A stretch of 63,768 nucleotides of DNA, filler included, from Perkinsus chesapeaki ATCC PRA-425 (lineage: Eukaryota > Protista > Perkinsozoa), in assembly GCA_013115145.1 (NCBI GenBank). It is 10 parts of 10 records of this genome, joined end to end, with 100 filler letters (N's around TTAATTAATTAA, not from the genome) between each part and the next. Parts side by side here need not be neighbours in the genome. Positions count along the whole stretch, not along the records: positions 2,921 to 22,252 come from JAAPAO010000641.1; positions 22,353 to 40,117 come from JAAPAO010000679.1; 8 more parts are not named here. One strand, given 5' to 3'. The position numbers and the translations under genes are program-made. This document shows, piece by piece, positions 1-63,768 of this stretch. Position 1 is the first letter of the stretch, and each line of letters opens with the position of its first letter. Below the pieces are notes generated by a model. It saw nothing but the letters and a program-made list of their open reading frames with translations. It had not been told where the DNA came from and did no database searches.

Positions 1-834
1 CAGGAATCTGCGAGTGTAGGTGAAATCGCAAGACGGCAAGGAAGTATTATATAACACAACACGAACACAACACAATGCTCCATGGAGCGTGGAGCGTGAA
101 CAGTGGTTCATGAGCTACTTACTAGTATTATACAATGTTATCAGTGGTTAATTGAGATATGATGGTGAATTTGAATTTCGCCCAACCCGCTACCTCCCTA
201 GGCGTGGAGATGTTGTGCTATTCGTATTTGTGACCATCATGTGCATTGCACACTGTGCAGAATGACTAGTATTTTCGGTTTGTAACTTATAGTTATTGAA
301 TAGTAGTATCTACTAGTCAGATCTGTACTTAGCTTATGGGTTTAGCATTCTAGCCTATCACGATAGCCTATCGTCGATAGGGCTTTCAAGTCGAATTAGT
401 GATAAGTACTCAAGAGTGCATAGTGTTCACTATTAGTGAACGCAACGAAACTTTCGTTGCTTGAGTCGATAAGTATTGCTCGTTCCTTTCATAATATAAA
501 TTTTGAACGCATAATCTAAATTGCAATAGCCGAGTTGAACTCACACTATATGCGGGACGCGCATCGCATCATATTCGATAGAACCTGTTCGAAAGGTAGT
601 TCTCAATACAGTCTGATTCAAGTCTCCCTCAAAGGGCGTGCAGGTCTCACGGCGAGCAAGTGGATTCCATGGACCGTATTATAGGGGATTGTTCCGACTC
701 AAACTCCAACCATAGGACGCGTAAATACACCGTGGTATTATCTCATTGAGATCCTAACCGCCCCGTACACATTGCCGACGGCAATGCAGTTTTGTCTATC
801 TGGTAGAGCGAATAAACCTTATGGGGTGAACGCA

Positions 835-2105
835 TCATGGCTCCTCGACGTGGGAGGTTTCCGCCTCTCCTTCGGGACGCTCCGTCTCGGATTTGCTTTC
901 CTTCTCTTCCGCGGGCCCTGATCTCGCGATCTTGGTAGTTATCATTTGACGGATTCTCCGGTAACAGCAAAGGCAGTACACTGTGACGCACAGGATTACC
1001 GATAAGCCAACGATGCTGCCGACGATCCTAAACAAAACATAAATTTCTACAAAAACAGCATGAGAGCTCGATGAGCTATGGGTATTTCTTGGAAGGTGTA
1101 TAGTTCAGATTGCTTTACAAGAGGCAAGATTTATCTTCATCTCACGAAAATTAACCGAAACTAAGCTTCCTAGATTCTATGACCTAGAATGCTTAGTGAG
1201 CATTGCCTACCATCCTGCACTCCATTTTTCGTTAACCTGGTCGATGGCTTGGATCATCTCCACTTCTTCGGGGCTGAATGTAGTCGCCCATCCTTGATAG
1301 CCGATGACCGTTGGAGTTGGCGGTAGGGTTGGCGGCAAGGTCGCAGGTTCCACGTCGAAACCCCACAGTTCGTCTTGGCTATCCAGGCTGAAATAAAGTA
1401 TATTGAATGCTACTCTTCCAACAACTCTTAGTAAACAGACGGGCTGTGACAACTCAGCGAATCGCTGAGAGCGATGTGTCGCAGCTCGGTTGTTCGAAGT
1501 AAAACTTACATTTCTTGAAATTCCGACCATAGATCCGAATGATCCAACGTAGTACCCTGAAACGAGAACGACAATCTAACTGACCTAATCAGTTGTTTTT
1601 CCAAAGAACACTCACTGCAGTAGTGGGCATCATTGAAGTGGTCCGAATGTCCCTCGTCGTTGTGTCAACATAGCCCACCAATGGCAATTCACTGTTCAGA
1701 GTCGATACCCTGAAACGCACTCTTAGAGTATTTCTCTACAGCCTCCCCAGTGAATCTAGATCCCCAGATTCTACCCTTATGCAACTTACCATCCGCCGGT
1801 GCTGCTTGTACCCTTCGTTGTCGGGTCCGAAAACGTTGACGTTGGAACCTGAAAGAAAGCATGCTGATCGAAGCGCTTCTTAGAGCATCTTACCGCAGTC
1901 GTTGCCAATGTGAAAGTCGTCGAACCGGGAGTCGCTGGTACGACTGTCGGCAAGGCTACGGGTTCCTCGTCAGAGGGCCACGCCATCTCTGCTAGAAAAG
2001 CTAAACTGAAATGCAACCTAGGAACGATTCTTCGGAGACAGGCACCACTTACATTTCTTGCAGGTCAATCGGCAATTGCGAATAAGGGTCGTGATTCGGA
2101 GCCAT
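835..2105 (-). CDS. Multi-exon hypothetical single-pass membrane protein with Thr/Pro-rich segments
   Basis: ATG at 2105. A 35-nt GTAAGT..TAG intron joins MAPNHDPYSQLPIDLQE to ORF 1786..2016. ORFs 1786..2016 and 1207..1530 both end at donor-like GTAAGT/GTAGGC. ORF 835..1035 has a hydrophobic helix (IVGSIVGLSVILCVTVYCLCC) followed by a charged tail. Confidence 0.5.
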
Positions 2106-2186
2106 GCTAGTTGGGAAGAAACTTTCCAATAATAACTAGTTCGAGGATGGTCCTTGTCCCAAAAAAACTATGCTCTTCAACATTGC

Positions 2187-2520
2187 TCTTTCGTCAGGGC
2201 GAATAACGACACGTGCGACTTTCGGAAGCTCTCGAAGGTGACTTTCTGCCCGCTTTCCCCTTCCCAGGGAATGAAACAAATTTTACAAGTCGAAACCTGA
2301 CCTCTTCCATTGAAACCGATCTTTTGGAATTTTCAAGTTTGAGTTCCCGCTAACCCCACCGAAATTCGGTGATATTCGGACCGAATAATTCGGTGACCGA
2401 ATATCATTATGGGTCTTACACCGTTAGAAACTTTCTAATAGAAAGTCACCCTCGGGAGCTTTCGAAAGTCGCACCGTGCGACTCGCACGTGTCGTCGAAA
2501 TATTTACCCTCCTGAGAAAG
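2187..2520. mobile_element. MITE-like non-coding element with terminal inverted repeats
   Basis: 2206-2247 and 2440-2495 are inverted copies (3 mismatches plus a 14-nt insertion), with weaker similarity out to about 2187/2520. Internal hairpins at 2370-2406 and 2424-2438. No target-site duplication (TSD) identified. Confidence 0.45.
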
Positions 2521-2820
2521 TTTTTCAAAAAAGCACATTTTCTGGGATGCTTTATTTACGAAAGGTTAAGCTTCTCTAGATACTAAAATATATTACAAAT
2601 TGAATGTAGAGTTAGCCCAACCGGTGGGCCCCACCGAGATACAAAAGACAGATATAAGCGTAAGAGTAAAACAGCGTAACCAACTCAACAGAACTTCAAT
2701 TCGAGACGATCGCAAAACATTCTGCGTCGACAACTCGCGCGCGCCATACTTAACTCGGGAAACTGACGCCACTCGGAAACTGCTACTCCTACTGGTAACA
2801 CTGCACTTCACTCAGACTCG

Positions 2821-2920
2821 NNNNNNNNNNNNNNNNNNNNNNNNNNNNNNNNNNNNNNNNNNNNTTAATTAATTAANNNNNNNNNNNNNNNNNNNNNNNN
2901 NNNNNNNNNNNNNNNNNNNN
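2821..2920. other. Assembly gap pad with TTAATTAATTAA six-frame-stop linker (artefact)
   Basis: The same N-TTAATTAATTAA-N pad occurs near 2866, 22297, 40142, 41409, 51431, 53918, 55191, 60388 and 62578. Plain N gaps at 28517-28613 and 58866-58962. Confidence 0.95.
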
Positions 2921-3249
2921 AGCCTAGGTCTAAATCTAAGGCTAAAGCTAAACGTTCTGCGTCTTCGGTTGAACGCGCTTCCGATGTTTCTCCGTTTGAT
3001 CACAGGATTGATCCTCGTCTCGCTCCGTCTACAGCTGACGACATCTTTGTCCCCGTTCACAATCACGACCCTATACTACCCTCACAGCGCAACCACTATC
3101 TCGCTCGCCCAGTGCATTATATATTTCGGCGTTTTTGATACGTGGGTTCGAATCCTAGGGAAGACATCGAAGTGTTACTTGGATATCAATCACCATAGGT
3201 TCAATGAGAAATAACAATTAGTTTCAAGATTGCTTTCTGAGCTCACAAA

Positions 3250-4625
3250 ATGCACAAGTCGTTCGATAAGCGAAGGTCACCGCTTCCGCCTACGACAGTC
3301 TTCTCCGCGCCGAGCAAAGAGAGAATCAAAACCATCCGTTTGAGCATTATCAGAAGTCTGTAAGAAAGCTAAGAGTTGCTTCAGAAGAGTTCGACAAATC
3401 GTAGCCGTCAGGTTCCGATATCACCCTCGCGTCAAATGTAGCTGGAAGGGACGATTTAGAGAATGCGTAAACTTGTGTGGCGATGTGAATGGAAGATTGG
3501 ACGTGTATGGATGGGCGAACCTATTGAGGGAAAGATTGAGGATTTACGCAGATGAAATGACCAATGAGGAAGTATGTTGAACTGTTAATCAAACAATACT
3601 TGGTTCGATCCGCGGTTATACCTTCGTGCGTCAGATTGAACACATATTTTACATAATCGACGAGAAAAAGAAAGAAGGGAAAATAAATGAAACTGAGATT
3701 ATAGATTTCCTTCAATACGAAGAGGCTCCTTATGTGGGAGAAGGGGAAGATATCGACAACCATAAACAACACTTACGGTGATAACATTATCCGAAGACCG
3801 ATGAAATCTTTGGGTTGAGAGGCTGAAAGATGCTCTGTAAACCGTTTCGGATATTTCATACCACATCTTCGTTCGAATCAAAGGAGCTCTCTCGAGACTT
3901 AACAAAATCTGCCATACACAGCTCACTTTGTTTTCCCATAGACTGATTCTGGTAAATGAAAGCTCACTAATGCTGCTTAAGCGTTGGTTTTTTGGTCTAT
4001 ACGAGGCTTCGGTTAAGATCTGTAAATGCAAGCTGCGCAATGACATGTATTTCGCCATCCAAGTCACTTTCCTGTCCACCTCCTCAGAATGTCTACCCCG
4101 CCCCCGCCGACAATCAATAGGGAACTGTTCCTCTCACAATCTCGCCATTTCAGAACCCTTCGGATTAAAAGGAACTTCCAGTTGGCCTGTCGAAGTCTCG
4201 GAGTCGGCCAGGAGTTCGTCAAGAAGGCGTTTTATGCCTACGACAAGGACGGTTCTGGTAATGTCTGACGTTGTCGTAAAATTAATTGTAGTTCTGTTCT
4301 CAGGCAACTTGTCGTTTTCGGAGTTCCGAACTGGTCTTCGATTTGACCTAAAGATAAGCCGCTGGGAAATGAAGGAGGCGGACATTGTGTATATGTTTAA
4401 AGTGGGTTGAAAACGTGAGGTGGATTTAGTTCGGGGATGTCGCTGCTTCAGATTTTGGATCGAGATCGTTCTGGGAATGTGGACGTGGAAGAGCTTGTTT
4501 CGTTCCTTAGTGAAGGCATGAAAAAGGGGGAGCAGAAAATGGGTGTTTCCGAGTCTATGCGAGACCTCTCTTTATTATGGCATGTAGGAGGATATGCTGA
4601 CCTGTTTTGCATCTTGCAGGGGTGA
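3250..4625 (+). CDS. Multi-exon EF-hand calcium-binding protein
   Basis: Splicing GTAATG..CAG after 4257 gives AFYAYDKDGSGNLSFSEFRTGL. The next exon gives ILDRDRSGNVDVEELVSFL. Both are canonical 12-residue EF loops. Upstream exons and ends are approximate. Confidence 0.7.
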
Positions 4626-4712
4626 AGCTAGGATACTTCGTGCCTATCTCAGGCAGTAGAATCTGGGGCAAGAACCGTCCCAAGGTCGATTCGGCATGAA
4701 ACACCATTAACC

Positions 4713-6558
4713 ATGTCCTCTACCCCTAAAGGCGTTCCATCCGCCGCGGAGCTTCTCGCCCGAAAACGTCGGTGCCTCTCCCGCAGCTTCTCATGGACGT
4801 CTTTATCAGTAGGAACACTTAAACACTATTCCACACCAGTTCGATTCCTGGATGGGGCATCTTGTCGTGTGTGGGGAAGAATGAACACCAGTAAACCATC
4901 GATGATGAAAGAAATGTGGGGGTGGAATTCTGTATTCCCAGAAGCTCCATGGTTTGGCGATTCTATGGCTCCCAGCGCTTTGCTAATGGTGGTCTTGTCC
5001 TAGTCTGATGGCAACTGTGTTTAATGTGTTAGGGAAGCGATGGACGATGGAAACAGTTTGGGAATACTTGTGGAGGAGGATGGGCCAAACATTTCAGCAT
5101 GAACAACAAACGACTTTGGTCTTGATTCACGTTGACATTGTCGTCGTATTTGCGTTATCGCCCCCCTCTTCGATCAGCCTTTACTATTTATCTCATGCCA
5201 TTTCCAATAAAGAACGTTCACAAACGGGGTTCGCCTTCGAGGGCGCAATGTGTCCCTTTGTTTGCCATCGTACCATTTCTGCAATCATCAGAAGCAACTG
5301 CCCTCTATATAGCGTTCGGCGAACCGCTGGACTCGATGCCTCTGATACATCTGGTGGATCTTAGAGGGCTCACCGGGCCGCCGACATGGAGCGAGTTGCA
5401 GCTCCTTCAGACGTTGGCAATTGGCGAGGATCAGCTCGTTCATTTCAACTACTTCACTTTGCCGAATCTGAGGTCAATTACGATCTTTCCGACCCTCGTG
5501 AACTGTCCTGGGCTCGACCTCTGCCCTCTGATCAGTCGCTTCCTCACCCCTAGGTTGCAGACTCTCAGCCTTAAAGGCTTCTACTGTGACACATTGATAG
5601 GCGCCATAGAGAGTGTGGAGGAATGGCCGCCGCAAGTTGACAAGCTGATTCTCTCGCATGATGGCACTTCTTGCCAAGGATCCTCCTGGAACCTTTGGGG
5701 GGTGATCTCATTCGCCTTCCCCGGGCTCAGGAAGATAAGCGCTGTTCCATCGGGGACATGGAGACGTGTTAATACCGATTGCCAATTGTTAATGACGAAA
5801 AGACAGATTGAGTTTATGCCTAGAATTTCTGAAGTCGAAGTTAAAGGTGACAGATGCTTACTCCATCATCACTTCATCATTCATCAGGTCCACCACCGGC
5901 TTTTACAATCGATAACTCAACTCTTCAATATCGTCTGACTAGTCTTAGCATTACCGATTGCCCTATATCGCCCACCCTCATCAACAGCCTTTGGGAGGCA
6001 GCCAGCTTTCCCTATCTTCGGAGGTCAGATAAGTGAATCGATTTCCTTTATTAATGTCTTTTAGACTTTCCCTTCTGGGACCGACGTACGGCACTGTGGG
6101 CTCTGCTTTGGCATTGAAAATAACGCAGAGAGGATTCTTGCCTGCTTTGGAGAATCTGTAAGGAATGTTGTTGGAATCCAGTAGCTATGTGGTCGATTGG
6201 TCAGATCCCTTCATTTGACCAAGTGGAAGGAACTGGAGGGTGCGCGGCGTCACTGTGGCGTCCATACCGACATCGGAATATCTTTCTTGAGAATTCTACT
6301 CAAATTATTTGAAGCAGGCCAGATACCTCCGCATCACAGGCTTCGCGTAGAATTTCGTGGCGCGTGAGATTTGCATCATCCTCTTTACAGGTTGTCGTTA
6401 CCACTGCGGTGAAGTGTCCCACCGACGGCGCTGCCCTCCTCCACGAGCGACTCGGGAATGGCATCCTGCCGAAATTGAGAGTTTTAAAAATAAAGTCAGA
6501 AGATGGCCGTTATCGGATATTCGATAATACCAGCCAGAGCAGCAACGCTGTCTTGTAA
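4713..6558 (+). CDS. F-box-like/leucine-rich-repeat protein, multi-exon
   Basis: LRR-like units (LPNLRSITI, TPRLQTLSL, FPGLRKIS, FPYLRR, LPKLRVLKI). Removing a 31-nt intron near 4810 gives LPQLLMDVFIIRFLD, which resembles an F-box start. Start codon unresolved. Confidence 0.5.
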
Positions 6559-6718
6559 GTCTGGTAACACCGAAGAAGTTGATAATCGATTTTTATTTTA
6601 TTTTGATAAGCCTGTATGGGCGGCGATGGTTGTAGATTGACTTTAGCCAATGCTTGGTGTACTGTATCACTGTCATTAGGGGTAGTGATGATAATATACT
6701 TAATTATTGTGTTGAAAA

Positions 6719-7897
6719 ATGGGCGTGAGTTCGACCCCCAGTAAGGACATTTTCATGACCTTCCTCGCGCACCCCTCAGGAACGGGCTTCAGTGTAGATG
6801 CCACTTTTCAAAACCTCTTCCCAACAGTCGGTGGTATTAGCAGTATTCATTTTAAACCATCTCACGAGATCACTTTCTATAGTGATGATGAGAAGCCTAA
6901 TACATGTTACTACACTGGTGTAATAGATAGAGAAGGTAAGGTTGAAGTGATATTGGTGGATCCATATGAAATGGAAGATAATCGTTGTAAAGAACTCACC
7001 GCCTCATACGGAGATAACTTCCTTAATAATGGAGTTACTCTCGATATGAAATCTATGGATGCTATGATACTCGGTAAAAATGGCAAAACAGATATTTACA
7101 CCATCACGGAGGGGCGGTCGGATGAAGGCTATTGTATGGGACCTGATAACAGTGGTAGATTGGACTGTACTTTCAAAAGGGTTGAAGGACCGGCAAATGA
7201 AGTATCCTTCCATCTTAACGGTAAAGTCGATATATTCAATGATCGCCAAGAGCGTGTTCGATGCGATTACATCGTTAAAGACAAGACTGATGTTAAGCTG
7301 ACCTGTCCTGAGCCGACGAAAGGAATGCGCTGCCTGGTCGAGTCTTTAACGGAAAATGTGGAATTAAGAAGGAAAGTTGGATCTTTGGAGCTCACAGCTG
7401 AGGTAAGTAATGAACTTTGCTGGACAGCAGACACACACGTCTACAAGCAAGTTGAATGGGAGAAAGCATTCTTTGATTTCAATCTCGAGAGGGTCCGAGA
7501 TGGCCTTACACTGGATGCAACTTTCTCCGCCGATGACAGTAGTCAAACAATTGCTACAGTGGCAATGAAGGACAACGGCGACATCGAATTTGCTGGGGGC
7601 AAAAAGAAGTGCAAATGTAAGTACAGAGCAAACTTCAACAGTGAAAGAGGCAACATTGATATCGAACTATTGAAGGCAAACAGCAAAGATTGTCAGTCTC
7701 TACTGGATGGCTCCAACAAATCGAAGGGGAGAGGCGGTTTCCTCCGCAGTACCTTGAGGCGGAGTAAGAAAAGTGAATATCACCCACGCATTGTGATCGT
7801 TAATAAAGCCATGAGAAGAATGGAGCTTCACATGGATAATGGCTTAACCGAAAGTCTTAGTTCAGTGAATGGGAGTAAAGCTTATATTAAAGACTAG
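6719..7897 (+). CDS. Lineage-specific beta-rich protein, paralog A (probably secreted)
   Basis: Intronless 392-aa ORF with clear paralogs at 10876-11762 and 11763-13043. A hydrophobic leader (MIIYLIIVLK, ATG 6688) lies one base out of frame. Confidence 0.75.
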   Translation: MGVSSTPSKDIFMTFLAHPSGTGFSVDATFQNLFPTVGGISSIHFKPSHEITFYSDDEKPNTCYYTGVIDREGKVEVILVDPYEMEDNRCKELTASYGDNFLNNGVTLDMKSMDAMILGKNGKTDIYTITEGRSDEGYCMGPDNSGRLDCTFKRVEGPANEVSFHLNGKVDIFNDRQERVRCDYIVKDKTDVKLTCPEPTKGMRCLVESLTENVELRRKVGSLELTAEVSNELCWTADTHVYKQVEWEKAFFDFNLERVRDGLTLDATFSADDSSQTIATVAMKDNGDIEFAGGKKKCKCKYRANFNSERGNIDIELLKANSKDCQSLLDGSNKSKGRGGFLRSTLRRSKKSEYHPRIVIVNKAMRRMELHMDNGLTESLSSVNGSKAYIKD

Positions 7898-8764
7898 TGT
7901 TGTTTGGTAATGTATCAAGATGATGTTCTATCCATGACTAATGATGATGTCAATGATGTTGTGTGATTGATGATGGTATCCTTTGTGTTAGAGTGTGGTT
8001 GATGCAGTGGAAAGTATCGAAGCGGAGTCGAATTACAAATACTAACGTTATTTGGTTCGCTATCAGTGGTATGCGGAGGGATAGAGGACACCTTCGTGGA
8101 AAGCAGGGCTGAAAGGATGAGCAATTTTGGTATTTAAAGCAACTTATTTTACACCTTTGCGGATCACCTCGAGATTGAACTCTGTCTCCGCAAACGAAAG
8201 CTAGGTTGATTCGAGAATGTCCAAACGTGTCCAACGCAAGCGTAAACGGCTCAAGCGGGATGAGTATGGCTGGTAACCAGATTAGTGGCCAGCTACTAGT
8301 TACAAGCTACTGTCATGTGCTTACTCTCGTCACCTTTGATCTGGAGGCGACGTAATTCCACATTTACCACTCTCAAGAGTTGACACAACACGAGACGATT
8401 TGAATATGTCGGGTTCGTATCTTACCAAGCAAAGTCGAAATACAGCATTGCCAAGGAAGGCTTTGCTATCGCCCGAAACCCTCAAATGGCTTGACTCTTC
8501 ACTACAAATAGGTCTGCCTGAGAAATACTCTGTCCGCAGGGGAAAGAAAGTTTGGAAAAATACAAAGTTGGTTTATAGTTTTAGTGTTCATTTGTGGAAG
8601 GTTCACGAACAGCTTCCATAACTGAAATAAATAAATGATTGGTTATCAAAGATAAGGGCAAGAACCACAGCACCAGCACCAATACTGAGCGTGTGGGTAT
8701 GAAAGGGTAATCAAAGATTACTAATCCTCAAGCCGGCATGAACGACTGAAATTGATCAGCGCGG

Positions 8765-9181
8765 TCATGCCGAAGGTGGAGGTAGCTTTGGCAGTATCAT
8801 CACGTAGTCACTAATGTTAGTAGATAGCTCATCCTTGGACGCATCATATACGAACATAGTAAAAGGCTTCTCTCCCAGCTTTAGAGGGAGGTGAGGGCAG
8901 ACGATAGAGAGCTCCCGCAGGGCATTCTCGTAAATTGGTAACTTCTGCATATCATCTGGTAGACTCATTTGACCTGTAGATTCATCGTAGTCGTAGAGGA
9001 AACCGGCCAAATAGGGATCAGCGAGATCACACCTGTATAAGATGGAAACGCGTGGTAATTGAACCAATAGGGCGATCACAAAGTCTATGGGGCCCACGTA
9101 ACCTCTATAGGAACCGTCTGGTTTGGTACCACAAGCAATCATACCCAAAGCAGTGATGACAAAAGTGTGGCAGTTGATCAT
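8765..9181 (-). CDS. Small secreted hypothetical protein (PxGxYxG family)
   Basis: 138-aa intronless ORF with a signal-like N-terminus followed by KPDGSYRG. Same layout as 19186-19584 and 19647-20060. Confidence 0.7.
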   Translation of the reverse strand: MINCHTFVITALGMIACGTKPDGSYRGYVGPIDFVIALLVQLPRVSILYRCDLADPYLAGFLYDYDESTGQMSLPDDMQKLPIYENALRELSIVCPHLPLKLGEKPFTMFVYDASKDELSTNISDYVMILPKLPPPSA

Positions 9182-9976
9182 TTTATTGAATATATCCTAA
9201 CAAGCTCACAATGGTACTGCCTATCAATGAGCCCCTCCGAGCAAAACACCTCTGACTATGAAGTTAGTGCGAGCGAATCATCTAATCTAAATTCCATGGT
9301 TTCCATATAGCTTGATAGAAATACCACTAGTGCCGAGAAGTTGTGGGCCACAACATCCACAATGCTGATCTCATTGCCTTCAAACGCCGCGAGAGAATCA
9401 GCGAGTCACCCAGAGAAGGATCAAACATCACGAGGCTTCACGGAAATGCTTAGCCAAATATGAATCATGTTTGGCTAAGCATTTCCGAATCATTTTCAAT
9501 CATGTTACATGATAAGGGAGACAAGCATTCTGTCTACTGCCAGCCCAGCTGCTGAGGCGTTTATTAGCAAGTAACGCTTACCAAGCTGTATTGCGTGCGA
9601 GCGAGAGGGAAACCTATGGGCACTCGATCTCACGTCTTCAGACTCCTTGTTTCCCACAATTGCTGCCTATAGAGGATAATAAGTGCTTAAACCTTTGCGA
9701 CCTTGATCGGCCAGCATAGACAGAAATTCCACGTCGCACCTGGTCACCGCTCGTAGTCGTTCGGGGTGGTGCGGTGATTCACTCGAAGAAAATGCCGTGT
9801 CGCCAGCTGAGAATGAGCTGGAGCCCACGAGGCGCAGACTCTGATAACTTGAGACAAGTAAGCAGTAGCGGTTCGCTGAGCCGGGCTCAAGGAGCATGAG
9901 CTGTTGGTAAGTTTATAATTCAAGTGTTGAAATTCACTCGTTGAGAATTCTAGCGAGTAGATATTATTTCTACATA

Positions 9977-10211
9977 GAGCTTCACATGGATAATGGCTTA
10001 ACCGAAAGTCTTAGTTCAGTGAATGGGAGTAAAGCTTATATTAAAGACTAGTGTTGTTTGGTAATGTATCAACTTGATGTTTTGTCCATTATTGATGATG
10101 ATGTCAATGATGTTGTGTGACTGATGATGATATCCTTTGTGTTAGAGTGTGGTTGATGCAGTGGAAAGTATCGAAGCGGAGTCGAATTATAAATACTAAC
10201 GTTATTTGGTT
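9977..10211 (+). repeat. Direct duplicate of the last 24 codons and 3' UTR of paralog A
   Basis: 235 bp nearly identical to 7823-8057. Confidence 0.9.
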
Positions 10212-10875
10212 ATATCCTAGCCTACTGTATGGTGCTTCAGTGTGATGCTTCGATGGATGGTAACATCTACTTTGTCGGGCTGATGAGTCCGCTTTGGTGT
10301 AGTGACGCGATACATAGATCTTCTATGGTAGGAGAAGATCGCTGAGGTTTGTTTGTATGTGGTATTCGTTACGCTCCATCAGTAAGAGCTTCTCTTCATT
10401 ACAACTGACCTCGAAACAATATCTTTCAAAAGGGGGAACTGCCAACGGTATCTTCGATCCGTGACGGCTCCTCGATGCCATCACCTGTCCATTCGTTCTA
10501 TTCCGTACCAAACGGAAGAACCTATCTGCTCGTGAAAAGGGTGGTATTGAGATACCGACCTTAGGCTTCGACCGAAACCCATGATAGAAGCGAGTGAGAA
10601 CAGGTTCTACTGAGGGTGTGCAGATCAGTAAGGCTCTTGTCAATAAGCCTGATTCAATAATAATAGGTAGAGTTCTTGCTTAAAGCGCTCGAATTTCACG
10701 CGATGTTATTGTCATTCATTATCCATGTTGACACTTAAACGCAAAGACCTAACCGGAAGACGACAAAAAACATCATCAATAACATGAATAATAAAGTAAG
10801 CTTTAATGAGTCACCACGGTCAACAGGGCAGATAAAACGTTATTGATAAATATTATCACATCTTATCAAGAAAAA

Positions 10876-11762
10876 TCACTCTTTAATGAAAGCTTTACTC
10901 TTCTTGGCTCTAAGGAGCAGTTCTACTTTCCCTTCACCCATGTGAACCTCAAGTCTCTTTATGGCCCTATTAGCAATTACGAAGCGTACTTTGGGTTTTC
11001 CCTTGTCCATCAGTGATTCACAGTATCTGCTGTAGGGATCCTTCATTTCAATATTGATCGTTCCATTTCCGCTTTCGAAGGTTGCTTTGTATTGGCATTC
11101 GCATGTCCCCTTTTGTCCAACAACTTCCATACTACCATCGACGTTCATCGTAACTGTCGAAATAAGTCGATTTTCCCCTTCCTCTTCTATACCGAATCTT
11201 GCATCCAATGTAACTTCATCTTTTACCCTCTTGAGATTAGAATCGAAGAATGCCTTTTCCCATTGAACTTGCTTATAATAATACTTATTTGATGGCAAAC
11301 CAGGACTGTTACTAGCGGTTTCAGTTATGATCCTTAAAGGCCCTTGGTCGTCTAAGATTCTAACATTCTCTGAAAGGGTTTTCATCAAGAATAGAATGTT
11401 ATCTGGTGGTTCAGGACAGTTTAGCTTGACGCTACCATCGTCCTTAACAGTGTAAGTGCATTTTAAGCACTGCTGCCGTGCACCGAAGATATCAACTTCA
11501 CCGTTACGATGGAAAGATAATTCACTTCTCATCCCTCCGGTGGATTCGAAAGTGCAGTCCAATCTCTTATTGTTGTCGAACCCCATGCAGTAGCCTTCAT
11601 TCGAATATGGAGTGGTGGCAACAAATCTACTTGTCATACCTGCTGCACCATTGACGATTGTGACATCCAGAGGGTCGCTGAGTGTATTGACGGTGTAGCC
11701 ACCCGTGAGAAAGCCATTTCCGTAGATCTTGGTGAGTTCTTTACAACGATTCTTTCTCGCTT
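10876..11762 (-). pseudogene. Paralog C of the 6719 family, 5'-truncated
   Basis: Shares NRCKELT, RLDCTF, YKQVxWEKAFFD, CxCxYxAxF and SKAFIKE. Lacks the first ~85 codons of paralog A and has no ATG before the homologous region. Confidence 0.7.
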
Positions 11763-13043
11763 CCCAGTAAAGACATTTCAATGAGCTTCCTCACAGACTA
11801 CACGAATCCAACCATGCCCTTGACTGGCTTCACTCTGGACATGACTTTTCAAAACCTCTTCCCAGCAGTCGGTGGTATTAGCAGTATTCATTTTAAACCA
11901 TCTCACGACTCGTGAGATGGTTTAAAATGAATACTCGTGAGTCACGATATCACTTTCTATAGTGATGATGAGAAGCCTAATACATGTTACTACACTGGTG
12001 TGATAGATAGAGAAGGTAAGGTTAAAGTTATATTGGTGGATCCATATGAAATGGAAGATAATCGTTGTAAAGAACTCACCGCCTCATACGGAGATAACTT
12101 CCTCAATAATGGAGTTACACTCGATATGAAATCGAAGACGGCCATAATCACCGATGATGAAGGTCATCAGGACAGTTATGATATGAGTCATACCGGGTCT
12201 GGTCCCGAACCAGGCTATTGCGTGGGAATCAATGACAATGGCAGATTAGAATGCACTTTAAGATGTACTATGGGCATTGTAATCGAGATATCTTTGCATC
12301 TCAACGGTAAAGTCGATATATTCAATGACCGCCAAGAGCGTGTTCGATGCGATTACATCGTTAAAGACAAGACTGATGTTAAGCTGACCTGTCCAACAAT
12401 CCGAAATACGTTCGGTATTTTAGCAAAGACTCAATTCGTGGATACAAGAGGGCCTCTTGAGATGTTGACTGCGATTACGGACTCACGTGACCATGAGCAA
12501 TGGTTCATATACAAGCAAATTAAATGGGAAAAGGCATTCTTCGATTACAACTTGGAAAGAGTCCACCAAAAGGTGGCCTTAGATGCAATCTTCAGTAGTT
12601 CAAATAAGAATAGTGAAAGGAGGATTGCAACTGTAAAGATGGATACAGATCGTGGTATCGAAATTGTTGGGGACAGGAGGAAGTGTAAATGTCAATACAA
12701 AGCCATCTTCGATAGTGAAAGCGGGGCGATCAATATTGATCTAAAAAGCGCCATTAGCCCAGATTGTCAGACGATTCTACGTGGTAGTACTTCAGGCAGC
12801 ACTATTAGTCTGGCTAAGCCCCAGGTAAGCGAGGCCCGGAGTGGTTTGGGCACCCTCGGTAAACAAATGAAAGGTGCTTTCCAAAGTACTCTAAGCCTCG
12901 CGAGGGACTTCAAGGTTACAAGGAAGTCAGTCATGGTGATCACTAATAGAGCCCTCAAAAGACTGATGACTTACTTCGATGACGGGAATGCCGAAGTGCT
13001 CGAATCAACGGGCAAGAATAGTAAAGCTTTCATTAAAGAGTGA
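11763..13043 (+). pseudogene. Paralog B of the 6719 family, 5'-truncated, with a 39-nt fold-back insertion
   Basis: Homology starts at PSKDI (11763). The insertion at 11909-11947 adds in-frame TGA stops. ORF 11937..13043 is intact downstream. Could be functional from ATG 11781 if 11912-11941 is spliced. Confidence 0.7.
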
Positions 13044-13536
13044 TTTTTCTTGATAAGATGTGATAATATTTATCAATAACGTTTTATCTGCCCTGTTGAC
13101 CGTGGTGACTCATTAAAGCTTATTTTATTATTCATGTGGTTGATGATGTTTTGTTATGTTGTCTTCCGCCGGTTATGTCTTTGCGTTTAAGTGTCAGCAT
13201 GGCTTTTCTGGTGGTTGAGTTGCTCCCTTCAACAACCCACTTTATAGCCTGTCATCGACTGCCTCTCATTCGAACATATACACCTTATAACCCGAATAAT
13301 ACTGGAAGGGTGCTTATTAAGGATTTGTTAAGGGGCTTAAGGTTGAGATGTAGGAGAGCTACACTGGTGGAAGAGAATATAAAGGGGATCATTGAGGGGC
13401 ATGAAGTCCCTTCATGGGTGAATAAAATGTATGTTGCGCGTCATAAGTTTAATGTCTACTTGCTTTAATATCCTTTTTTACTATTGAACACAAAGCCGGT
13501 GATGTAAAAAGTGAGAAGTTAGTAAAATGAATACCC

Positions 13537-16193
13537 TCAAAGCTCATCATCCCGAGTCCCTTCTTGTACAACTGTAGCATCACCAGTGATGAGCACGCAA
13601 GCTCCCTGAGATTGATGATGGTGATGATGATCGTCAAGACTTGCTGTTGTTGACAAGATACAGAAGCAGCACTGGTTTACCTCCTTGCCATCTCCTACAG
13701 AATTCATCATAAATCCGCATATCTTGGCAGCAGCTTTGTCGGCTACTTCAACGTCTTTGAAGGATAATCTGAAAGCAACAGGAATGCAACTGACCGGCGG
13801 CGTGAAGTAAAAACATGCTAAAGTTTTTTCTACTAGCTTTCGCTAAATGGCACTTTCATAGAAGCGCTGAAAAGTACGTAATTGTGATGATGATCATGAC
13901 AATATAATATCATCACGACGCTGGCTCAAGAATACATACCGCGACGACTACAATAGGACTTTTATGAGGTTAGAAGAGACGGGCTAACCTGAGTTGTGGG
14001 ATATCCTTCTCTTTAATCTCTCGCGTGTCGATCAAGCCTGATGAAGCTGATTCTGCTGGACATTCCAATCGACTTCTCACTTAATTTCTTTCCATCATTA
14101 TCGCACCACCACAAGGAGTATCCATTCGCCTCATCCCTCCTCTCCTCCTCCCTATCAGCCCTATCAATCGCGATAACCCCGGTGAACCGTCGAGTATTCT
14201 CTTCAAGGCCCCCCTTGATGATTGATATCCCTCGCGGTAGCCCAGAGGGACGGGATCGGTCGTGAATCGGCCATATTGCGCAGGCGGTGGTCAACTCCCC
14301 TTTAGATGGATGCTCACCTAAAGCCGCAGCAGAAGGATGATGATGATGATGAGGAGGAGGAGGAGACCGTCAGCATCTCCAATAAGATAACGTATTTCTG
14401 CATCAATCGATCTCACACTTTGTATAGCACTATTAATTCATTCTCCTTCGCCCAATCATCTGCCGATCAGAAAGGTCAGAAAACGGCGTAGAAATGTCGG
14501 CGGTGAGGATCGAACCCACGTTCCCACTCACCGTCGTCCTGATCATGCATGCTAAATGCTAGGATGCTTTCTGCACCCTTTTTTATAGCCATCGATTTGC
14601 CAAGGTCATACTGTGCCCCTATCGGCCCTTTTGCTCGGGCACGGCCGATTCTGCTGCTGTCGGGCAGGGCCTCGCAACTGGTGGAACTTCTCCCCCAATA
14701 AAGAGTGTAAAAATCCACAGACGGCTGGGAATCTGCCGAGTGTGCCGGGAGGATCTTCATAACACCGCCAAGCTCATCGACTTCAGGCGAAGTATCCTCT
14801 AGCTCGAGACCCTAAGATACAAAATAGGTCAAGTTGAACGCAACTAGCTTTAATGACCTGTGGCGGGTATCCAGGAACAGCCCAATCTTCGATGGACACC
14901 GTGGCAAAGTGTACATTATCAGACTCGCCAAAAGCGTCATTGGCCGGGACGGCGGTGATCTTGCTGGCTTCCTCGGGAATTCTGATTCCTTCAGGGAGAG
15001 TCTCTAACAGTCTCGTGGCTCGCATTTTAGGATTCGGAATTTTAAATATCGGATGCTGGCTTAGTTTGGTGTTATTTTTATCCAAAAAGTAAACGGCGAA
15101 AAACTCGGCATCACCAAATACTGCGGTGGAGTTTACCTGAGTGTGGTGGTATCTTAGGTTGACACGTGGAAGATACGCGGAAGGTTAGATAGATACCTCA
15201 ATGGTCCCACTTATAAATCCCTTTCTCGGGTCAACATCTGTGAAGTTAATCTGCGAGACTTCTTCTTGTGGCTTGCCGTGACATCTTCCATCAGGTCCAG
15301 TAAAAAGCTTCCCTAAATCCCTTTGCCAGGATTCGAACCCACGACCTTCTGCTTACCAGAACAATCGTCTGCGCAACTGTCCACACATTTGTCATCTCCA
15401 ACGCAATACGCCTTCTTTTGTAGGCGACAAGTGACTAGACTGTAATGTGGTGTTGGTAGGCCAGCCAAACTCTCCTCATGTAGCTCAGCAAAGTCCATCC
15501 AATAATGCATATTAGTAACCTTCCGGTCCTTCGAGACCAGCAGACGGGGCCATTTACCTGACAAAAGAAGAAGAAGACGATGAGAAGACGGCCGTTCGAA
15601 CGGCGGATGAGCACTTCGCCTGTTGGCTTTCACGAGAGTTGCGGAAAGTTTTCCAACTGAAGCCATCGCCCAGCGGCTGGCAGAAGGGTCGACGTTGTCA
15701 AAAAAACTCAGATGAAGGGTGTACTTGTGTTTTTTACCTGATAATCTTGAGGTTGAGCATGCATGATACAATATAGCTCACCTGAATGTTCTCCAACCGC
15801 CGTAACATGTATGTCATTTTCCGTTATATTAACCTCCGGATTTCGAATGTCGAGTGCTCCAGGTGCATTCCATCGACGTGTGAATTTAACATTTATAAAA
15901 ATAGCAGTATCGTTTTGCGCCCACTGGAATGCCGGCGCCACTTTCTGTGGTTTGAAGTAGTTTTGGTCGAGACTCCGGACTAGCTCGTCTGCTTTAGCTT
16001 TGATTTCTCTGGTCGCCTTTCGGACCGACGGCCCGTAAAAATCGACTCGTCCTTGTTGTGATTGTTGCTCGTGATCCAGTTTAATTGCAGCTAAAGCCGC
16101 TGACCACCTGAAAGGATTTTGGCGGGAAAGTCGGTATGAGAATATTGTTAGCAATATAGTAAAGCATATTATTATTCCCAATAATATATCCAA
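13537..16193 (-). CDS. Membrane-anchored CS (p23/HSP20-like) domain protein with Cys-rich linker and repeated beta-sandwich-like domains
   Basis: N-terminal hydrophobic helix. CS-domain motifs PAFQWAQND, YTLHLSFFDNVDP, WPRLL and NMHYWMD. Introns 15313-15356 and 14460-14531 keep the frame. Repeated motifs FTDVDPRKGFISG..YTLYWG and FTGVIAI..YSLWW. Confidence 0.65.
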
Positions 16194-16271
16194 CCGCGAG
16201 ACGGCGAACTATTCATCTTAATCAAAAAATGCATCCGAATAGCACATGTGTCCTGGGGCACCCTGTCAGCA

Positions 16272-17742
16272 TTACCATTGTTTTTTAATCAACTCCTCCA
16301 TCTGATCACCATTGATCACATCCCGTATCGATCGACCAGTCTTCCCCGCTTCCTCTATCTCACCAAGCATTGCTGCCTCATCCGTCAAAGCTGCTGCTGC
16401 TGCTGCCAGCAGTGGGCAGAGCAAAAGCACGAGTTGCCCAATCGGTGGCATAAAACAGGAAAACTCGCCATTGGCTCCATTAAGACTGCTAATAACGCAA
16501 CAATCGGGGAAGTCGTGAAACGGCGACAGTGGAAGTATACAATAGTTAATCTGCGGGGTGGGGGACGCTCACCGATGATGCGTCCACTTCGATGATGCCT
16601 TCTGAGACGCAAACACGCTTGCCCATGACCCCTTCGCGGAGGTAGGGCTGGGAGACCGCCTACTCTCGCGAGCATCAGGAGGCTCTGCCATGCAGAGACC
16701 TGAACGAGAAATACCTTAGGTCGAAGCATGCAAGATTCAAAACAGGCCTTACTCCTCTGGATTTGAGGATCAATTCTACCATACGATAATCCTGGCCAAT
16801 CACCCTCCCCAAGAGCTTTCCATTCCCTCTCCGTCGGTCGCCGAATAACAACATCATCGTCCTGCTTCGCTCCGCTGAGTTTTTCCGCATTTCTAGCATC
16901 AGTAAACTCGACTGCAGCTGCTCCCCCAAATTCTCCTGTATCAAAGTCGCCCACAATCATCCTTATACTCCTCGTTGGCCCTGCCATCGCATGTAAACGT
17001 GAACGCAGGGAGCCTTCGGTCGTCGAGGCAGGCAGGTTAGTTATCACTCTCACTCTGGTGATGTTATGATCATGGAGATCTCCAAGGGCAGTCGGGACAC
17101 CAACGAAGATTGGTCGATCTGGCGGTGGCAAACAGGAAGCTATCAACTGCTATGCAAGTATCCACAGAAGCAGAATCAATAAGCGCGTCAAGGGGTAAAT
17201 GGGGGAAGATTGCCCCTTTTTTACAAGAACAGGAAGGACTAATGCACGTGGTGAAGGAGCGTAGGGAGCCTTACTGAGGAGGAGGCTACGCCCACTTCTT
17301 CATCCTCATCACCATGATCCGTCGCTCCGTATGGCAAATCGGCAACAGGAAAACCGCGAAGCTCCATCTTGACCAACTTACTAATGATGATCTCCTCCTC
17401 AGCTTCTCCCGATTCTGTAATAAAATCATCCCTTCTTTTTCGACGGCCAGATTGCGGAGTTGACGCTATAACACTGGGAGTGACAATTTTGCTAAGTACA
17501 AAGACCTCGTGGAAGAGAGGATCGAAAACAGACAATAATGGCTTCTCCGGCATTCCCTGAATAAGTCGATTAAAAGCCCCCCCCGCCTGGTGACGGCAAG
17601 ACAGTACCTCCTTCAACCCTGAGCTCTCATCAGTATTATTACTGTCATCATCGGCAGCAGCAGCAGCATCTGGGGTGAGATCCGCATAAAGATCATCCAT
17701 ATATCCATCAAAGCTACATCCCATATATGAATTTAATAACAC
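16272..17742 (-). CDS. RRM-domain RNA-binding protein, multi-exon
   Basis: ITNLPASTTEGSL (RNP2-like) and GEFGGAAAVEF (RNP1-like). The last exon reads open to TAA at 16272. The 5' boundary is uncertain. Confidence 0.65.
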
Positions 17743-18013
17743 AATAGTAAATAAAGAGGACCAGCAAATGTAATAGGGCCTTCATCTAGACACTGTACAA
17801 ACGGGAACCAACGCCTCCGCCTCCGACACCAGTAATAGGCCCTCCTCTCAGCAGCCGCCGCAGGAGCCTTTAGTAGGTAACAATGGTTAGGAATACTCTT
17901 CTGTTAGATATATAAAAGGACAAGGAGGAGGAGGAGGATGAATATATTAAGAAAATTGCTTGAAGTTTGATAGGATACGATAAATGCGATGAAGCTGCCA
18001 ATAGCTCTTGTTG

Positions 18014-19024
18014 TTAGTCTGATAATGAACGAACAAGCTTTGGTCTCCGTGCCCACATATGAAGGACACTTGAAGCTTGACACTGTTCGACCATTCGCAT
18101 TGCATCCATTCTAACATCATTAACTCGCACTATAATATCGCCTTTCTGTAGCTTTTGGCCTGGAGGAGCCTTCCTATTCCAGAGATCTACCGAACCTTCG
18201 GGAGTAACTCTGTCAACTACTAACCAACGAGGATCGCTGTGATCAACATCAATGCCCAAACGGACGCCAGGGATCCTCTGAAAAAGTACATCTCATTACA
18301 TTAACCTATTGTGTATCTTGTAAGGTTGAAGCTAAGATATTACCTGAATATCTATCTTGAAGCAATTAGATTCTATATCTTCATCCGATACCCCAACCCT
18401 CTCATCAGCAACATCATCAGCGCTATCATCTTCGAAGCTGCTGTTTTCATCTTCGCTTGTCTGAGATATTAACTCTTTATTGACAAGATCATTACCAACG
18501 AGAATCGCGGCATGATAAACTCTAAAGGCCATATTAAATACAACAGTGACAATATGGAATAGCCTAGCGACCAGTGAAGGGGAGGACGACTGCACATTAA
18601 CGAACCCCTCCAAGATAATATATCCCTCCCATTTTACTACATTAACAACTGCCTTGGCTGCTACTACTGACGGTGATGATGTCTCTTCGAAGTGACCTAG
18701 AAAATATCTTTCGAAACGGAAGATATTTCATAGGTTACCTTGGTGACCTTCTTCCTCTTCCTTGGGATGATCTATTGGTGATGCTGTTGTCGGAGTTGTG
18801 GTGATTGGCTGTTGTTGTTGGGTTAACTTGGGTGTAGCTTCTTGCGTATCATCGACCTTATCAACGGTAACCTCATTTAACCAGTCAGCTGAGTCTGGTC
18901 GCCGACAACATTGATCGAACATGTTGGTGCTGAAGGTCTCTATCCTTGAGACTGCTGAGCTCGACTCTATTGAAGCGAGCGTATTTCCCATTAAAAGAAG
19001 ATAAGTAGAATATGCGCTGATCAC
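18014..19024 (-). CDS. PDZ-domain protein, multi-exon
   Basis: GIDVDHSDPRWLVVDRVTPEGSVDLWN..LQKGDIIVRVND is a PDZ pattern. Acidic and Q/T-rich upstream exons. May continue below 18014. Confidence 0.65.
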
Positions 19025-19185
19025 TACCTACTGTGTACCATGCATGCTTTCACCTAAGATATCCCTCCAAGTGGAACCACTTTCCAGCGTAGTGCACGAA
19101 TTTGAAGGATTCGCCTAAATGCACGAAAATTTTTCTACCGATCCCTGTTGCTTTTCGGACTTCTATGAACCCTTACCCTTTAAAG

Positions 19186-19584
19186 ATGTTATTATCAACA
19201 ATTATTATAACTACCATTATCGGTAGCATTACCAAAGCCGTTGATCGTCTCCCTAATGGTAACTACTACGGTGAGCCAGGTATCGCCTTGGTTAATATCC
19301 ATATGTTTATCTATCCTAACGTTAATGACGTTGGTAAAGGCTCAATGGTAATGACTGGCCTGCCCTTTGATCAACATAATGTTGGTCTTTGGTTTGCTTC
19401 ATTACAATACACCTTTGAAAATGGTGGCATTCTTCCCGATATGGACAATGCCGATTTCGATCGAGCTATAAGTTGTCTACATCTGAATAAGGAGTACTGG
19501 AAATATCTATCGTTTGTTAACAACACTATTACTATAAGGTGGACCCAAGACAAGTACGTCAAGCTCACTCATCAGAGCCCCTAA
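19186..19584 (+). CDS. Small secreted hypothetical protein (PxGxYxG family), tandem copy 1
   Basis: Signal peptide MLLSTIIITTIIGSITKA, then LPNGNYYGEPG. Ends KLTHQSP. Confidence 0.75.
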   Translation: MLLSTIIITTIIGSITKAVDRLPNGNYYGEPGIALVNIHMFIYPNVNDVGKGSMVMTGLPFDQHNVGLWFASLQYTFENGGILPDMDNADFDRAISCLHLNKEYWKYLSFVNNTITIRWTQDKYVKLTHQSP

Positions 19585-19646
19585 CATATCCGAGGTCTGC
19601 ACGCATGCACACGATCGTCTGCGTGCAGTTTGATTTGTTGTCAGCC

Positions 19647-20060
19647 ATGATGAAGCTCTTTATTATTTTTATTAAATATCTTCTACCTTTTACCGCGGTG
19701 GGTCTCGATCCCGAGGGTAACTACTATGGCGAAGGCTCTCGTATCATTAAGAATCTTCATATATTGTTCTATCCGCCTAAAGAATGGGTTCGGGGAGGAG
19801 CGGGTAACATATGTTTGATTGGTTTACCTACTGAGGGAGCTGAGGACCCCGTTGCTCTCTGGACTTTATATGGTATCAACTACCCTAAGAATGACAGCGT
19901 TTGGGTCGAGACTCTAGTGCCAGAATTTCAGCAATTTCTACGCCGTTTTAGTTTTAAAGAGGAAGACTGGGCGATTTTGAAGTTCGATACCTCCGGCAAC
20001 AAGCTACATGTGAAGATCGATGACGCTAATAACATGTCTTTGTCGTATCAGTCACCTTAG
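19647..20060 (+). CDS. Small secreted hypothetical protein (PxGxYxG family), tandem copy 2
   Basis: Signal peptide MMKLFIIFIKYLLPFTAVG, then DPEGNYYGEGS. Ends SLSYQSP. TTTGTTGTCAG acceptor-like site 2 nt before the ATG. Confidence 0.75.
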   Translation: MMKLFIIFIKYLLPFTAVGLDPEGNYYGEGSRIIKNLHILFYPPKEWVRGGAGNICLIGLPTEGAEDPVALWTLYGINYPKNDSVWVETLVPEFQQFLRRFSFKEEDWAILKFDTSGNKLHVKIDDANNMSLSYQSP

Positions 20061-20340
20061 TTCGGCCACTTATGCCTTTAACTCTTCTTCGTTATATTGT
20101 TGTGTTCCAATGAGGGGTATTGGTTATCGCTAAAGGCCTCTTGAGATTAACACCACCACCACGGTAGCCCATCCAGTATCACTTAACGCGGTCCTCGAAA
20201 GGTGCTCAAGGCAAATACAAAGACATCGATACGAGATAAGACCATACCAAGAATTATTATGTCACAATCAATGGTTAAGGAATCATAACGATCTGGCCAA
20301 GGTGAGGAAAATAACCTTTAAGACAACACGGATAAAACAG

Positions 20341-22049
20341 GTGCCCGATGAAGTGCTGGAGTCGTGGGGCGTGCCATTGAAGCTGATAAGAGCTATACGA
20401 GATCAAATACATGACATTGAAGTACACACAGTATTCAAATACTTAAAGGCGAAACCAAGAGTGACAGGTTACGGCGATTCGATCCGATTTCGTGGCGCGA
20501 TTGAGAATCCTCGGGGACGGTAGAAGTAAGAGGAGAATTGCGATGGAGAAGTTGAAAAAGCGACATAAGGAGAAGTGGGAAAAATTGGGACTCGCCGGGA
20601 TGGGAACATATGTTAGGTGGGCGGCTGTTACCATTGCGGAGGCCTACAAGAGGTATCTTATGTCGAAGCGCGGACATTTGCCGGCAGTCTATAGAGCTGA
20701 TGATGACGTGGGTGAATTTTGCGACCCTCCAGATTGTTATGATGATGACTCGGTTTTCTCATGGAGTATGATTAAAGGCCCGAAGCCACTACCAAGTGAG
20801 TTGATGACGCTCCCGGGGATTGAACTCGGGTGTCTGGATGTTGAAAGAGTCTTCTATAGCCAGCTCTGGAAGATATCTGTATCGAGTATATCTCCTTTCG
20901 TGATAGGTCATGGGTTGTATGGCTCAGCGCTTGCAAAATCCAACTGTTATTAAAATTTTTCGTTGGGAAATTCTGCAGAAAAAACATGTTCACATAGATG
21001 GTGTTGATCAAGACCAATAATCGTACTGGTTTTGTGATGATAGAGTATAGAGTCCTTGTTAAGATTGAGTGGGAAGTGAACTCACAGTGCACTGCAACAA
21101 TTTAACCGTAAAATCAATGAAAATGCAGTAATAAGAAATCGAAGGTAAATTTCCTTAGGTAATTCGCCTAGTGGTTGAGACCACTTGAAGTATCTTTGAA
21201 CTATATCGCAGCTGCCTTTAGCGAGCTTATTTCGTTGGCAACTCATCAAGATTCCTATATGTCTTGTCTTTAGCGCATCGGAGTAACGTTTCATCATCGG
21301 GGTCGTCATCAGCTGTAGCTCCCTACAGAGCAGCGAGGAGAACTATAACGATTGCAATCGGTCGATGGATCATAAGGTCAGTCATACATCGATAGAATTG
21401 ACGGATGAACTTTTAGGATGCTCAAACGCCGACGCAGGGCTGCTAACAACACTTCCCAGCTAGGGAAAGCTATCCAGAAGGTGAGATGCCGGTGCTGGGG
21501 TTCGAACCGGAGACCTCTAGATACTTGTGGAGAAGGATATGAAGGCCGAGCTCGGCGACCCTATTCGGGAATGGCTGATTGGTAAACAATGGCTTTCTAC
21601 TATTGAAGATCTGGGATTTGTTGAGGAGCGACATTGGCGTCAATGGAATGCTGAGCACAAGGTATCTTACTGCGCACGCGTGCAGTGCGACCTCGAGCAG
21701 ATACCATGGGGAATGGTACTGGCCTTAAAGGAGCTTTATTCAGCGAAATTGACAGAGAGAATGCTCAACAAACTCCCTGATGGTAATACTAATTTTCAAA
21801 CTACTTACATTTCATAGCTGCGCTGTAGGCTTGAAAGAGCGAGTCCTATCCAGCACTGCGTGGTTGAAGTTGATGCCGCCTCGCGGTAGTCTGGTGAGTT
21901 CTCGATATCAACTCAGACAACCCAAGACTCTTCAGGTATCATCCTGGCTTCGTGGGGTGGTACGATGGATGAACCCTGAGTCCTGGGCTGCCGTTGTGAT
22001 ACAGCGAGCAGTTCGTCCATGGCTGATGGCAAAGCGCATCTATATGTGA
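20341..22049 (+). CDS. Multi-exon hypothetical protein with SAM-like helical segments
   Basis: VPDEVLESWGVPLKLIRAIR and WLSTIEDL..IPWGMVLALKE resemble SAM helices 4-5. Intron 21481-21520 joins two open frames. Gene number and boundaries uncertain. Confidence 0.35.
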
Positions 22050-22910
22050 GCTCAACCATCATCACCGTCGGTATTTGACGAACAGGCCGTGCCCGTTTTC
22101 GGATACGAGATCAATCGCTGACAATTACGTGGCGTTCTTGGAGAAAGAGTCGGAGTACAAAGGAGGAAGATGGTGAGTTTTACCCGAGTCCTTCCTCCCG
22201 AGCGGTAGGGTGTCGAATACCTAAATTGGAACCCGCGACCCGCGAACCGTTCNNNNNNNNNNNNNNNNNNNNNNNNNNNNNNNNNNNNNNNNNNNNTTAA
22301 TTAATTAANNNNNNNNNNNNNNNNNNNNNNNNNNNNNNNNNNNNNNNNNNNNCCTACTCACTCATTCATTATGCCTGCATCCATCAACGAGTTGCGTCAA
22401 GAGAATGAACGGAACATCTTAACAGCGCAGAATTGTGTGAGTTGGTGTAATCTTGAGATCTTGCGTATCCTTGGAATCTCCTAACCTTCAATCCCCCCGT
22501 GGGCAGCGGCCTGTTTTGCACCTAATTGTAAAGAGTAACTAGTTATAGATGTGAGGCGCCGGCATTGTGGGATAGCTCCCTGGCATCCTCTATATTATTG
22601 ACTGTTGCGTTGAGTAGAGGTATCCCAATCGAGATTACTTCCCCGCCAGCGACGATAGCTCCGTACAGGGTAATGATACTCAGAGCCAAGCTGCGTTTTG
22701 GGAAGGCGATTAAATGAGTGGCTCGCCAAATGCTTGAGTCTAGTAAAGCGCAACAGTGGGCTGTAGCCTGATGATCTACACCCTGGCGAACAACTGAAGT
22801 TTCAATTGGATCTGGCAGACAAATGAACGGGCCTGCGGAAGTCTGTTGAGCGATAAAATACGTAACTTACATCCATTCTAATGAATTAGCTTTCTCTATT
22901 CGACAGTGGA

Positions 22911-24216
22911 TTGGTTAGTATTTCTCTTTACATTTTTCATCCTATCATCGAGGCACTTGTAAATAATGGTGATGCTTCTATCAAAGGTGGTGTTGGCGAT
23001 GATAATGCTGAGTGTACTGGGTTATGCTGCAGTAGGCGATTTGGTACGGTTATGGTAGCCTCAGGCTTCTTTCAGGAAGAATCCTCGGTCGCAGCGAAGC
23101 CTGTTAATGACAAGTCTGGTGAATTAGATGGGGGTATATTAGTATATAATGACCTTGCTCATAGGGATGTATTATGCCGATATATACAGAGTAATATTTG
23201 GGATATTGTATAGCAAAATAGTAAAGTGCATTTCGCGTCAAATTGGAATTATGTTTGTCATCAGCGTTTCGTTTATGCACTGGGACTCCACACCCATTGG
23301 AAGGCCTTGCTGCGAGGTTTTCGTAGGGTGCATTATTTCACAGGTTTAGTTTATTGTATAGCGGTGTTTTTGTTTCCCTCAGTCCCAGCCGATGCTCATC
23401 GTATTCGTGCCACTGCATCGGTGATCGGTCTTACTGGTAATCCCAATCTATTTGCTGGATTTGATGAGCAGAAATTACGTGATAAAATATACAAGGAAGC
23501 AGCCCCGACAAATCAAGGAGGATACCATATGATACACGAGACGTAATAATAGAATAGAGAAGAGACAGACTTTGGGATACTTTGTAAAGTTATTGATGCC
23601 ACTAGTATTCGGTATGGGTCCGGGTGGGGGGAGGGGGTTTCGTGAGAAATTATCAACTAACTGCTCATTAATAATGATAATTACAAATTTATGGAACTCG
23701 TTCGTCTTGAGAATGAGATCGTTCATATATAGGGTCGGTAGTGGTTTATATTTATATGTGATGTTATAATGGAATGTACAAGCGAGAAATATATCAAAAT
23801 GGATGTGTGTAATAGGATAGATTAGATCATGTTTGATGAAGTATAATGCCATACGAGGTGGCCATTTTATCCTTTTTCATCGTAATATGTGATCGTATTC
23901 GACAGTCATTTGAAGACGTGTCGGTTTTCATGTGCCTTTACACAATAGGCAATTTCATTTTCGGTATAGTGGGAAATTCTTCATGTGCATTACAAGAATT
24001 CGAGTTCTCATTTGTGTCAGGTATTTCGTTCCCAAGTCTTCCGATGGTCGCTTCTATCTCTGTGTAACGACCTTCGCCACACAAGGCACGGATTTCGTAA
24101 TAATTACCGGTGGGTGGGAATCGAACCTGCGCCCTATTGGTCTTGAGTTTAGGTTCTTACCGGAGTGGTCTCTAATGCCGCTGAATTTGGCGTGGAGCCA
24201 GTTATGCCGTTATTGA
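22911..24216 (+). CDS. Multi-exon hypothetical protein
   Basis: A series of open plus-strand segments separated by GT-AG stretches. No recognisable domain. Confidence 0.3.
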
Positions 24217-24519
24217 TGGAGTATCCGACAGTGCAAAGTGTTGAAGCTTTTGGGAGGCATCGGGAATATAGGGTACTAGGCTATGGTCTGGGGCGCGATG
24301 TGATGTAACAAGAGAAATACTGTGTAGTGCAGTAATTGGATTAGTTGACCGGATAGATGAGCACATTAGTATTAATAGTTTGGTATAAATTAGTTGGCGC
24401 TAGTGGCGTGTTTTAATTATGTTAAAAAGCATCTCTTTCCCGAACTCAACGTGATGGAGAATATTTGGTGTTCGGTTTGCTAACCCTGTGTAATGTATGG
24501 ATCCCTCGTGTCACTACAG

Positions 24520-27500
24520 GTTACACTTCCCGCATCTCCACCGACCTCTAGTGATGGTTCGGTACCACCTATAACGATAACAGTGGCACAGATAGTAGGA
24601 GAGACAGATCTTATGGTAATATTGATAGACTTGCACTCATGTTGACTATTGCTGATTGATGATATTATGTCTTTAATACTTTCTCAAAAGCTTTCCTGCG
24701 GTGTGTGATGGAAATTGAGGGCGAATTGGCTATCGTGAATTATGCATTCTCGATAGCCAAGTGTGAGTATGTTGGAAGCTATATACAAACTGGTCAAAAA
24801 ATATACAAAATTTTTGACCAGTCTGGACGTATACGGCAACACTGCCCAGACTAGGTAGCCTCTCGTTGAGGAATGCTCAGGTCCATGCATGTGGCACTGA
24901 ACAGTCATTGGCAGTCTCTGCTGTGGATGGTCCAGACACAGTAACGATTACAAATGAGCAGTTAACGGGTGCTGGATTGGGGCCAGGATCGGAGCTATGT
25001 GTGGTGGTTAAGACTAATAAGCTATTCGCCAGTGCATCTACGTAATGGGGAGGGGGTCCGGTGATGTGGTTTAGGGTTACAATGGGGAGGGGGTCCGGTG
25101 ATGGGGTTTAGGGTTACAATTCTTGTTCTGGTTGATTTATTTGTCTGGTTAAGTTCAACGTCCTTTATTGTGCATATGTCTCATATTTATTAGTATCTTA
25201 TATCTGGATGGCCAGCCGTTCTAAAATTAGCATTTCTCGAGCCGGGTCGAGCTGTGTATGCTACCGAATATCGCTTGTATGGTACTAGGGATTCTTCTGA
25301 TTCTAACAAGTGTCATATATTAACACATCATAATAAGATCAAGTGATACATAACTCTCATTAATGTTAGCTTTAAATTCTCCTGTTCTAGCGTGTACTAG
25401 TAACTGTTATTTATATGACATGTAGCTATTACATGTTCCCTATTCCCTACTGATTATAACTATTATTGCTATTTTGCCAGCATCTTCACCGCCTGGTCAT
25501 GGTGACGTTTACGGTAGGTTCTGGTTGGTTGTATCCCAGAGCCCCCAAGGTCCGTTTGTGATGCAGAGTCTGCCTATGTATGCTGTTATACCGGGGAAGG
25601 GGCCACAGAGGGTTAGGAGGTTCAGGACTTATTTTAATAAGGGTAGTAAACCGAGGGGAGGAGAGAAAATGTGGATAGTGTAGACGATTGTGGTGTGGCA
25701 TATGAGGAGATAGTTGCTATGAATTGCTTGAATAATTAATTGATATTCAATATCCTTAACTGATGTATTCATCCCATATTGCCGAATATGCAATAGTAGA
25801 CTTTTCAGGAATGTGGTCGGAGCGTTGGGAATTTGTGGCGGTGTAAGGTATGCAATCTATTATCTTATTGATATATAGTTATCGATGAAATGCCTTATAG
25901 TAATCCCTATACTCACAGTGTTATGTGGTTTAAGCCTTTGTGCACTGTTCAAGCCGAATGATGTTTGCTTATAAGGTACGGATCTCACCATCACTGCTAA
26001 TCCTGTGACGGCCAGTGCGGTTAAAGAGGCATCTAGTAGACCTGGGGAAGTGCAGGTGGGATTGGGATGTACGCTCGAACATGAAAAGTACACTTTGGAG
26101 CTGCTTGTTGGTGCATTTGGAGCATATTGTCCATTGAACTTTTTCCTCTATCCCTGCAGTAGCAGTATATTTTCGGGTAGAATTTGAGATGAATTATATC
26201 CGGATAATTACTTAATCCTTCTTATATATCCGGATAATTACTTAATCATTCTTATATTTCCGGATGATTACTTAATCCTTCTTATATTTCCGGATGATTA
26301 CTTAATCCTTCTTATATTTTCGGATCATTTATATCTCTGCTGTAGGGGTGCTATCTGACGCTTGAGGAGCGGAACAATGAATCATTTGGAGGGGAGAAAC
26401 AACACATTCGTTTTTTGGCGAATGCCTAATTTCTAGGCTCTACGTGCCTTCTCGCTTGTTGCGATTCCAAAATTTCATGGTAATAAATTGACTTGTTTAA
26501 GATGTCGCATGTTGAAGCTGTTATATTTCGACTCGAGAACTTATTCATTTTGTTTTATTGATTAGCATCAAGTTTGTCTTTAGTCTGGCTCCCTGCCACG
26601 TATAGTAGCTGATACTACTCCGAATGGGCAGACGTGGAAGGATCATGGTGATGGTCATATCGCCATAGACAAGTCTAGTTTGGATGGTCATGCTGGTCAA
26701 GGAGAAGTTGTATATGTATCTGTATCACCACCTAATGATTGGCATGAAAATTCGGAGATGCCATTCGAGCTGACTATCACTACCAGTAATAGGGTCGGCG
26801 GTTGGTGTCTTGGGGTTGAAACTCGGGGCGAATGGTTTAATATTTACATTGTCATTTCGAGTGTTTATGAGGTCCCCAGTTTTAAGCTTGTAATCTCACT
26901 GAGGCCTGTGAATGCTTGAGGGTATGAGTGGTGCTGAATGTGGTAGTCATATATCATTAGCCCAAATTCGAGGGCTGTTATTTAGAATGTCAAGCTTATT
27001 CGTATTGAGCCTATCACACAAGGGTATGTGTTGTACGTGTTTCATTAGTACTATCAACATTTAGTAACTCACCAGTTTCATACTCTTCATCATATGCGGA
27101 CAGTTAAGATAATGCTTGTTATTAGCGCAAGAGCATGGACGATCTCGAGACCGCTGGAAATCTCGTGTTTGCGGATGGGGCGCGCATATTTGCCACGTTG
27201 CAGAATTTCGACGGAAGCCTTGTGAATAAATTGACTCATAAAGCTGTTCGATATGTCAGGTAGTACAGTACGAGATCTCCAAGATGGCAAACCTGTTACT
27301 GTTACCATTAGTGATTCAAGGAAGTTCAGGGATTTCCGGTACTAATAGGGGGCGGAGCGGGGGAAGGGGGGTGTATGAGAGCCTTGGCCAGCAAACCCTA
27401 ACTGTGGCAGTGTTGTTTCAGTTGTTGTTGTTGTTGTTGTTGTTGTGAATGTGAATGTGCATGTGAATGTGCATGTGCATGTGCATGTGAATGTGAATGT

Positions 27501-30500
27501 GAATGTGCATGTGAATGTGAATGTGCGAGTCGAAAATACAGCAGAGTCATATTGAACTAAAGCAGACTGCCTTAAGCAGTCGACTAGAGTGTGCCTAGAT
27601 ACTCATTCGGATATTGTCTGCATGCCTTTCACACGCATGTCCAACGTTGCGTACACCTCACCAGAATCACCATACTGTATCCTGTTATATTGGCATGTTG
27701 GAGTGGGCGTATGTGCTCATGCGTTTTCCGGGGGCCTTCTGCTGTTTCCAACAAGAAGCCGTGTGCCTTTCACGGCGAGTATCTATGAGAGCGCGCTTAC
27801 TTCTTTCCGGGCCTGTAGAGATCAACGGCCTTCTGAACAAGGGCAATCTCTTGCACCTATTTGAGGAAGGATGGCTCATCTTTCTTGTTCGGGTTGGATA
27901 TGGCACCGTTGTGATCTCATTTGTATTTAGTTATTGGGTACCAAAGCATGCTAGAATAGTCCTGTCCATAGTGGGGGACTCCTCGAAGGATGGCAGCGGT
28001 CTGGCTATATTTGCTGATACTACCAGATACAGTCACGATCCACGAGGGTAATGGTAAAGGGGGGAGGGCGGTAAAGTTGTGTGGGGAAGGCGCATGATTC
28101 GCATGGTTTTGGCAAGAATCTGGCTAATGCTCATGCCGCTTCTTTTCTAGAGTTCCGTCGAAGCATGATGTTTAAACTTTATGCCGAAGTACGTTATCAG
28201 GTATACGTTTAATACCATGGAGGGATCTAATGAGATATTCTTGACGAACATGAAGTACTATGCGCAGTCGCATCCAGGAAAGGTGATGGGCATGGGTGGG
28301 GGTGGGTTATGGGCCGGTAGTAGGATTGACGGAAAACTGGTGTGGATATGAAGCTGTATTGCTCTTTATGAGGTGTGTGGATGGGGGTTACGTGCAACGA
28401 GATTGAGATGTACAGGGACTTTGCGTCGGGCGATTTGAGGGAAATGTGGTATGAATACCGAGTATCTCTGTATGTTATTACCGTGAGATGCTGCAGCGTG
28501 ATTTAAGGGAAATGTGNNNNNNNNNNNNNNNNNNNNNNNNNNNNNNNNNNNNNNNNNNNNNNNNNNNNNNNNNNNNNNNNNNNNNNNNNNNNNNNNNNNN
28601 NNNNNNNNNNNNNGTGGTATGAATACCTAGTATCTCTGTATGTTATTACCGTGAGATGTTGTAGCGTGATTTAAGGGAAATGTGGTATGAATACCTAGTA
28701 TCTCTGTATGTTATTACCGTGAGATGTTGTAGCGTGATTTAAGGGAAATGTGGTATTAACGTTATTATTGAATGTCAGGTTCAATATATCAATTGCGATA
28801 TGGGATATATTTACCTAACTGTCAAGAGCTGTGCTGTGAGTAATGGTAAATGTGTAGAGGATGCATCAGTAGCATCTACCTTTACATTAACAGTAGCCAG
28901 TGATGCAGGTAGTAGGGATGGGGAATGGACTTATGGAGGCTGTAGGATATCGCTGGGGATTCCAATCTACAAAATTTAGAAATATTCGGGTTGGTTTGTG
29001 TATCAATATTTAACAGATATCTCAGTGAACCACTCGCGTGAGAGTAGGCAATTGTTTGATATCACAAATGATTTTGAGGCGGAGGGAAATGAGAGTCGGC
29101 GATTTGCATAACAGTTTCGAGCGCACTAGAGATAGCGGTATTCTGGTAGAGATTAGCGTATCTTAAGTTGATTCACGGTTTATGGCGGCTGGAGATGGAT
29201 TTTACCACTACTGGCAATGGTATAATACGTTTCGTGTGCTACTTTTGGTGATTTTGAATGGAGTATTAGACTCGAATGGATAAGGGTGAAATTACTCATA
29301 CTAATAATTAAAAAAAGTTACCTTTGTTGTGGATGTCAGGATCAACCCATGTCCAAGATGGTGTGCCTATCCATCAGAAGGTTCATATGGCTAAGAAGTT
29401 TGTATACACGAATCCGATGGTAGATAAGGGAGAGGGTAATAAAAAGGATAATAATGAATCCGAGGTAGTGTGGCGGCAGGGGGCGGACGGCAATATGGGA
29501 ATATCCTCGTGTGGTTCCTATGGCGATAGCAGGAAGAGCTAGCAGTAGTGAACTGCTTGGCCGGCGGGCTAGCCCAGCGCTGGTACTAGTCGATCGACTA
29601 ATACTCTGGCCGAAAAATGGCCATGGGAGGATAACCATAGGCTTTCGCACTTCGTGCGTAATTTCTAGAGCGAATTGGTGTGGGATTCGGGGCGCGTGAC
29701 TGGGGAAGGGGTACTCAATTGTCGATGGCTGTTGATGTGTATATCTTTTGACTTCAGGGGAGCAGTGAGGTTGATTCGGCTTCGGCGTCGGCGGCTATCA
29801 ACTTCAACGATTTGCTTGTTAAAGCGGCGGTTAATGGGGGAAGAGGGTCTCTTATGTTAAGCAATGATGAGAATTTCGCGACAAGTAGGATGCGGGGATC
29901 GAACCGGGGTTGGCAGGTGTTTAAAATTAGGCACACAGGCTGTATTTTGCGGCTATGACGATGCTGGTGATACGAAGGCAGATGGAGGCAACGTCTGCAC
30001 TTTTGTTATTAAGAAGGATGATCCGATACGGAAAAGCAAATATATTTATGCTAAAATGGTAATAGGGAATACATCGCTCCGTCGGGTGGGAAGGACTTGC
30101 GGCGGTGATATGAAAATGAAACAGTTCGTTTCGAGCATTTGGTTTCGAGGACACACTTCTTCAGCCGAGGAGTACGGTGGTCGCGAATCTTGCGTTTTTC
30201 ATTGATCAACAAATTGATGAATTGAGCTCACGGGTGTGAAAAGTGGGTGTGGGTGACGGTGGTCGGCGTTTATTGAGAGGCGATGGAGCAGCGTGGTTGA
30301 TGGAATATTTCAGATACCTGATTTGACGGACTCGACGGGAACTGCTCTCCTGGATTTTGACTTCCTCATGGCCGATGTTGGTGGTGAAATTGTTATGAAG
30401 AATCATCAGCCGGTGAATGATGCTATGTTGAGTGGTGGTAGTAGAAAGTATAAGATATTCATACCGGCATCAACGTCAAGGTGGGTATCTTAGGTTGGAG

Positions 30501-33388
30501 CGTGTAAGATACGCAGGTGTGGTATTTTTCAGCTCTTCGGGTACGCCGTCTCCTGTGTCTGCGATGTTCGATGTTTCGAAGACTAGTGGACCGGTGGAAA
30601 TTGAAATATGCGATGCTGGACTGTAATAACCTTTCTGGGAATTGAACCCGGGTCTTTGGCATAGAAGGCTGAAGGCTTATCGTAATGCGCTATTCAGGAA
30701 CTGCAAAACAGTGAAGGGAGATGGGTCCGTGCAGTTAGAGGAGGAAGCTAGCAAGGGGAATGTAGCTGGGAAATGGATGCATGTAACGTCAGCATTTGCT
30801 AAGTGTTATTAGATAGGAAGTGTAATCGATTTTAGGTTCGCGCCAAATGTGAAGGCAAGTGCTCCTATCGTCTCACTGGTGCGTTCTTCTTGAAGTCCAA
30901 CTCGCTAAGACTTAATTATCGCCCAATGACAGTCCCACTGGACGGTGGCAGTTTTAAAGACTGTAATCGCATGGGTTCGAACCCTGGTTAAGACGTTTTT
31001 GTAGGGATGGTCGGGTATAAGGACACTGACCATTGGCTGCTGCATACGGAGGTTAGAGGGCAGGAGGCGGATGCAGTTAAGACCTGCATCAAGGATCAAT
31101 GCTGTAATAGGGAGGCTATCGGGTTAATGTAGACTAGGAATCACGGTCACTCCACAGTCACCTACTATTCACTAAAAACTCTTGAACGTGAATTGGATTT
31201 TAGTGGGCTGATGAGCTTTAGTGAATTTTTGAAGCCATATCCAGGCGACTAGGTTGTGATCTGGCGAAGAGGCCGTATGATGGGGGAAAATGCAAGTTTG
31301 GTCCAATTTCAGTTAATAATTATTTATAGTTCTTGTTGTGTAATAGGCTGGCATGGCAGGGTTGACTTTCAGGCACGGCAGGATCATGTACGCTGTATGG
31401 GTTCGGAAAGGAAATAGCGAAACTGGAGAATCTTAAAAGCGACACGATAACCTACGTCCAGTTGTAAGTGTCACATGCATGCTTTAAGCTTGGATATGTT
31501 ATTACCGTGTAGATGGGCTACGAAGTTGAGCTTCCCAGCGATGGACGAGTGGTTGGATGTGACCAAACGAGGGAGTAACATCTATAGGCTTAATACCAAC
31601 TCGTTGGTGTCGTTCGATGCGGAGAAGTCGAGCACGGTAGTATTTGGGACGGCTGCTGCTGCTGGAGAGTGCGTCCAGTGCGATATGTTTACTATAGCTG
31701 CATTGAGATAGCTCATCCAATCGTTATTCTCAAAGGCATTGTGTGGTAACGTAGTTTTCTTGGGATAATATTGCCTATTTTATCATAATAATCTCGTGCT
31801 TCTTTGTGAACCACTGTCGTTGTTTCTCAGTTCAGCACTGGTGCTAAGGTGTCAGTCTCGGACTCCCTGTTTGGCGAGTATAAACCCTTGAGTGGCGAGA
31901 ATGTTATGGATTGTACGGGTAACAGGATTAAGTTTGTGAAGGTAAGGTCGCGTCTTTTTAGCCTAGTGGTTAGCGTGTCTGTAGGTCGATGGAGCGTCCC
32001 GGGTTCGAATCCATGCGCCGTTGAATCTCCAAGTTGGCGAGTGGGCTTACAATCCTCATTGGGTTATGTGGGGCGGCAGTTCTATTAAACAGAATGTACA
32101 CGTGGAAAGCTGCAACTTGGAACCAGCCGACGTGCTCGTGAACGGTGAGGTTGGGTGACGGAGCAATTATTACCATTATTACAACTGCTCGACACGGCAC
32201 CAATTCAGTGGTTTGTTAATTTATATTATCATCGGATAAATGACTCTGCCGTTGAAATTATTTAGAACAGAAGAACGTGATTGTTGTATCATGCATTGCT
32301 CGTTATTAAGGACCATTTCAAAAGCCGTTGAAATTGGATAGTGTGAATCTATGTCAGCAACATAAGCATTGCAATGTATGTGATGGACTGTTCTATCACT
32401 CTACAGATTACGCAACAGGGATCAATATAATTTTTAAAAGTATTTCAGAAAGATGTATGCTGCTGTTGATATAGTTATTGCGGCGATTCCAACATAAATT
32501 ATTTTCCCAGGTACCTCAGTTGATATGTCCTCGGCGCACAACTATGCCGCAAATGAAGCAAATTCGTTACTACTGACCGCCGGTGATGCCACAGTAGCGT
32601 ATCGTGTAGGCCTATTCAATCAAGTAAGCTATTAGTGGATTAATATTGTCTAGCCAACTTTCTAACATGACGTTCGTGCCCGCTTAGTCAGTTTATGGGC
32701 GGCTATTTGAATGCCGTAAAATGGTTAACCGTTATTGGTGGATTGTGGTAGTGTGTGCTGTAGTGAAAGCTGGTTGTAGAGTCTGAGCGTTTGTGGGGAA
32801 ACTGGTAGCAGGCCCGACTATGAACTGGTGACCAGGGTGATAGTTGGCTCCCCAAGAAAGTGTATCCAGAACTCAATTGCAGCTGAGCTTCCGGCGTGTT
32901 AAGCTGCAGCAGCTACCTAGGATAAATCGCCTGTTGATGGTTAGTGCAATTTTTCTCCTATGAGGCTACGAAAACGCTTACGTGTCTGAGTGTTTTCAAT
33001 GATAACTGTACTTTCGCTCGACCAATGTTGACATACTGGTTCATGTATATATGATGTCTAATGCTAGGTACCTATACCACTAGCAGTTCATTCTACTAGA
33101 CAGAGCTTGGATTTCATGGCCCCGTCTAATGCACAGAATAGTTTGTAAGCTGGCAGGGAGGAGCTCTGAGAGATTCTTCACGAGAAATTGGAAGATTTGA
33201 AAATTGGTTTCCAGAATATGCAACCGATTTCACTTTTATTGAACGGCCAAGTTAGACCTCCATTTTCCCCATTTTTTGCAATACTACAGTGTGAACCAAG
33301 ACTTGGACTATAATCCTGAGGGTGTCCGAGCAGCTCAGGAAGTGAGTGTAATTTGCCTTTCTGTTTCTAGATACCGAACGATATGTAG
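24520..33388 (+). CDS. Very long multi-exon membrane protein (Cys-containing extracellular part, TM segment(s) near C-terminus); may be more than one gene
   Basis: Many short open exons joined by 30-90 nt introns (e.g. 29885-29930, 30623-30664, 30963-31004, 31942-32033). The exon from 32034 encodes LTILIGLCGAAVLL. A terminal exon IPNDM-stop ends at 33388. Confidence 0.35.
25044..25120 (+). repeat. 37-bp tandem duplication, 2 copies
   Basis: aatggggagggggtccggtgatg(t/g)ggtttagggttac x2. Confidence 0.9.
26194..26328 (+). repeat. Intronic 30-bp minisatellite, about 4.5 copies
   Basis: tccggat(a/g)attacttaatc(c/a)ttcttatat(a/t) at 26199, 26229, 26259 and 26289, with a partial copy at 26319. Confidence 0.9.
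27421..27525 (+). repeat. Compound microsatellite (GTT)n + (GTGAAT/GTGCAT)n
   Basis: Direct inspection. Confidence 0.95.
28432..28756 (+). repeat. 68-bp minisatellite spanning an N gap
   Basis: Period 68 (28446/28514; 28614/28682/28750). Confidence 0.9.
31952..32023 (+). pseudogene. Degenerate tRNA-like relic inside a 92-nt intron
   Basis: A-box TAGCCTAGTGG (31959) and B-box GGTTCGAATCC (32002) at tRNA spacing. Acceptor and T stems do not pair. Confidence 0.55.
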
Positions 33389-34662
33389 CCCCAAATACTC
33401 TTCGGCCAGTTCATGTGCATTGGAGCTTTCTGAATCAACACTGCACTCGGCATGGTCGAGCTGCAAGGGCGATCGGCGGTGTACTCTTGCTGTTCCATCC
33501 GAATGTAAGAAAACGTTCATGCTCCGGATCGAACCCTCTTCCCATAAAAACTTTCGGCGAGGCCAGCTTATAACTTTTCATTCTCAGGTCTTGCCGAGGG
33601 GTCTCGCCTGAGTGTAGAGGCTCGTAAGGGTCCGATATACGGCTTGTTCCATCCAGCAACCATGACCAGCGCTGGAGTGGCTGACAGTGCAGCCGCTGCC
33701 GAGGGCAAGGACGGCTTGGGAGTAGTCGAGGATTTGCCCACTGGTAAGGGCGCTCGAAACGGTCGTGGGTTATTCTTAGTGCAGGAAAGCGGTGGACTTG
33801 GACGTCTGTGTTGCTCTTATCGTTTGTGGCTTATATGATAGTAAGGTGTATTTATAACATGCATGTGTATGGTGCATCTGGTACAGAGGCAATACCACAT
33901 ATGGATGTTATTAGACATGGAATACTTCATTTACAAAGACTTAGGTGAGTTGAAGCACGGTTGGTCGGTGTCACCTAAATCGCGTTGAGTAGTGCGAAAT
34001 TACGACCTTGGAATGAATGTGTAAAGTCCCTTCTAATGAAGCTTCGATGACCGAAATAGAGACAACCTCATTCTTGGGTCTCCGACATTTGAGTCGTTTA
34101 TTCTTGTTGTTTTAGGTGGTCCAAGAAGTATCCCTTCAGTCATTCCGATAGCAGTAACCATATGATGGAGATGGGTACAGAGATGGACTATCATGACATT
34201 GAGAGCAATGCTAACAACAATAGCAACAACAGTGGAGGTTATCGCCGACACGATGTCGGCCAGCAATTGACTAGTCGACCAAATTCGACCTACGCTCCGC
34301 TGCGTTATGAGGATAGTTTGTAGAAGAGTAGTTAACGACGACGACGACGTGAATGAGTTTCTTATTTGGCTTTGATGATGACTGAGTAGATAGTATCTTT
34401 GCTTCCTCAACGAAAATTACCTATTTTGTTCGAGGCCATTAATAGCAGTGTTAGAATGTGTCTACGTTGTCGTTGTAGATATAGTCGACGCCGGTAACGA
34501 ACGGAGCTCTCCGAAAACGCTGACCGTTGACGCTGGAGAGTGCGAAAAGCCTTCATAGCTTTTCGCACTCTCCATCTTGGGAGATGTTGACACTGCCAGA
34601 GCATCACGCCTCGTGCTTGCTACAGACTTGTATGGTGCGCTCGTTCCACAACGCCGCACCAC
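33335..34662 (-). CDS. Multi-exon hypothetical protein(s)
   Basis: Open minus-strand segments, one hydrophobic (ADIVSAITSTVVAIVVSIAL). Putative intron 33522-33574. The model is weak. Confidence 0.25.
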
Positions 34663-35058
34663 TCCAGTTGCTGGAGTTCAGCATGAATTCTCAGCTTCCA
34701 CCAGTGTCGGAAATTGCATAGGTTACCCACGTACAGTATTTATAATTCCCGTTGTGTCTTCTTCCGTGTGATATCTATTTATGAAGCATGGAGATGGAAA
34801 TTAGCCACAAGTCCTAAGATTTGAAACTAAAAGCTAATGCTCGTACTTCACCACTAATAAATTTAACGCGAACATGCAGCTTTGAAGGACTCCTTCAAAG
34901 CTGCACCCACGCGAAGCGTGTCGGGTACTCCTTCATAAGAAGTGCGCAAGTCTTCAGTGCCTCCGCTTATTTACTAAGGAAGTGCGCTACTCCTTAATGA
35001 GCTCCGAGAGGTATGGCACCCAAATGGTTGCTGCACGTGCATGTAGTTTTATTGCTGA

Positions 35059-35392
35059 ATGTATGGCGGTGGTTCTTCTTCGTCATCAGCGGCTGGGTCA
35101 TTCCTCTATCGTTTTGCCAGGAAGACGGCCACAGCAATATGGATGTTTGGGCCACCACTTGTTTGGGTTAAAGATCGTATTGTCGACATAGAAATAGTAA
35201 GGTGCTTATTCGCTAACGCATCGCACTATAAAGAATATCTTATCAGGTGCAGGGTCATTCAATGAGCCCCACGCTCAATCCGTATACTAGTGGCATCAAG
35301 GGATGGTTTAGGGACCGAATCCTTGTGTTGAGAAATCTGGCCATTGGACCTGGCGATGTTGTCACTTTCTATGATCCTTTCAATCCTAAAAG
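35059..35392 (+). pseudogene. Mitochondrial inner membrane peptidase (S26, IMP1/IMP2-like), N-terminal half
   Basis: Intron 35197-35246 gives DIEIVQGHSMSPTLNP..RDRILV..GDVVTFYDPFNPK with the catalytic Ser. No downstream exon with the catalytic Lys box was found. Confidence 0.65.
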
Positions 35393-38300
35393 GTAAGCCG
35401 TTCCACAGCTGGAGATCCAGGCCTATTGGATTGAACTAATATCGTTATGGCTAGTTACACTAGTAGTTTATAGAAATGTAAGCCCCCTCGCAAAATAGTA
35501 AAACATTCTAGCATTCGTAGGCATTCCTCTACATTCCAAAGCATAAAGCCTAACGAGAGAAGGTTAGGACTTGAAACTCTGTGGTTAATTGTCACGTGGC
35601 AGTGCTCGATCTCGCCCATGCGTAATCAAGAACTAAAACTGTCTGACAGTTACTGTCAGAATCTGCACACTTACCAAATAATATGACCTCATCGCGTTAA
35701 ACGCGGTGAGGTCATATTACTTTGAAAACGTAATAGCAACGCGAGGTGTTGCTAACATTACTAACCTGTTGTATCGTGGAGCACTCGACAACCTCCTCGC
35801 TTCATGGGGGGATGCTGCTAAGTGCAAACCTTGCCGCATCTGGGAACATGTAACATTCGGATACCTTTGAAATTATCTTATAATTTGTCGTTTCCGCCTG
35901 TCAGCTAGTAAGGGATTCATCGCTCTTGTCTCTGGCCCGGAGACTCCAGAGAATCAGTGGTATTCGGGGAGGTGTTCGTTCTTGATTTGGCCTATACTTA
36001 CATACCGCCTTGGGACGCCGTGGAGCATTTCGACCTCTTTCTTATTCTGGTTATAAATTTGTTACCTTTGGCCCTCGGGTTACATCCCACTTTTTACATC
36101 CCATCACAGTTTTTCATCCCACTTTCCGCGGATAAGTTTTTTTGTATGTTGGGAGACAGCTTCGGTCATTTTGATAGATCATGGTGTCCAAGTGGAACTT
36201 TGGTGTTCTTGTGATACCCTCGTCAAACTCGGAGCAGTTCTCCCAGATCACTAACGTCCATCCGCCGTCTTCGTTGAACCAGATCAAACACTTTTCCGAC
36301 TTCGTTTAGAGATCGGTATCATGTCATCTGAACGAAAAAACAATACAGTATGACTGTTACAGTAAGCCTACCAGCGGTAGGCTACTGCTCAAGCGAGCGG
36401 AGTTACTAATACCTCTTCACTAATGAATTCCAATTATAGATTCGGTAATGGAGCAGGATAGAGTATATCCGATAGACTTTCAAGGTAAGTCTTTTTCGAT
36501 GCGGCATCGACGATGCCACTAGTGTAGTGATTATAGTACAAACTTGGGTTGCCCAAGTAGCGCTCCTTGGTGCCAGTATACATGGAAAACCCCTTCCTTC
36601 TCCATACTGGCTATCACACAACGTCCTATCACATTTTTCATCGGCTGTACACTACATCGAGAGACCAGCGAAACAGTTACCCTTAAGATAACCCTTCCGC
36701 GACTACCCACCAACATGTTTCTGGATCTGCGGTCAATCTAAACTGCGGGCGGATCGCCCAGAGCGATCCTCCTATATTTTCCCCAAGAAGCTCTCCCGCT
36801 TCCTCCTCACTCCCAGTTCTCTGTTACGTATACTATCAATATGGTCATTCGAGAGGCTGTTCCTTGCATCCACGATAACTGATGTCCCTTCCTCTCCTCC
36901 GCACACAGTTCTGCTCAAGTATGATGAGTTTGAATATCTGTCGCAATCTTGAGCCTTCGACGACGCCCGTGTTCCTTGAAAAAGTCGCGGTATAGTTGGT
37001 GATAGGTGTTCGCCCCGTCCGCAGCGTATTGGTGACGCCAACTTGCGACCCTTCGCTAACTCCCCAACGGCCATATGTTGCCGATGCGATTGCTAGCTCC
37101 ACCCTGAGCAGTAGCTTCAAGGCTTCGGCGGAGTGAGGGGATTCCATTACATCAAACGAGTCGCTATACGACGGTCGGTATCGCGGAACAGATCTGTTGA
37201 AACTGTGACTTGCCCAGGGGAATTCTCTGGGCAAGTCGCATTGATCCTCTGAAAGGATGCGAACGGAAACCGCATATACATATGTATATTAGTACTATCG
37301 CACATATCCTGTATTCCGTTCACCAGTAATTGGTCGAGTGATTTGGCATCACTTCACGTCGCGAATTTCTCGTAGTGCTGCCTACGAAATTCATCCAACA
37401 ACCTTTTGCGGGGGGCGTCATTATTGATTGTTCATTTACTCAACTTACGTAAGTTAGACGATATTAGGTGTATCTTAGGCATCTAGTGAAGAGAGTTGTA
37501 GGCATACAGCCTAAGAGACGATCGTCGAGTATTTATTCGGTGGATGACTATGATGAATTAGGAGGTGCCAGTGGTATAGATGAGACCACTCAGAGAGTGG
37601 CCTTCGAGGATATAGGAGGAAGAGTGTAAGCCCTTTTCGTTCCATTCCAGCCTTCATCGATCTGTGTTATTATGCATATCCAGTTTTGGGTAGACATAAT
37701 TCGCCGGTCATTGTTACGTATACTATAATCATTATGAGCAACTAGCCTTTCCGATTGTATGTGTGGGTTCAGGTATGTCCTCGGCGACAACCCCAAGCGG
37801 AGTGTTGATAGCAGGTAAGGTCTCTCCATTATATTTCGACATGTGCCGCAATTTCGTCGTTCGAATTTTCACTTGTTTGTAAACGTGTTAAGCGAGTAGG
37901 TGTAGGCAGTAGCCTAATCGTGTTTGTGAACGCATTGTGCGAATGGATTGAGATAATGCCCCAGCGGGCTTTTATGTATCTTCGTATGGCACACGTAACT
38001 CTTCATTCTTCCTTTATCAGGACATTTGGCCCCATCCCGCAGCCCTTGATAGATGGCCTAGTTGTAGGGGTTATTTGGCCGCCGTGGCGTCTATCGTGGG
38101 TGCCTCGACCGCCAGATGAAGATGACGAGGATGACTACGATGATAATGCACAATGAGAAGTTTGTTTCCATCGATTTTCATCGGTATTGCTTTTAACACT
38201 AGCTCCGTCACATCCCAGAACTGGTATAGTTGGTACGATAAGAACTTCTAACTTCGGACGATCAATCGGCATTCGAAGTGTCGACTGATCATAGAAGGAA

Positions 38301-38523
38301 TATATCTGGTGCTTCTTCTCTCGCTAGTGAGAAGCTAGGAATAGAGGTTTGCGAGAGGTTATGAGAAGCTCGCTGGGTCCCTAGCGTACCTTATATTCTC
38401 ACGCTAGGACGTATTATGCGCGGTTTGTTGCTTGTATAAATGCATGGTAGCTCTAGTTCGCTCATCGTCTTCGTTCTCACCTCAATCCTGTTCAGTTTAC
38501 TCTAGTTCTTCCCCTTTGTTTCT

Positions 38524-39539
38524 ATGCCTGTTATTTGTCTGGGTCCAGTCTGTATTCCCATATGGCCTCTAGTGGCATTGATACTGAAACCGTTGTGGGA
38601 TCTGCTGCCGCAGCATACACGAGAGTTCATAGCGGACAAATGGTCAGTTCTCACTAACAGCAAGATTTCAACGTGTTCAGTTTAGGTACACTTTTTGGGA
38701 GCATTTAACGTTTATCCCGGAGAGATTCAGACCCCGTAGGCCCTCAGCCAGGCGGGGACAAGTCCACTGCGAGAACGGCGTTTGCACTTGGGTAAAGCCT
38801 GGTGCAAAACAAGAGGAAAAAATCGAAGACTCGAATGCTGAATGTGCGGGTGTGTTGCAGAAGTCAAGCTTATTTTTCGGCTTTAGCCAAGAACGATGGT
38901 GAAGTTATCGAGCTTGAAGACGCCGAGCATTTTGATAAGCTAGCGGCCGAGAACAAGCTACTCGTGGTAAGCCTCTGGGCACTAAAGGATATTATTTGTA
39001 CGCTCACGCATCATATGACCATCTACAGATTCACAACAGTGCCCTTTTTCTATGCAGTAAGTGTTACGTATTTATTAGTTGTGAGGGTTATTTGAAAAGT
39101 GTATTACGTATAAGTATTATATTGTTGTTCGTGCCCATTTGAAGTGTACGATATTTAGAACTGTACAGGGGGGTTATTCTTTGCCTTTGTTTGGTTTCAT
39201 CGGATACTCGGATTCTGAGAGTTTTGGGTTCAGGTCGACTACAGTGCAGAGTGGTGCAAACCGTGCCAGAAAATGGCGCCAATTTTTGCTGATCTCGCGC
39301 TGGAGTACAAAGACAAGGCTGCATTCGTTCACGTCGACGTTGGTGAGCTTGCTCCTGTGAATTCTAGCATTCCTATTCCCCCTCTATCAGATGAGTGTGA
39401 CGATCTGGCCATGGACCACGGCGTCGCCAGTCTTCCGGCCTTCCGAATTTACCAAGGCAGCGAGACGTTGGAGTCCATTGTGGGTGCTGATGAAAAAAAG
39501 CTTCGAGCAGCAGTCTCGAAAAGATGTCGCAGCCATTAG
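38524..39539 (+). CDS. Thioredoxin with N-terminal hydrophobic extension
   Basis: The exon from 39233 reads VDYSAEWCKPCQKMAPIF; the last exon reads ECDDLAMDHGVASLPAF. First exon MPVICLGPVCIPIWPLVALILKPLW. Confidence 0.8.
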
Positions 39540-40001
39540 TTTACGTCAGTACTTCCGATGCAATGTAACTGTTGAATAGACTTTACTTGTTCTTGTTGTG
39601 TTCTAAAGTTGTCTCTATGAGAAATGCAACAGTAATGACCGGCTCAACCTTCTAGGTTGGAGTTGGCCTCTGCTACAGAGAGTCAAACACTCTGTATGAA
39701 ATATTAAGTACCTAGGGATCTACTGGCTGCACCAGTAGAAGTAAGAAGTTCATACAATTACATGCAAACGACAATGACGACGCTTTCGTCCCTCAAAGTT
39801 ACCCGCAGCTTTCCTCTGTACAAAGCGGCAGGCGAAATAATATGCAGGACAGATTCAGGGCCAAGTTAGCCCGGCTAACCAACGCAACGATAGGGGAAAT
39901 AATGAGATAAGATTGAATATCATTATATGAATATTGTGTATAGTAAGGGATGATAGCTCAATTCAGCTTTACTGTATAATGAACTGTCTTGAAAAGAGTT
40001 T

Positions 40002-40097
40002 TTAGTTGCTCTTGTTCTGAGCCTTCTCGGCAGCAGTTTCGACAGCGAAGTTCTTCTCGATCTGATCGAGATCTTGCTGGGCGGCCATCAATGCGCT
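40002..40097 (-). CDS. C-terminal fragment of a gene cut by the gap
   Basis: Open helical sequence AARELTSALMAAQQDLDQIEKNFAVETAAEKAQNKSN-stop. Confidence 0.45.
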   Translation of the reverse strand, partial: SALMAAQQDLDQIEKNFAVETAAEKAQNKSN

Positions 40098-40304
40098 AGT
40101 CAGTTCACGAGCAGCAGNNNNNNNNNNNNNNNNNNNNNNNNNNNNNNNNNNNNNNNNNNNNTTAATTAATTAANNNNNNNNNNNNNNNNNNNNNNNNNNN
40201 NNNNNNNNNNNNNNNNNTTTCTTCTATTTTTTTGTGGTTTTGTATTTTTTTTCCTGGCCGGGTTTTGGGTTTTTTAATTTCTTTTGTTTTTTTTATTAAA
40301 ATAA

Positions 40305-41033
40305 TTATCCCGCGCCCCCCCCGCCCCCCCCCCCCCCCCTGACCACCTTCTTAGATTTACTCGAAGACTTGGTTGTCTTGTGTAAGTTTGCACTAATTAC
40401 TGGGTAGTAGAGACCTTGTCTTCCTCCTTCATTCGGCGGGCCTTGTTGTACTTCCCATACTTTGCTTTGCTTTTTTTTCTCATTCCTTTCGTCCTCGAAC
40501 TTCCTCTTCACCGAGACACTATCTGCATAAGGACAGAACTCTATCCTGTTACGAACTAAGTGGTCGCCTGCCCGGGGCAATCTACAGAGGGGACATCGCT
40601 TCTGCCCCTTTTGCATCTTATCAGGTACTTGGATGCCTAATTTCTCAATTCGTTCTTGAGCTCTCTGCTTTCTGTCGTCCACTGGTTTTTCGGCGGGCCC
40701 CTTTGGACACTTCCCGCGTGGGTGTCCTGCTTTTCCGATAGGTTCACCGCACGTACGACATCTTTGCTTAGCAGAAATCTCGTCAGCGCTAGGCCCGGGG
40801 AGAAATTCACTTTCACCATCCATTTTTCGCTTGTTGTGGAGCGGCGTTGGATGGTTGAGTACATCTTGCAGCTCTGCATTGATCGTGGTTGCCTCACGAT
40901 TGAATGCACCCAGTCGAAGGGGTTGTTCTTCCCGTTCACGCATGTCCTTGAACCACTGAAGTGCGTGAGCATAGGTGACAGCAAGTAGTGGCTCATCCGG
41001 CTGTGTGGATGATGACGATGGTCTGGTAACCAT
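40305..41033 (-). CDS. Zn-knuckle-containing ORF, probably transposon-derived
   Basis: CRTCGEPIGKAGHPRGKC and CPLCRLPRAGDHLVRNRIEFC. The contig ends are low-complexity and low-quality. Confidence 0.5.
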   Translation of the reverse strand: MVTRPSSSSTQPDEPLLAVTYAHALQWFKDMREREEQPLRLGAFNREATTINAELQDVLNHPTPLHNKRKMDGESEFLPGPSADEISAKQRCRTCGEPIGKAGHPRGKCPKGPAEKPVDDRKQRAQERIEKLGIQVPDKMQKGQKRCPLCRLPRAGDHLVRNRIEFCPYADSVSVKRKFEDERNEKKKQSKVWEVQQGPPNEGGRQGLYYPVISANLHKTTKSSSKSKKVVRGGGGGGGGAG

Positions 41034-41793
41034 TCTACGATAGAACTACGTTTTTAGTAATTGTATAAGCGTGCATGATTTCCTCCCTTTTTCGACCGTG
41101 GAAGGAAACGGTTTCGTACGGTTGAACGCGCGCGCCTCCAGCGAGTTTGAACGCGCATGTGTCTACGTGTCTGCGTGCACCTTAGCCGTGACGCCGAGCT
41201 ACCCCCTAGCACAACAGCATGTACCACTGATAATGAGTGAACCGAACATAGTGACTATGTACTGACTGAATTACTCCTTCTTCCTCCCTTTTCTTCCCTT
41301 TTTTCTCTCTTCTTCCCTTTTTCCTTCCCCTTCTCCTCCTTTCTTTCCTTTTTCTTTTCCCCCCNNNNNNNNNNNNNNNNNNNNNNNNNNNNNNNNNNNN
41401 NNNNNNNNTTAATTAATTAANNNNNNNNNNNNNNNNNNNNNNNNNNNNNNNNNNNNNNNNNNNNGGCGCGTGCTCGGTTGCTCAACAGTAGTGGGCGTTG
41501 GGACATGCTAGTCAGGAGCGGAAGCACCCATGTGATGGAGCTCCGTTCCTTCCCAGAACCAACGCCCACTAGTCTATGGCGAGGGATGGCTAGTCATGGT
41601 GTTTCAACTAGCTCTCGCGAGCGCTCGTCTCATCCCAGCCGGACTACACGTCCGTGACTGACTATGTGGCCCGAACAGCCATAGAGAAGTAGGGACAAGT
41701 CCAACAAAGGAGCAGCGACGACAGTGAAAGGGCAGGGTAACAGAATCGGGAAGTCCAAAGAAACCCCGCTGAGCTGATGGGGCAGTAGTAGGT

Positions 41794-43066
41794 CTAGACG
41801 TGGGGTAGAGACATGAGTGAATCACTGTTGGGGAGGCGGAGGTTGTGGAGTCCGCTGGCGCATATTGCGACGCTCTCGCTCGGATCGATCGGAGTCGACA
41901 GCGGGGCGGCGTAAGTTGGCAGACGGACCGGTCGAGTTTGTATTGCGAGATGACCGCTGTCGATGTCGCCACGGCAAGTAGTGGCAGGCGTTACGTAACG
42001 TAACTTACGTTTTAAGAAGGGAAACTCCTCTCGCGTGAAACGGCACCAGCCTGAAGTTGAGGAAGTCGGAGTAGCCAGGGGGGAGGAGACAGCTGGTGAG
42101 GCTCGAAAGGACCCGTAGATCTCAGCTGTAAGCCCGGGATCGTTTGGCGAAGCGAGGCAAGTCAGGAGGCACTCGGAGTAAGACTTGGCAGTTGCACTGC
42201 TCATAGCCCGAGCTTTTTGAGCCAGACCTTCCCTGTAACGCCGATCGTAGGCTATGGCCGCGTCAGCGTTCAGCTGGGAAGCGACCTTGGCGAGGAAGAG
42301 GGGATATTCGAGAACTCCCGTGCCACAACGACTCTCCGACAAGGTTTGTAGGCAGAATAGCCACGGAAGAGTCGTAACTTACGACTCGTAAGCATCAGTT
42401 CGGGGAAAGTGCGGGGGCGTCTGTCTTGATCGCGGGACGTAGTAGTATGATGAGGAGTGAAGTAGAGGTCGACATATGAGTCGACATCATCTTTGAGGCG
42501 ACGAAGCAACCGCGGCGAAGGCGATGAAGCTGGCGAGGGGATGCCGCCCCAGTAGGACTGGGAGTAGCCAATCGAGCCGCGTCGACCCCTCCGGTAACAG
42601 AAACTGTTGAGGTGGCCCGGGTAATGGCGGACCGGAGGATACGTTGATACTTAATGATGACTAGGGCTGAGGCCTGCTTATTGCCCTTAAGAAGGTGGAG
42701 CTCCGGATGAGCTGCAGCTTCGGCAAGTTGTTGGCAGAGAGTCCCGCTGGAGTCTTTCCCTAGCTCGGAAAGAGCCGCCGCCGAGGTGACACTGATAGAG
42801 CTCAGGGCTTGTTGAAGGTTCTGGACAGCGGCAGCGTCGTCAGGGGTCTCGTCGAAGAAAACGCTCAGGGGGGAAGTGGTCGCGGAGGATGACGAGGAGG
42901 CGGACATAGGAGGAAAAGGAGCACTGACCGGACAAGCACACTCAGATGAGGAATCCCCAACCAAGGCGTATGTCGCGGGAGTGCGGCTCCAGAGGGGCAA
43001 TCCTAGTGATTGACACAACCCCGAGAGCAGACGTAAGGCCCGCAAAGGGCCGCCCATAGGTGCCAT
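41794..43066 (-). mobile_element. Frameshifted gag-like relic, DIRS/Ngaro-type
   Basis: Three overlapping frames. PRTFPELML..LEYPLFLAKVASQL..AAIAYDRRYREGLA resembles the YDxxFR gag motif of tyrosine-recombinase retrotransposons. No RT or YR seen. Confidence 0.45.
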
Positions 43067-44155
43067 GAGGGCACGGGCGCATATGTGGGCAAACAGATGT
43101 GATGTTGGTAGCTTAGCCCAACCGGACGGCGTGCAAAATGCATGCTGCCGCTGCGGGAATACCGCACCACTTGCCCTCTACTTGAGGGGAGCACCCAAAC
43201 ATTTGTCTGCCACTAGACCTTGGATCTGGGCGACACACCGGTGCTCGCAAACGTCAGAGACAGCGCAGGGAGGTTGACTGCGCGGAGCTATGTTTCAGTT
43301 GTACGCATGCGTTGATCTTCCCTCCGCGCGCGCCATTTGACAGGGTCCAATAGATTGAACTGTTACGAAACTCTCAAAGTAAGTGCCAAATAACAACTGC
43401 CTAAAACAAATATAACTCACATCTACGACTACATGCTAGTCATCACCAAATGCAGTTATCTAATAGTTATCTAGTACAATTAACAGCACGCATACTCATA
43501 GCGCGGTCACAAGGCGAGCGAGATCCACAGATGGAGCCGCCGCACAAACGACACAAAAGGCAGATATACTGAAACCTACATAACTTATCATCATAGCTCG
43601 TCATGCCTAGTGGGCACACGACATCAATAATTTGACAGAAGGGCGTCGTGTCGGATTCAAACAACGCACTGACGTGAGGGAAGGAGAGGCGCGTAAAACT
43701 GTGTGAGATTGAAAACTACACCATTTAAGGCTGGGATTCAGGACATCAAACTAGATTTTCATCGAAACCTATCGAAGACTCATGAATTCAATTTGCATTT
43801 TGAGTGGATGAATATCTAATGCTTCCCGTGATACTTTCAAATTCGGTTTATCGGTGATAATAATGACTTTTATTTCGTTTCGAACTCTGAATATCATCAA
43901 AGTGAATACCATTATACATTAAAACTCCGCCCATTTTCAGTAAACGAAACACACACTTGGGCAGACGAAAAACTTCACGCGCGCGTGTTGCTCCAAGAGG
44001 AGTCTTGTCTTGAAAAGGACATTACCGTGCCCGGGCCAACAGTTGAGAACTGATGTAGCATCAGTGAACAAGGTGCACAGAGACCCGTTTCGCATACGTT
44101 GGCTGCACAGAGAATGGATAGTCTAACTGAGCCAATTCCGGCGTTCGACTATAAA

Positions 44156-44157
<2 letters not shown>

Positions 44158-44192
<35 letters not shown>
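44158..44192 (+). repeat. (CA)17 microsatellite
   Basis: Direct inspection. Confidence 0.95.
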
Positions 44193-44194
<2 letters not shown>

Positions 44195-45224
44195 GTTTCG
44201 CTCCACGGCGTGGAGGCCACGCGTGCAGAATCGGACAGAGGAACCGCTTCAAGCCCCACTCACAGTCGTTCTCTGGACTTTTGACGTGGCCGTCGGCCAC
44301 TGGCCGACCACAAAGTATTATAGTCTATAATTTATAGATAATTGGATACCTACCGCAGGATAGAGTCTATCCGATAGACATCAAAGCGGGCAGCATGCTC
44401 GCTATGTGGGGCGAACGGCCTCTCGCGCTCCGAAGGGCGCAGCAAAAAATGTCCAGTAAAAGCCACATAAACCAGCTGGCGGTTGCGCCACCTGTGCTCC
44501 AGACAGTGTGCTGCCCTGCGCCTGCTGTCTAACTCTTCCTCTTTTATTCGTTGAAGAGATCGAGATAGCGAGTCTAGTCTCAGAACCTGTAAGTGATACG
44601 TTCTGCTGTTAGAAGTCTATCTTCGATTTGTTCTCGGTTGTTTGAGGGATCGTTCACTGGAGGCCCGGTTCTCTCACAATTGAGCTAGCCGCTCAGGGTC
44701 GCGATGCGCCACGCCACGGTTGCCTGGCGCTTAGCCTAGGAATCCTAAGTTAGGATGTGTGCTTGGGGGCAGAAGAACACTCTTTAATTATTTGTTGTTC
44801 GAATATTTGTAGCGGCTGTGCTTGATATTTGTGTTCACATTAGCCGACGACTGTCCGGGGCACAGGTAGCATGACCGTCAGCTGCTGCTCAATGCAACCT
44901 CCGAATTACGGGCCTCAACGGTAGTGCGTCACGCCTAGTTCTTGAGCCAGTGTTAGCCTAGCTGTGCATCCGTTGGTCACTCACTGCCTTTGACAGAATC
45001 GCTGACTTACGGCCCGTATGCGGGCCTTCACCCTTCTACTTCACGGCTGTGGTATCTGGGCTATCATAATTTGGTGACCAGTCCCCTTGATTTTTTTTCG
45101 TATCTTGAATAATACAAAATTTAAAATGCACTGTATTTTAAATCTTTTTCTGATTGTGGTCGAGGTTCAATTAGAGATCAATCTGATTGATTAAATCAGG
45201 TTTAACAAATAATCGCGAATCTCA

Positions 45225-46304
45225 ATGACAGTCTTTGTTGATATGACGACATTTCCAAGACTATCAAGGTATATATTAGACTATTGTCTAGTTTGGTCCT
45301 TTGGAGAGCCTAGGGTCGTCTTTGGTCAACTACCATACCCGCCCAACGACCCCTACTTTCCAATGCAGAAACCCCTATTTGAGTCACTGCATATCGAAGA
45401 GACCTGGAAGGCGGTCCGAGAGTCTGGGTTATCCCGTAGAGATGTCATTGTTACTGTCATCGACACGGGTGTCACCACTAAGCAACCTGACCTCGTGGGC
45501 AAACTATTGGAAGGGCAAGACGCTTCTGGTTCTCCAGAGCCATCAGTCGAAGACATGAATGGCCATGGTACGAAGTTGACCAGTGTTATCGCTGCGGGGA
45601 TCAACAATGGTATAGGAATCGCTGGGATAACTGATAAAGTTAAAATACGACCGATTAGGTTAACTGCTTTTCCCAGTGGAGACACTACAGAAGTGGAAAC
45701 CGAAAGTGCGTGGAAGTTGGCAAGCAAGTTCAAGGATTCTGATGTTATAGTGATGGCTTTTGCTGGTCCATTCTCCAAAAATGCGTCCATGATGTACAGA
45801 CAGGTGATCAAGAAGGCCGTCAAGCAGGGTAAATTCGCTGTCGTTTCCGCTCGAAACTCCGACGAATCGACTGGGCCGGAGGAGGTTTATCTACCCTGTT
45901 TATTGGCGAGCTCTATGCCTGGTCTGGTGTGCGTTGCTGCGACATTAGCATCAAACCCTATGGTGTTGGAAAGTGAAGCCTCTCTGTTGGCTAGCTTTGG
46001 TGCGCCTGGTACGGATGTCATGGTAGCAGAGATAGCGGATGGAACTGGGGTGTGGAAGTATGAGGAAGCAGGAGGCTCTTCTGCTGCTACTGCGATTGTT
46101 GGTGGTATAGCAGCTCTAATGCAAAGCTTCAAGAAATTCAGACCAGATGTGATGAAGGAAATATTATTGAATGCTACTGTGGGCAAAGTAGAAACAGCAA
46201 AGGGAGTGGAGATGCTGTATGGCGTACTTCAACCTGATCTTGCTGTTAAACGAGCAATTGAGTTGGCAAGACATCCTCGTGGCAAGAGAGCAACACATCA
46301 ATGA
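45225..46304 (+). CDS. Subtilisin-like serine protease (S8), intronless
   Basis: PNDP start, VIDTG (Asp), GHGT (His), GGSSAATAIVGG (Ser aligned to GTSMA). The oxyanion region reads SARN instead of AAGN. Confidence 0.9.
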   Translation: MTVFVDMTTFPRLSRYILDYCLVWSFGEPRVVFGQLPYPPNDPYFPMQKPLFESLHIEETWKAVRESGLSRRDVIVTVIDTGVTTKQPDLVGKLLEGQDASGSPEPSVEDMNGHGTKLTSVIAAGINNGIGIAGITDKVKIRPIRLTAFPSGDTTEVETESAWKLASKFKDSDVIVMAFAGPFSKNASMMYRQVIKKAVKQGKFAVVSARNSDESTGPEEVYLPCLLASSMPGLVCVAATLASNPMVLESEASLLASFGAPGTDVMVAEIADGTGVWKYEEAGGSSAATAIVGGIAALMQSFKKFRPDVMKEILLNATVGKVETAKGVEMLYGVLQPDLAVKRAIELARHPRGKRATHQ

Positions 46305-48313
46305 TTAATTTTCTTATCTTTCTAATAGAAGGCTCACGTGGAATGTCGTATGATTGATAAATCATGAATGATGATGGCAGTACCAATTTATATTATCTTT
46401 ATTTCCAATCTTTGATGACGATTCAGGTAGTTTTGATTATACGGAGGCTTACATCAGCGCGTATCCTATTACCGCTCGCCTCATTGGCTCTGTGGATCGA
46501 TCTATTTGAGCCGGAGTTATCCCCGCCGGTTTTTAGTCATCAAATTTTCAGTAAGCAAACATGCTGTTGGTGCTCTACCGAGTAAGCAGCTGTAAGTATG
46601 GACGGTTCTGTTCCAAGTTGCTTGAAACAGATTCGGATAGTCGCAGATATAGTCGTGCTAGCATTTCGTGTGTGCGTTTTGTCGGAGCGCACGTGCGCCC
46701 TTGCTCGTCTGGACCACACGCGTGTTTTCGCTCACTGGATTTTTTCATGGTCAGAGGTGAACGGTTTGTAGTGGGACCCTAAATAGATACGCAGAGTGGT
46801 GATTGGAGTCCTTTCTGCATCTCATTAGTCTTCTTTTCAAACCTCAACCGCTATGCGTTCAGTGGGTGGCGACAAAGCAACACATATATGGGTTAAGTTC
46901 CCCCATCGTTTGAAAACAAGGCGAGTGATATCACGAGTCGTTAACAAACAGTATTACAAGCCGGGCTCACCACCACAGCGACTCATTTCGGCGTACAATG
47001 AACTCATAGGAATTTCCCTAATTCATTCTGGATGATGCTACTCACGTGAGAGCTAGTCTTTGACAATTGGAATTCACAGGTGCCCGCCAAGAAAGAGTTC
47101 TCCGGTCCACTTTGATATTGAATATAGGTCGTTTGGACTTTAACCGAGTCGAATTAACCCGGGCTCATTAGACCCTTACCTATTTATGTTACCAGTGAGG
47201 AGGCATGAGTTATTTCGTGTAAACGTGATATTGACAATATCCCATTCCGACGTCGAAAATTTCGAGCGTGCTTATACCAACGGAAACGCAAGAGTCCTTT
47301 CATAATAAGCCTTTCCGTCTCTGAAATTCTTCACAGTGCGCAAAGATACCTTCAAAGACCTTTATTGTACTCCAGGTCGCCATGCCCCAGCAGATCGGGC
47401 TCAAGTAATTCCTCTGAGATGATACCTGTCTGGAGGGAATGCAGCGATGCTTGCAGGCAGACCGGATGGCCATCTGTGCCACCATGTTGATTCCGTATAT
47501 GGCCAAGCACTGCGAAAGGCGGATATACACTGGGACGACATAAGCAGGATACCAGAAATGACATGGGAAACCGAAGACTCCGGTCCGAAGTCAAGGGTGT
47601 GCAATTTGCACCGTGCAACCACTCTCGCCGGGGAGGGTTCACCTCGTTCACCTCGGAAATTTCGCAAAGTAGCATCGACGTCATAGTCCTTGCGGATAGC
47701 GTTGATGGATACTCTCATAAGAATACCTGTCTTAGTTGCTCACAACGAGAGCACAAAGTCAATCAATCATTCCGTGGCGCCGCGCTCCGACTCGGAGCCT
47801 CTGAGCGCCTGTCAAATCAACAGTATTGAACAAAATGCTTGTTCCGCAGTTTTTTGAACTGGATTCTATGGGCAGTTATTGGAGACAATAGAGACTTGTT
47901 CGAGGCTTCAACAAGAGCTATTGAACTTAAAGTCCACGGCACATCCGGGCCGAGCCCCGGCGCACAGACGGTCTGTGACAGACCTTTGGCACAGGAGTTG
48001 GTTTCCCATTTTGAGGATCCCAAATTAGCGATATTCGACCAAATACTTTCATTTTTGCGTCATTATTCCCAGTACAAACCCTGTATTTTGCACTGCGAAG
48101 TTTTCAGCTGCGAGTCACAGCCCGCGATAGCATCAGACAACTTAGTTTGTGTACCGTGGCCGTGACATACCTTAGCGTATCCCAATTTGTCGTTCAGCGA
48201 CACAATGGACAGCTCCACTTTGTGCTGCAAGCGCCACTTACTTCAGGATGGCGAGATTCGCTTTCAACACTTTGCTCGCACCTTTCTCTTCGAAGTTATC
48301 CTGCACGCTCTTT

Positions 48314-49273
48314 ATGTTGCACAATCTGCCAATATCGATCCTACTATTTATCCTGGCTTATACTGCTGTGACCGTTTACCCTAATGACCCCCTTTATGAG
48401 AAATATCAAAGGTCGTATTTCGAGGCTATCAGAGTGCCAGAAGCGTGGAACAAAGCTCGCTCGACAGCTTCCCAGAAACAGGTTACGGTAGCTCTCATAG
48501 ACTCTGGAGTCCAAGCTGACCACGAGGACCTCAAGGGCAATGTCATAACTGGATATAATGTGATGGATAAGAATACTGAAACTCGCGATGGCATTGGACA
48601 TGGGACGGCAATGGCTGGTGTTGTTGGAGCCGTCACCAATAATGATAGAGGTATAAGCGGTGTTGCGAGTCTCATTAAACTGATGCCCATCCGCGTTTAT
48701 GGAAAGATAACTTTCCGTGATTTTTCTGATGCTATCAACTACGCTGTTGATTCAAAGGTTGATCTGATAATCCTAGCCGCTAGTTGGAAAAAGCACAGTG
48801 TCGCCGTTGAGGCTTCCATAACTAAAGCTACTCAGGCTAATATACCACTCATCTGTACCTCTGGCAACCATGGTAAGAATATCTCACTTCCCGGTGAGAC
48901 AAACTACCCTTGTGAATATTCCAAGACATCCGATGGTACTATATGTGTGGCTGGTACGCAGAATGCTGGCATGAAGCTACACCCGAAGAGCAACTATGCA
49001 CCGTTTGTGGATGTAGCCGCACCGGCCAACGTGTACAGCACCACACTGTCTGGTGGCTATAACAGTTTCGCTGGAACCTCGGGCTCTGCTGCTATAGTCG
49101 CTGGTGCTATAGCGATGTTAAAAAGCGTGGCTCCACGTCCCTTGTCCGTCAAAGAGCTCAAGTCTATAATTAAAACTACCAGTTCTCTTGGGGTCAAAAG
49201 CTCTGATGGAAAAACTTCGATGGCATTCGGTAGGATGGATGCTCTCAAGGCTATAGAAATGGTGATCAGATGA
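48314..49273 (+). CDS. Subtilisin-like serine protease (S8), secreted, intronless
   Basis: Signal peptide MLHNLPISILLFILAYTAVT, then YPNDP, LIDSG, GHGT, TSGN and AGTSGSA. Confidence 0.92.
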   Translation: MLHNLPISILLFILAYTAVTVYPNDPLYEKYQRSYFEAIRVPEAWNKARSTASQKQVTVALIDSGVQADHEDLKGNVITGYNVMDKNTETRDGIGHGTAMAGVVGAVTNNDRGISGVASLIKLMPIRVYGKITFRDFSDAINYAVDSKVDLIILAASWKKHSVAVEASITKATQANIPLICTSGNHGKNISLPGETNYPCEYSKTSDGTICVAGTQNAGMKLHPKSNYAPFVDVAAPANVYSTTLSGGYNSFAGTSGSAAIVAGAIAMLKSVAPRPLSVKELKSIIKTTSSLGVKSSDGKTSMAFGRMDALKAIEMVIR

Positions 49274-51486
49274 TACTCTCTGAAGTGACGGTACCTTCCA
49301 ACTTGTCACCGGTACTGGCTAACATTGACCACTGACTTGTGATCGTACCAGAGTGGCCCGCTAACTGGACACTAATCCTTACAGCTTTTGTGTAAAAAAT
49401 GTGCTCCAGTTTCACAAAGTTTTGTTGATTCGACCATGTTAAAATTCTTTAGTGTATCTGCAATATATAGCCGCAATCTCTAATATATTGTCAACGCCGA
49501 TGTCGTCTTATCAGAACGTCTCGCATTTAGTCTTAAATTTCACATGTATTCGAGAGGGTATGTGTAGTAAACTCAACTTTCCTGCTAGAAGCTCGCGAGT
49601 AAGTTAAAGTCAATTAATGTAGCGTCGATGGCGTCAATCTCAGCAATGCCAGCATCAATTCCATGCTGACCGCTAGTAACTGACATCAGTATGACGTTCT
49701 TCCAAACAGTCTGTGAGTCTCTACAGATTAGATTCCAAGTCCAATGATCTGAAATTCAGATTCTGAATTGTCTTAGCAAGTAGTTGCGACTATAAGTTGT
49801 TTGCGACTAAGTTTGACAGATTATTCAAGATAGTGACAGATGATTTGGGGCCTCACTCTATTTTGACGAGTGCTGCACTTATGCATAGCCTAGACACAAG
49901 TGCGCGCGCTCTAGGTTATAAAACAAAAGAGGGGACAGCTCCGGTTAGTCGCGCGAACGACAGTGCTAGTCTCCGACTAGCTCTCAGCGGTTAGTCTGCT
50001 CTGATAGGATATGTGTGTCAGGCTGATAGCGTAGAGCTGCGGACCCTAACTCAGGGTCCCTTGGCCTAAATTCAAATGAAGGGCAATCTACTCCGTAGAG
50101 ACTGTGCTGCGGTTACTGCAGTCCTGGTGTCCTGGGGTTTCCTCCCACTAGCCCCAAACTCACACCTCAGAACATCCTTCAACATAGTCCCCTGGACAAG
50201 CTCATAACGACCGATCAACACAACATAACGGATATTTGTGTAAAAGTGATACTCACTCACGCTCCCAATAACAGTCACTCCTAACAAGTAGCACAAAGAT
50301 TAACCACTGCGCCGTATCTCTACAATTCGTCATAGAAGTTGGCGTATCTTCGAAATTCGGCGAAATCGGCGGCCGAATTTGACAACATTGAGATCACGGT
50401 TGGGAATCCCAACTTGGGATCCTTATGATCTCATATGAGGTCATATTGTGAGTTGACCGTCATACGGATCCCAACAACGCGTCGCGTTGTAAAGCGCACC
50501 AACGCTTTTACAGTGTGATTTACTCGACGTATTCGCCAAAACCGCTAGAAACAATGGGCGAATTGCGAGGACCGACGGATCGCGAATGAAGGTAGAAGGC
50601 TTCCACTAGAAGCAGAAAGCGTCTACGACAACCCCTGGGCGGGCGGGAGGGCCAAGAAAAAGCTGTCGCGAGGCGACCTTGTATCAACCCAGCACAGTAG
50701 CCTAGCAAGCAAGCCTCGTGGAGTAGGCTGGGTACAGCTTCCGATCGCGTCACATTTCGGTATGGCGTACAGCTACCGGGCCACGAGGGCCCGCCCGGAT
50801 ACTCCCCGATTTCACACACTGCGTGTATCGTACTATAAAATTTAAATCTCCATGTCATGGAGTCCATCATGGACTGCCCGTGGTAACGCGTTCCAACCTA
50901 TTCTACGCGTTAACACATTAGTAGTACGGAATTAGTATTAACTTAAGTAGTTAACTTAGTAAAACGCATTTCTCATACAGTACGCACACTCCAGAGACCC
51001 AATTTCGTGTGGAGGGCTCAACTTCTTAACTAGTGCTCATATCAACCTGAAATTTGGCATAGGATCTCTCCTGACACGGGTATATCGTTAAAGTACTCCA
51101 CGGACTTGGTTTTCGAAAGAAAAAAAAGATGTAGTTAAATGTCCGCAATGTGGACTCCACATTGCGGACATTTAACTTGCGGGCCGCATCTGTAAGTTAC
51201 GGCACCGCCAGACGCTGTCACCAAAATTCCATGGAAATGTCACTAAATGGAAGTGGGTAACCAGACCCTGTCACTAGATTTAGCGCGCGCGCGAAAATCT
51301 GTTACTGAGCAAACGCATTGATGTAATGCTCGTTATGCCCTAGGAGTCATAGCAGTTTTCATTGCGTAATGGCACCCCCGGAGCCANNNNNNNNNNNNNN
51401 NNNNNNNNNNNNNNNNNNNNNNNNNNNNNNTTAATTAATTAANNNNNNNNNNNNNNNNNNNNNNNNNNNNNNNNNNNNNNNNNNNN

Positions 51487-52548
51487 AGAAGAACCGGGAA
51501 GAATAAAGTAAGGTACATCCATTTTTACGATCGTTATCCAGCATTTCTCGCCGTTCTTATCTGAACGCACATAATTAATATTACTCATAGTGATGCGAAC
51601 CTCCCCTCCAGGGCCCAAGTTCAGCGTCAACTTCGGCATTGAGCTGTAGTTGCTACAGGAAATTGACCACAGCTTAATTGCTGGCTCCCATACCAGCGGT
51701 TGACTAACCGCTTTAGAGATACCTCCCATAATTGCACCATAATAGAGCGGTGGTACAACCATCATGTTGGTCCCACTATCAAGCAATATGTTCTGGTCAA
51801 TATCGATACGTATATCACCAACCTGCATACTTCTCAATGGTACCATATATTCTGTTGCATCTGTGAACTGCAGATACAGTAATGGGGGCTTGTAGAGGTT
51901 TGGGTCACCGCCACCTAATAAGACTTTGCCAAAATAAATGTCCCTGTTGGGAGCTTTCACATTAAAGTAAATAGCGAAAGTTCTGCTGTTCACCATTTTG
52001 GGATTCTTATCAATCAATTGGTAGAGCAGCGGGGGGAAACCGCCTTCGTGTTGACGTCCCAAACCGAGTATATTGAAAACCGGGAATACATAAGGTGGAG
52101 GGTCTTGGCCAAACACAAGCTCGAACTTTATTTCACCTACGTCCACAGACCCTATCTTAAAGTCATCTTTATGCTCGAAGATCTCTACGTGTCTACCATC
52201 TAAGAAAGTTTCAACACGAGTAGCGGCATGCCGATGATCACACTCTGTCTTGCATACATAGCAACCAGCGTATAAGTTAGCACATGAATAAGGGCCCATG
52301 ACAGAGTCATACCATTCACTCTGGATTAAATGGAATGCACGGGCGCCAGTATCCACCGTCAACCATAACCCCATGTCCTTGAGGTGACAGTATGGGTTAA
52401 AGTAGGATTCATAACCAGGTAAGCTTCCGAGAAAAGCATCAAGCTCAATCACTTGCCCGCCTCCAACTGGTAGGATAGCCGAACCCAGAATTGCAAACAT
52501 GCATGAAGCAGTCCACATAAAGTAGAGCAGAGAGCCATAAGTGCACAT
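51487..52548 (-). CDS. Pepsin-like aspartyl protease (A1), C-terminus in gap
   Basis: Two catalytic motifs, LTVDTG and LLDSGT, plus ILGLG and LLGG. Signal-like N-terminus from ATG 52548. Confidence 0.9.
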
Positions 52549-55500
52549 GGTTCTCTGATAGATGCTTTGATTGATACATATTCGCTGATAAAGATAGGCT
52601 TGAAAGAGGGCGAGTATTAAATGACTATTACTCATTATTATGATACCATCAATGAGAATTCAGGAATTATTCACGGAGCCCGTGACGCGCCATGTGTTAC
52701 TGCGTGCTTAAAGACTTAGGTACTCATCAGATCCAGAGTCTGACCCACAGTTACACCGTATACGTTTACTATACGTGTTATATCGTTCACTCGTATACCC
52801 CTGCTACGGCTCATAATAAAACCGCATGAGCCTACTTTCAATTAGTTATTTTCAGTTGGACTATTCTCAATGCCGCTCACGTATCCGCTCTATTCTTCGT
52901 CAACGTGTAAAGGTCTGCTGGCTCTTGCGTGACTCGCTGAGGGGCTCCCCTGGAAAAGGTGGTCTCCATAAAATGGAGAAGTGGTAAGATCTCCAAGGTC
53001 TTCATGGAGGAGAGCTTTTCAGCCTACCTTGAAGGGAGTGGGCCAGTCGGTTCTATTCGTGCTCGTGCGCATCAGCTCGACTTCAAATCTGACAGTCTTA
53101 ATCTGTTAACTCGGCAAGGCTCCTCCGCTCTGTCAGGCCTGGCGCGTCACTTTCTACGAGCTGGTGTCGCGGTATCAGTTGACGAACTCCGGAGAGTAAC
53201 ACAACAAAGGAGCTTGAGCCAGTTGAGGGATATTTCGCAGCAAAATGTCGACAAGCTATCTCTGGAAGAGTGTGTAAAAGCTCGGCATCAACTTGAGTGT
53301 ATGAAGGGCGGGTGGTTCCACACATGAGCATCGAAATAGTTTTCCCGATTTCCGGCAGCGCTTGCGAATGGCTCCGCTGGAGCCTATTATGTCCAAAACT
53401 AATTTCAAGTTATCGGTCAGAAGCAGAATCCTTGCAGGAGAAACATCGCGGAACGAAATGAAAAAGTGATGATGGAAGTTCATAGCCGGATGTACCTGTC
53501 ACGCCTTCTGATGTAACACACGTTGCCCGTTGTTACACGTGTACTTCTGATAGACATGGATCACACGTAAGCAAGTCACGCGCCATAGTGATTATGGCGC
53601 AAGTCAGGCGTTACAGGTTGTTTTGAAGATACTGTAAGGAACTGGTGTTCGTATGAAAGGCAATGCCTTTTATCACTTCAGTCTCGGTTGTGGGCTCCTA
53701 GTAGGAGCCTCCTACTGCTTACGCCGTGAATAATTCACGGTTAATTTTACGGGCACAGACGGTACCGTATCCTCAGTAGCTAAAAAGCCTAGGTGAGGTA
53801 CTCTCGCGACAAGACTTGTAACCGTTCTCTTTCCGCACGTAAACCCTAGTAGGGGTTTACGTGTGTGGCATCCNNNNNNNNNNNNNNNNNNNNNNNNNNN
53901 NNNNNNNNNNNNNNNNNTTAATTAATTAANNNNNNNNNNNNNNNNNNNNNNNNNNNNNNNNNNNNNNNNNNNNAGCGGAGACTCGCTATGAGGGAAATTG
54001 ATCACCTTATCCACATAATCCTCTCAACTAAGATCATCACTTCCAAAATCCCAGTAACTGGTCCCCTGCTGCACCTCGTTATGGATCCGCCCTGTGGTTT
54101 TACGTCTTTCTTCTAACATGCCGCTCGCCTTCGTCTTCTGCCAGCCTTTGACCTGACTCGCTTCCTCGCCCTGGTCGACTTGGGTGTTTCCGACATTAAC
54201 CCAGGTAGGAGGTAAACGGGGGAAAAATGCGGACTGCACAAAGTGAAATACCTTAAGTATTACCAGACACAAACCCACACAACAAAAGGGGTCTAGTTAG
54301 ACCGCTTTCGCTTGCCACCGTCTTTGCCGTCCAGACCACATTAGAAGAGTTAACATGTTGTGACGGAGGGGAGAAACATATTGCTTTGGCCAGGAGAGGG
54401 CATATATTCTCCGGGAACTTCCAACTGACCGAAAGGGGTCTAGAACCTTTACCTTTGCTTTCGCCCTTACCCTTACCCCTTGCTTCACCACTCGCCACTG
54501 GACCGGAATACCACTTGCGGCACGCGAGCTCATTGCCGATATACAACATAGATCAGAGGTCGCGAACTCTTCTGCCCTCGATAGGACGGACACGACCGCC
54601 TCAGTATATGACATATTCTCCTTGGCAGCAAGCTGGTGTGCTAGGACTCCGAGACGGCCACGAAAGTTACGTTCAACCCGAAGACACACCGAATCGCCGG
54701 ACATCATGTACACCTTCGCTAGATAACATACAGTCTGGTCAAAAAAATTGTCCAGCGCCGATCTGAATGTGATGTAGATCGAGTTTGAGGATGAAAATGG
54801 TAGCACTAGATCAGGAGAAATTTGTTGCTCTTTCCATTGGTATACGAATCATTTGCGCACGGGCCCTATCCCCTGAGAGATTAGAATCTTAAAAAATTTC
54901 TGGCGGCCCAACGTGAATTATGAACCTTAATCTCGCATTTCTCCGCGACCTGATCGAATCTGATATCACCCAAGACACCGTTGTAATCAAGATGGCATGC
55001 GCTTTCGATTGGTGCTTGAACCTTTCGGAGCTTTTTGAAACTTCACCAACTCCGGGAGGTTCAAGCACCAATGTTTCATGTGTACCAATCGTTAACATTC
55101 CCCTTTTACCACCGGTGGCATCCACCACAGCTTGCAGCTCAGTTTCNNNNNNNNNNNNNNNNNNNNNNNNNNNNNNNNNNNNNNNNNNNNTTAATTAATT
55201 AANNNNNNNNNNNNNNNNNNNNNNNNNNNNNNNNNNNNNNNNNNNNGGACGGACGCACGCACACGAACGACCGCGCACTGCAATATAAGCTCCGCTCGCT
55301 TCGCTCGCTCCGCAATTAAAAGGCTTCTATTGGTTATAAACGTATGCATGTTTTCTCGTATTTTTTATCGCGGAGCTTGTCAGTGGAAAGTTTATTATAT
55401 AGCATATTATATTGTATATATTTCATAAGAATTTTATGCTAATTTTTGCTTTCTCGGTCTATTAATATATTTTGCGTTGGATTTATTATGTATACTATAT

Positions 55501-55589
55501 ATGCGAGTTCGGCTTTCATCGATTGTATATATTTATGTATCTATTTTTTATATAGCATTGATCGAAATTCACGATCTGACGCTTATCGA

Positions 55590-57689
55590 TTCAATATATG
55601 AATTATAATGCTACGCGGATTTCCTAGCCCATATCTTCCCCCAGTGATATGATTTACCTTCATCAGGTGTCCACTTCCGCACGAATAAATCTCGTAGCCT
55701 CACCCAATCTCTTCTACTCCAAGCTGCTCCCATGAGGTCAAGGTCGCGGTTTACGGCTTTCCATATGTTGGATGGTAGTCGAGGTGTTGCTTTCGCCTTC
55801 TTAGCTCGCTGCTTGGCATGATAATAGCAGCTTATTATCCTCGCATTGCCCCAAACCTCCTTTACAGCATTGTGAAGCGCATCTGAACCATCCATGACCA
55901 CCTCTTCAGGTACAGCTTCGGTGATATCCAAGGCTTCGGCCGCCTGGGTCAACTTACGCAGTGCAAAGGATACTGAGGACGCTGATTCGCTCTTCAAAAG
56001 TACAATTCCCACCGGTTTAGCTACCTCACCATAAGGCAAGGCGCAAACAACTAGGATGACCATCTCGCCGTAAATTATATTGTAGGTCCCGTCGAGCCCA
56101 ACGGTTTTGCAGTTCTTCAAATTGCTCAACATACGAGCACTTGTGAAGACCGCGGCGAAATGGTGCAGTTCCAGTTTGCCATCCTCCTTGGGTAGCTTCT
56201 CACAAAGAACGTCGTCGAGCAATATGCACTTCTCACCTTCCCGAACCACCATTTCAAGATCACCATCAGTCTGGAGTGATGTACCGACCCTTGTGAGGCT
56301 GTCGACCACTGAGGAGAAGGTCTCCTTCAGCTGAGAGGGAACATACCGTAGGCTTTCGATCTGTCTCACAAACATATCAACGCTCAGGCTACCCTTTCCG
56401 TTCTCCACCAGAGATCTGTAAGCTCCCTGTACCTTACTAAACTTCTGGAGGCCTTTCTCGGCTATGAATTGGAGAGTTGAAGGAAGATACTTAGCAGCCA
56501 GATAACGCTCATCAGATTTCTCTCGGAGTTCTTTAAGAGTAGAATCTGGTCGCCGATGCAGCTCTTCTGCCCAGTGATCGCAGACGTCTGGTGGTACATA
56601 TGAGCTTCTGCACGTTTCAGTGCCATATAGGTGTTGGTGATCGCGCCACTCCTGGAGTGTTGCAGGTACCGTTCGCAAAGGGTAGAAGTAACAGCGGCCA
56701 TCAATCATTTTCACATAAACCTCTCTGCATTGGCAAACATGCTCAGGCCACAGGCGCCAGTCTGGGCGTGCTCGCTGAGTTGGTACCTTCCCTTCAATTC
56801 TGGTAGAAATAGATCGTTCGCATTCCAAGACGCATTGCCTTCTCCCATACTTCAGGTGCTGAACGGTCATCCCCTTCACTCTGAAGTGAGGGTTTTTCCC
56901 GAGATATCGCTTCAACACTGGATAAATATGTCCCTTGTAGATGACGAAGGGATCCATGCCATATTTATCATTAGCTGGACCAGGTGGAGGACCTACTGGT
57001 AACTCTTCGTGGAGGCTAACTGCATCGTCCTCTTCATCAGAGTCCTCTTCTTGTGCAGCTTCCTCTACGAGGTTATCCTGAGGAACAGCCTGCTCATCGG
57101 TTTCGTCAGTGCCAGCATAGCTGTGCTCTTCTACGTCGACCCCATTGGCTTCAAGGTGTGGTTCAGGACTAACAGGGAGGCGTGTTTCTTGAGGTGGCTG
57201 TTCACAAGGCTGAGGTTCAAGTGACGAGCGGGAGGGGGCTTGCTCTCTCACCGATTCTTGTATCAGTTGCTCCAAGCGCTCCTCGTCAAACTCATCATGT
57301 GTGAGGTTCAAACATTCATGAAGAGACTGGTAGAACTTCGTCTGGGTGGCCATCGGCGTCTGCGAAATCTTCTGGAACACCGTAGGCCGCATCATGCAGT
57401 ATACCACTGGGTTAGTGAATTGCTTTTGGCAAGAACCGCGGAGTGATGAGAAATGAAGAGTGAGAGCTAACAGCTGGATACGGTCCTCGACCACGGTACC
57501 GAGTTGCTCTATTTTGTTTTCAACTTGCAGGAAATGATCACGAGCCAAGTAGTTTTCATGATCGCTCGGTGGTACCGAATTTGTGTTCAGGCCGTTGCGC
57601 TGTATTGGCTCCGGCATTACTGGCTCCTCATAAGCAAGCCAATTCTGCATCCTGCACAAGGCATCGAAGTCAGCGGCCTCCGGGTCCAT
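55590..57689 (-). mobile_element. Mutator-like (MULE) DDE transposase region
   Basis: VGLDGTY (D1), VVMDGSDALHNAVKEVW (D2), SCYYH (CxxH), and an upstream CxC..HxH finger. After the TAG at 55611 the frame continues HYNSYIES (possible third acidic residue). Confidence 0.88.
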
Positions 57690-59276
57690 GAAGAAGATTG
57701 GCTGTAGGAGGCTTGGGTCCGTGCAGTTCTCTGCGGATGAACGCGGATTTTGGAGCTGTCACCGACTCGGCTCAATATCGTATAGGTAGCACCAGCCAAC
57801 CACGGAGCAGACCAGTAGTCACTTATGCGATTGTCTTGTTCAGGCGGTACTCCTTTGAACGGGAGTTGCACCCATACACCCTGCAGGGTAGCTCCTACGA
57901 TTTTGTGGGCAGTTACCGCTGCGCAAAGAGTGAGTGGGATTTGGTCCCTAGTGAATAGCACGTCCCCCGTAGGTCCATGGACGTCGAAGCGCTGGCGTCT
58001 AAGCGAGACCACAGTCCCTTCACCATCGAACCTCACCTTGACCACTGGTTCCTCACCGTAGAACATTATATCAACTACTTCACCAAGCATACCGTTGGTA
58101 AACCGTTTGGCAGGGTCGTTGACACTAGCCATTACACGGCAGCCTTTCTTCAGCTGTATGGTAGATTTGAAGCCCATTGCGTCGACGTCAGCAAATGAAA
58201 AGCTGCTCCCTAATGGGCGGCATACGGTATCTGTAGCTCTCACTGTGTATTCTTCTCCTGGAAGGGCTTCCAGATGTTGCTTGTTGTACTCATCTGCTTG
58301 GCGGTTGGTGAGGCGAATAGTGGTGTGAGGGAACCTGAGGTGACAGCCGGTTTCTAATAGAAGCTTTCTATAATTCTGGTCAACGAGACGGTATATCCCA
58401 CCTCGGTGGTCTGGCTCCTCCATCGCGATCACGGATGGTGTTCAAGATCTTCATAGAGCTTTCCGAGAATTGAGGTAATCCAGCTCTGATTCTTGGTGCA
58501 CTTCGTATTTCAGCTAGGAGCTTCAAGTAGGGACTGTCTTGCCCGCGATGAAACGACGTAAGGTACATGACCACCGGCCTCATCGCTCGCCAAGAGTCAG
58601 CCTTCCAGCACGGCCCCGTCGGATACTCCGTGGGCGGGTATGCGGGGGACTTGTCGTACAACTCCACGCGTCCAATCTGGCAAGGGTCACCACTGAGGAT
58701 TACTGGCACTCCTCCAAATGGCAAGCTTGACGAGCTGGGCATGACGCTGGCGATCGCGCTTGAGAGAGAGTCGAGGACCACATCGTGTAAGGCAACAACC
58801 TCGTCGATAATCACCACGACCTGCCTCGCGTTGTCGAAGATCTTCTTGTTCTTCAGATATGCGACNNNNNNNNNNNNNNNNNNNNNNNNNNNNNNNNNNN
58901 NNNNNNNNNNNNNNNNNNNNNNNNNNNNNNNNNNNNNNNNNNNNNNNNNNNNNNNNNNNNNNACTATCCGTCTGCGCAACTCGTCCTGGCAGCGCATGTA
59001 TGAGTTGTCGCCAACGAGGCCAGACCATGCGAAGCTTAGGCCACAGAATGCCATCACAGTCTCACCTCCACGAAGCTGTCTCGCTGCTGTACCCGTCCAC
59101 GTTACGACCACGGGGAAGCAGTTTGGGGGAAGAGAGTCAATGAGCGAGTTAAGGAGATATGTTTTTCATGTTCCCGCGAAACCTGTTATATACGTGTAGC
59201 AGTTTCCAGGAGCTCCTTCACCAATTTTCTCCAAAATGTAGTCTTGAACCCGCTTCTGCTTATGGTCAAGGGCCAT
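57617..59276 (-). pseudogene. Pif1-family (SF1B) DNA helicase, disrupted, directly 5' of the MULE transposase
   Basis: ITGFAGT-stop-KT (Walker A), TGTAARQLRGGET, IIDE, FGGVPVILSGDPCQ, TNRQADEYN, QIPLTLCAAVTAHKIVGATL, GATYTILSRV. One nonsense codon and two frame changes. Confidence 0.92.
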
Positions 59277-59559
59277 AGATTTGCTGTGTAACAACGCGTT
59301 TACTAATGCTGCGAGGAGTATGGCTATGTCTTGCCAGCCTAGTGGTTGTCCTGAATATTTGCCTTTCATTTTTTGAAACGGTCGCGCGTCACCGGCCGTT
59401 TCATGCGCATGCTTCGGTGTGGTCGTAGAATGTCTCGTTATTGTTCGAAAAGTGCCGAGTTCTCGTCCCAGTGCCGTCAATTTCTTTTGCCGAGATAGAG
59501 GGGAACAACTAGTGAAACTGCTAACGTCACTGCAACTGTTGTAGACTACAACTTGTAGT

Positions 59560-60342
59560 ACAACAACTCCAGCTACCCCTCAAGCACTCTTACCACAACA
59601 ACTCTTACCACAACAACTCCTACTACAACTCTTTCCCCCAACAACTCTTCCCCCCCCTACAACTCTTACCACAACAACTCCTAATACAACTCTTTCCCCC
59701 AACAACTCTTATCACAACAACTCTTTCCCCCAACAACTCTTTCCCCCAACAACTCTTCCCCCCCCTACAACTCTTACCACAACAACTCCTACTACAACTC
59801 TTTCCCCCAACAACTCTTATCACAACAACTCTTTCCCCCAACAACTCTTCCCCCCTACAACTCTTACCAGAACAAATCTTACCACAACAACTCTTACCAC
59901 AACGACTATAACCACAACAAATCTTACCACAACAAATCTTACCACAACAACTCTTACCACAACAACTCTTACCACAACAAACCTTACCAGAACAACTCTT
60001 ACCACAACAACTCTTACCACAACAACTCTTACCACAACAACTCTTACCACAACAACTCTTTCCCCCAACAACTCTTCCCCCCCTACAACTCTTACCAGAA
60101 CAACTCTTACCACAACAACTCCTACTACAACTCTTTTCCCCAACAACTCTTTCCCCCAACAACTCTTCCCCCCCCTACAACTCTTACCAGAACAACTCTT
60201 ACCACAACAACTCCTACTACAACTCTTTCCCCCAACAACTCTTATCACAACAGCTCTTACCACAGCAACTCTTACCAGAACAACTCTCACCACAACAACT
60301 CCTACTACAACTCTTTCCGCCAACACCTCTAACCCCAACAAT
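59560..60342 (+). repeat. Degenerate ~15-bp tandem array (acaacaactcttacc / acaactctttccccc), truncated by gap
   Basis: About 50 variant units with higher-order blocks. Confidence 0.95.
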
Positions 60343-60443
60343 TNNNNNNNNNNNNNNNNNNNNNNNNNNNNNNNNNNNNNNNNNNNNTTAATTAATTAAN
60401 NNNNNNNNNNNNNNNNNNNNNNNNNNNNNNNNNNNNNNNNNNN

Positions 60444-62533
60444 CCTATGAGTCGGTCTACTTCTCACCGGTGACCTCTACGCCTGTTATGTCACCTCTAT
60501 TAGCCCCGTTATCTGAAGGTGCTAGTAACCGTTCTACGGTTCAGATCGATAATGTTTCTCGATCTACTCTTGAAGTTCGACCACAACTCGGAGATCGGTC
60601 TCTAGACGTTATCAGCAAGTCCCTAGGATATCCACCTATGGGTTATTCGTCCCAATGTCGTCGACTTTCTGTTCAACAAGTGATTGGTTCTAAAGCTTCT
60701 TCTCCTCTAGAAGCTGTGCCCGTAACACTTCGGCAATCTAGCCAGACCCCTATGTTTGGCTCTAGTTCAGAACGCCATAATAAAGGCCCTACTGCTGGTA
60801 TTTCTTCTACCAGCTTTGGTTCACCAATTACCACTCTAGATGTTGGCACTGTCTATATGGCCGGTACCGTTGTCAGGACTCCGACCTCTAAGGCCGCCGC
60901 TAAGCGCAAGGCTCTCGACAAGTCCAACTCTAAAATTGGTCGCCCTCGTTCCGGCAAATCTACTTTGCCTGAGATCTCCGATCCGAACGAGGATGGGGCA
61001 TCGTCTAAGGATGATGATCTAGACCCCAAAACCCCTGGTGCTGATGTTATCACGTCTACTGTTGACGACGACTTTCAGAACAAGACTATTTCTAATGAAA
61101 CTCAAGCTGCTGCAGCTACTGGTCAAGGCAACTCCGAATCTTCTAGTAAGATTGCTACGACTCAAGGAGGTCTACTAGAGCATGCTATCTCTCTATCTGG
61201 TGGTGTTCCTCAACTGCCAGAAGGTGCTACCAGCTTTAACTGGAAGGTGGTACCAGGGCCAGAAGGTCAACTCTCTCTAGTGCCCTATTCGATTGCTATG
61301 CCTTCTAGTTGTTTGCCTCCGCCTCTGAATTTGTCTACATCTCGTGTAGAGAATTCTAAAGTGCATTCTAGTGTTTCTCGTCCACTACAGCACTCTGCTC
61401 AGCATGTCGGTTCTAGTAGTTCGCACTCTCATGATCGCGGCTCTAACCATCACAAGACTCGTGCTGGTTCTAGATCACATGTTTCTGTATCGTCTTCTAG
61501 TAGTTCTTCTACTTCTAGACACGATAGTCATTGTCCTAAAGTTCCTATTGTACGTACTTCTGAGCACTCTAACTCATCTAGTTATAAGCGCTCTGATCGT
61601 CTTAAGCGATCAAATGCCTCTAGTAAGCATTCTTCTAAGTACGATAGGTCGTCAAGACGTGAACATCATCAACGGCGCCATCATTCTAGCTCCTCAGTGA
61701 GATGCTCTTCGAGATCTAATGACTCTACTAAATGGTCTCGACGTCACCGACGTGAACATCGCCCCCAAGGCCACAGTTCTACTTCGAGCAGCTCTACGAC
61801 TCCTAAACGGTCTCACCGTTCTCGTCATCATCATAGAAGACGACGCTCTACTTCGTCCTCTTCTTCATCTAGCCCCTCTGGGTCTAATCCTTCAAGGTGT
61901 ACTTCGCACTCTAGGCGCTCCTCACTGCTATCCTCTTCTGGTAGTGATAGAGGCCATCCAGCCTCTAAGAAGTCGAGTAACTCTTCTCGATCTTTCTATG
62001 GACTTGATAATCGACATGGTGTTACCAATGGTCGTTTCTATGTCCCTGCTGAGCGCGCGGTACCTTCTCATCGATCTAGGTGCCCTGGATGTAAATCCAA
62101 ACCGTGCAAGTCTAAGATCACCATGAAGGACTACGATGTTGCTTCTAACATCGCTACTAAGTCGCCATTAACTTCTAAGTTCTCTGGCGAAGATGATAAT
62201 AGGAGTGAATCTACCTTTGTCAGGGAAATCCTAGCTGCTCTAGAAGGCCACGATGCTGTCACCAAGTATCTATGGGCTAAGCACAATACTGAGAAGTCTA
62301 TCTGGGCCAAGCTCATCAAGGGAACTGAACCCCCTACTAGGTGTTATCTAGACTACGAGAAGCACCTCGAGAGATTGTGTACTACTATTCGCAAGCTCTA
62401 TGATAATGATGATGCTATTGCCAAGGCTGAGGTCCAGTTTGTTACCTGTCGTCAAGGTAGCTCCGAGTCTCTTTCTAACTATATTAAGAGATTAGAGTCT
62501 ATTGTTACCGAGCTCCACTTTATGGGTATCCGC
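60444..62533 (+). mobile_element. LTR-retrotransposon gag-like ORF (both ends in gaps)
   Basis: Open across the whole contig. Long Ser/His/Arg-rich region, then a retrotransposon-gag motif EVQFVTCRQGSSESLSNYIKRLESIVTEL. Confidence 0.7.
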
Positions 62534-62753
62534 NNNNNNNNNNNNNNNNNNNNNNNNNNNNNNNNNNNNNNNNNNNNTTAATTAATTAANNNNNNNNNNN
62601 NNNNNNNNNNNNNNNNNNNNNNNNNNNNNNNNNTCGAAATCCGAAGTTCCTTGAGTATAGATAATAATTTGAATTTGACAAACGCAAGAGGCTGGCAGGA
62701 TACAGTAGAAGAAGAAACACAATGTAAGCTGCTGCAAGGGTCGTATGGAATCT

Positions 62754-63768
62754 TTACTCAATAACGAGATCACGCTTGGCGTACTGAGGATACTTTTCAC
62801 GATTGTTGTAGAACAAGTCGTGAATAGCCGACACATATCTGAGAAAGTGACACTCCAGCGAGGCAGCGCTAGTTCAAAAGACTTACTTGGCATGCATGGT
62901 TTGAACAGTGTCATTATCTTCCCACTCAATTGGCTTCCCAACAACGACAACGAAGTCCTTCAAGTGATTAGGGCGAATTGATTTGGGCAGAGGTAGGCCC
63001 ATGCCGAGATGGTGCTGGAGCCACTGACGGAATGGCAGCATGAAGTTGCTGGTCTCTGAGATAATGAGTGTATCCGGCCCTGGACGCCTCGAGGCTCACC
63101 ATAGGCAATCTGTTCTCCGAAGCAATAACAAGGTACAATCGGTATCTTTCCAGCATCCCTAGCCAAATAGATAAACCCTCTTCTGGATTTACACACAATC
63201 GTATCATGTGTTGGAGAATACGGTATCAATTGTTCTTTAGTGCCACCAAGGACCAGAGTGAGACTGTAGCCTTCCTTTAAAGCCCTCATACACGTTGGAC
63301 GACCAGCATCAATAACACCCAGCGAAAGCCACAGCTCTCTCATTAGTGGGCACTTGAAACAAACAGATGCACTTAGACCGCACGTTGCATGTGGGCAGTT
63401 GAAAAAGAGGTAAGGATGGCAGAAGGACATCACACCATGAGGATGTATGGAATAGATAACTTGGGTACATTCTTTAAGAGCACTTTCATCTTCGTAAACC
63501 AGCTCAACATTGTCAGCGAATTTCTTCAGGGTGTTCGTGTAGGATGCTCGGCATCGTTCAAAGGTCTTTGAGTTGTATCTAAAAAAGGGTCGACACTCCC
63601 GTCATCCAGCAGTGAGAGGATATGAAATCAAACATCGACCTTCGGATTCCAGCCTTCATTGAACCACCCCATAATGCGAGTTGACAGACTTACTTGCACC
63701 GAGGCTCGTATTGGGAAGAATCAAAGAAGTACACAGAGTATGCCAGCAAGAGACCAAATATCAGCTGC
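62754..63768 (-). CDS. DGAT2/MGAT-family acyltransferase, 5' end outside window
   Basis: YSIHPHG motif, FKCPLMRE..GVIDA, LVLGGTKE, RRGFIYLA and IVPCYCFGE. A final intron gives YVSAIHDLFYNNREKYPQYAKRDLVIE-stop. Confidence 0.9.

Follow-up and report, generated by a model that had tools for sequence, protein, structure and literature searches.

The DNA analysed here, a 63,768-nt stretch of joined records of the shellfish parasite Perkinsus chesapeaki ATCC PRA-425 (the window), carries a B-box element of tRNA-gene type that is repeatedly located in short introns, and the boxes are interpreted, from sequence and with about even confidence, as intron-borne ETC-like TFIIIC sites, a high-density variant that probably originated from tRNA-gene ends and was maintained by selection. 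The feature is apparently real and undescribed, as a literature search that took in few of the subscription papers returned no description of it and nothing linking Perkinsus with TFIIIC, and motif look-ups in literature supplements gave no match.

The strict consensus GGTTCRANYCC occurred nine times in the window at eight loci (0.44 matches expected from 100 dinucleotide shuffles, none of which reached nine), the palindromic box at 30973/30974 being one locus counted on both strands. All nine strict matches were at the positions given by the first-pass annotation, the rough expectation of which was about 0.5 matches; its one-mismatch copies at 14506, 20816 and 33525 were likewise present, copies both sense and antisense to the host gene were confirmed, and the transposon-rich region at 40-62 kb was devoid of copies as it had claimed, with strict matches ending at 32012 and profile hits above 10 bits at 33535. 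The relaxed pattern (A allowed as the first base, any base as the last) gave 18 matches against 3.85 expected, including the copies at 3602, 4838 and 6728 that had been overlooked. From these, a working set of 14 loci was obtained by dropping the reverse reads of palindromic sites (21499 and 30974) and two poor matches (541 and 35437), and a search of the window with the 14-site profile identified no additional site above background. All counts are from this one window and its 14 sites, with a density of ca. one site per 2.4 kb within the first 34 kb. Searches for tRNAs with ARAGORN and Rfam over the whole window (Rfam also over 31925-32050) called none, and the B-box consensus is in this respect located outside any tRNA gene, as in an ETC site.

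Table 1. B-box sites, introns, second-motif copies and host genes identified in the window.
Feature	Position	Strand	Site or element	Context and support
Extended B-box site (tRNA positions 48-74)	3141..3167	+	box 3145-3155	first-pass intron 3112-3158 unsupported
Relaxed B-box site, sense, poor flanks	3598..3624	+	box 3602-3612	predicted intron 3572-3634, frame join only
Extended B-box site, A52	4834..4860	+	box 4838-4848	
Extended B-box site, A52	6724..6750	+	box 6728-6738	
214-nt intron, CS-domain gene	14318..14531	-	sense site 14494-14520, box 14506-14516	protein contiguity
44-nt intron	15313..15356	-	sense site 15317-15343, box 15329-15339	RNA contig; junction peptide 17, 15, 13 of 17
Predicted 52- or 54-nt intron	20796..20849	+	antisense site 20804-20830, box 20816-20826	frame join only
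Predicted 40-nt intron	21481..21520	+	antisense site 21486-21512, box 21498-21508	open frames joined on removal
56-nt intron	24097..24152	+	antisense site 24105-24131, box 24117-24127	15/15 in three species
46-nt intron	29885..29930	+	antisense site 29883-29909, box 29895-29905	15/15 in three species
42-nt intron	30623..30664	+	antisense site 30626-30652, box 30638-30648	15/15, P. chesapeaki protein only
42-nt intron	30963..31004	+	palindromic box 30973-30984, both strands	15/15 in P. chesapeaki and P. marinus
43-nt intron without B box	31942..31984	+	A-box match 31959-31969, overlapping T5 run 31955-31959	
Exonic B-box site	31998..32024	+	box 32002-32012	codes RVRIH
83-nt intron	33505..33587	+	antisense relaxed site 33513-33539, box 33525-33535, poor flanks	15/15, P. 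chesapeaki protein only
Second motif	4609..4636	-		
Second motif	15149..15176	+		in 60-nt intron 15137-15196
Second motif, unseeded copy, 27 bits	16711..16738	+		in 53-nt intron 16700-16752
Second motif	18313..18340	-		in 66-nt intron 18278-18343, joined in contigs of both runs
Second motif	19035..19062	-		44-71 nt upstream of PDZ gene start
Second motif	30485..30512	+		in 52-nt intron 30481-30532
Second motif	31470..31497	-		in 49-nt intron 31464-31512
Host gene, CS-domain protein	13540..16403	-		conserved in three Perkinsus species
Host gene model, 33 exons	22966..34323	+		P. olseni relatives matching no further than 30058

The first-pass annotation had placed every copy in an intron of 40-92 nt, which was too sweeping, although enrichment in short introns nevertheless holds. 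Four of its 11 intervals were exact and backed by homologous proteins (15313-15356, 29885-29930, 30623-30664 and 30963-31004), and three others were real introns with misplaced ends or strand: 14460-14531 is part of the 214-nt intron 14318-14531, 24110-24152 begins at 24097, and 33522-33574, read on the minus strand, corresponds to 33505-33587 on the plus strand. Two intervals (20796-20847/9 and 21481-21520) joined open frames with no homologue backing, and a homologue search with the exon after 21520 returned none. The 92-nt interval 31942-32033 was mistaken, the real intron being 31942-31984 with box 32002 falling in the next exon, and 3112-3158 was unsupported, all three joined frames running into a stop within 21 codons. 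A profile search with the exon following 3634 led to a single repeat protein, which did not map back to the window and was set aside.

Among the box introns, removal of a GT..AG interval was seen in a contig for 15313-15356 and was indicated by protein contiguity for the other six. As the annotation had proposed, RNA junctions were checked, and 15313-15356 was joined in one contig of a small run, presumed to be RNA, which skips the 44 bases with CT..AC ends and has 62 letters on its short side; the contigs of the two small runs cover few of the box introns. Exon matches to Perkinsus proteins were 98-100% for P. chesapeaki and 77-91% for P. marinus and P. olseni, and the seven boxes in introns of protein contiguity were supported in three species (four boxes), in two (one) or in P. 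chesapeaki only (two). For the intron 14318-14531, the junction peptide matched at 17, 12 and 12 of 17 residues in three species, and its site, which begins 16 nt into the intron, was the sole one with an intact T-stem. The site at 30626-30652 occupies 27 of the 42 nt of its intron. In the site at 6724..6750, a GTGAGT donor coincides with positions 49-54 and would open a tentative intron, drawn by eye, at 6725-6779; alternatively, the site codes the start of an ORF at 6716-7897. The peptide coded by the exonic box was also present in a P. marinus protein, as compared at peptide level.

In the first set of gene models, 7 of 46 introns contained a box, against 0.38 in within-intron shuffles, and the comparison of introns with exons that had been proposed gave, within the window, enrichment in introns; the exons of the same set, 5949 bases in all, had one box match. 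The full set comprised 53 introns modelled from proteins, located in the 33-exon gene, the CS-domain gene and four neighbours, and the box was present in 6 of the 24 introns shorter than 100 nt, i.e. in about a quarter, whereas just one of the other 29, which are longer, had it (p 0.038 by Fisher test; p 2e-5 per base). All seven intronic boxes were situated within the first 40 nt of the intron, in both orientations. As the matched proteins are gene predictions and the largest gene, for which no relative was found in the metagenome contigs searched, may consist of several genes fused by annotation, some of the long introns may be spacers. Additionally, one of the box-free short introns may be long, since the interval 18461-18640 is missing from RNA contigs at a place where 51 nt are modelled as intron from the protein. 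A reading of the boxes as DNA sites leaves, by itself, their avoidance of long introns and spacers unexplained.

A second motif family, 28 nt in length with a partial dyad RTATCTT..AAGATAY, was represented by seven strong copies in the window. Six seeds were recovered by leave-one-out at 22-28 bits together with the unseeded copy (shuffle maximum 16.3 bits), and the weak copies at 15742 and 14567, which at 15-16 bits are within that maximum, were not counted as strong. Five copies were in short introns, in both orientations, and none shared an intron with a B box; taking the six box and five second-motif introns together, one or the other motif was found in 11 of the 24 short introns, or 12 if a weak copy is counted, versus 1 of 29 long ones.

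The extended B-box motif spans 27 nt, corresponding to tRNA positions 48-74, and the most frequent bases in the 14-site profile were C48 (12 sites), G51 (9), C63 (8), G65 (11), G70 (9), C72 (10), A73 (9), T74 (11) and, just beyond the span, T76 (9). The box is accordingly followed by a conserved 3′ extension of the kind that characterises ETC sites (G65, G70, C72, A73 and T74), and upstream of position 48 the sites had little in common, with a mean identity of 27%. Leave-one-out flank scores exceeded background (combined p 2e-16) for sense and antisense sites alike, with weak flanks (score ≤0) in 4 of the 14 sites. CCA at positions 74-76 was found in none of the 14 sites, junction duplications were no longer than in box-free introns (mean 2.0 versus 2.5 nt), and neither terminal repeats nor a common body or tail were identified among the box introns, the flanks of which were 27-35% alike. 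Due to the lack of CCA and of longer junction repeats, and due to the flank signal, the unit, at DNA level, looks like the final third of a tRNA gene rather than a mature-tRNA retrocopy, a SINE or an introner. None of the box introns folded better as an RNA hairpin than its shuffles (z -0.4 to +0.8 in the six short ones). Strict A boxes were not enriched (3 versus 5.7 expected), with no strict A-box match upstream of 13 of the 14 sites, D-loop or A-box fragments were not enriched as a counterpart class, and ARAGORN and Rfam gave no cloverleaf or covariance-model match for a tRNA gene or pseudogene. The exception is box 32002-32012, which begins 43 nt after the start of an A-box match; a near-full tRNA at 31950-32024 was considered there and rejected, as the box is exonic, the T5 run overlaps the A box and no model matched.

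A perfect AGGTC variable loop was retained in 2 of the 14 sites (p ~0.001 given C48), and P. marinus has more than 500 genes for five tRNAs according to PMC3706591; together these point to tRNA genes as the likely source of the motif. The single case in which the relation of box and intron could be followed between lineages was an ORF, identical to a P. marinus protein, that reads on into an intron located just where that of 14531 is: the 11 intron codons of this P. marinus-like read-through cannot encode the box on either strand. In this one case, judged from sequence, an intron may thus exist at the position without the box, which would not be conserved there, and this counts against a fixed ETC site. 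The birth of the introns from tRNA fragments or tRNA-SINEs, one of the explanations offered by the first-pass annotation, was not borne out in view of this box-free intron, the exonic box, and the missing common body, CCA and junction duplication.

As a control for decay, 98 distinct tRNA gene ends were collected from 124 metagenome loci using a box-plus-T-run pattern with ARAGORN confirmation, this set being pattern-selected (G52, G57, T60 and C62 forced) and of other than Perkinsus origin. Watson-Crick pairs in the T-stem amounted to 18 of 42 in the sites, against 17.0 with flanks swapped between sites and 255 of 294 in the control tRNA genes, and the stem was intact in 1 of 14 sites versus 94 of 98 controls. 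Moreover, G49 was combined with G65 in four of the 14 sites but in none of the 98 tRNAs, and A52 with C62 in three sites. Neutral decay to the observed level of pairing requires ca. 35% change per base, at which 3.6 single-mismatch cores are predicted per intact copy. A detector trained on the control returned nine intact and two mismatched copies, of which one was the reverse read of a palindrome and the other was at the shuffle rate of 0.9, so that at most one core-mismatch copy was observed alongside nine intact ones, where about 32 are expected if neutral. In short introns there were seven intact reads and three one-mismatch reads, the latter all reverse reads of the same palindromic sites. 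With 15% change about 10 mismatch copies are expected (p ~1e-4), and very young copies (5% change) alone escape the test (p 0.09), but those should keep paired stems. As there was no core decay despite broken stems, selection most likely acts on the core but not on RNA pairing, and the invariant core with drifted flanks makes it likely that the sites are maintained as places where a protein lands on the chromosome.

Gene positions +37 to +76 are covered by tauB in the structure of yeast TFIIIC. Outside the box, tau138 has a single base contact, with template-strand G47, which by our own conversion equals standard position 48, and the downstream bases contacted by tau91 show conservation in ETC loci (PMC11724288). 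The bases contacted by human TFIIIC are within the same core (PMC11811891), and T54-A58, G68, G71 and C72 are shared by all eight yeast ETC sequences in Table 1 of PMC3395662, as aligned by eye with six reversed. By analogy, tauB would clamp the Perkinsus box, reading C48 upstream and bases around 65-74 downstream, and without a usable A box neither TFIIIB nor Pol III would be loaded; such binding of tauB on its own is suggested by strict A boxes not being enriched and by the one A box that is paired with a box overlapping a T5 run. Bound TFIIIC might then act as an intragenic nucleosome-phasing, barrier or looping anchor, roles which are taken from the ETC literature (PMC12409998). The earliest copies probably came from tRNA genes of several kinds, namely from their 3′ ends, and an intron of 40-60 nt would offer about the smallest room for a 27-nt site and the splice signals. 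Of the interpretations in the first-pass annotation, the ETC-like one fits best with the tauB footprint, the absence of core decay and the lost pairing, the binding being putative. A further proposal, held tentatively and considered rather improbable, is that minimal introns serve as sockets, about a quarter of which would receive a TFIIIC B box and about another fifth the dyad motif, never both, with thousands of chromatin anchors keeping or creating introns.

The main rival to the ETC-like reading, unlikely in our estimation yet of some weight, is that the sites have no function and are pieces of tRNA-gene 3′ ends, from several isotypes, which were pasted into genes during DNA repair and created or refilled short introns. 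Relics of this kind agree with a span that ends just past the last tRNA gene base in T-rich sequence, with upstream words that are tRNA-typical, AGGTC loops included, with sites that fill most of some introns and can supply the GTGAGT donor at 6725, and with the abundance of tRNA genes in P. marinus (PMC3706591). They do not agree with stems that are broken without any decayed cores, with the combination of G49 and G65 that never occurs in control tRNAs, with the box-free counterpart of the 14531 intron in P. marinus-like DNA, or with the exonic box. Less probable still is selection for something else, i.e. another or derived DNA-binding protein or a splicing role in minimal introns. The strong tie to short introns and to their first 40 nt is as such a role would predict, as is the 3′ extension unlike that of yeast ETC, and the second motif, placed likewise and never with a box in one intron, gives a hint that motifs carried by introns may have some general role; a role at RNA level is argued against by the occurrence of both orientations and by folding that does not exceed shuffles, and the conserved positions match the known tauB contacts (PMC11724288).

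A derivation of all sites from one tRNA-derived SINE or introner-type mobile intron is regarded as improbable. The sites are dispersed in both orientations and similar in length, their consensus T-stem could be paired, and the related Amoebophrya is known to have introners (PMC7789003), but common body or tail, terminal repeats, junction duplication and CCA (0 of 14) are all missing, and no copies were found near the transposons of the window. A promoter function for small Pol III genes within the introns, for which the site at 32002 with its A-box match at tRNA spacing speaks (chance ~0.02, estimated from the background rate), is the most doubtful of the alternatives, given A boxes that are not enriched and are missing upstream of the other 13 sites, the T5 run that overlaps the A box at this site and the lack of any tRNA call.

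Yeast has few ETC sites, the function of which is not yet settled. If the ETC-like reading is true, thousands of such sites in introns of 40-60 nt in a culturable protist would make the role of ETC testable at scale, and there would be a DNA-level reason for the persistence of tiny introns. Perkinsus is closely related to the dinoflagellates, the chromatin of which is highly unusual, and due to this kinship an intragenic TFIIIC lattice would bear on how the change in dinoflagellate chromatin began. Even neutral sites would be a record of intron sequence derived from tRNA genes.

In comparison with known systems, the Dada transposons of P. marinus share with the sites a link between mobile DNA and tRNA genes within the genus, but they measure kilobases and have the A box of tRNA genes as their insertion point (PMC3706591), and nothing alike flanks the sites. 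Introners, including those of Amoebophrya in a related alveolate lineage, are similar in being recurring sequences in introns of unrelated genes (PMC7789003). Unlike introners, the sites have neither terminal inverted or direct repeats nor whole-intron similarity, occur in either orientation, and include one exonic copy. A tRNA-derived SINE consists of a head with A and B boxes, a body and a tail, and is accompanied by a target duplication. The sites are without A-box head, body, tail and target duplication, and their likeness to such SINEs, and to TFIIIC-bound Alu B boxes (PMC7014570), is that of dispersed B boxes in Pol II genes that can, or here may, bind TFIIIC. With the 3′ end of a tRNA gene, or a type 2 Pol III promoter, they have in common C48, G51, C63, C72, A73 and the T trailer (PMC11724288), but they lack an A box in 13 of 14 cases, have no anticodon or D arm, and leave the T-stem unpaired. 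ETC sites number eight in budding yeast and more than 1800 in human (PMC12409998), and the density observed here would imply thousands genome-wide. The eight yeast sites are intergenic, conserved between species and loose at G53, with binding demonstrated (PMC3395662; PMC12409998), whereas the Perkinsus sites, candidates for binding, are mostly in short introns, with G53 fixed and G65, G70, A73 and T74 favoured, and in the one case compared the P. marinus-like orthologous intron is without a box at the corresponding offset. The yeast extension is matched in part, G68 and G71 (8/8 in yeast) being present in 2 and 4 of the 14 sites and C72 in 10, and as TFIIIC binding is also putative, the sites are not classed as ETC members. 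They do share with yeast ETC, S. pombe COC and mammalian ETC an isolated B box with no tRNA gene, and with ETC also the invariant T54-A58, a conserved 3′ extension of ca. 10 nt and a common C72 (PMC3395662; PMC12409998).

A second 28-base motif with partial dyad symmetry (RTATCTT..AAGATAY) was found to recur in the window in seven strong copies, five of which were housed in short introns. The copies occurred in both orientations, several included GCATGC, and none of the seven co-occurred with a B box. Palindromes were also present in two further short introns, 15558-15614 and 18697-18738: one carried a 14-base palindrome built around GTTCGAAC, and the other a hairpin of 9 pairs (fold z -3.5) whose ends resembled the 28-base motif.

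The 41-nt intron 33744-33784 contained GGTCGTGGGTT, which corresponds to the 5′ flank and box start of B-box site 15339 and is followed by unrelated bases. This possibly represents a truncated or decayed box copy, and such a partial copy would be missed by the one-mismatch test.

Part of the large 33-exon gene model (30314-34320) was absent from every P. olseni relative seen, and one of these continued from 30058 directly into the peptidase S26 gene (37480). Tandem repeats were located within long introns of the model; the 68-nt repeat was partly translated in the annotated P. chesapeaki protein, and it was skipped in an RNA contig and in two other species.

Coordinates of motif copies, repeats, ORFs and transposon remains.
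Feature	Coordinates
Second motif, strong copies	4609-4636, 15149-15176, 16711-16738, 18313-18340, 19035-19062, 30485-30512, 31470-31497
Tandem repeats	28425-28752, 26195-26344, 27420-27532
Three related ORFs	6716-7897, 10876-11790, 11931-13043
Two subtilase genes, aspartyl protease gene	45213-46304, 48176-49273, 51442-52659
Gag-like ORF	55614-62581

The three related ORFs, apparently intronless and without Pfam matches, were arranged as tandem and inverted copies, and the start of the first bears a B-box site. The subtilase genes, both intronless, and the aspartyl protease gene sit amid transposon remains, comprising a MULE transposase, a PIF1 helicase and the gag-like ORF.

Contigs of both small sequencing runs, treated as RNA, skipped 180 nt (18461-18640), whereas the intron expected from the annotated protein has 51 nt (18590-18640); the difference reflects either an alternative acceptor or an annotation error.

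What the first reader, a model, noticed from the sequence alone, without database searches (positions are those of the whole stretch)
55590..59276. Pif1 helicase fused to a Mutator-like DDE transposase: candidate undescribed DNA-transposon type
Seen: on the minus strand a full set of Pif1 motifs (I-VI) runs straight into a MULE transposase (CxC..HxH finger, D-D-CxxH). The helicase and transposase frames differ only by an apparent AG dinucleotide slip (CAG AG AAC, near 57730). Removing it gives ..LSRV..RVHPQNCTDPSLLQPIFFMDPEAADFDAL.., so the first Met of the MULE ORF falls in what looks like the normal post-motif-VI tail of Pif1. The other lesions are GGA>TGA at the Walker A glycine (59166-59168), one frame change or 31-nt intron near 58400, and a TAG seven codons before NSYIES. 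Knowledge: Helitrons pair Pif1 with an HUH Rep, and AcademH pairs an SF2 helicase with a DDE transposase. No HUH motifs are visible here, and I do not know of a described Pif1-MULE fusion but could not search. Inference: an ancestral ORF of about 1,200 aa coupling SF1B unwinding to cut-and-paste transposition.
Basis: partly seen in the sequence, partly recalled or inferred. Interest (0 to 1): 0.86.

Follow-up and report, generated by a model that had tools for sequence, protein, structure and literature searches.

The report
Pif1 helicase–Mutator transposase fusion transposon
This Perkinsus chesapeaki contig holds a recently broken copy of a jumping gene whose Mutator-type cutting enzyme is naturally fused to a Pif1 DNA-unwinding helicase, a design I could not find described in the literature I was able to search.

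Summary
On the minus strand, Pif1 helicase pieces run directly into a MULE transposase. The fusion is ancestral, not a nested insertion. In P. olseni, P. marinus and another P. chesapeaki locus, one uninterrupted 860-960 aa ORF crosses the same junction. Fifteen further sequences share that junction.

- The break near 58400 is a conserved 67-nt GT-AG intron.
- The junction lesion is a one-base frame loss relative to homologues, not an AG slip.
- The 97-N gap is spurious. An independent re-assembly closes it in frame with nothing missing.
- The intact protein is about 1,450-1,500 aa and ends in a SWIM finger.

Two relatives are complete elements with long TIRs and perfect 9-bp target-site duplications: 7.4 kb in P. 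chesapeaki and 15 kb in P. olseni. The TIR ends are conserved across the three species. Helicase and transposase halves both evolve at dN/dS of 0.10-0.16 and give congruent trees. No HUH Rep domain is present.

The window copy is dead: a stop in Walker A, a frameshift and a 3' truncation. No literature I searched describes a Pif1-MULE. Repbase and Dfam could not be checked. What the helicase does in transposition is inferred only.

The parts
59586..60311 (-). Upstream tandem array. The unit is 15 nt within a 108-nt higher-order repeat, and the coding strand is strongly G/T-rich. Comparable arrays lie just 5' of the helicase start in every related locus, and in L006 the array lies inside the TIRs. 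The window array is therefore probably internal to the element.
   Evidence: TRF, GC skew. Arrays in L001, L004, L006 and L010. The Logan contig carries one extra unit at 59585.
58402..59276 (-). Exon 1: ATG at 59274-59276 and the N-terminal half of the Pif1 helicase. Walker A is at 59160-59183, motif Ia at 59073-59111, motif II (DE) at 58797-58820, and motif III with the Pif1-signature region at 58665-58700.
   Evidence: Pfam PIF1, motif coordinates, homologous ORFs in L001, L004 and L010.
59166..59168 (-). In-frame TGA inside Walker A. The window reads GFAGT*KT where intact homologues read GFAGTGKT.
   Evidence: Present in the independent Logan contig.
58866..58962 (.). Assembly gap of 97 N, which is spurious. 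The two sides abut, in frame, with no residues missing.
   Evidence: Joint 58863 to 58964 with one letter between. Homologues are contiguous at this point.
58335..58401 (-). Intron 1: 67 nt, GT..AG, splitting an Arg codon after ..GGARPP. Its position is conserved in three species and its length varies.
57726..58334 (-). Start of exon 2: the C-terminal half of the helicase. It holds the motif IV region (FPHTTIRLTN) at 58304-58333, an SH3-like 2B insert at 58118-58153, motif V at 57884-57922 and motif VI (YTILSRVG) at 57761-57784.
   Evidence: (weak SH3_13 hit). dN/dS is 0.10 against the P. marinus fragment.
57726..57730 (-). Frameshift site. The reading frame changes by one base relative to homologues, between HPQR and NCTDPS.
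   Evidence: Confirmed by the re-assembly.
57663..57725 (-). Conserved tail after motif VI (..DPSLLQPIFFMDPEAADFD..), which carries the helicase into the transposase half. The Met that starts the 692-aa ORF lies inside this tail.
   Evidence: Junction alignment of 15 further sequences plus P0120.
56967..57662 (-). Linker: a conserved helical-looking block (NPVVYCMMRP at 57384-57413) followed by a variable acidic stretch.
   Evidence: dN/dS is 0.29-0.39.
56631..56966 (-). Cys/His-rich region upstream of the catalytic core: RRQCVLEC, RPDWRLWPEHVC and W-R-x-H-x-H. It is the presumed DNA-binding zinc module.
   Evidence: Invariant C, W and H columns, coordinates. No Pfam family matches it.
55809..56102 (-). 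MULE catalytic core: first D (VGLDGTYN) at 56079-56102, second D (VVMDGSDA) at 55878-55901, and CxxH (SCYYH) at 55809-55832.
   Evidence: Pfam PF10551, residues 530-627 of the ORF. Invariant D, D, C and H columns.
55587..55613 (-). TAG stop (55611-55613) followed by the remnant NSYIES. This is the motif that carries the third catalytic residue and reads TNNxVERFN in intact copies. Homology ends just after it. The remaining roughly 300 aa, including the SWIM finger, are missing.
   Evidence: tblastn with the C-terminal exon finds nothing in the window.
55305..55586 (.). AT-rich (31-35% GC) sequence with no similarity to the family. It is either flanking DNA or an unrelated replacement at the 3' truncation.
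55247..55304 (.). Short high-copy repeat at the contig end. It is shared by many other contigs whose flanks differ on both sides, and it is not part of the transposon.
   Evidence: Word depth about 3069 against 159 for the rest of the contig, with loose ends on both sides.

Best explanation
The piece is a whole 5.1-kb contig of Perkinsus chesapeaki. It carries a recently inactivated, 3'-truncated copy of a family of large (7-15 kb) Mutator-superfamily DNA transposons found here in Perkinsus genomes.

The family's single gene has two or three short introns and encodes one polypeptide of about 1,450-1,500 aa. From the N terminus it holds a complete Pif1-family SF1B helicase, a conserved linker, a Cys/His DNA-binding region, the MULE DDE core with CxxH, and a SWIM finger.

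Shown:
- The fusion is ancestral and conserved.
- The gene sits inside long TIRs flanked by 9-bp target-site duplications.
- Both halves are under purifying selection and co-diverge.

Inferred:
- The DDE domain cuts at the TIRs and inserts with a 9-bp stagger, as in other MULEs.
- The helicase acts in cis on the element's own DNA. My preferred role (about 40%) is driving long-tract, Pif1/Pol-delta-type displacement synthesis. That synthesis either restores the 7-15 kb donor copy after excision or resolves an IS256-like copy-out intermediate, and so makes transposition effectively replicative.
- The main alternative (about 30%) is melting of the long TIRs, which carry GC-rich hairpin motifs, to help the transpososome assemble.
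For: Identity and architecture:
- The NCBI model for this contig (P0001) and the P. olseni homologue P0002 both carry PF05970 plus PF10551.
- Uninterrupted ORFs run from helicase motif IV through the MULE core: L001 1968-4757 (929 aa), L004 9275-12088 (937 aa), L006 7977-10859 (960 aa) and L010 2360-4942 (860 aa).
- A full-length 1485-aa model exists in the same genome (P0195: PIF1 at residues 5-171, MULE at 1022-1121).
- The junction is conserved in 15 further sequences.

Mobile-element hallmarks:
- L005 has 115-bp TIRs (97-98% identical) and a perfect 9-bp TSD, CCTTCACAC.
- L006 has about 570-bp TIRs (99% identical) and a 9-bp TSD, CTGTTAAAG.
- A TIR profile finds correctly oriented ends in L004, L006, L008 and L009, covering three species.
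- The L005 lineage sits at a non-syntenic place in P. marinus.

Selection:
- L005 against L003: dN/dS is 0.13 for the helicase and 0.16 for the MULE core, at dS 0.62.
- Window against the P. marinus fragment: dN/dS is 0.10 for the helicase.

Co-divergence:
- All fusion helicases form one clade (SH-aLRT 100%, starred).
- The helicase and MULE trees share their only supported pairs.

Helicase type and absence of Rep:
- The best PDB matches are human and yeast PIF1. Helraiser matches far more weakly.
- No Rep/HUH domain is detected.

Decay of the window copy.
Against: - No TIR, TSD or family terminus is present in the window's own contig. The window copy's membership therefore rests on protein and gene-structure homology.
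- Only two of the six loci with usable flanks show both a TIR pair and a TSD. L008 and L009 have one recognisable end each, and the L004 inverted pair has no TSD.
- Copies are few and old (36-58% aa identity between lineages). Word depth suggests only about 1-2 copies of the window sequence. Recent mobility is not shown, and some copies could be domesticated.
- No RNA run was listed, so a single transcript is not demonstrated.
- The helicase's role is untested. The L005 element, which has a TSD, carries a 5'-truncated helicase.
- Repbase and Dfam could not be searched.
Confidence: 0.85

Rival explanations
1. Chance adjacency or nested insertion. An unrelated Pif1 gene or Helitron fragment and a MULE landed next to each other, and the apparent read-through is an accident of this decayed locus.
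For: In the window the two halves are in different frames and the locus is degenerate. P. marinus annotation lists a 695-aa MULE-only protein, P0003.
Against: P0003 is a truncated gene model. Its ORF continues upstream, without a stop, into the helicase. The same junction occurs in single ORFs in four other loci and in 15 further sequences. TIRs and TSDs enclose both halves. The domain trees are congruent. No Rep domain is present.
Confidence: 0.02
2. A domesticated host gene family. The Pif1-MULE proteins are no longer transposases. They are Perkinsus cellular genes, for example for programmed DNA rearrangement or repair, and the window is a dead paralogue.
For: There is strong purifying selection on both domains over long divergence. 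Copy number is low and lineages are highly divergent. Several copies lack recognisable TIR pairs. Domesticated MULEs are known in another alveolate, the ciliate Oxytricha (PMC3558436).
Against: Two copies keep 97-99% identical TIRs with perfect 9-bp TSDs. TIR ends are conserved across species. The L005 lineage is not syntenic between species. Many copies are truncated or broken, as expected for transposon decay. P. chesapeake alone has at least 8 distinct gene models.
Confidence: 0.1
3. The family is mobile, but the helicase is passenger cargo. A host or bacterial Pif1-like gene was captured once, Pack-MULE style, and has no role in transposition.
For: MULEs are known for capturing host gene fragments (PMC6446971 abstract). 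A related MULE carries an OTU protease at its N terminus instead (P0156). The L005 element has a TSD and also has a truncated helicase.
Against: Captured fragments normally decay. Here the helicase is kept in frame with the transposase in every lineage, at dN/dS 0.10-0.13, which is as low as or lower than the DDE core. Walker A, motif II and motif VI are intact in the full-length copies. A distant environmental protein repeats the same domain order (P0120).
Confidence: 0.12

Closest known systems
Mutator / MULE (MuDR) superfamily of DDE DNA transposons
   Same: It has the Pfam MULE core with D, D, CxxH and E motifs and a C-terminal SWIM finger. It has long TIRs (115-570 bp), 9-bp TSDs and subterminal or internal tandem repeats.
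   Different: The transposase carries a complete N-terminal Pif1 helicase in the same polypeptide, giving a protein of about 1,450-1,500 aa. The survey of MULE diversity (PMC6446971) mentions no helicase and no alveolates.
Helitrons (RepHel: HUH Rep fused to a Pif1-like helicase)
   Same: A transposon protein is fused to a Pif1-family SF1B helicase, and GC-rich hairpin motifs lie near the element ends.
   Different: There is no HUH/Helitron_like_N domain. The helicase is N-terminal, not C-terminal. The elements have TIRs and 9-bp TSDs, which Helitrons lack. The helicase is closer to cellular PIF1 than to Helraiser and forms its own clade.
AcademH and KolobokH (DDE transposons that encode a helicase)
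   Same: A cut-and-paste DDE transposase is paired with a helicase. This is the precedent that helicases can be recruited by TIR transposons.
   Different: Those belong to the Academ and Kolobok superfamilies and use SF2 or RecQ helicases placed downstream of the transposase. Here a MULE uses an SF1B Pif1 helicase placed upstream of the transposase.
Cellular PIF1 helicases (human PIF1, yeast Pif1/Rrm3)
   Same: These give the best PDB sequence matches (E 4e-11 to 3e-30). The SF1B motifs, a Pif1-signature-like region (PFGG..GD.CQL) and an SH3-like 2B insert are present.
   Different: Identity is only about 30%. The Perkinsus clade sits on a long stem. The protein continues past the usual C-terminal tail into a transposase.

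Membership tests
MULE / MuDR superfamily | Match to the MULE transposase domain above the curated threshold | tested here: met
   PF10551 scores 39 bits against a cut-off of 27.6 in the window ORF. It scores 30-42 bits in P0005, P0006, P0007, P0018 and P0195; P0009 (21.5 bits) falls below the cut-off.
MULE / MuDR superfamily | [quoted passage not shown] | tested here: met
   The D, D, C and H columns are invariant. The E lies in the conserved TNNxVERFN motif of intact copies. The window keeps D, D and CxxH. Its E motif survives only behind a stop codon.
MULE / MuDR superfamily | Terminal inverted repeats flanked by 8-11 bp (typically 9 bp) target-site duplications | tested here: met
   Met in relatives L005 (115-bp TIRs, TSD CCTTCACAC) and L006 (about 570-bp TIRs, TSD CTGTTAAAG). 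The window contig does not reach any terminus.
MULE / MuDR superfamily | SWIM-type zinc finger C-terminal to the core (common, not universal) | tested here: met
   A CxCx(n)CxH motif is present in L004, L006, L010 and P0018. It is deleted in the window copy.
Pif1 family (SF1B helicase) | Pfam PIF1 match, helicase motifs I-VI, and closest solved relatives being PIF1 | tested here: met
   PF05970 scores 29.1 bits in a window piece and 61.9 bits in P0195. The motifs are mapped. The best PDB matches are human and yeast PIF1. Walker A is broken by a TGA in the window.
Pif1 family (SF1B helicase) | ATP-dependent 5'-to-3' unwinding activity | not testable with these tools
   This needs protein expression and a helicase assay.
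Helitron | HUH Rep endonuclease domain N-terminal to the helicase | tested here: not met
   No Helitron_like_N or Rep hit appears in any piece or full-length homologue. In intact copies the ORF starts at the helicase, directly after a tandem array.
Helitron | No TIRs and no TSDs, with insertion between A and T | tested here: not met
   The relatives have TIRs and 9-bp TSDs.
AcademH / KolobokH | Transposase of the Academ or Kolobok superfamily together with an SF2 or RecQ helicase | tested here: not met
   The transposase here is a MULE and the helicase is Pif1. The likeness is functional only.

The most novel reading that the evidence does not exclude
Pif1-MULEs are a distinct, old lineage of DDE transposons in which an SF1B helicase is an obligatory part of the transposition machinery. 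The helicase would drive displacement synthesis, so that a 'cut-and-paste' enzyme transposes replicatively. This would be a convergent counterpart of the Helitron RepHel design, and the lineage would extend beyond Perkinsus, as the single-ORF environmental protein P0120 hints.
Probability: 0.3. Interest if true: 0.8.

Novelty: new variant of a known kind. Interest (0 to 1): 0.66.

Why it matters
Eukaryotic DDE transposons are generally thought to rely on host replication and repair factors. Only a few lineages, AcademH and KolobokH, carry their own helicase, and the Pif1 helicase is otherwise the hallmark of rolling-circle Helitrons. A MULE whose transposase is permanently fused to a Pif1 helicase, and kept so under selection, shows that this helicase has been recruited independently by a mechanistically different class of transposon.

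It also gives a testable handle on an old question about Mutator elements: how they achieve replicative, non-excising transposition.

There is a practical point too. These genes are currently annotated in Perkinsus proteomes as 'ATP-dependent DNA helicase', 'SWIM-type domain-containing protein' or hypothetical proteins, and are often split into separate gene models. They should be masked as transposons in analyses of these shellfish parasites.

Tried and rejected
1. G-quadruplex idea. The upstream arrays might have been Pif1 substrates, but no canonical G4 motif occurs on either strand in the arrays of the window, L001, L004, L006 or L010. Dropped.

2. The 272-nt, 99.6% identical inverted pair in L004 (4445-4716 and 14860-15131) as the TIRs of that copy. 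It has no TSD, a third copy exists, and the left arm lacks the outer roughly 70 nt. The right arm is a genuine family terminus, but the left arm is truncated, so the boundaries of that copy stay undefined.

3. A plain inverted-repeat search found no TIRs in L008, L009, L010 or the window. A TIR profile recovered single ends in L008 and L009 only.

4. Whether the environmental fusion P0120 shares the Perkinsus fusion by descent. The two proteins share 23-28% identity in both halves. P0120 is an unresolved long branch in the tree and has no close relatives. No conclusion.

5. Two metagenome scans, one with P0120 and one with a family alignment, found nothing.

6. RNA evidence: no RNA run was listed.

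8. The AcademH paper is not held in the library.

9. Word depth from contigs is too crude to give a copy number.
Full report
**What is in the window**

The piece 55247-60343 is a complete 5,097-bp contig of Perkinsus chesapeaki. Its NCBI gene model (P0001, 'hypothetical protein, partial', 1036 aa) is the 100% hit of the 692-aa ORF and carries both PF05970 and PF10551.

On the minus strand, Pfam finds PIF1 in two pieces upstream of the ORF and MULE in ORF 55611-57689. I mapped these features:
- helicase motifs I, Ia, II and III in exon 1;
- motifs IV to VI, with an SH3-like insert, in exon 2;
- the conserved tail after motif VI;
- a linker;
- a Cys/His-rich region;
- the D, D and CxxH motifs of the MULE core.

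A 15-nt tandem array lies upstream at 59586-60311.

**The lesions, re-examined**

1. The TGA at 59166-59168 in Walker A is real.
2. The 97-N gap is an artefact. A Logan contig assembled from a public run bridges 58863 to 58964 with one letter between. That gives an in-frame reading with no residues missing, as the contiguous homologues predict.
3. The break near 58400 is a 67-nt GT..AG intron at 58335-58401. It occupies a codon position that is also split by an intron in P. olseni (about 40 nt) and P. marinus (about 170 nt). It is not a lesion.
4. At the junction, homologues read HPLRN-C/T. The window reads HPQR and then changes frame, so it differs from them by one base, not by an AG slip.
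5. A TAG (55611-55613) precedes the remnant NSYIES, which corresponds to the E-bearing TNNxVERFN motif. Homology ends there. About 300 C-terminal residues, including the SWIM finger, are gone, and AT-rich unrelated DNA follows.

The re-assembly shows no other letters over 55291-59600. The stop and the frameshift are therefore not errors of the deposited assembly, although the reads are probably from the same sample.

**Is the fusion real?**

Yes. Single uninterrupted ORFs run from helicase motif IV through motif VI, the linker and the whole MULE core in four other loci:
- P. olseni L001, 929 aa;
- P. marinus L004, 937 aa;
- P. olseni L006, 960 aa;
- a second P. chesapeaki locus, L010, 860 aa.

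Upstream of each lies an ORF with the helicase N-half and an intact Walker A. Downstream lies an exon with the E motif and a SWIM finger. The annotated full-length model in the window's own genome is 1485 aa, with PIF1 at residues 5-171 and MULE at 1022-1121 (P0195).

An exhaustive profile-free search of 1.84 billion representatives gave 38 clusters at E<1e-30. Every named one I looked up is from Perkinsus. An alignment of 15 further sequences shows the same junction: YTxLSRVG, then ..IRVxPLRN.., then ..PIFFMDPxAxxFDxxC.

The 'MULE-only' P. marinus protein P0003 is simply a gene model that starts at the Met inside the helicase tail.

**Is it a transposon?**

Two relatives with long flanks are complete elements.

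- L005 (P. chesapeaki, 71.8-kb contig) has 115-bp TIRs, 97-98% identical, at 5558-5672 and 12798-12911. They are flanked by a perfect 9-bp direct repeat, CCTTCACAC. The element is 7,354 bp. Its helicase is 5'-truncated right next to the left TIR, as expected from an internal deletion.
- L006 (P. olseni, 241-kb contig) has about 570-bp TIRs, 99% identical, and a 9-bp repeat, CTGTTAAAG. The element is 15,034 bp, lies directly downstream of a host gene, and contains internal tandem arrays.

A GC-rich hairpin motif about 75 nt from the end, and the terminal sequence itself, are conserved. A profile built from three ends finds correctly oriented termini in L004, L006, L008 and L009, which cover three species. 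The L005 lineage occurs in P. marinus (L003, 78-81% nt identity) with unrelated flanks.

No terminus lies between the helicase and the transposase in any copy. No terminus is present in the window contig, which ends in repeats on both sides.

**Selection and co-divergence**

Between P. chesapeaki L005 and P. marinus L003, dN/dS is 0.13 for the helicase, 0.39 for the linker and 0.16 for the MULE core, at dS about 0.62. Between the window copy and its closest P. marinus relative, dN/dS is 0.10 for the helicase C-half at dS 0.93. The window copy therefore died recently relative to its history.

All Perkinsus fusion helicases form one clade with SH-aLRT support of 100% (starred in the tool's output). 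The clade has two deep subclades and is not nested among fungal PIF1, bacterial Pif1-like or Helitron helicases. Trees of the helicase C-half and of the zinc-finger-plus-MULE part resolve the same two supported pairs and show no conflict.

By sequence, the helicase is closest to human and yeast PIF1. Helraiser is a much weaker match. No HUH Rep domain is detectable anywhere.

**Beyond Perkinsus**

A 1168-aa single ORF from a JGI metagenome (P0120) has a complete PIF1 helicase, UvrD_C_2 and MULE in the same order. It is only 23-28% identical in both halves and is unresolved in the tree. Shared descent and independent fusion both remain possible.

Two contigs from the public run SRR12548988 also show the architecture. 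I could not establish the organism. A related MULE (P0156) carries an OTU protease at its N terminus instead.

**Mechanism**

Shown: DDE-type insertion with a 9-bp stagger, the TIRs, and a helicase kept in frame with the transposase under purifying selection.

Inferred:
- The DDE core works like other MULE transposases.
- The helicase acts on the element's own DNA.

I favour a role in long-tract displacement synthesis. Cellular Pif1 promotes Pol-delta D-loop extension in break-induced replication (general knowledge, not tested here). That synthesis would restore the large donor copy after excision, or would resolve a copy-out intermediate of the kind proposed for the bacterial relatives, IS256. 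Melting of the long, hairpin-bearing TIRs is the main alternative. A link to G-quadruplexes was tested and not supported.

**Comparison and novelty**

The family meets the defining features of the MuDR/MULE superfamily and of Pif1-family helicases. It fails those of Helitrons. It resembles AcademH and KolobokH only in pairing a DDE transposase with a helicase; those use SF2 or RecQ helicases and other transposase superfamilies.

Ten full-text searches found no description of a Pif1-MULE. The main survey of MULE diversity mentions no helicase and no alveolates. An earlier paper noted 21 MULE-domain proteins in P. marinus without mentioning a helicase. The proteins are public but only automatically named. 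Repbase and Dfam could not be searched, so prior cataloguing there cannot be excluded.

**Verdict**

This is a new variant of a known kind: a helicase-fused MULE. The window holds a dead copy, and intact relatives in the same genome and in sister species define the family.

Noticed in passing
window 55247-55304: The last 58 bases or so of the contig are a short dispersed repeat. Its word depth is about 3069, against 159 for the rest of the contig. At least 30 other contigs of the run share it, with different sequence on both sides. This probably explains why the assembly broke here.
   Followed up: partly
window 59585-60311: The 15-nt array is length-variable or mis-assembled, since the Logan contig has one extra unit inserted at 59585. 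The array is almost free of C on the coding strand (GC skew about 0.95) but holds no canonical G4 motif.
   Followed up: yes
L004 14997-15717, 15818-17323, 17946-18666: In P. marinus the right end of the element lies in a 721-bp segment that is duplicated at 100% identity. The two copies stand on either side of a 126-nt-period tandem array. This could be a real local duplication or an assembly artefact.
   Followed up: no
L004 4445-4716 and 14860-15131: The inner part of this TIR-related repeat contains a stretch that looks like a tRNA T-arm (..GGTTCAAACCCC..). I did not test whether a tRNA-derived module is part of the TIR.
   Followed up: no
P0156 / P0017 (JGI and NCBI, organism not named): A MULE transposase related to the Perkinsus ones carries an N-terminal OTU cysteine protease instead of a helicase. 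This clade of MULEs therefore seems prone to N-terminal accessory-domain fusions.
   Followed up: no
L003 1-370 / 9152-9521 and 3948-4892 / 12733-13665: Direct repeats of 98% and 86% identity flank the 1.45-kb Pif1-MULE fragment in P. marinus. This suggests a segmental duplication, or another repeat family, around it.
   Followed up: no
L006 6749-7977: In the 15-kb P. olseni element, about 1.2 kb separates the helicase N-half ORF from the next ORF, and about 50 codons of the motif IV region were not found. This may be an insertion or a longer intron. That copy may therefore not be intact, despite its near-perfect TIRs.
   Followed up: partly
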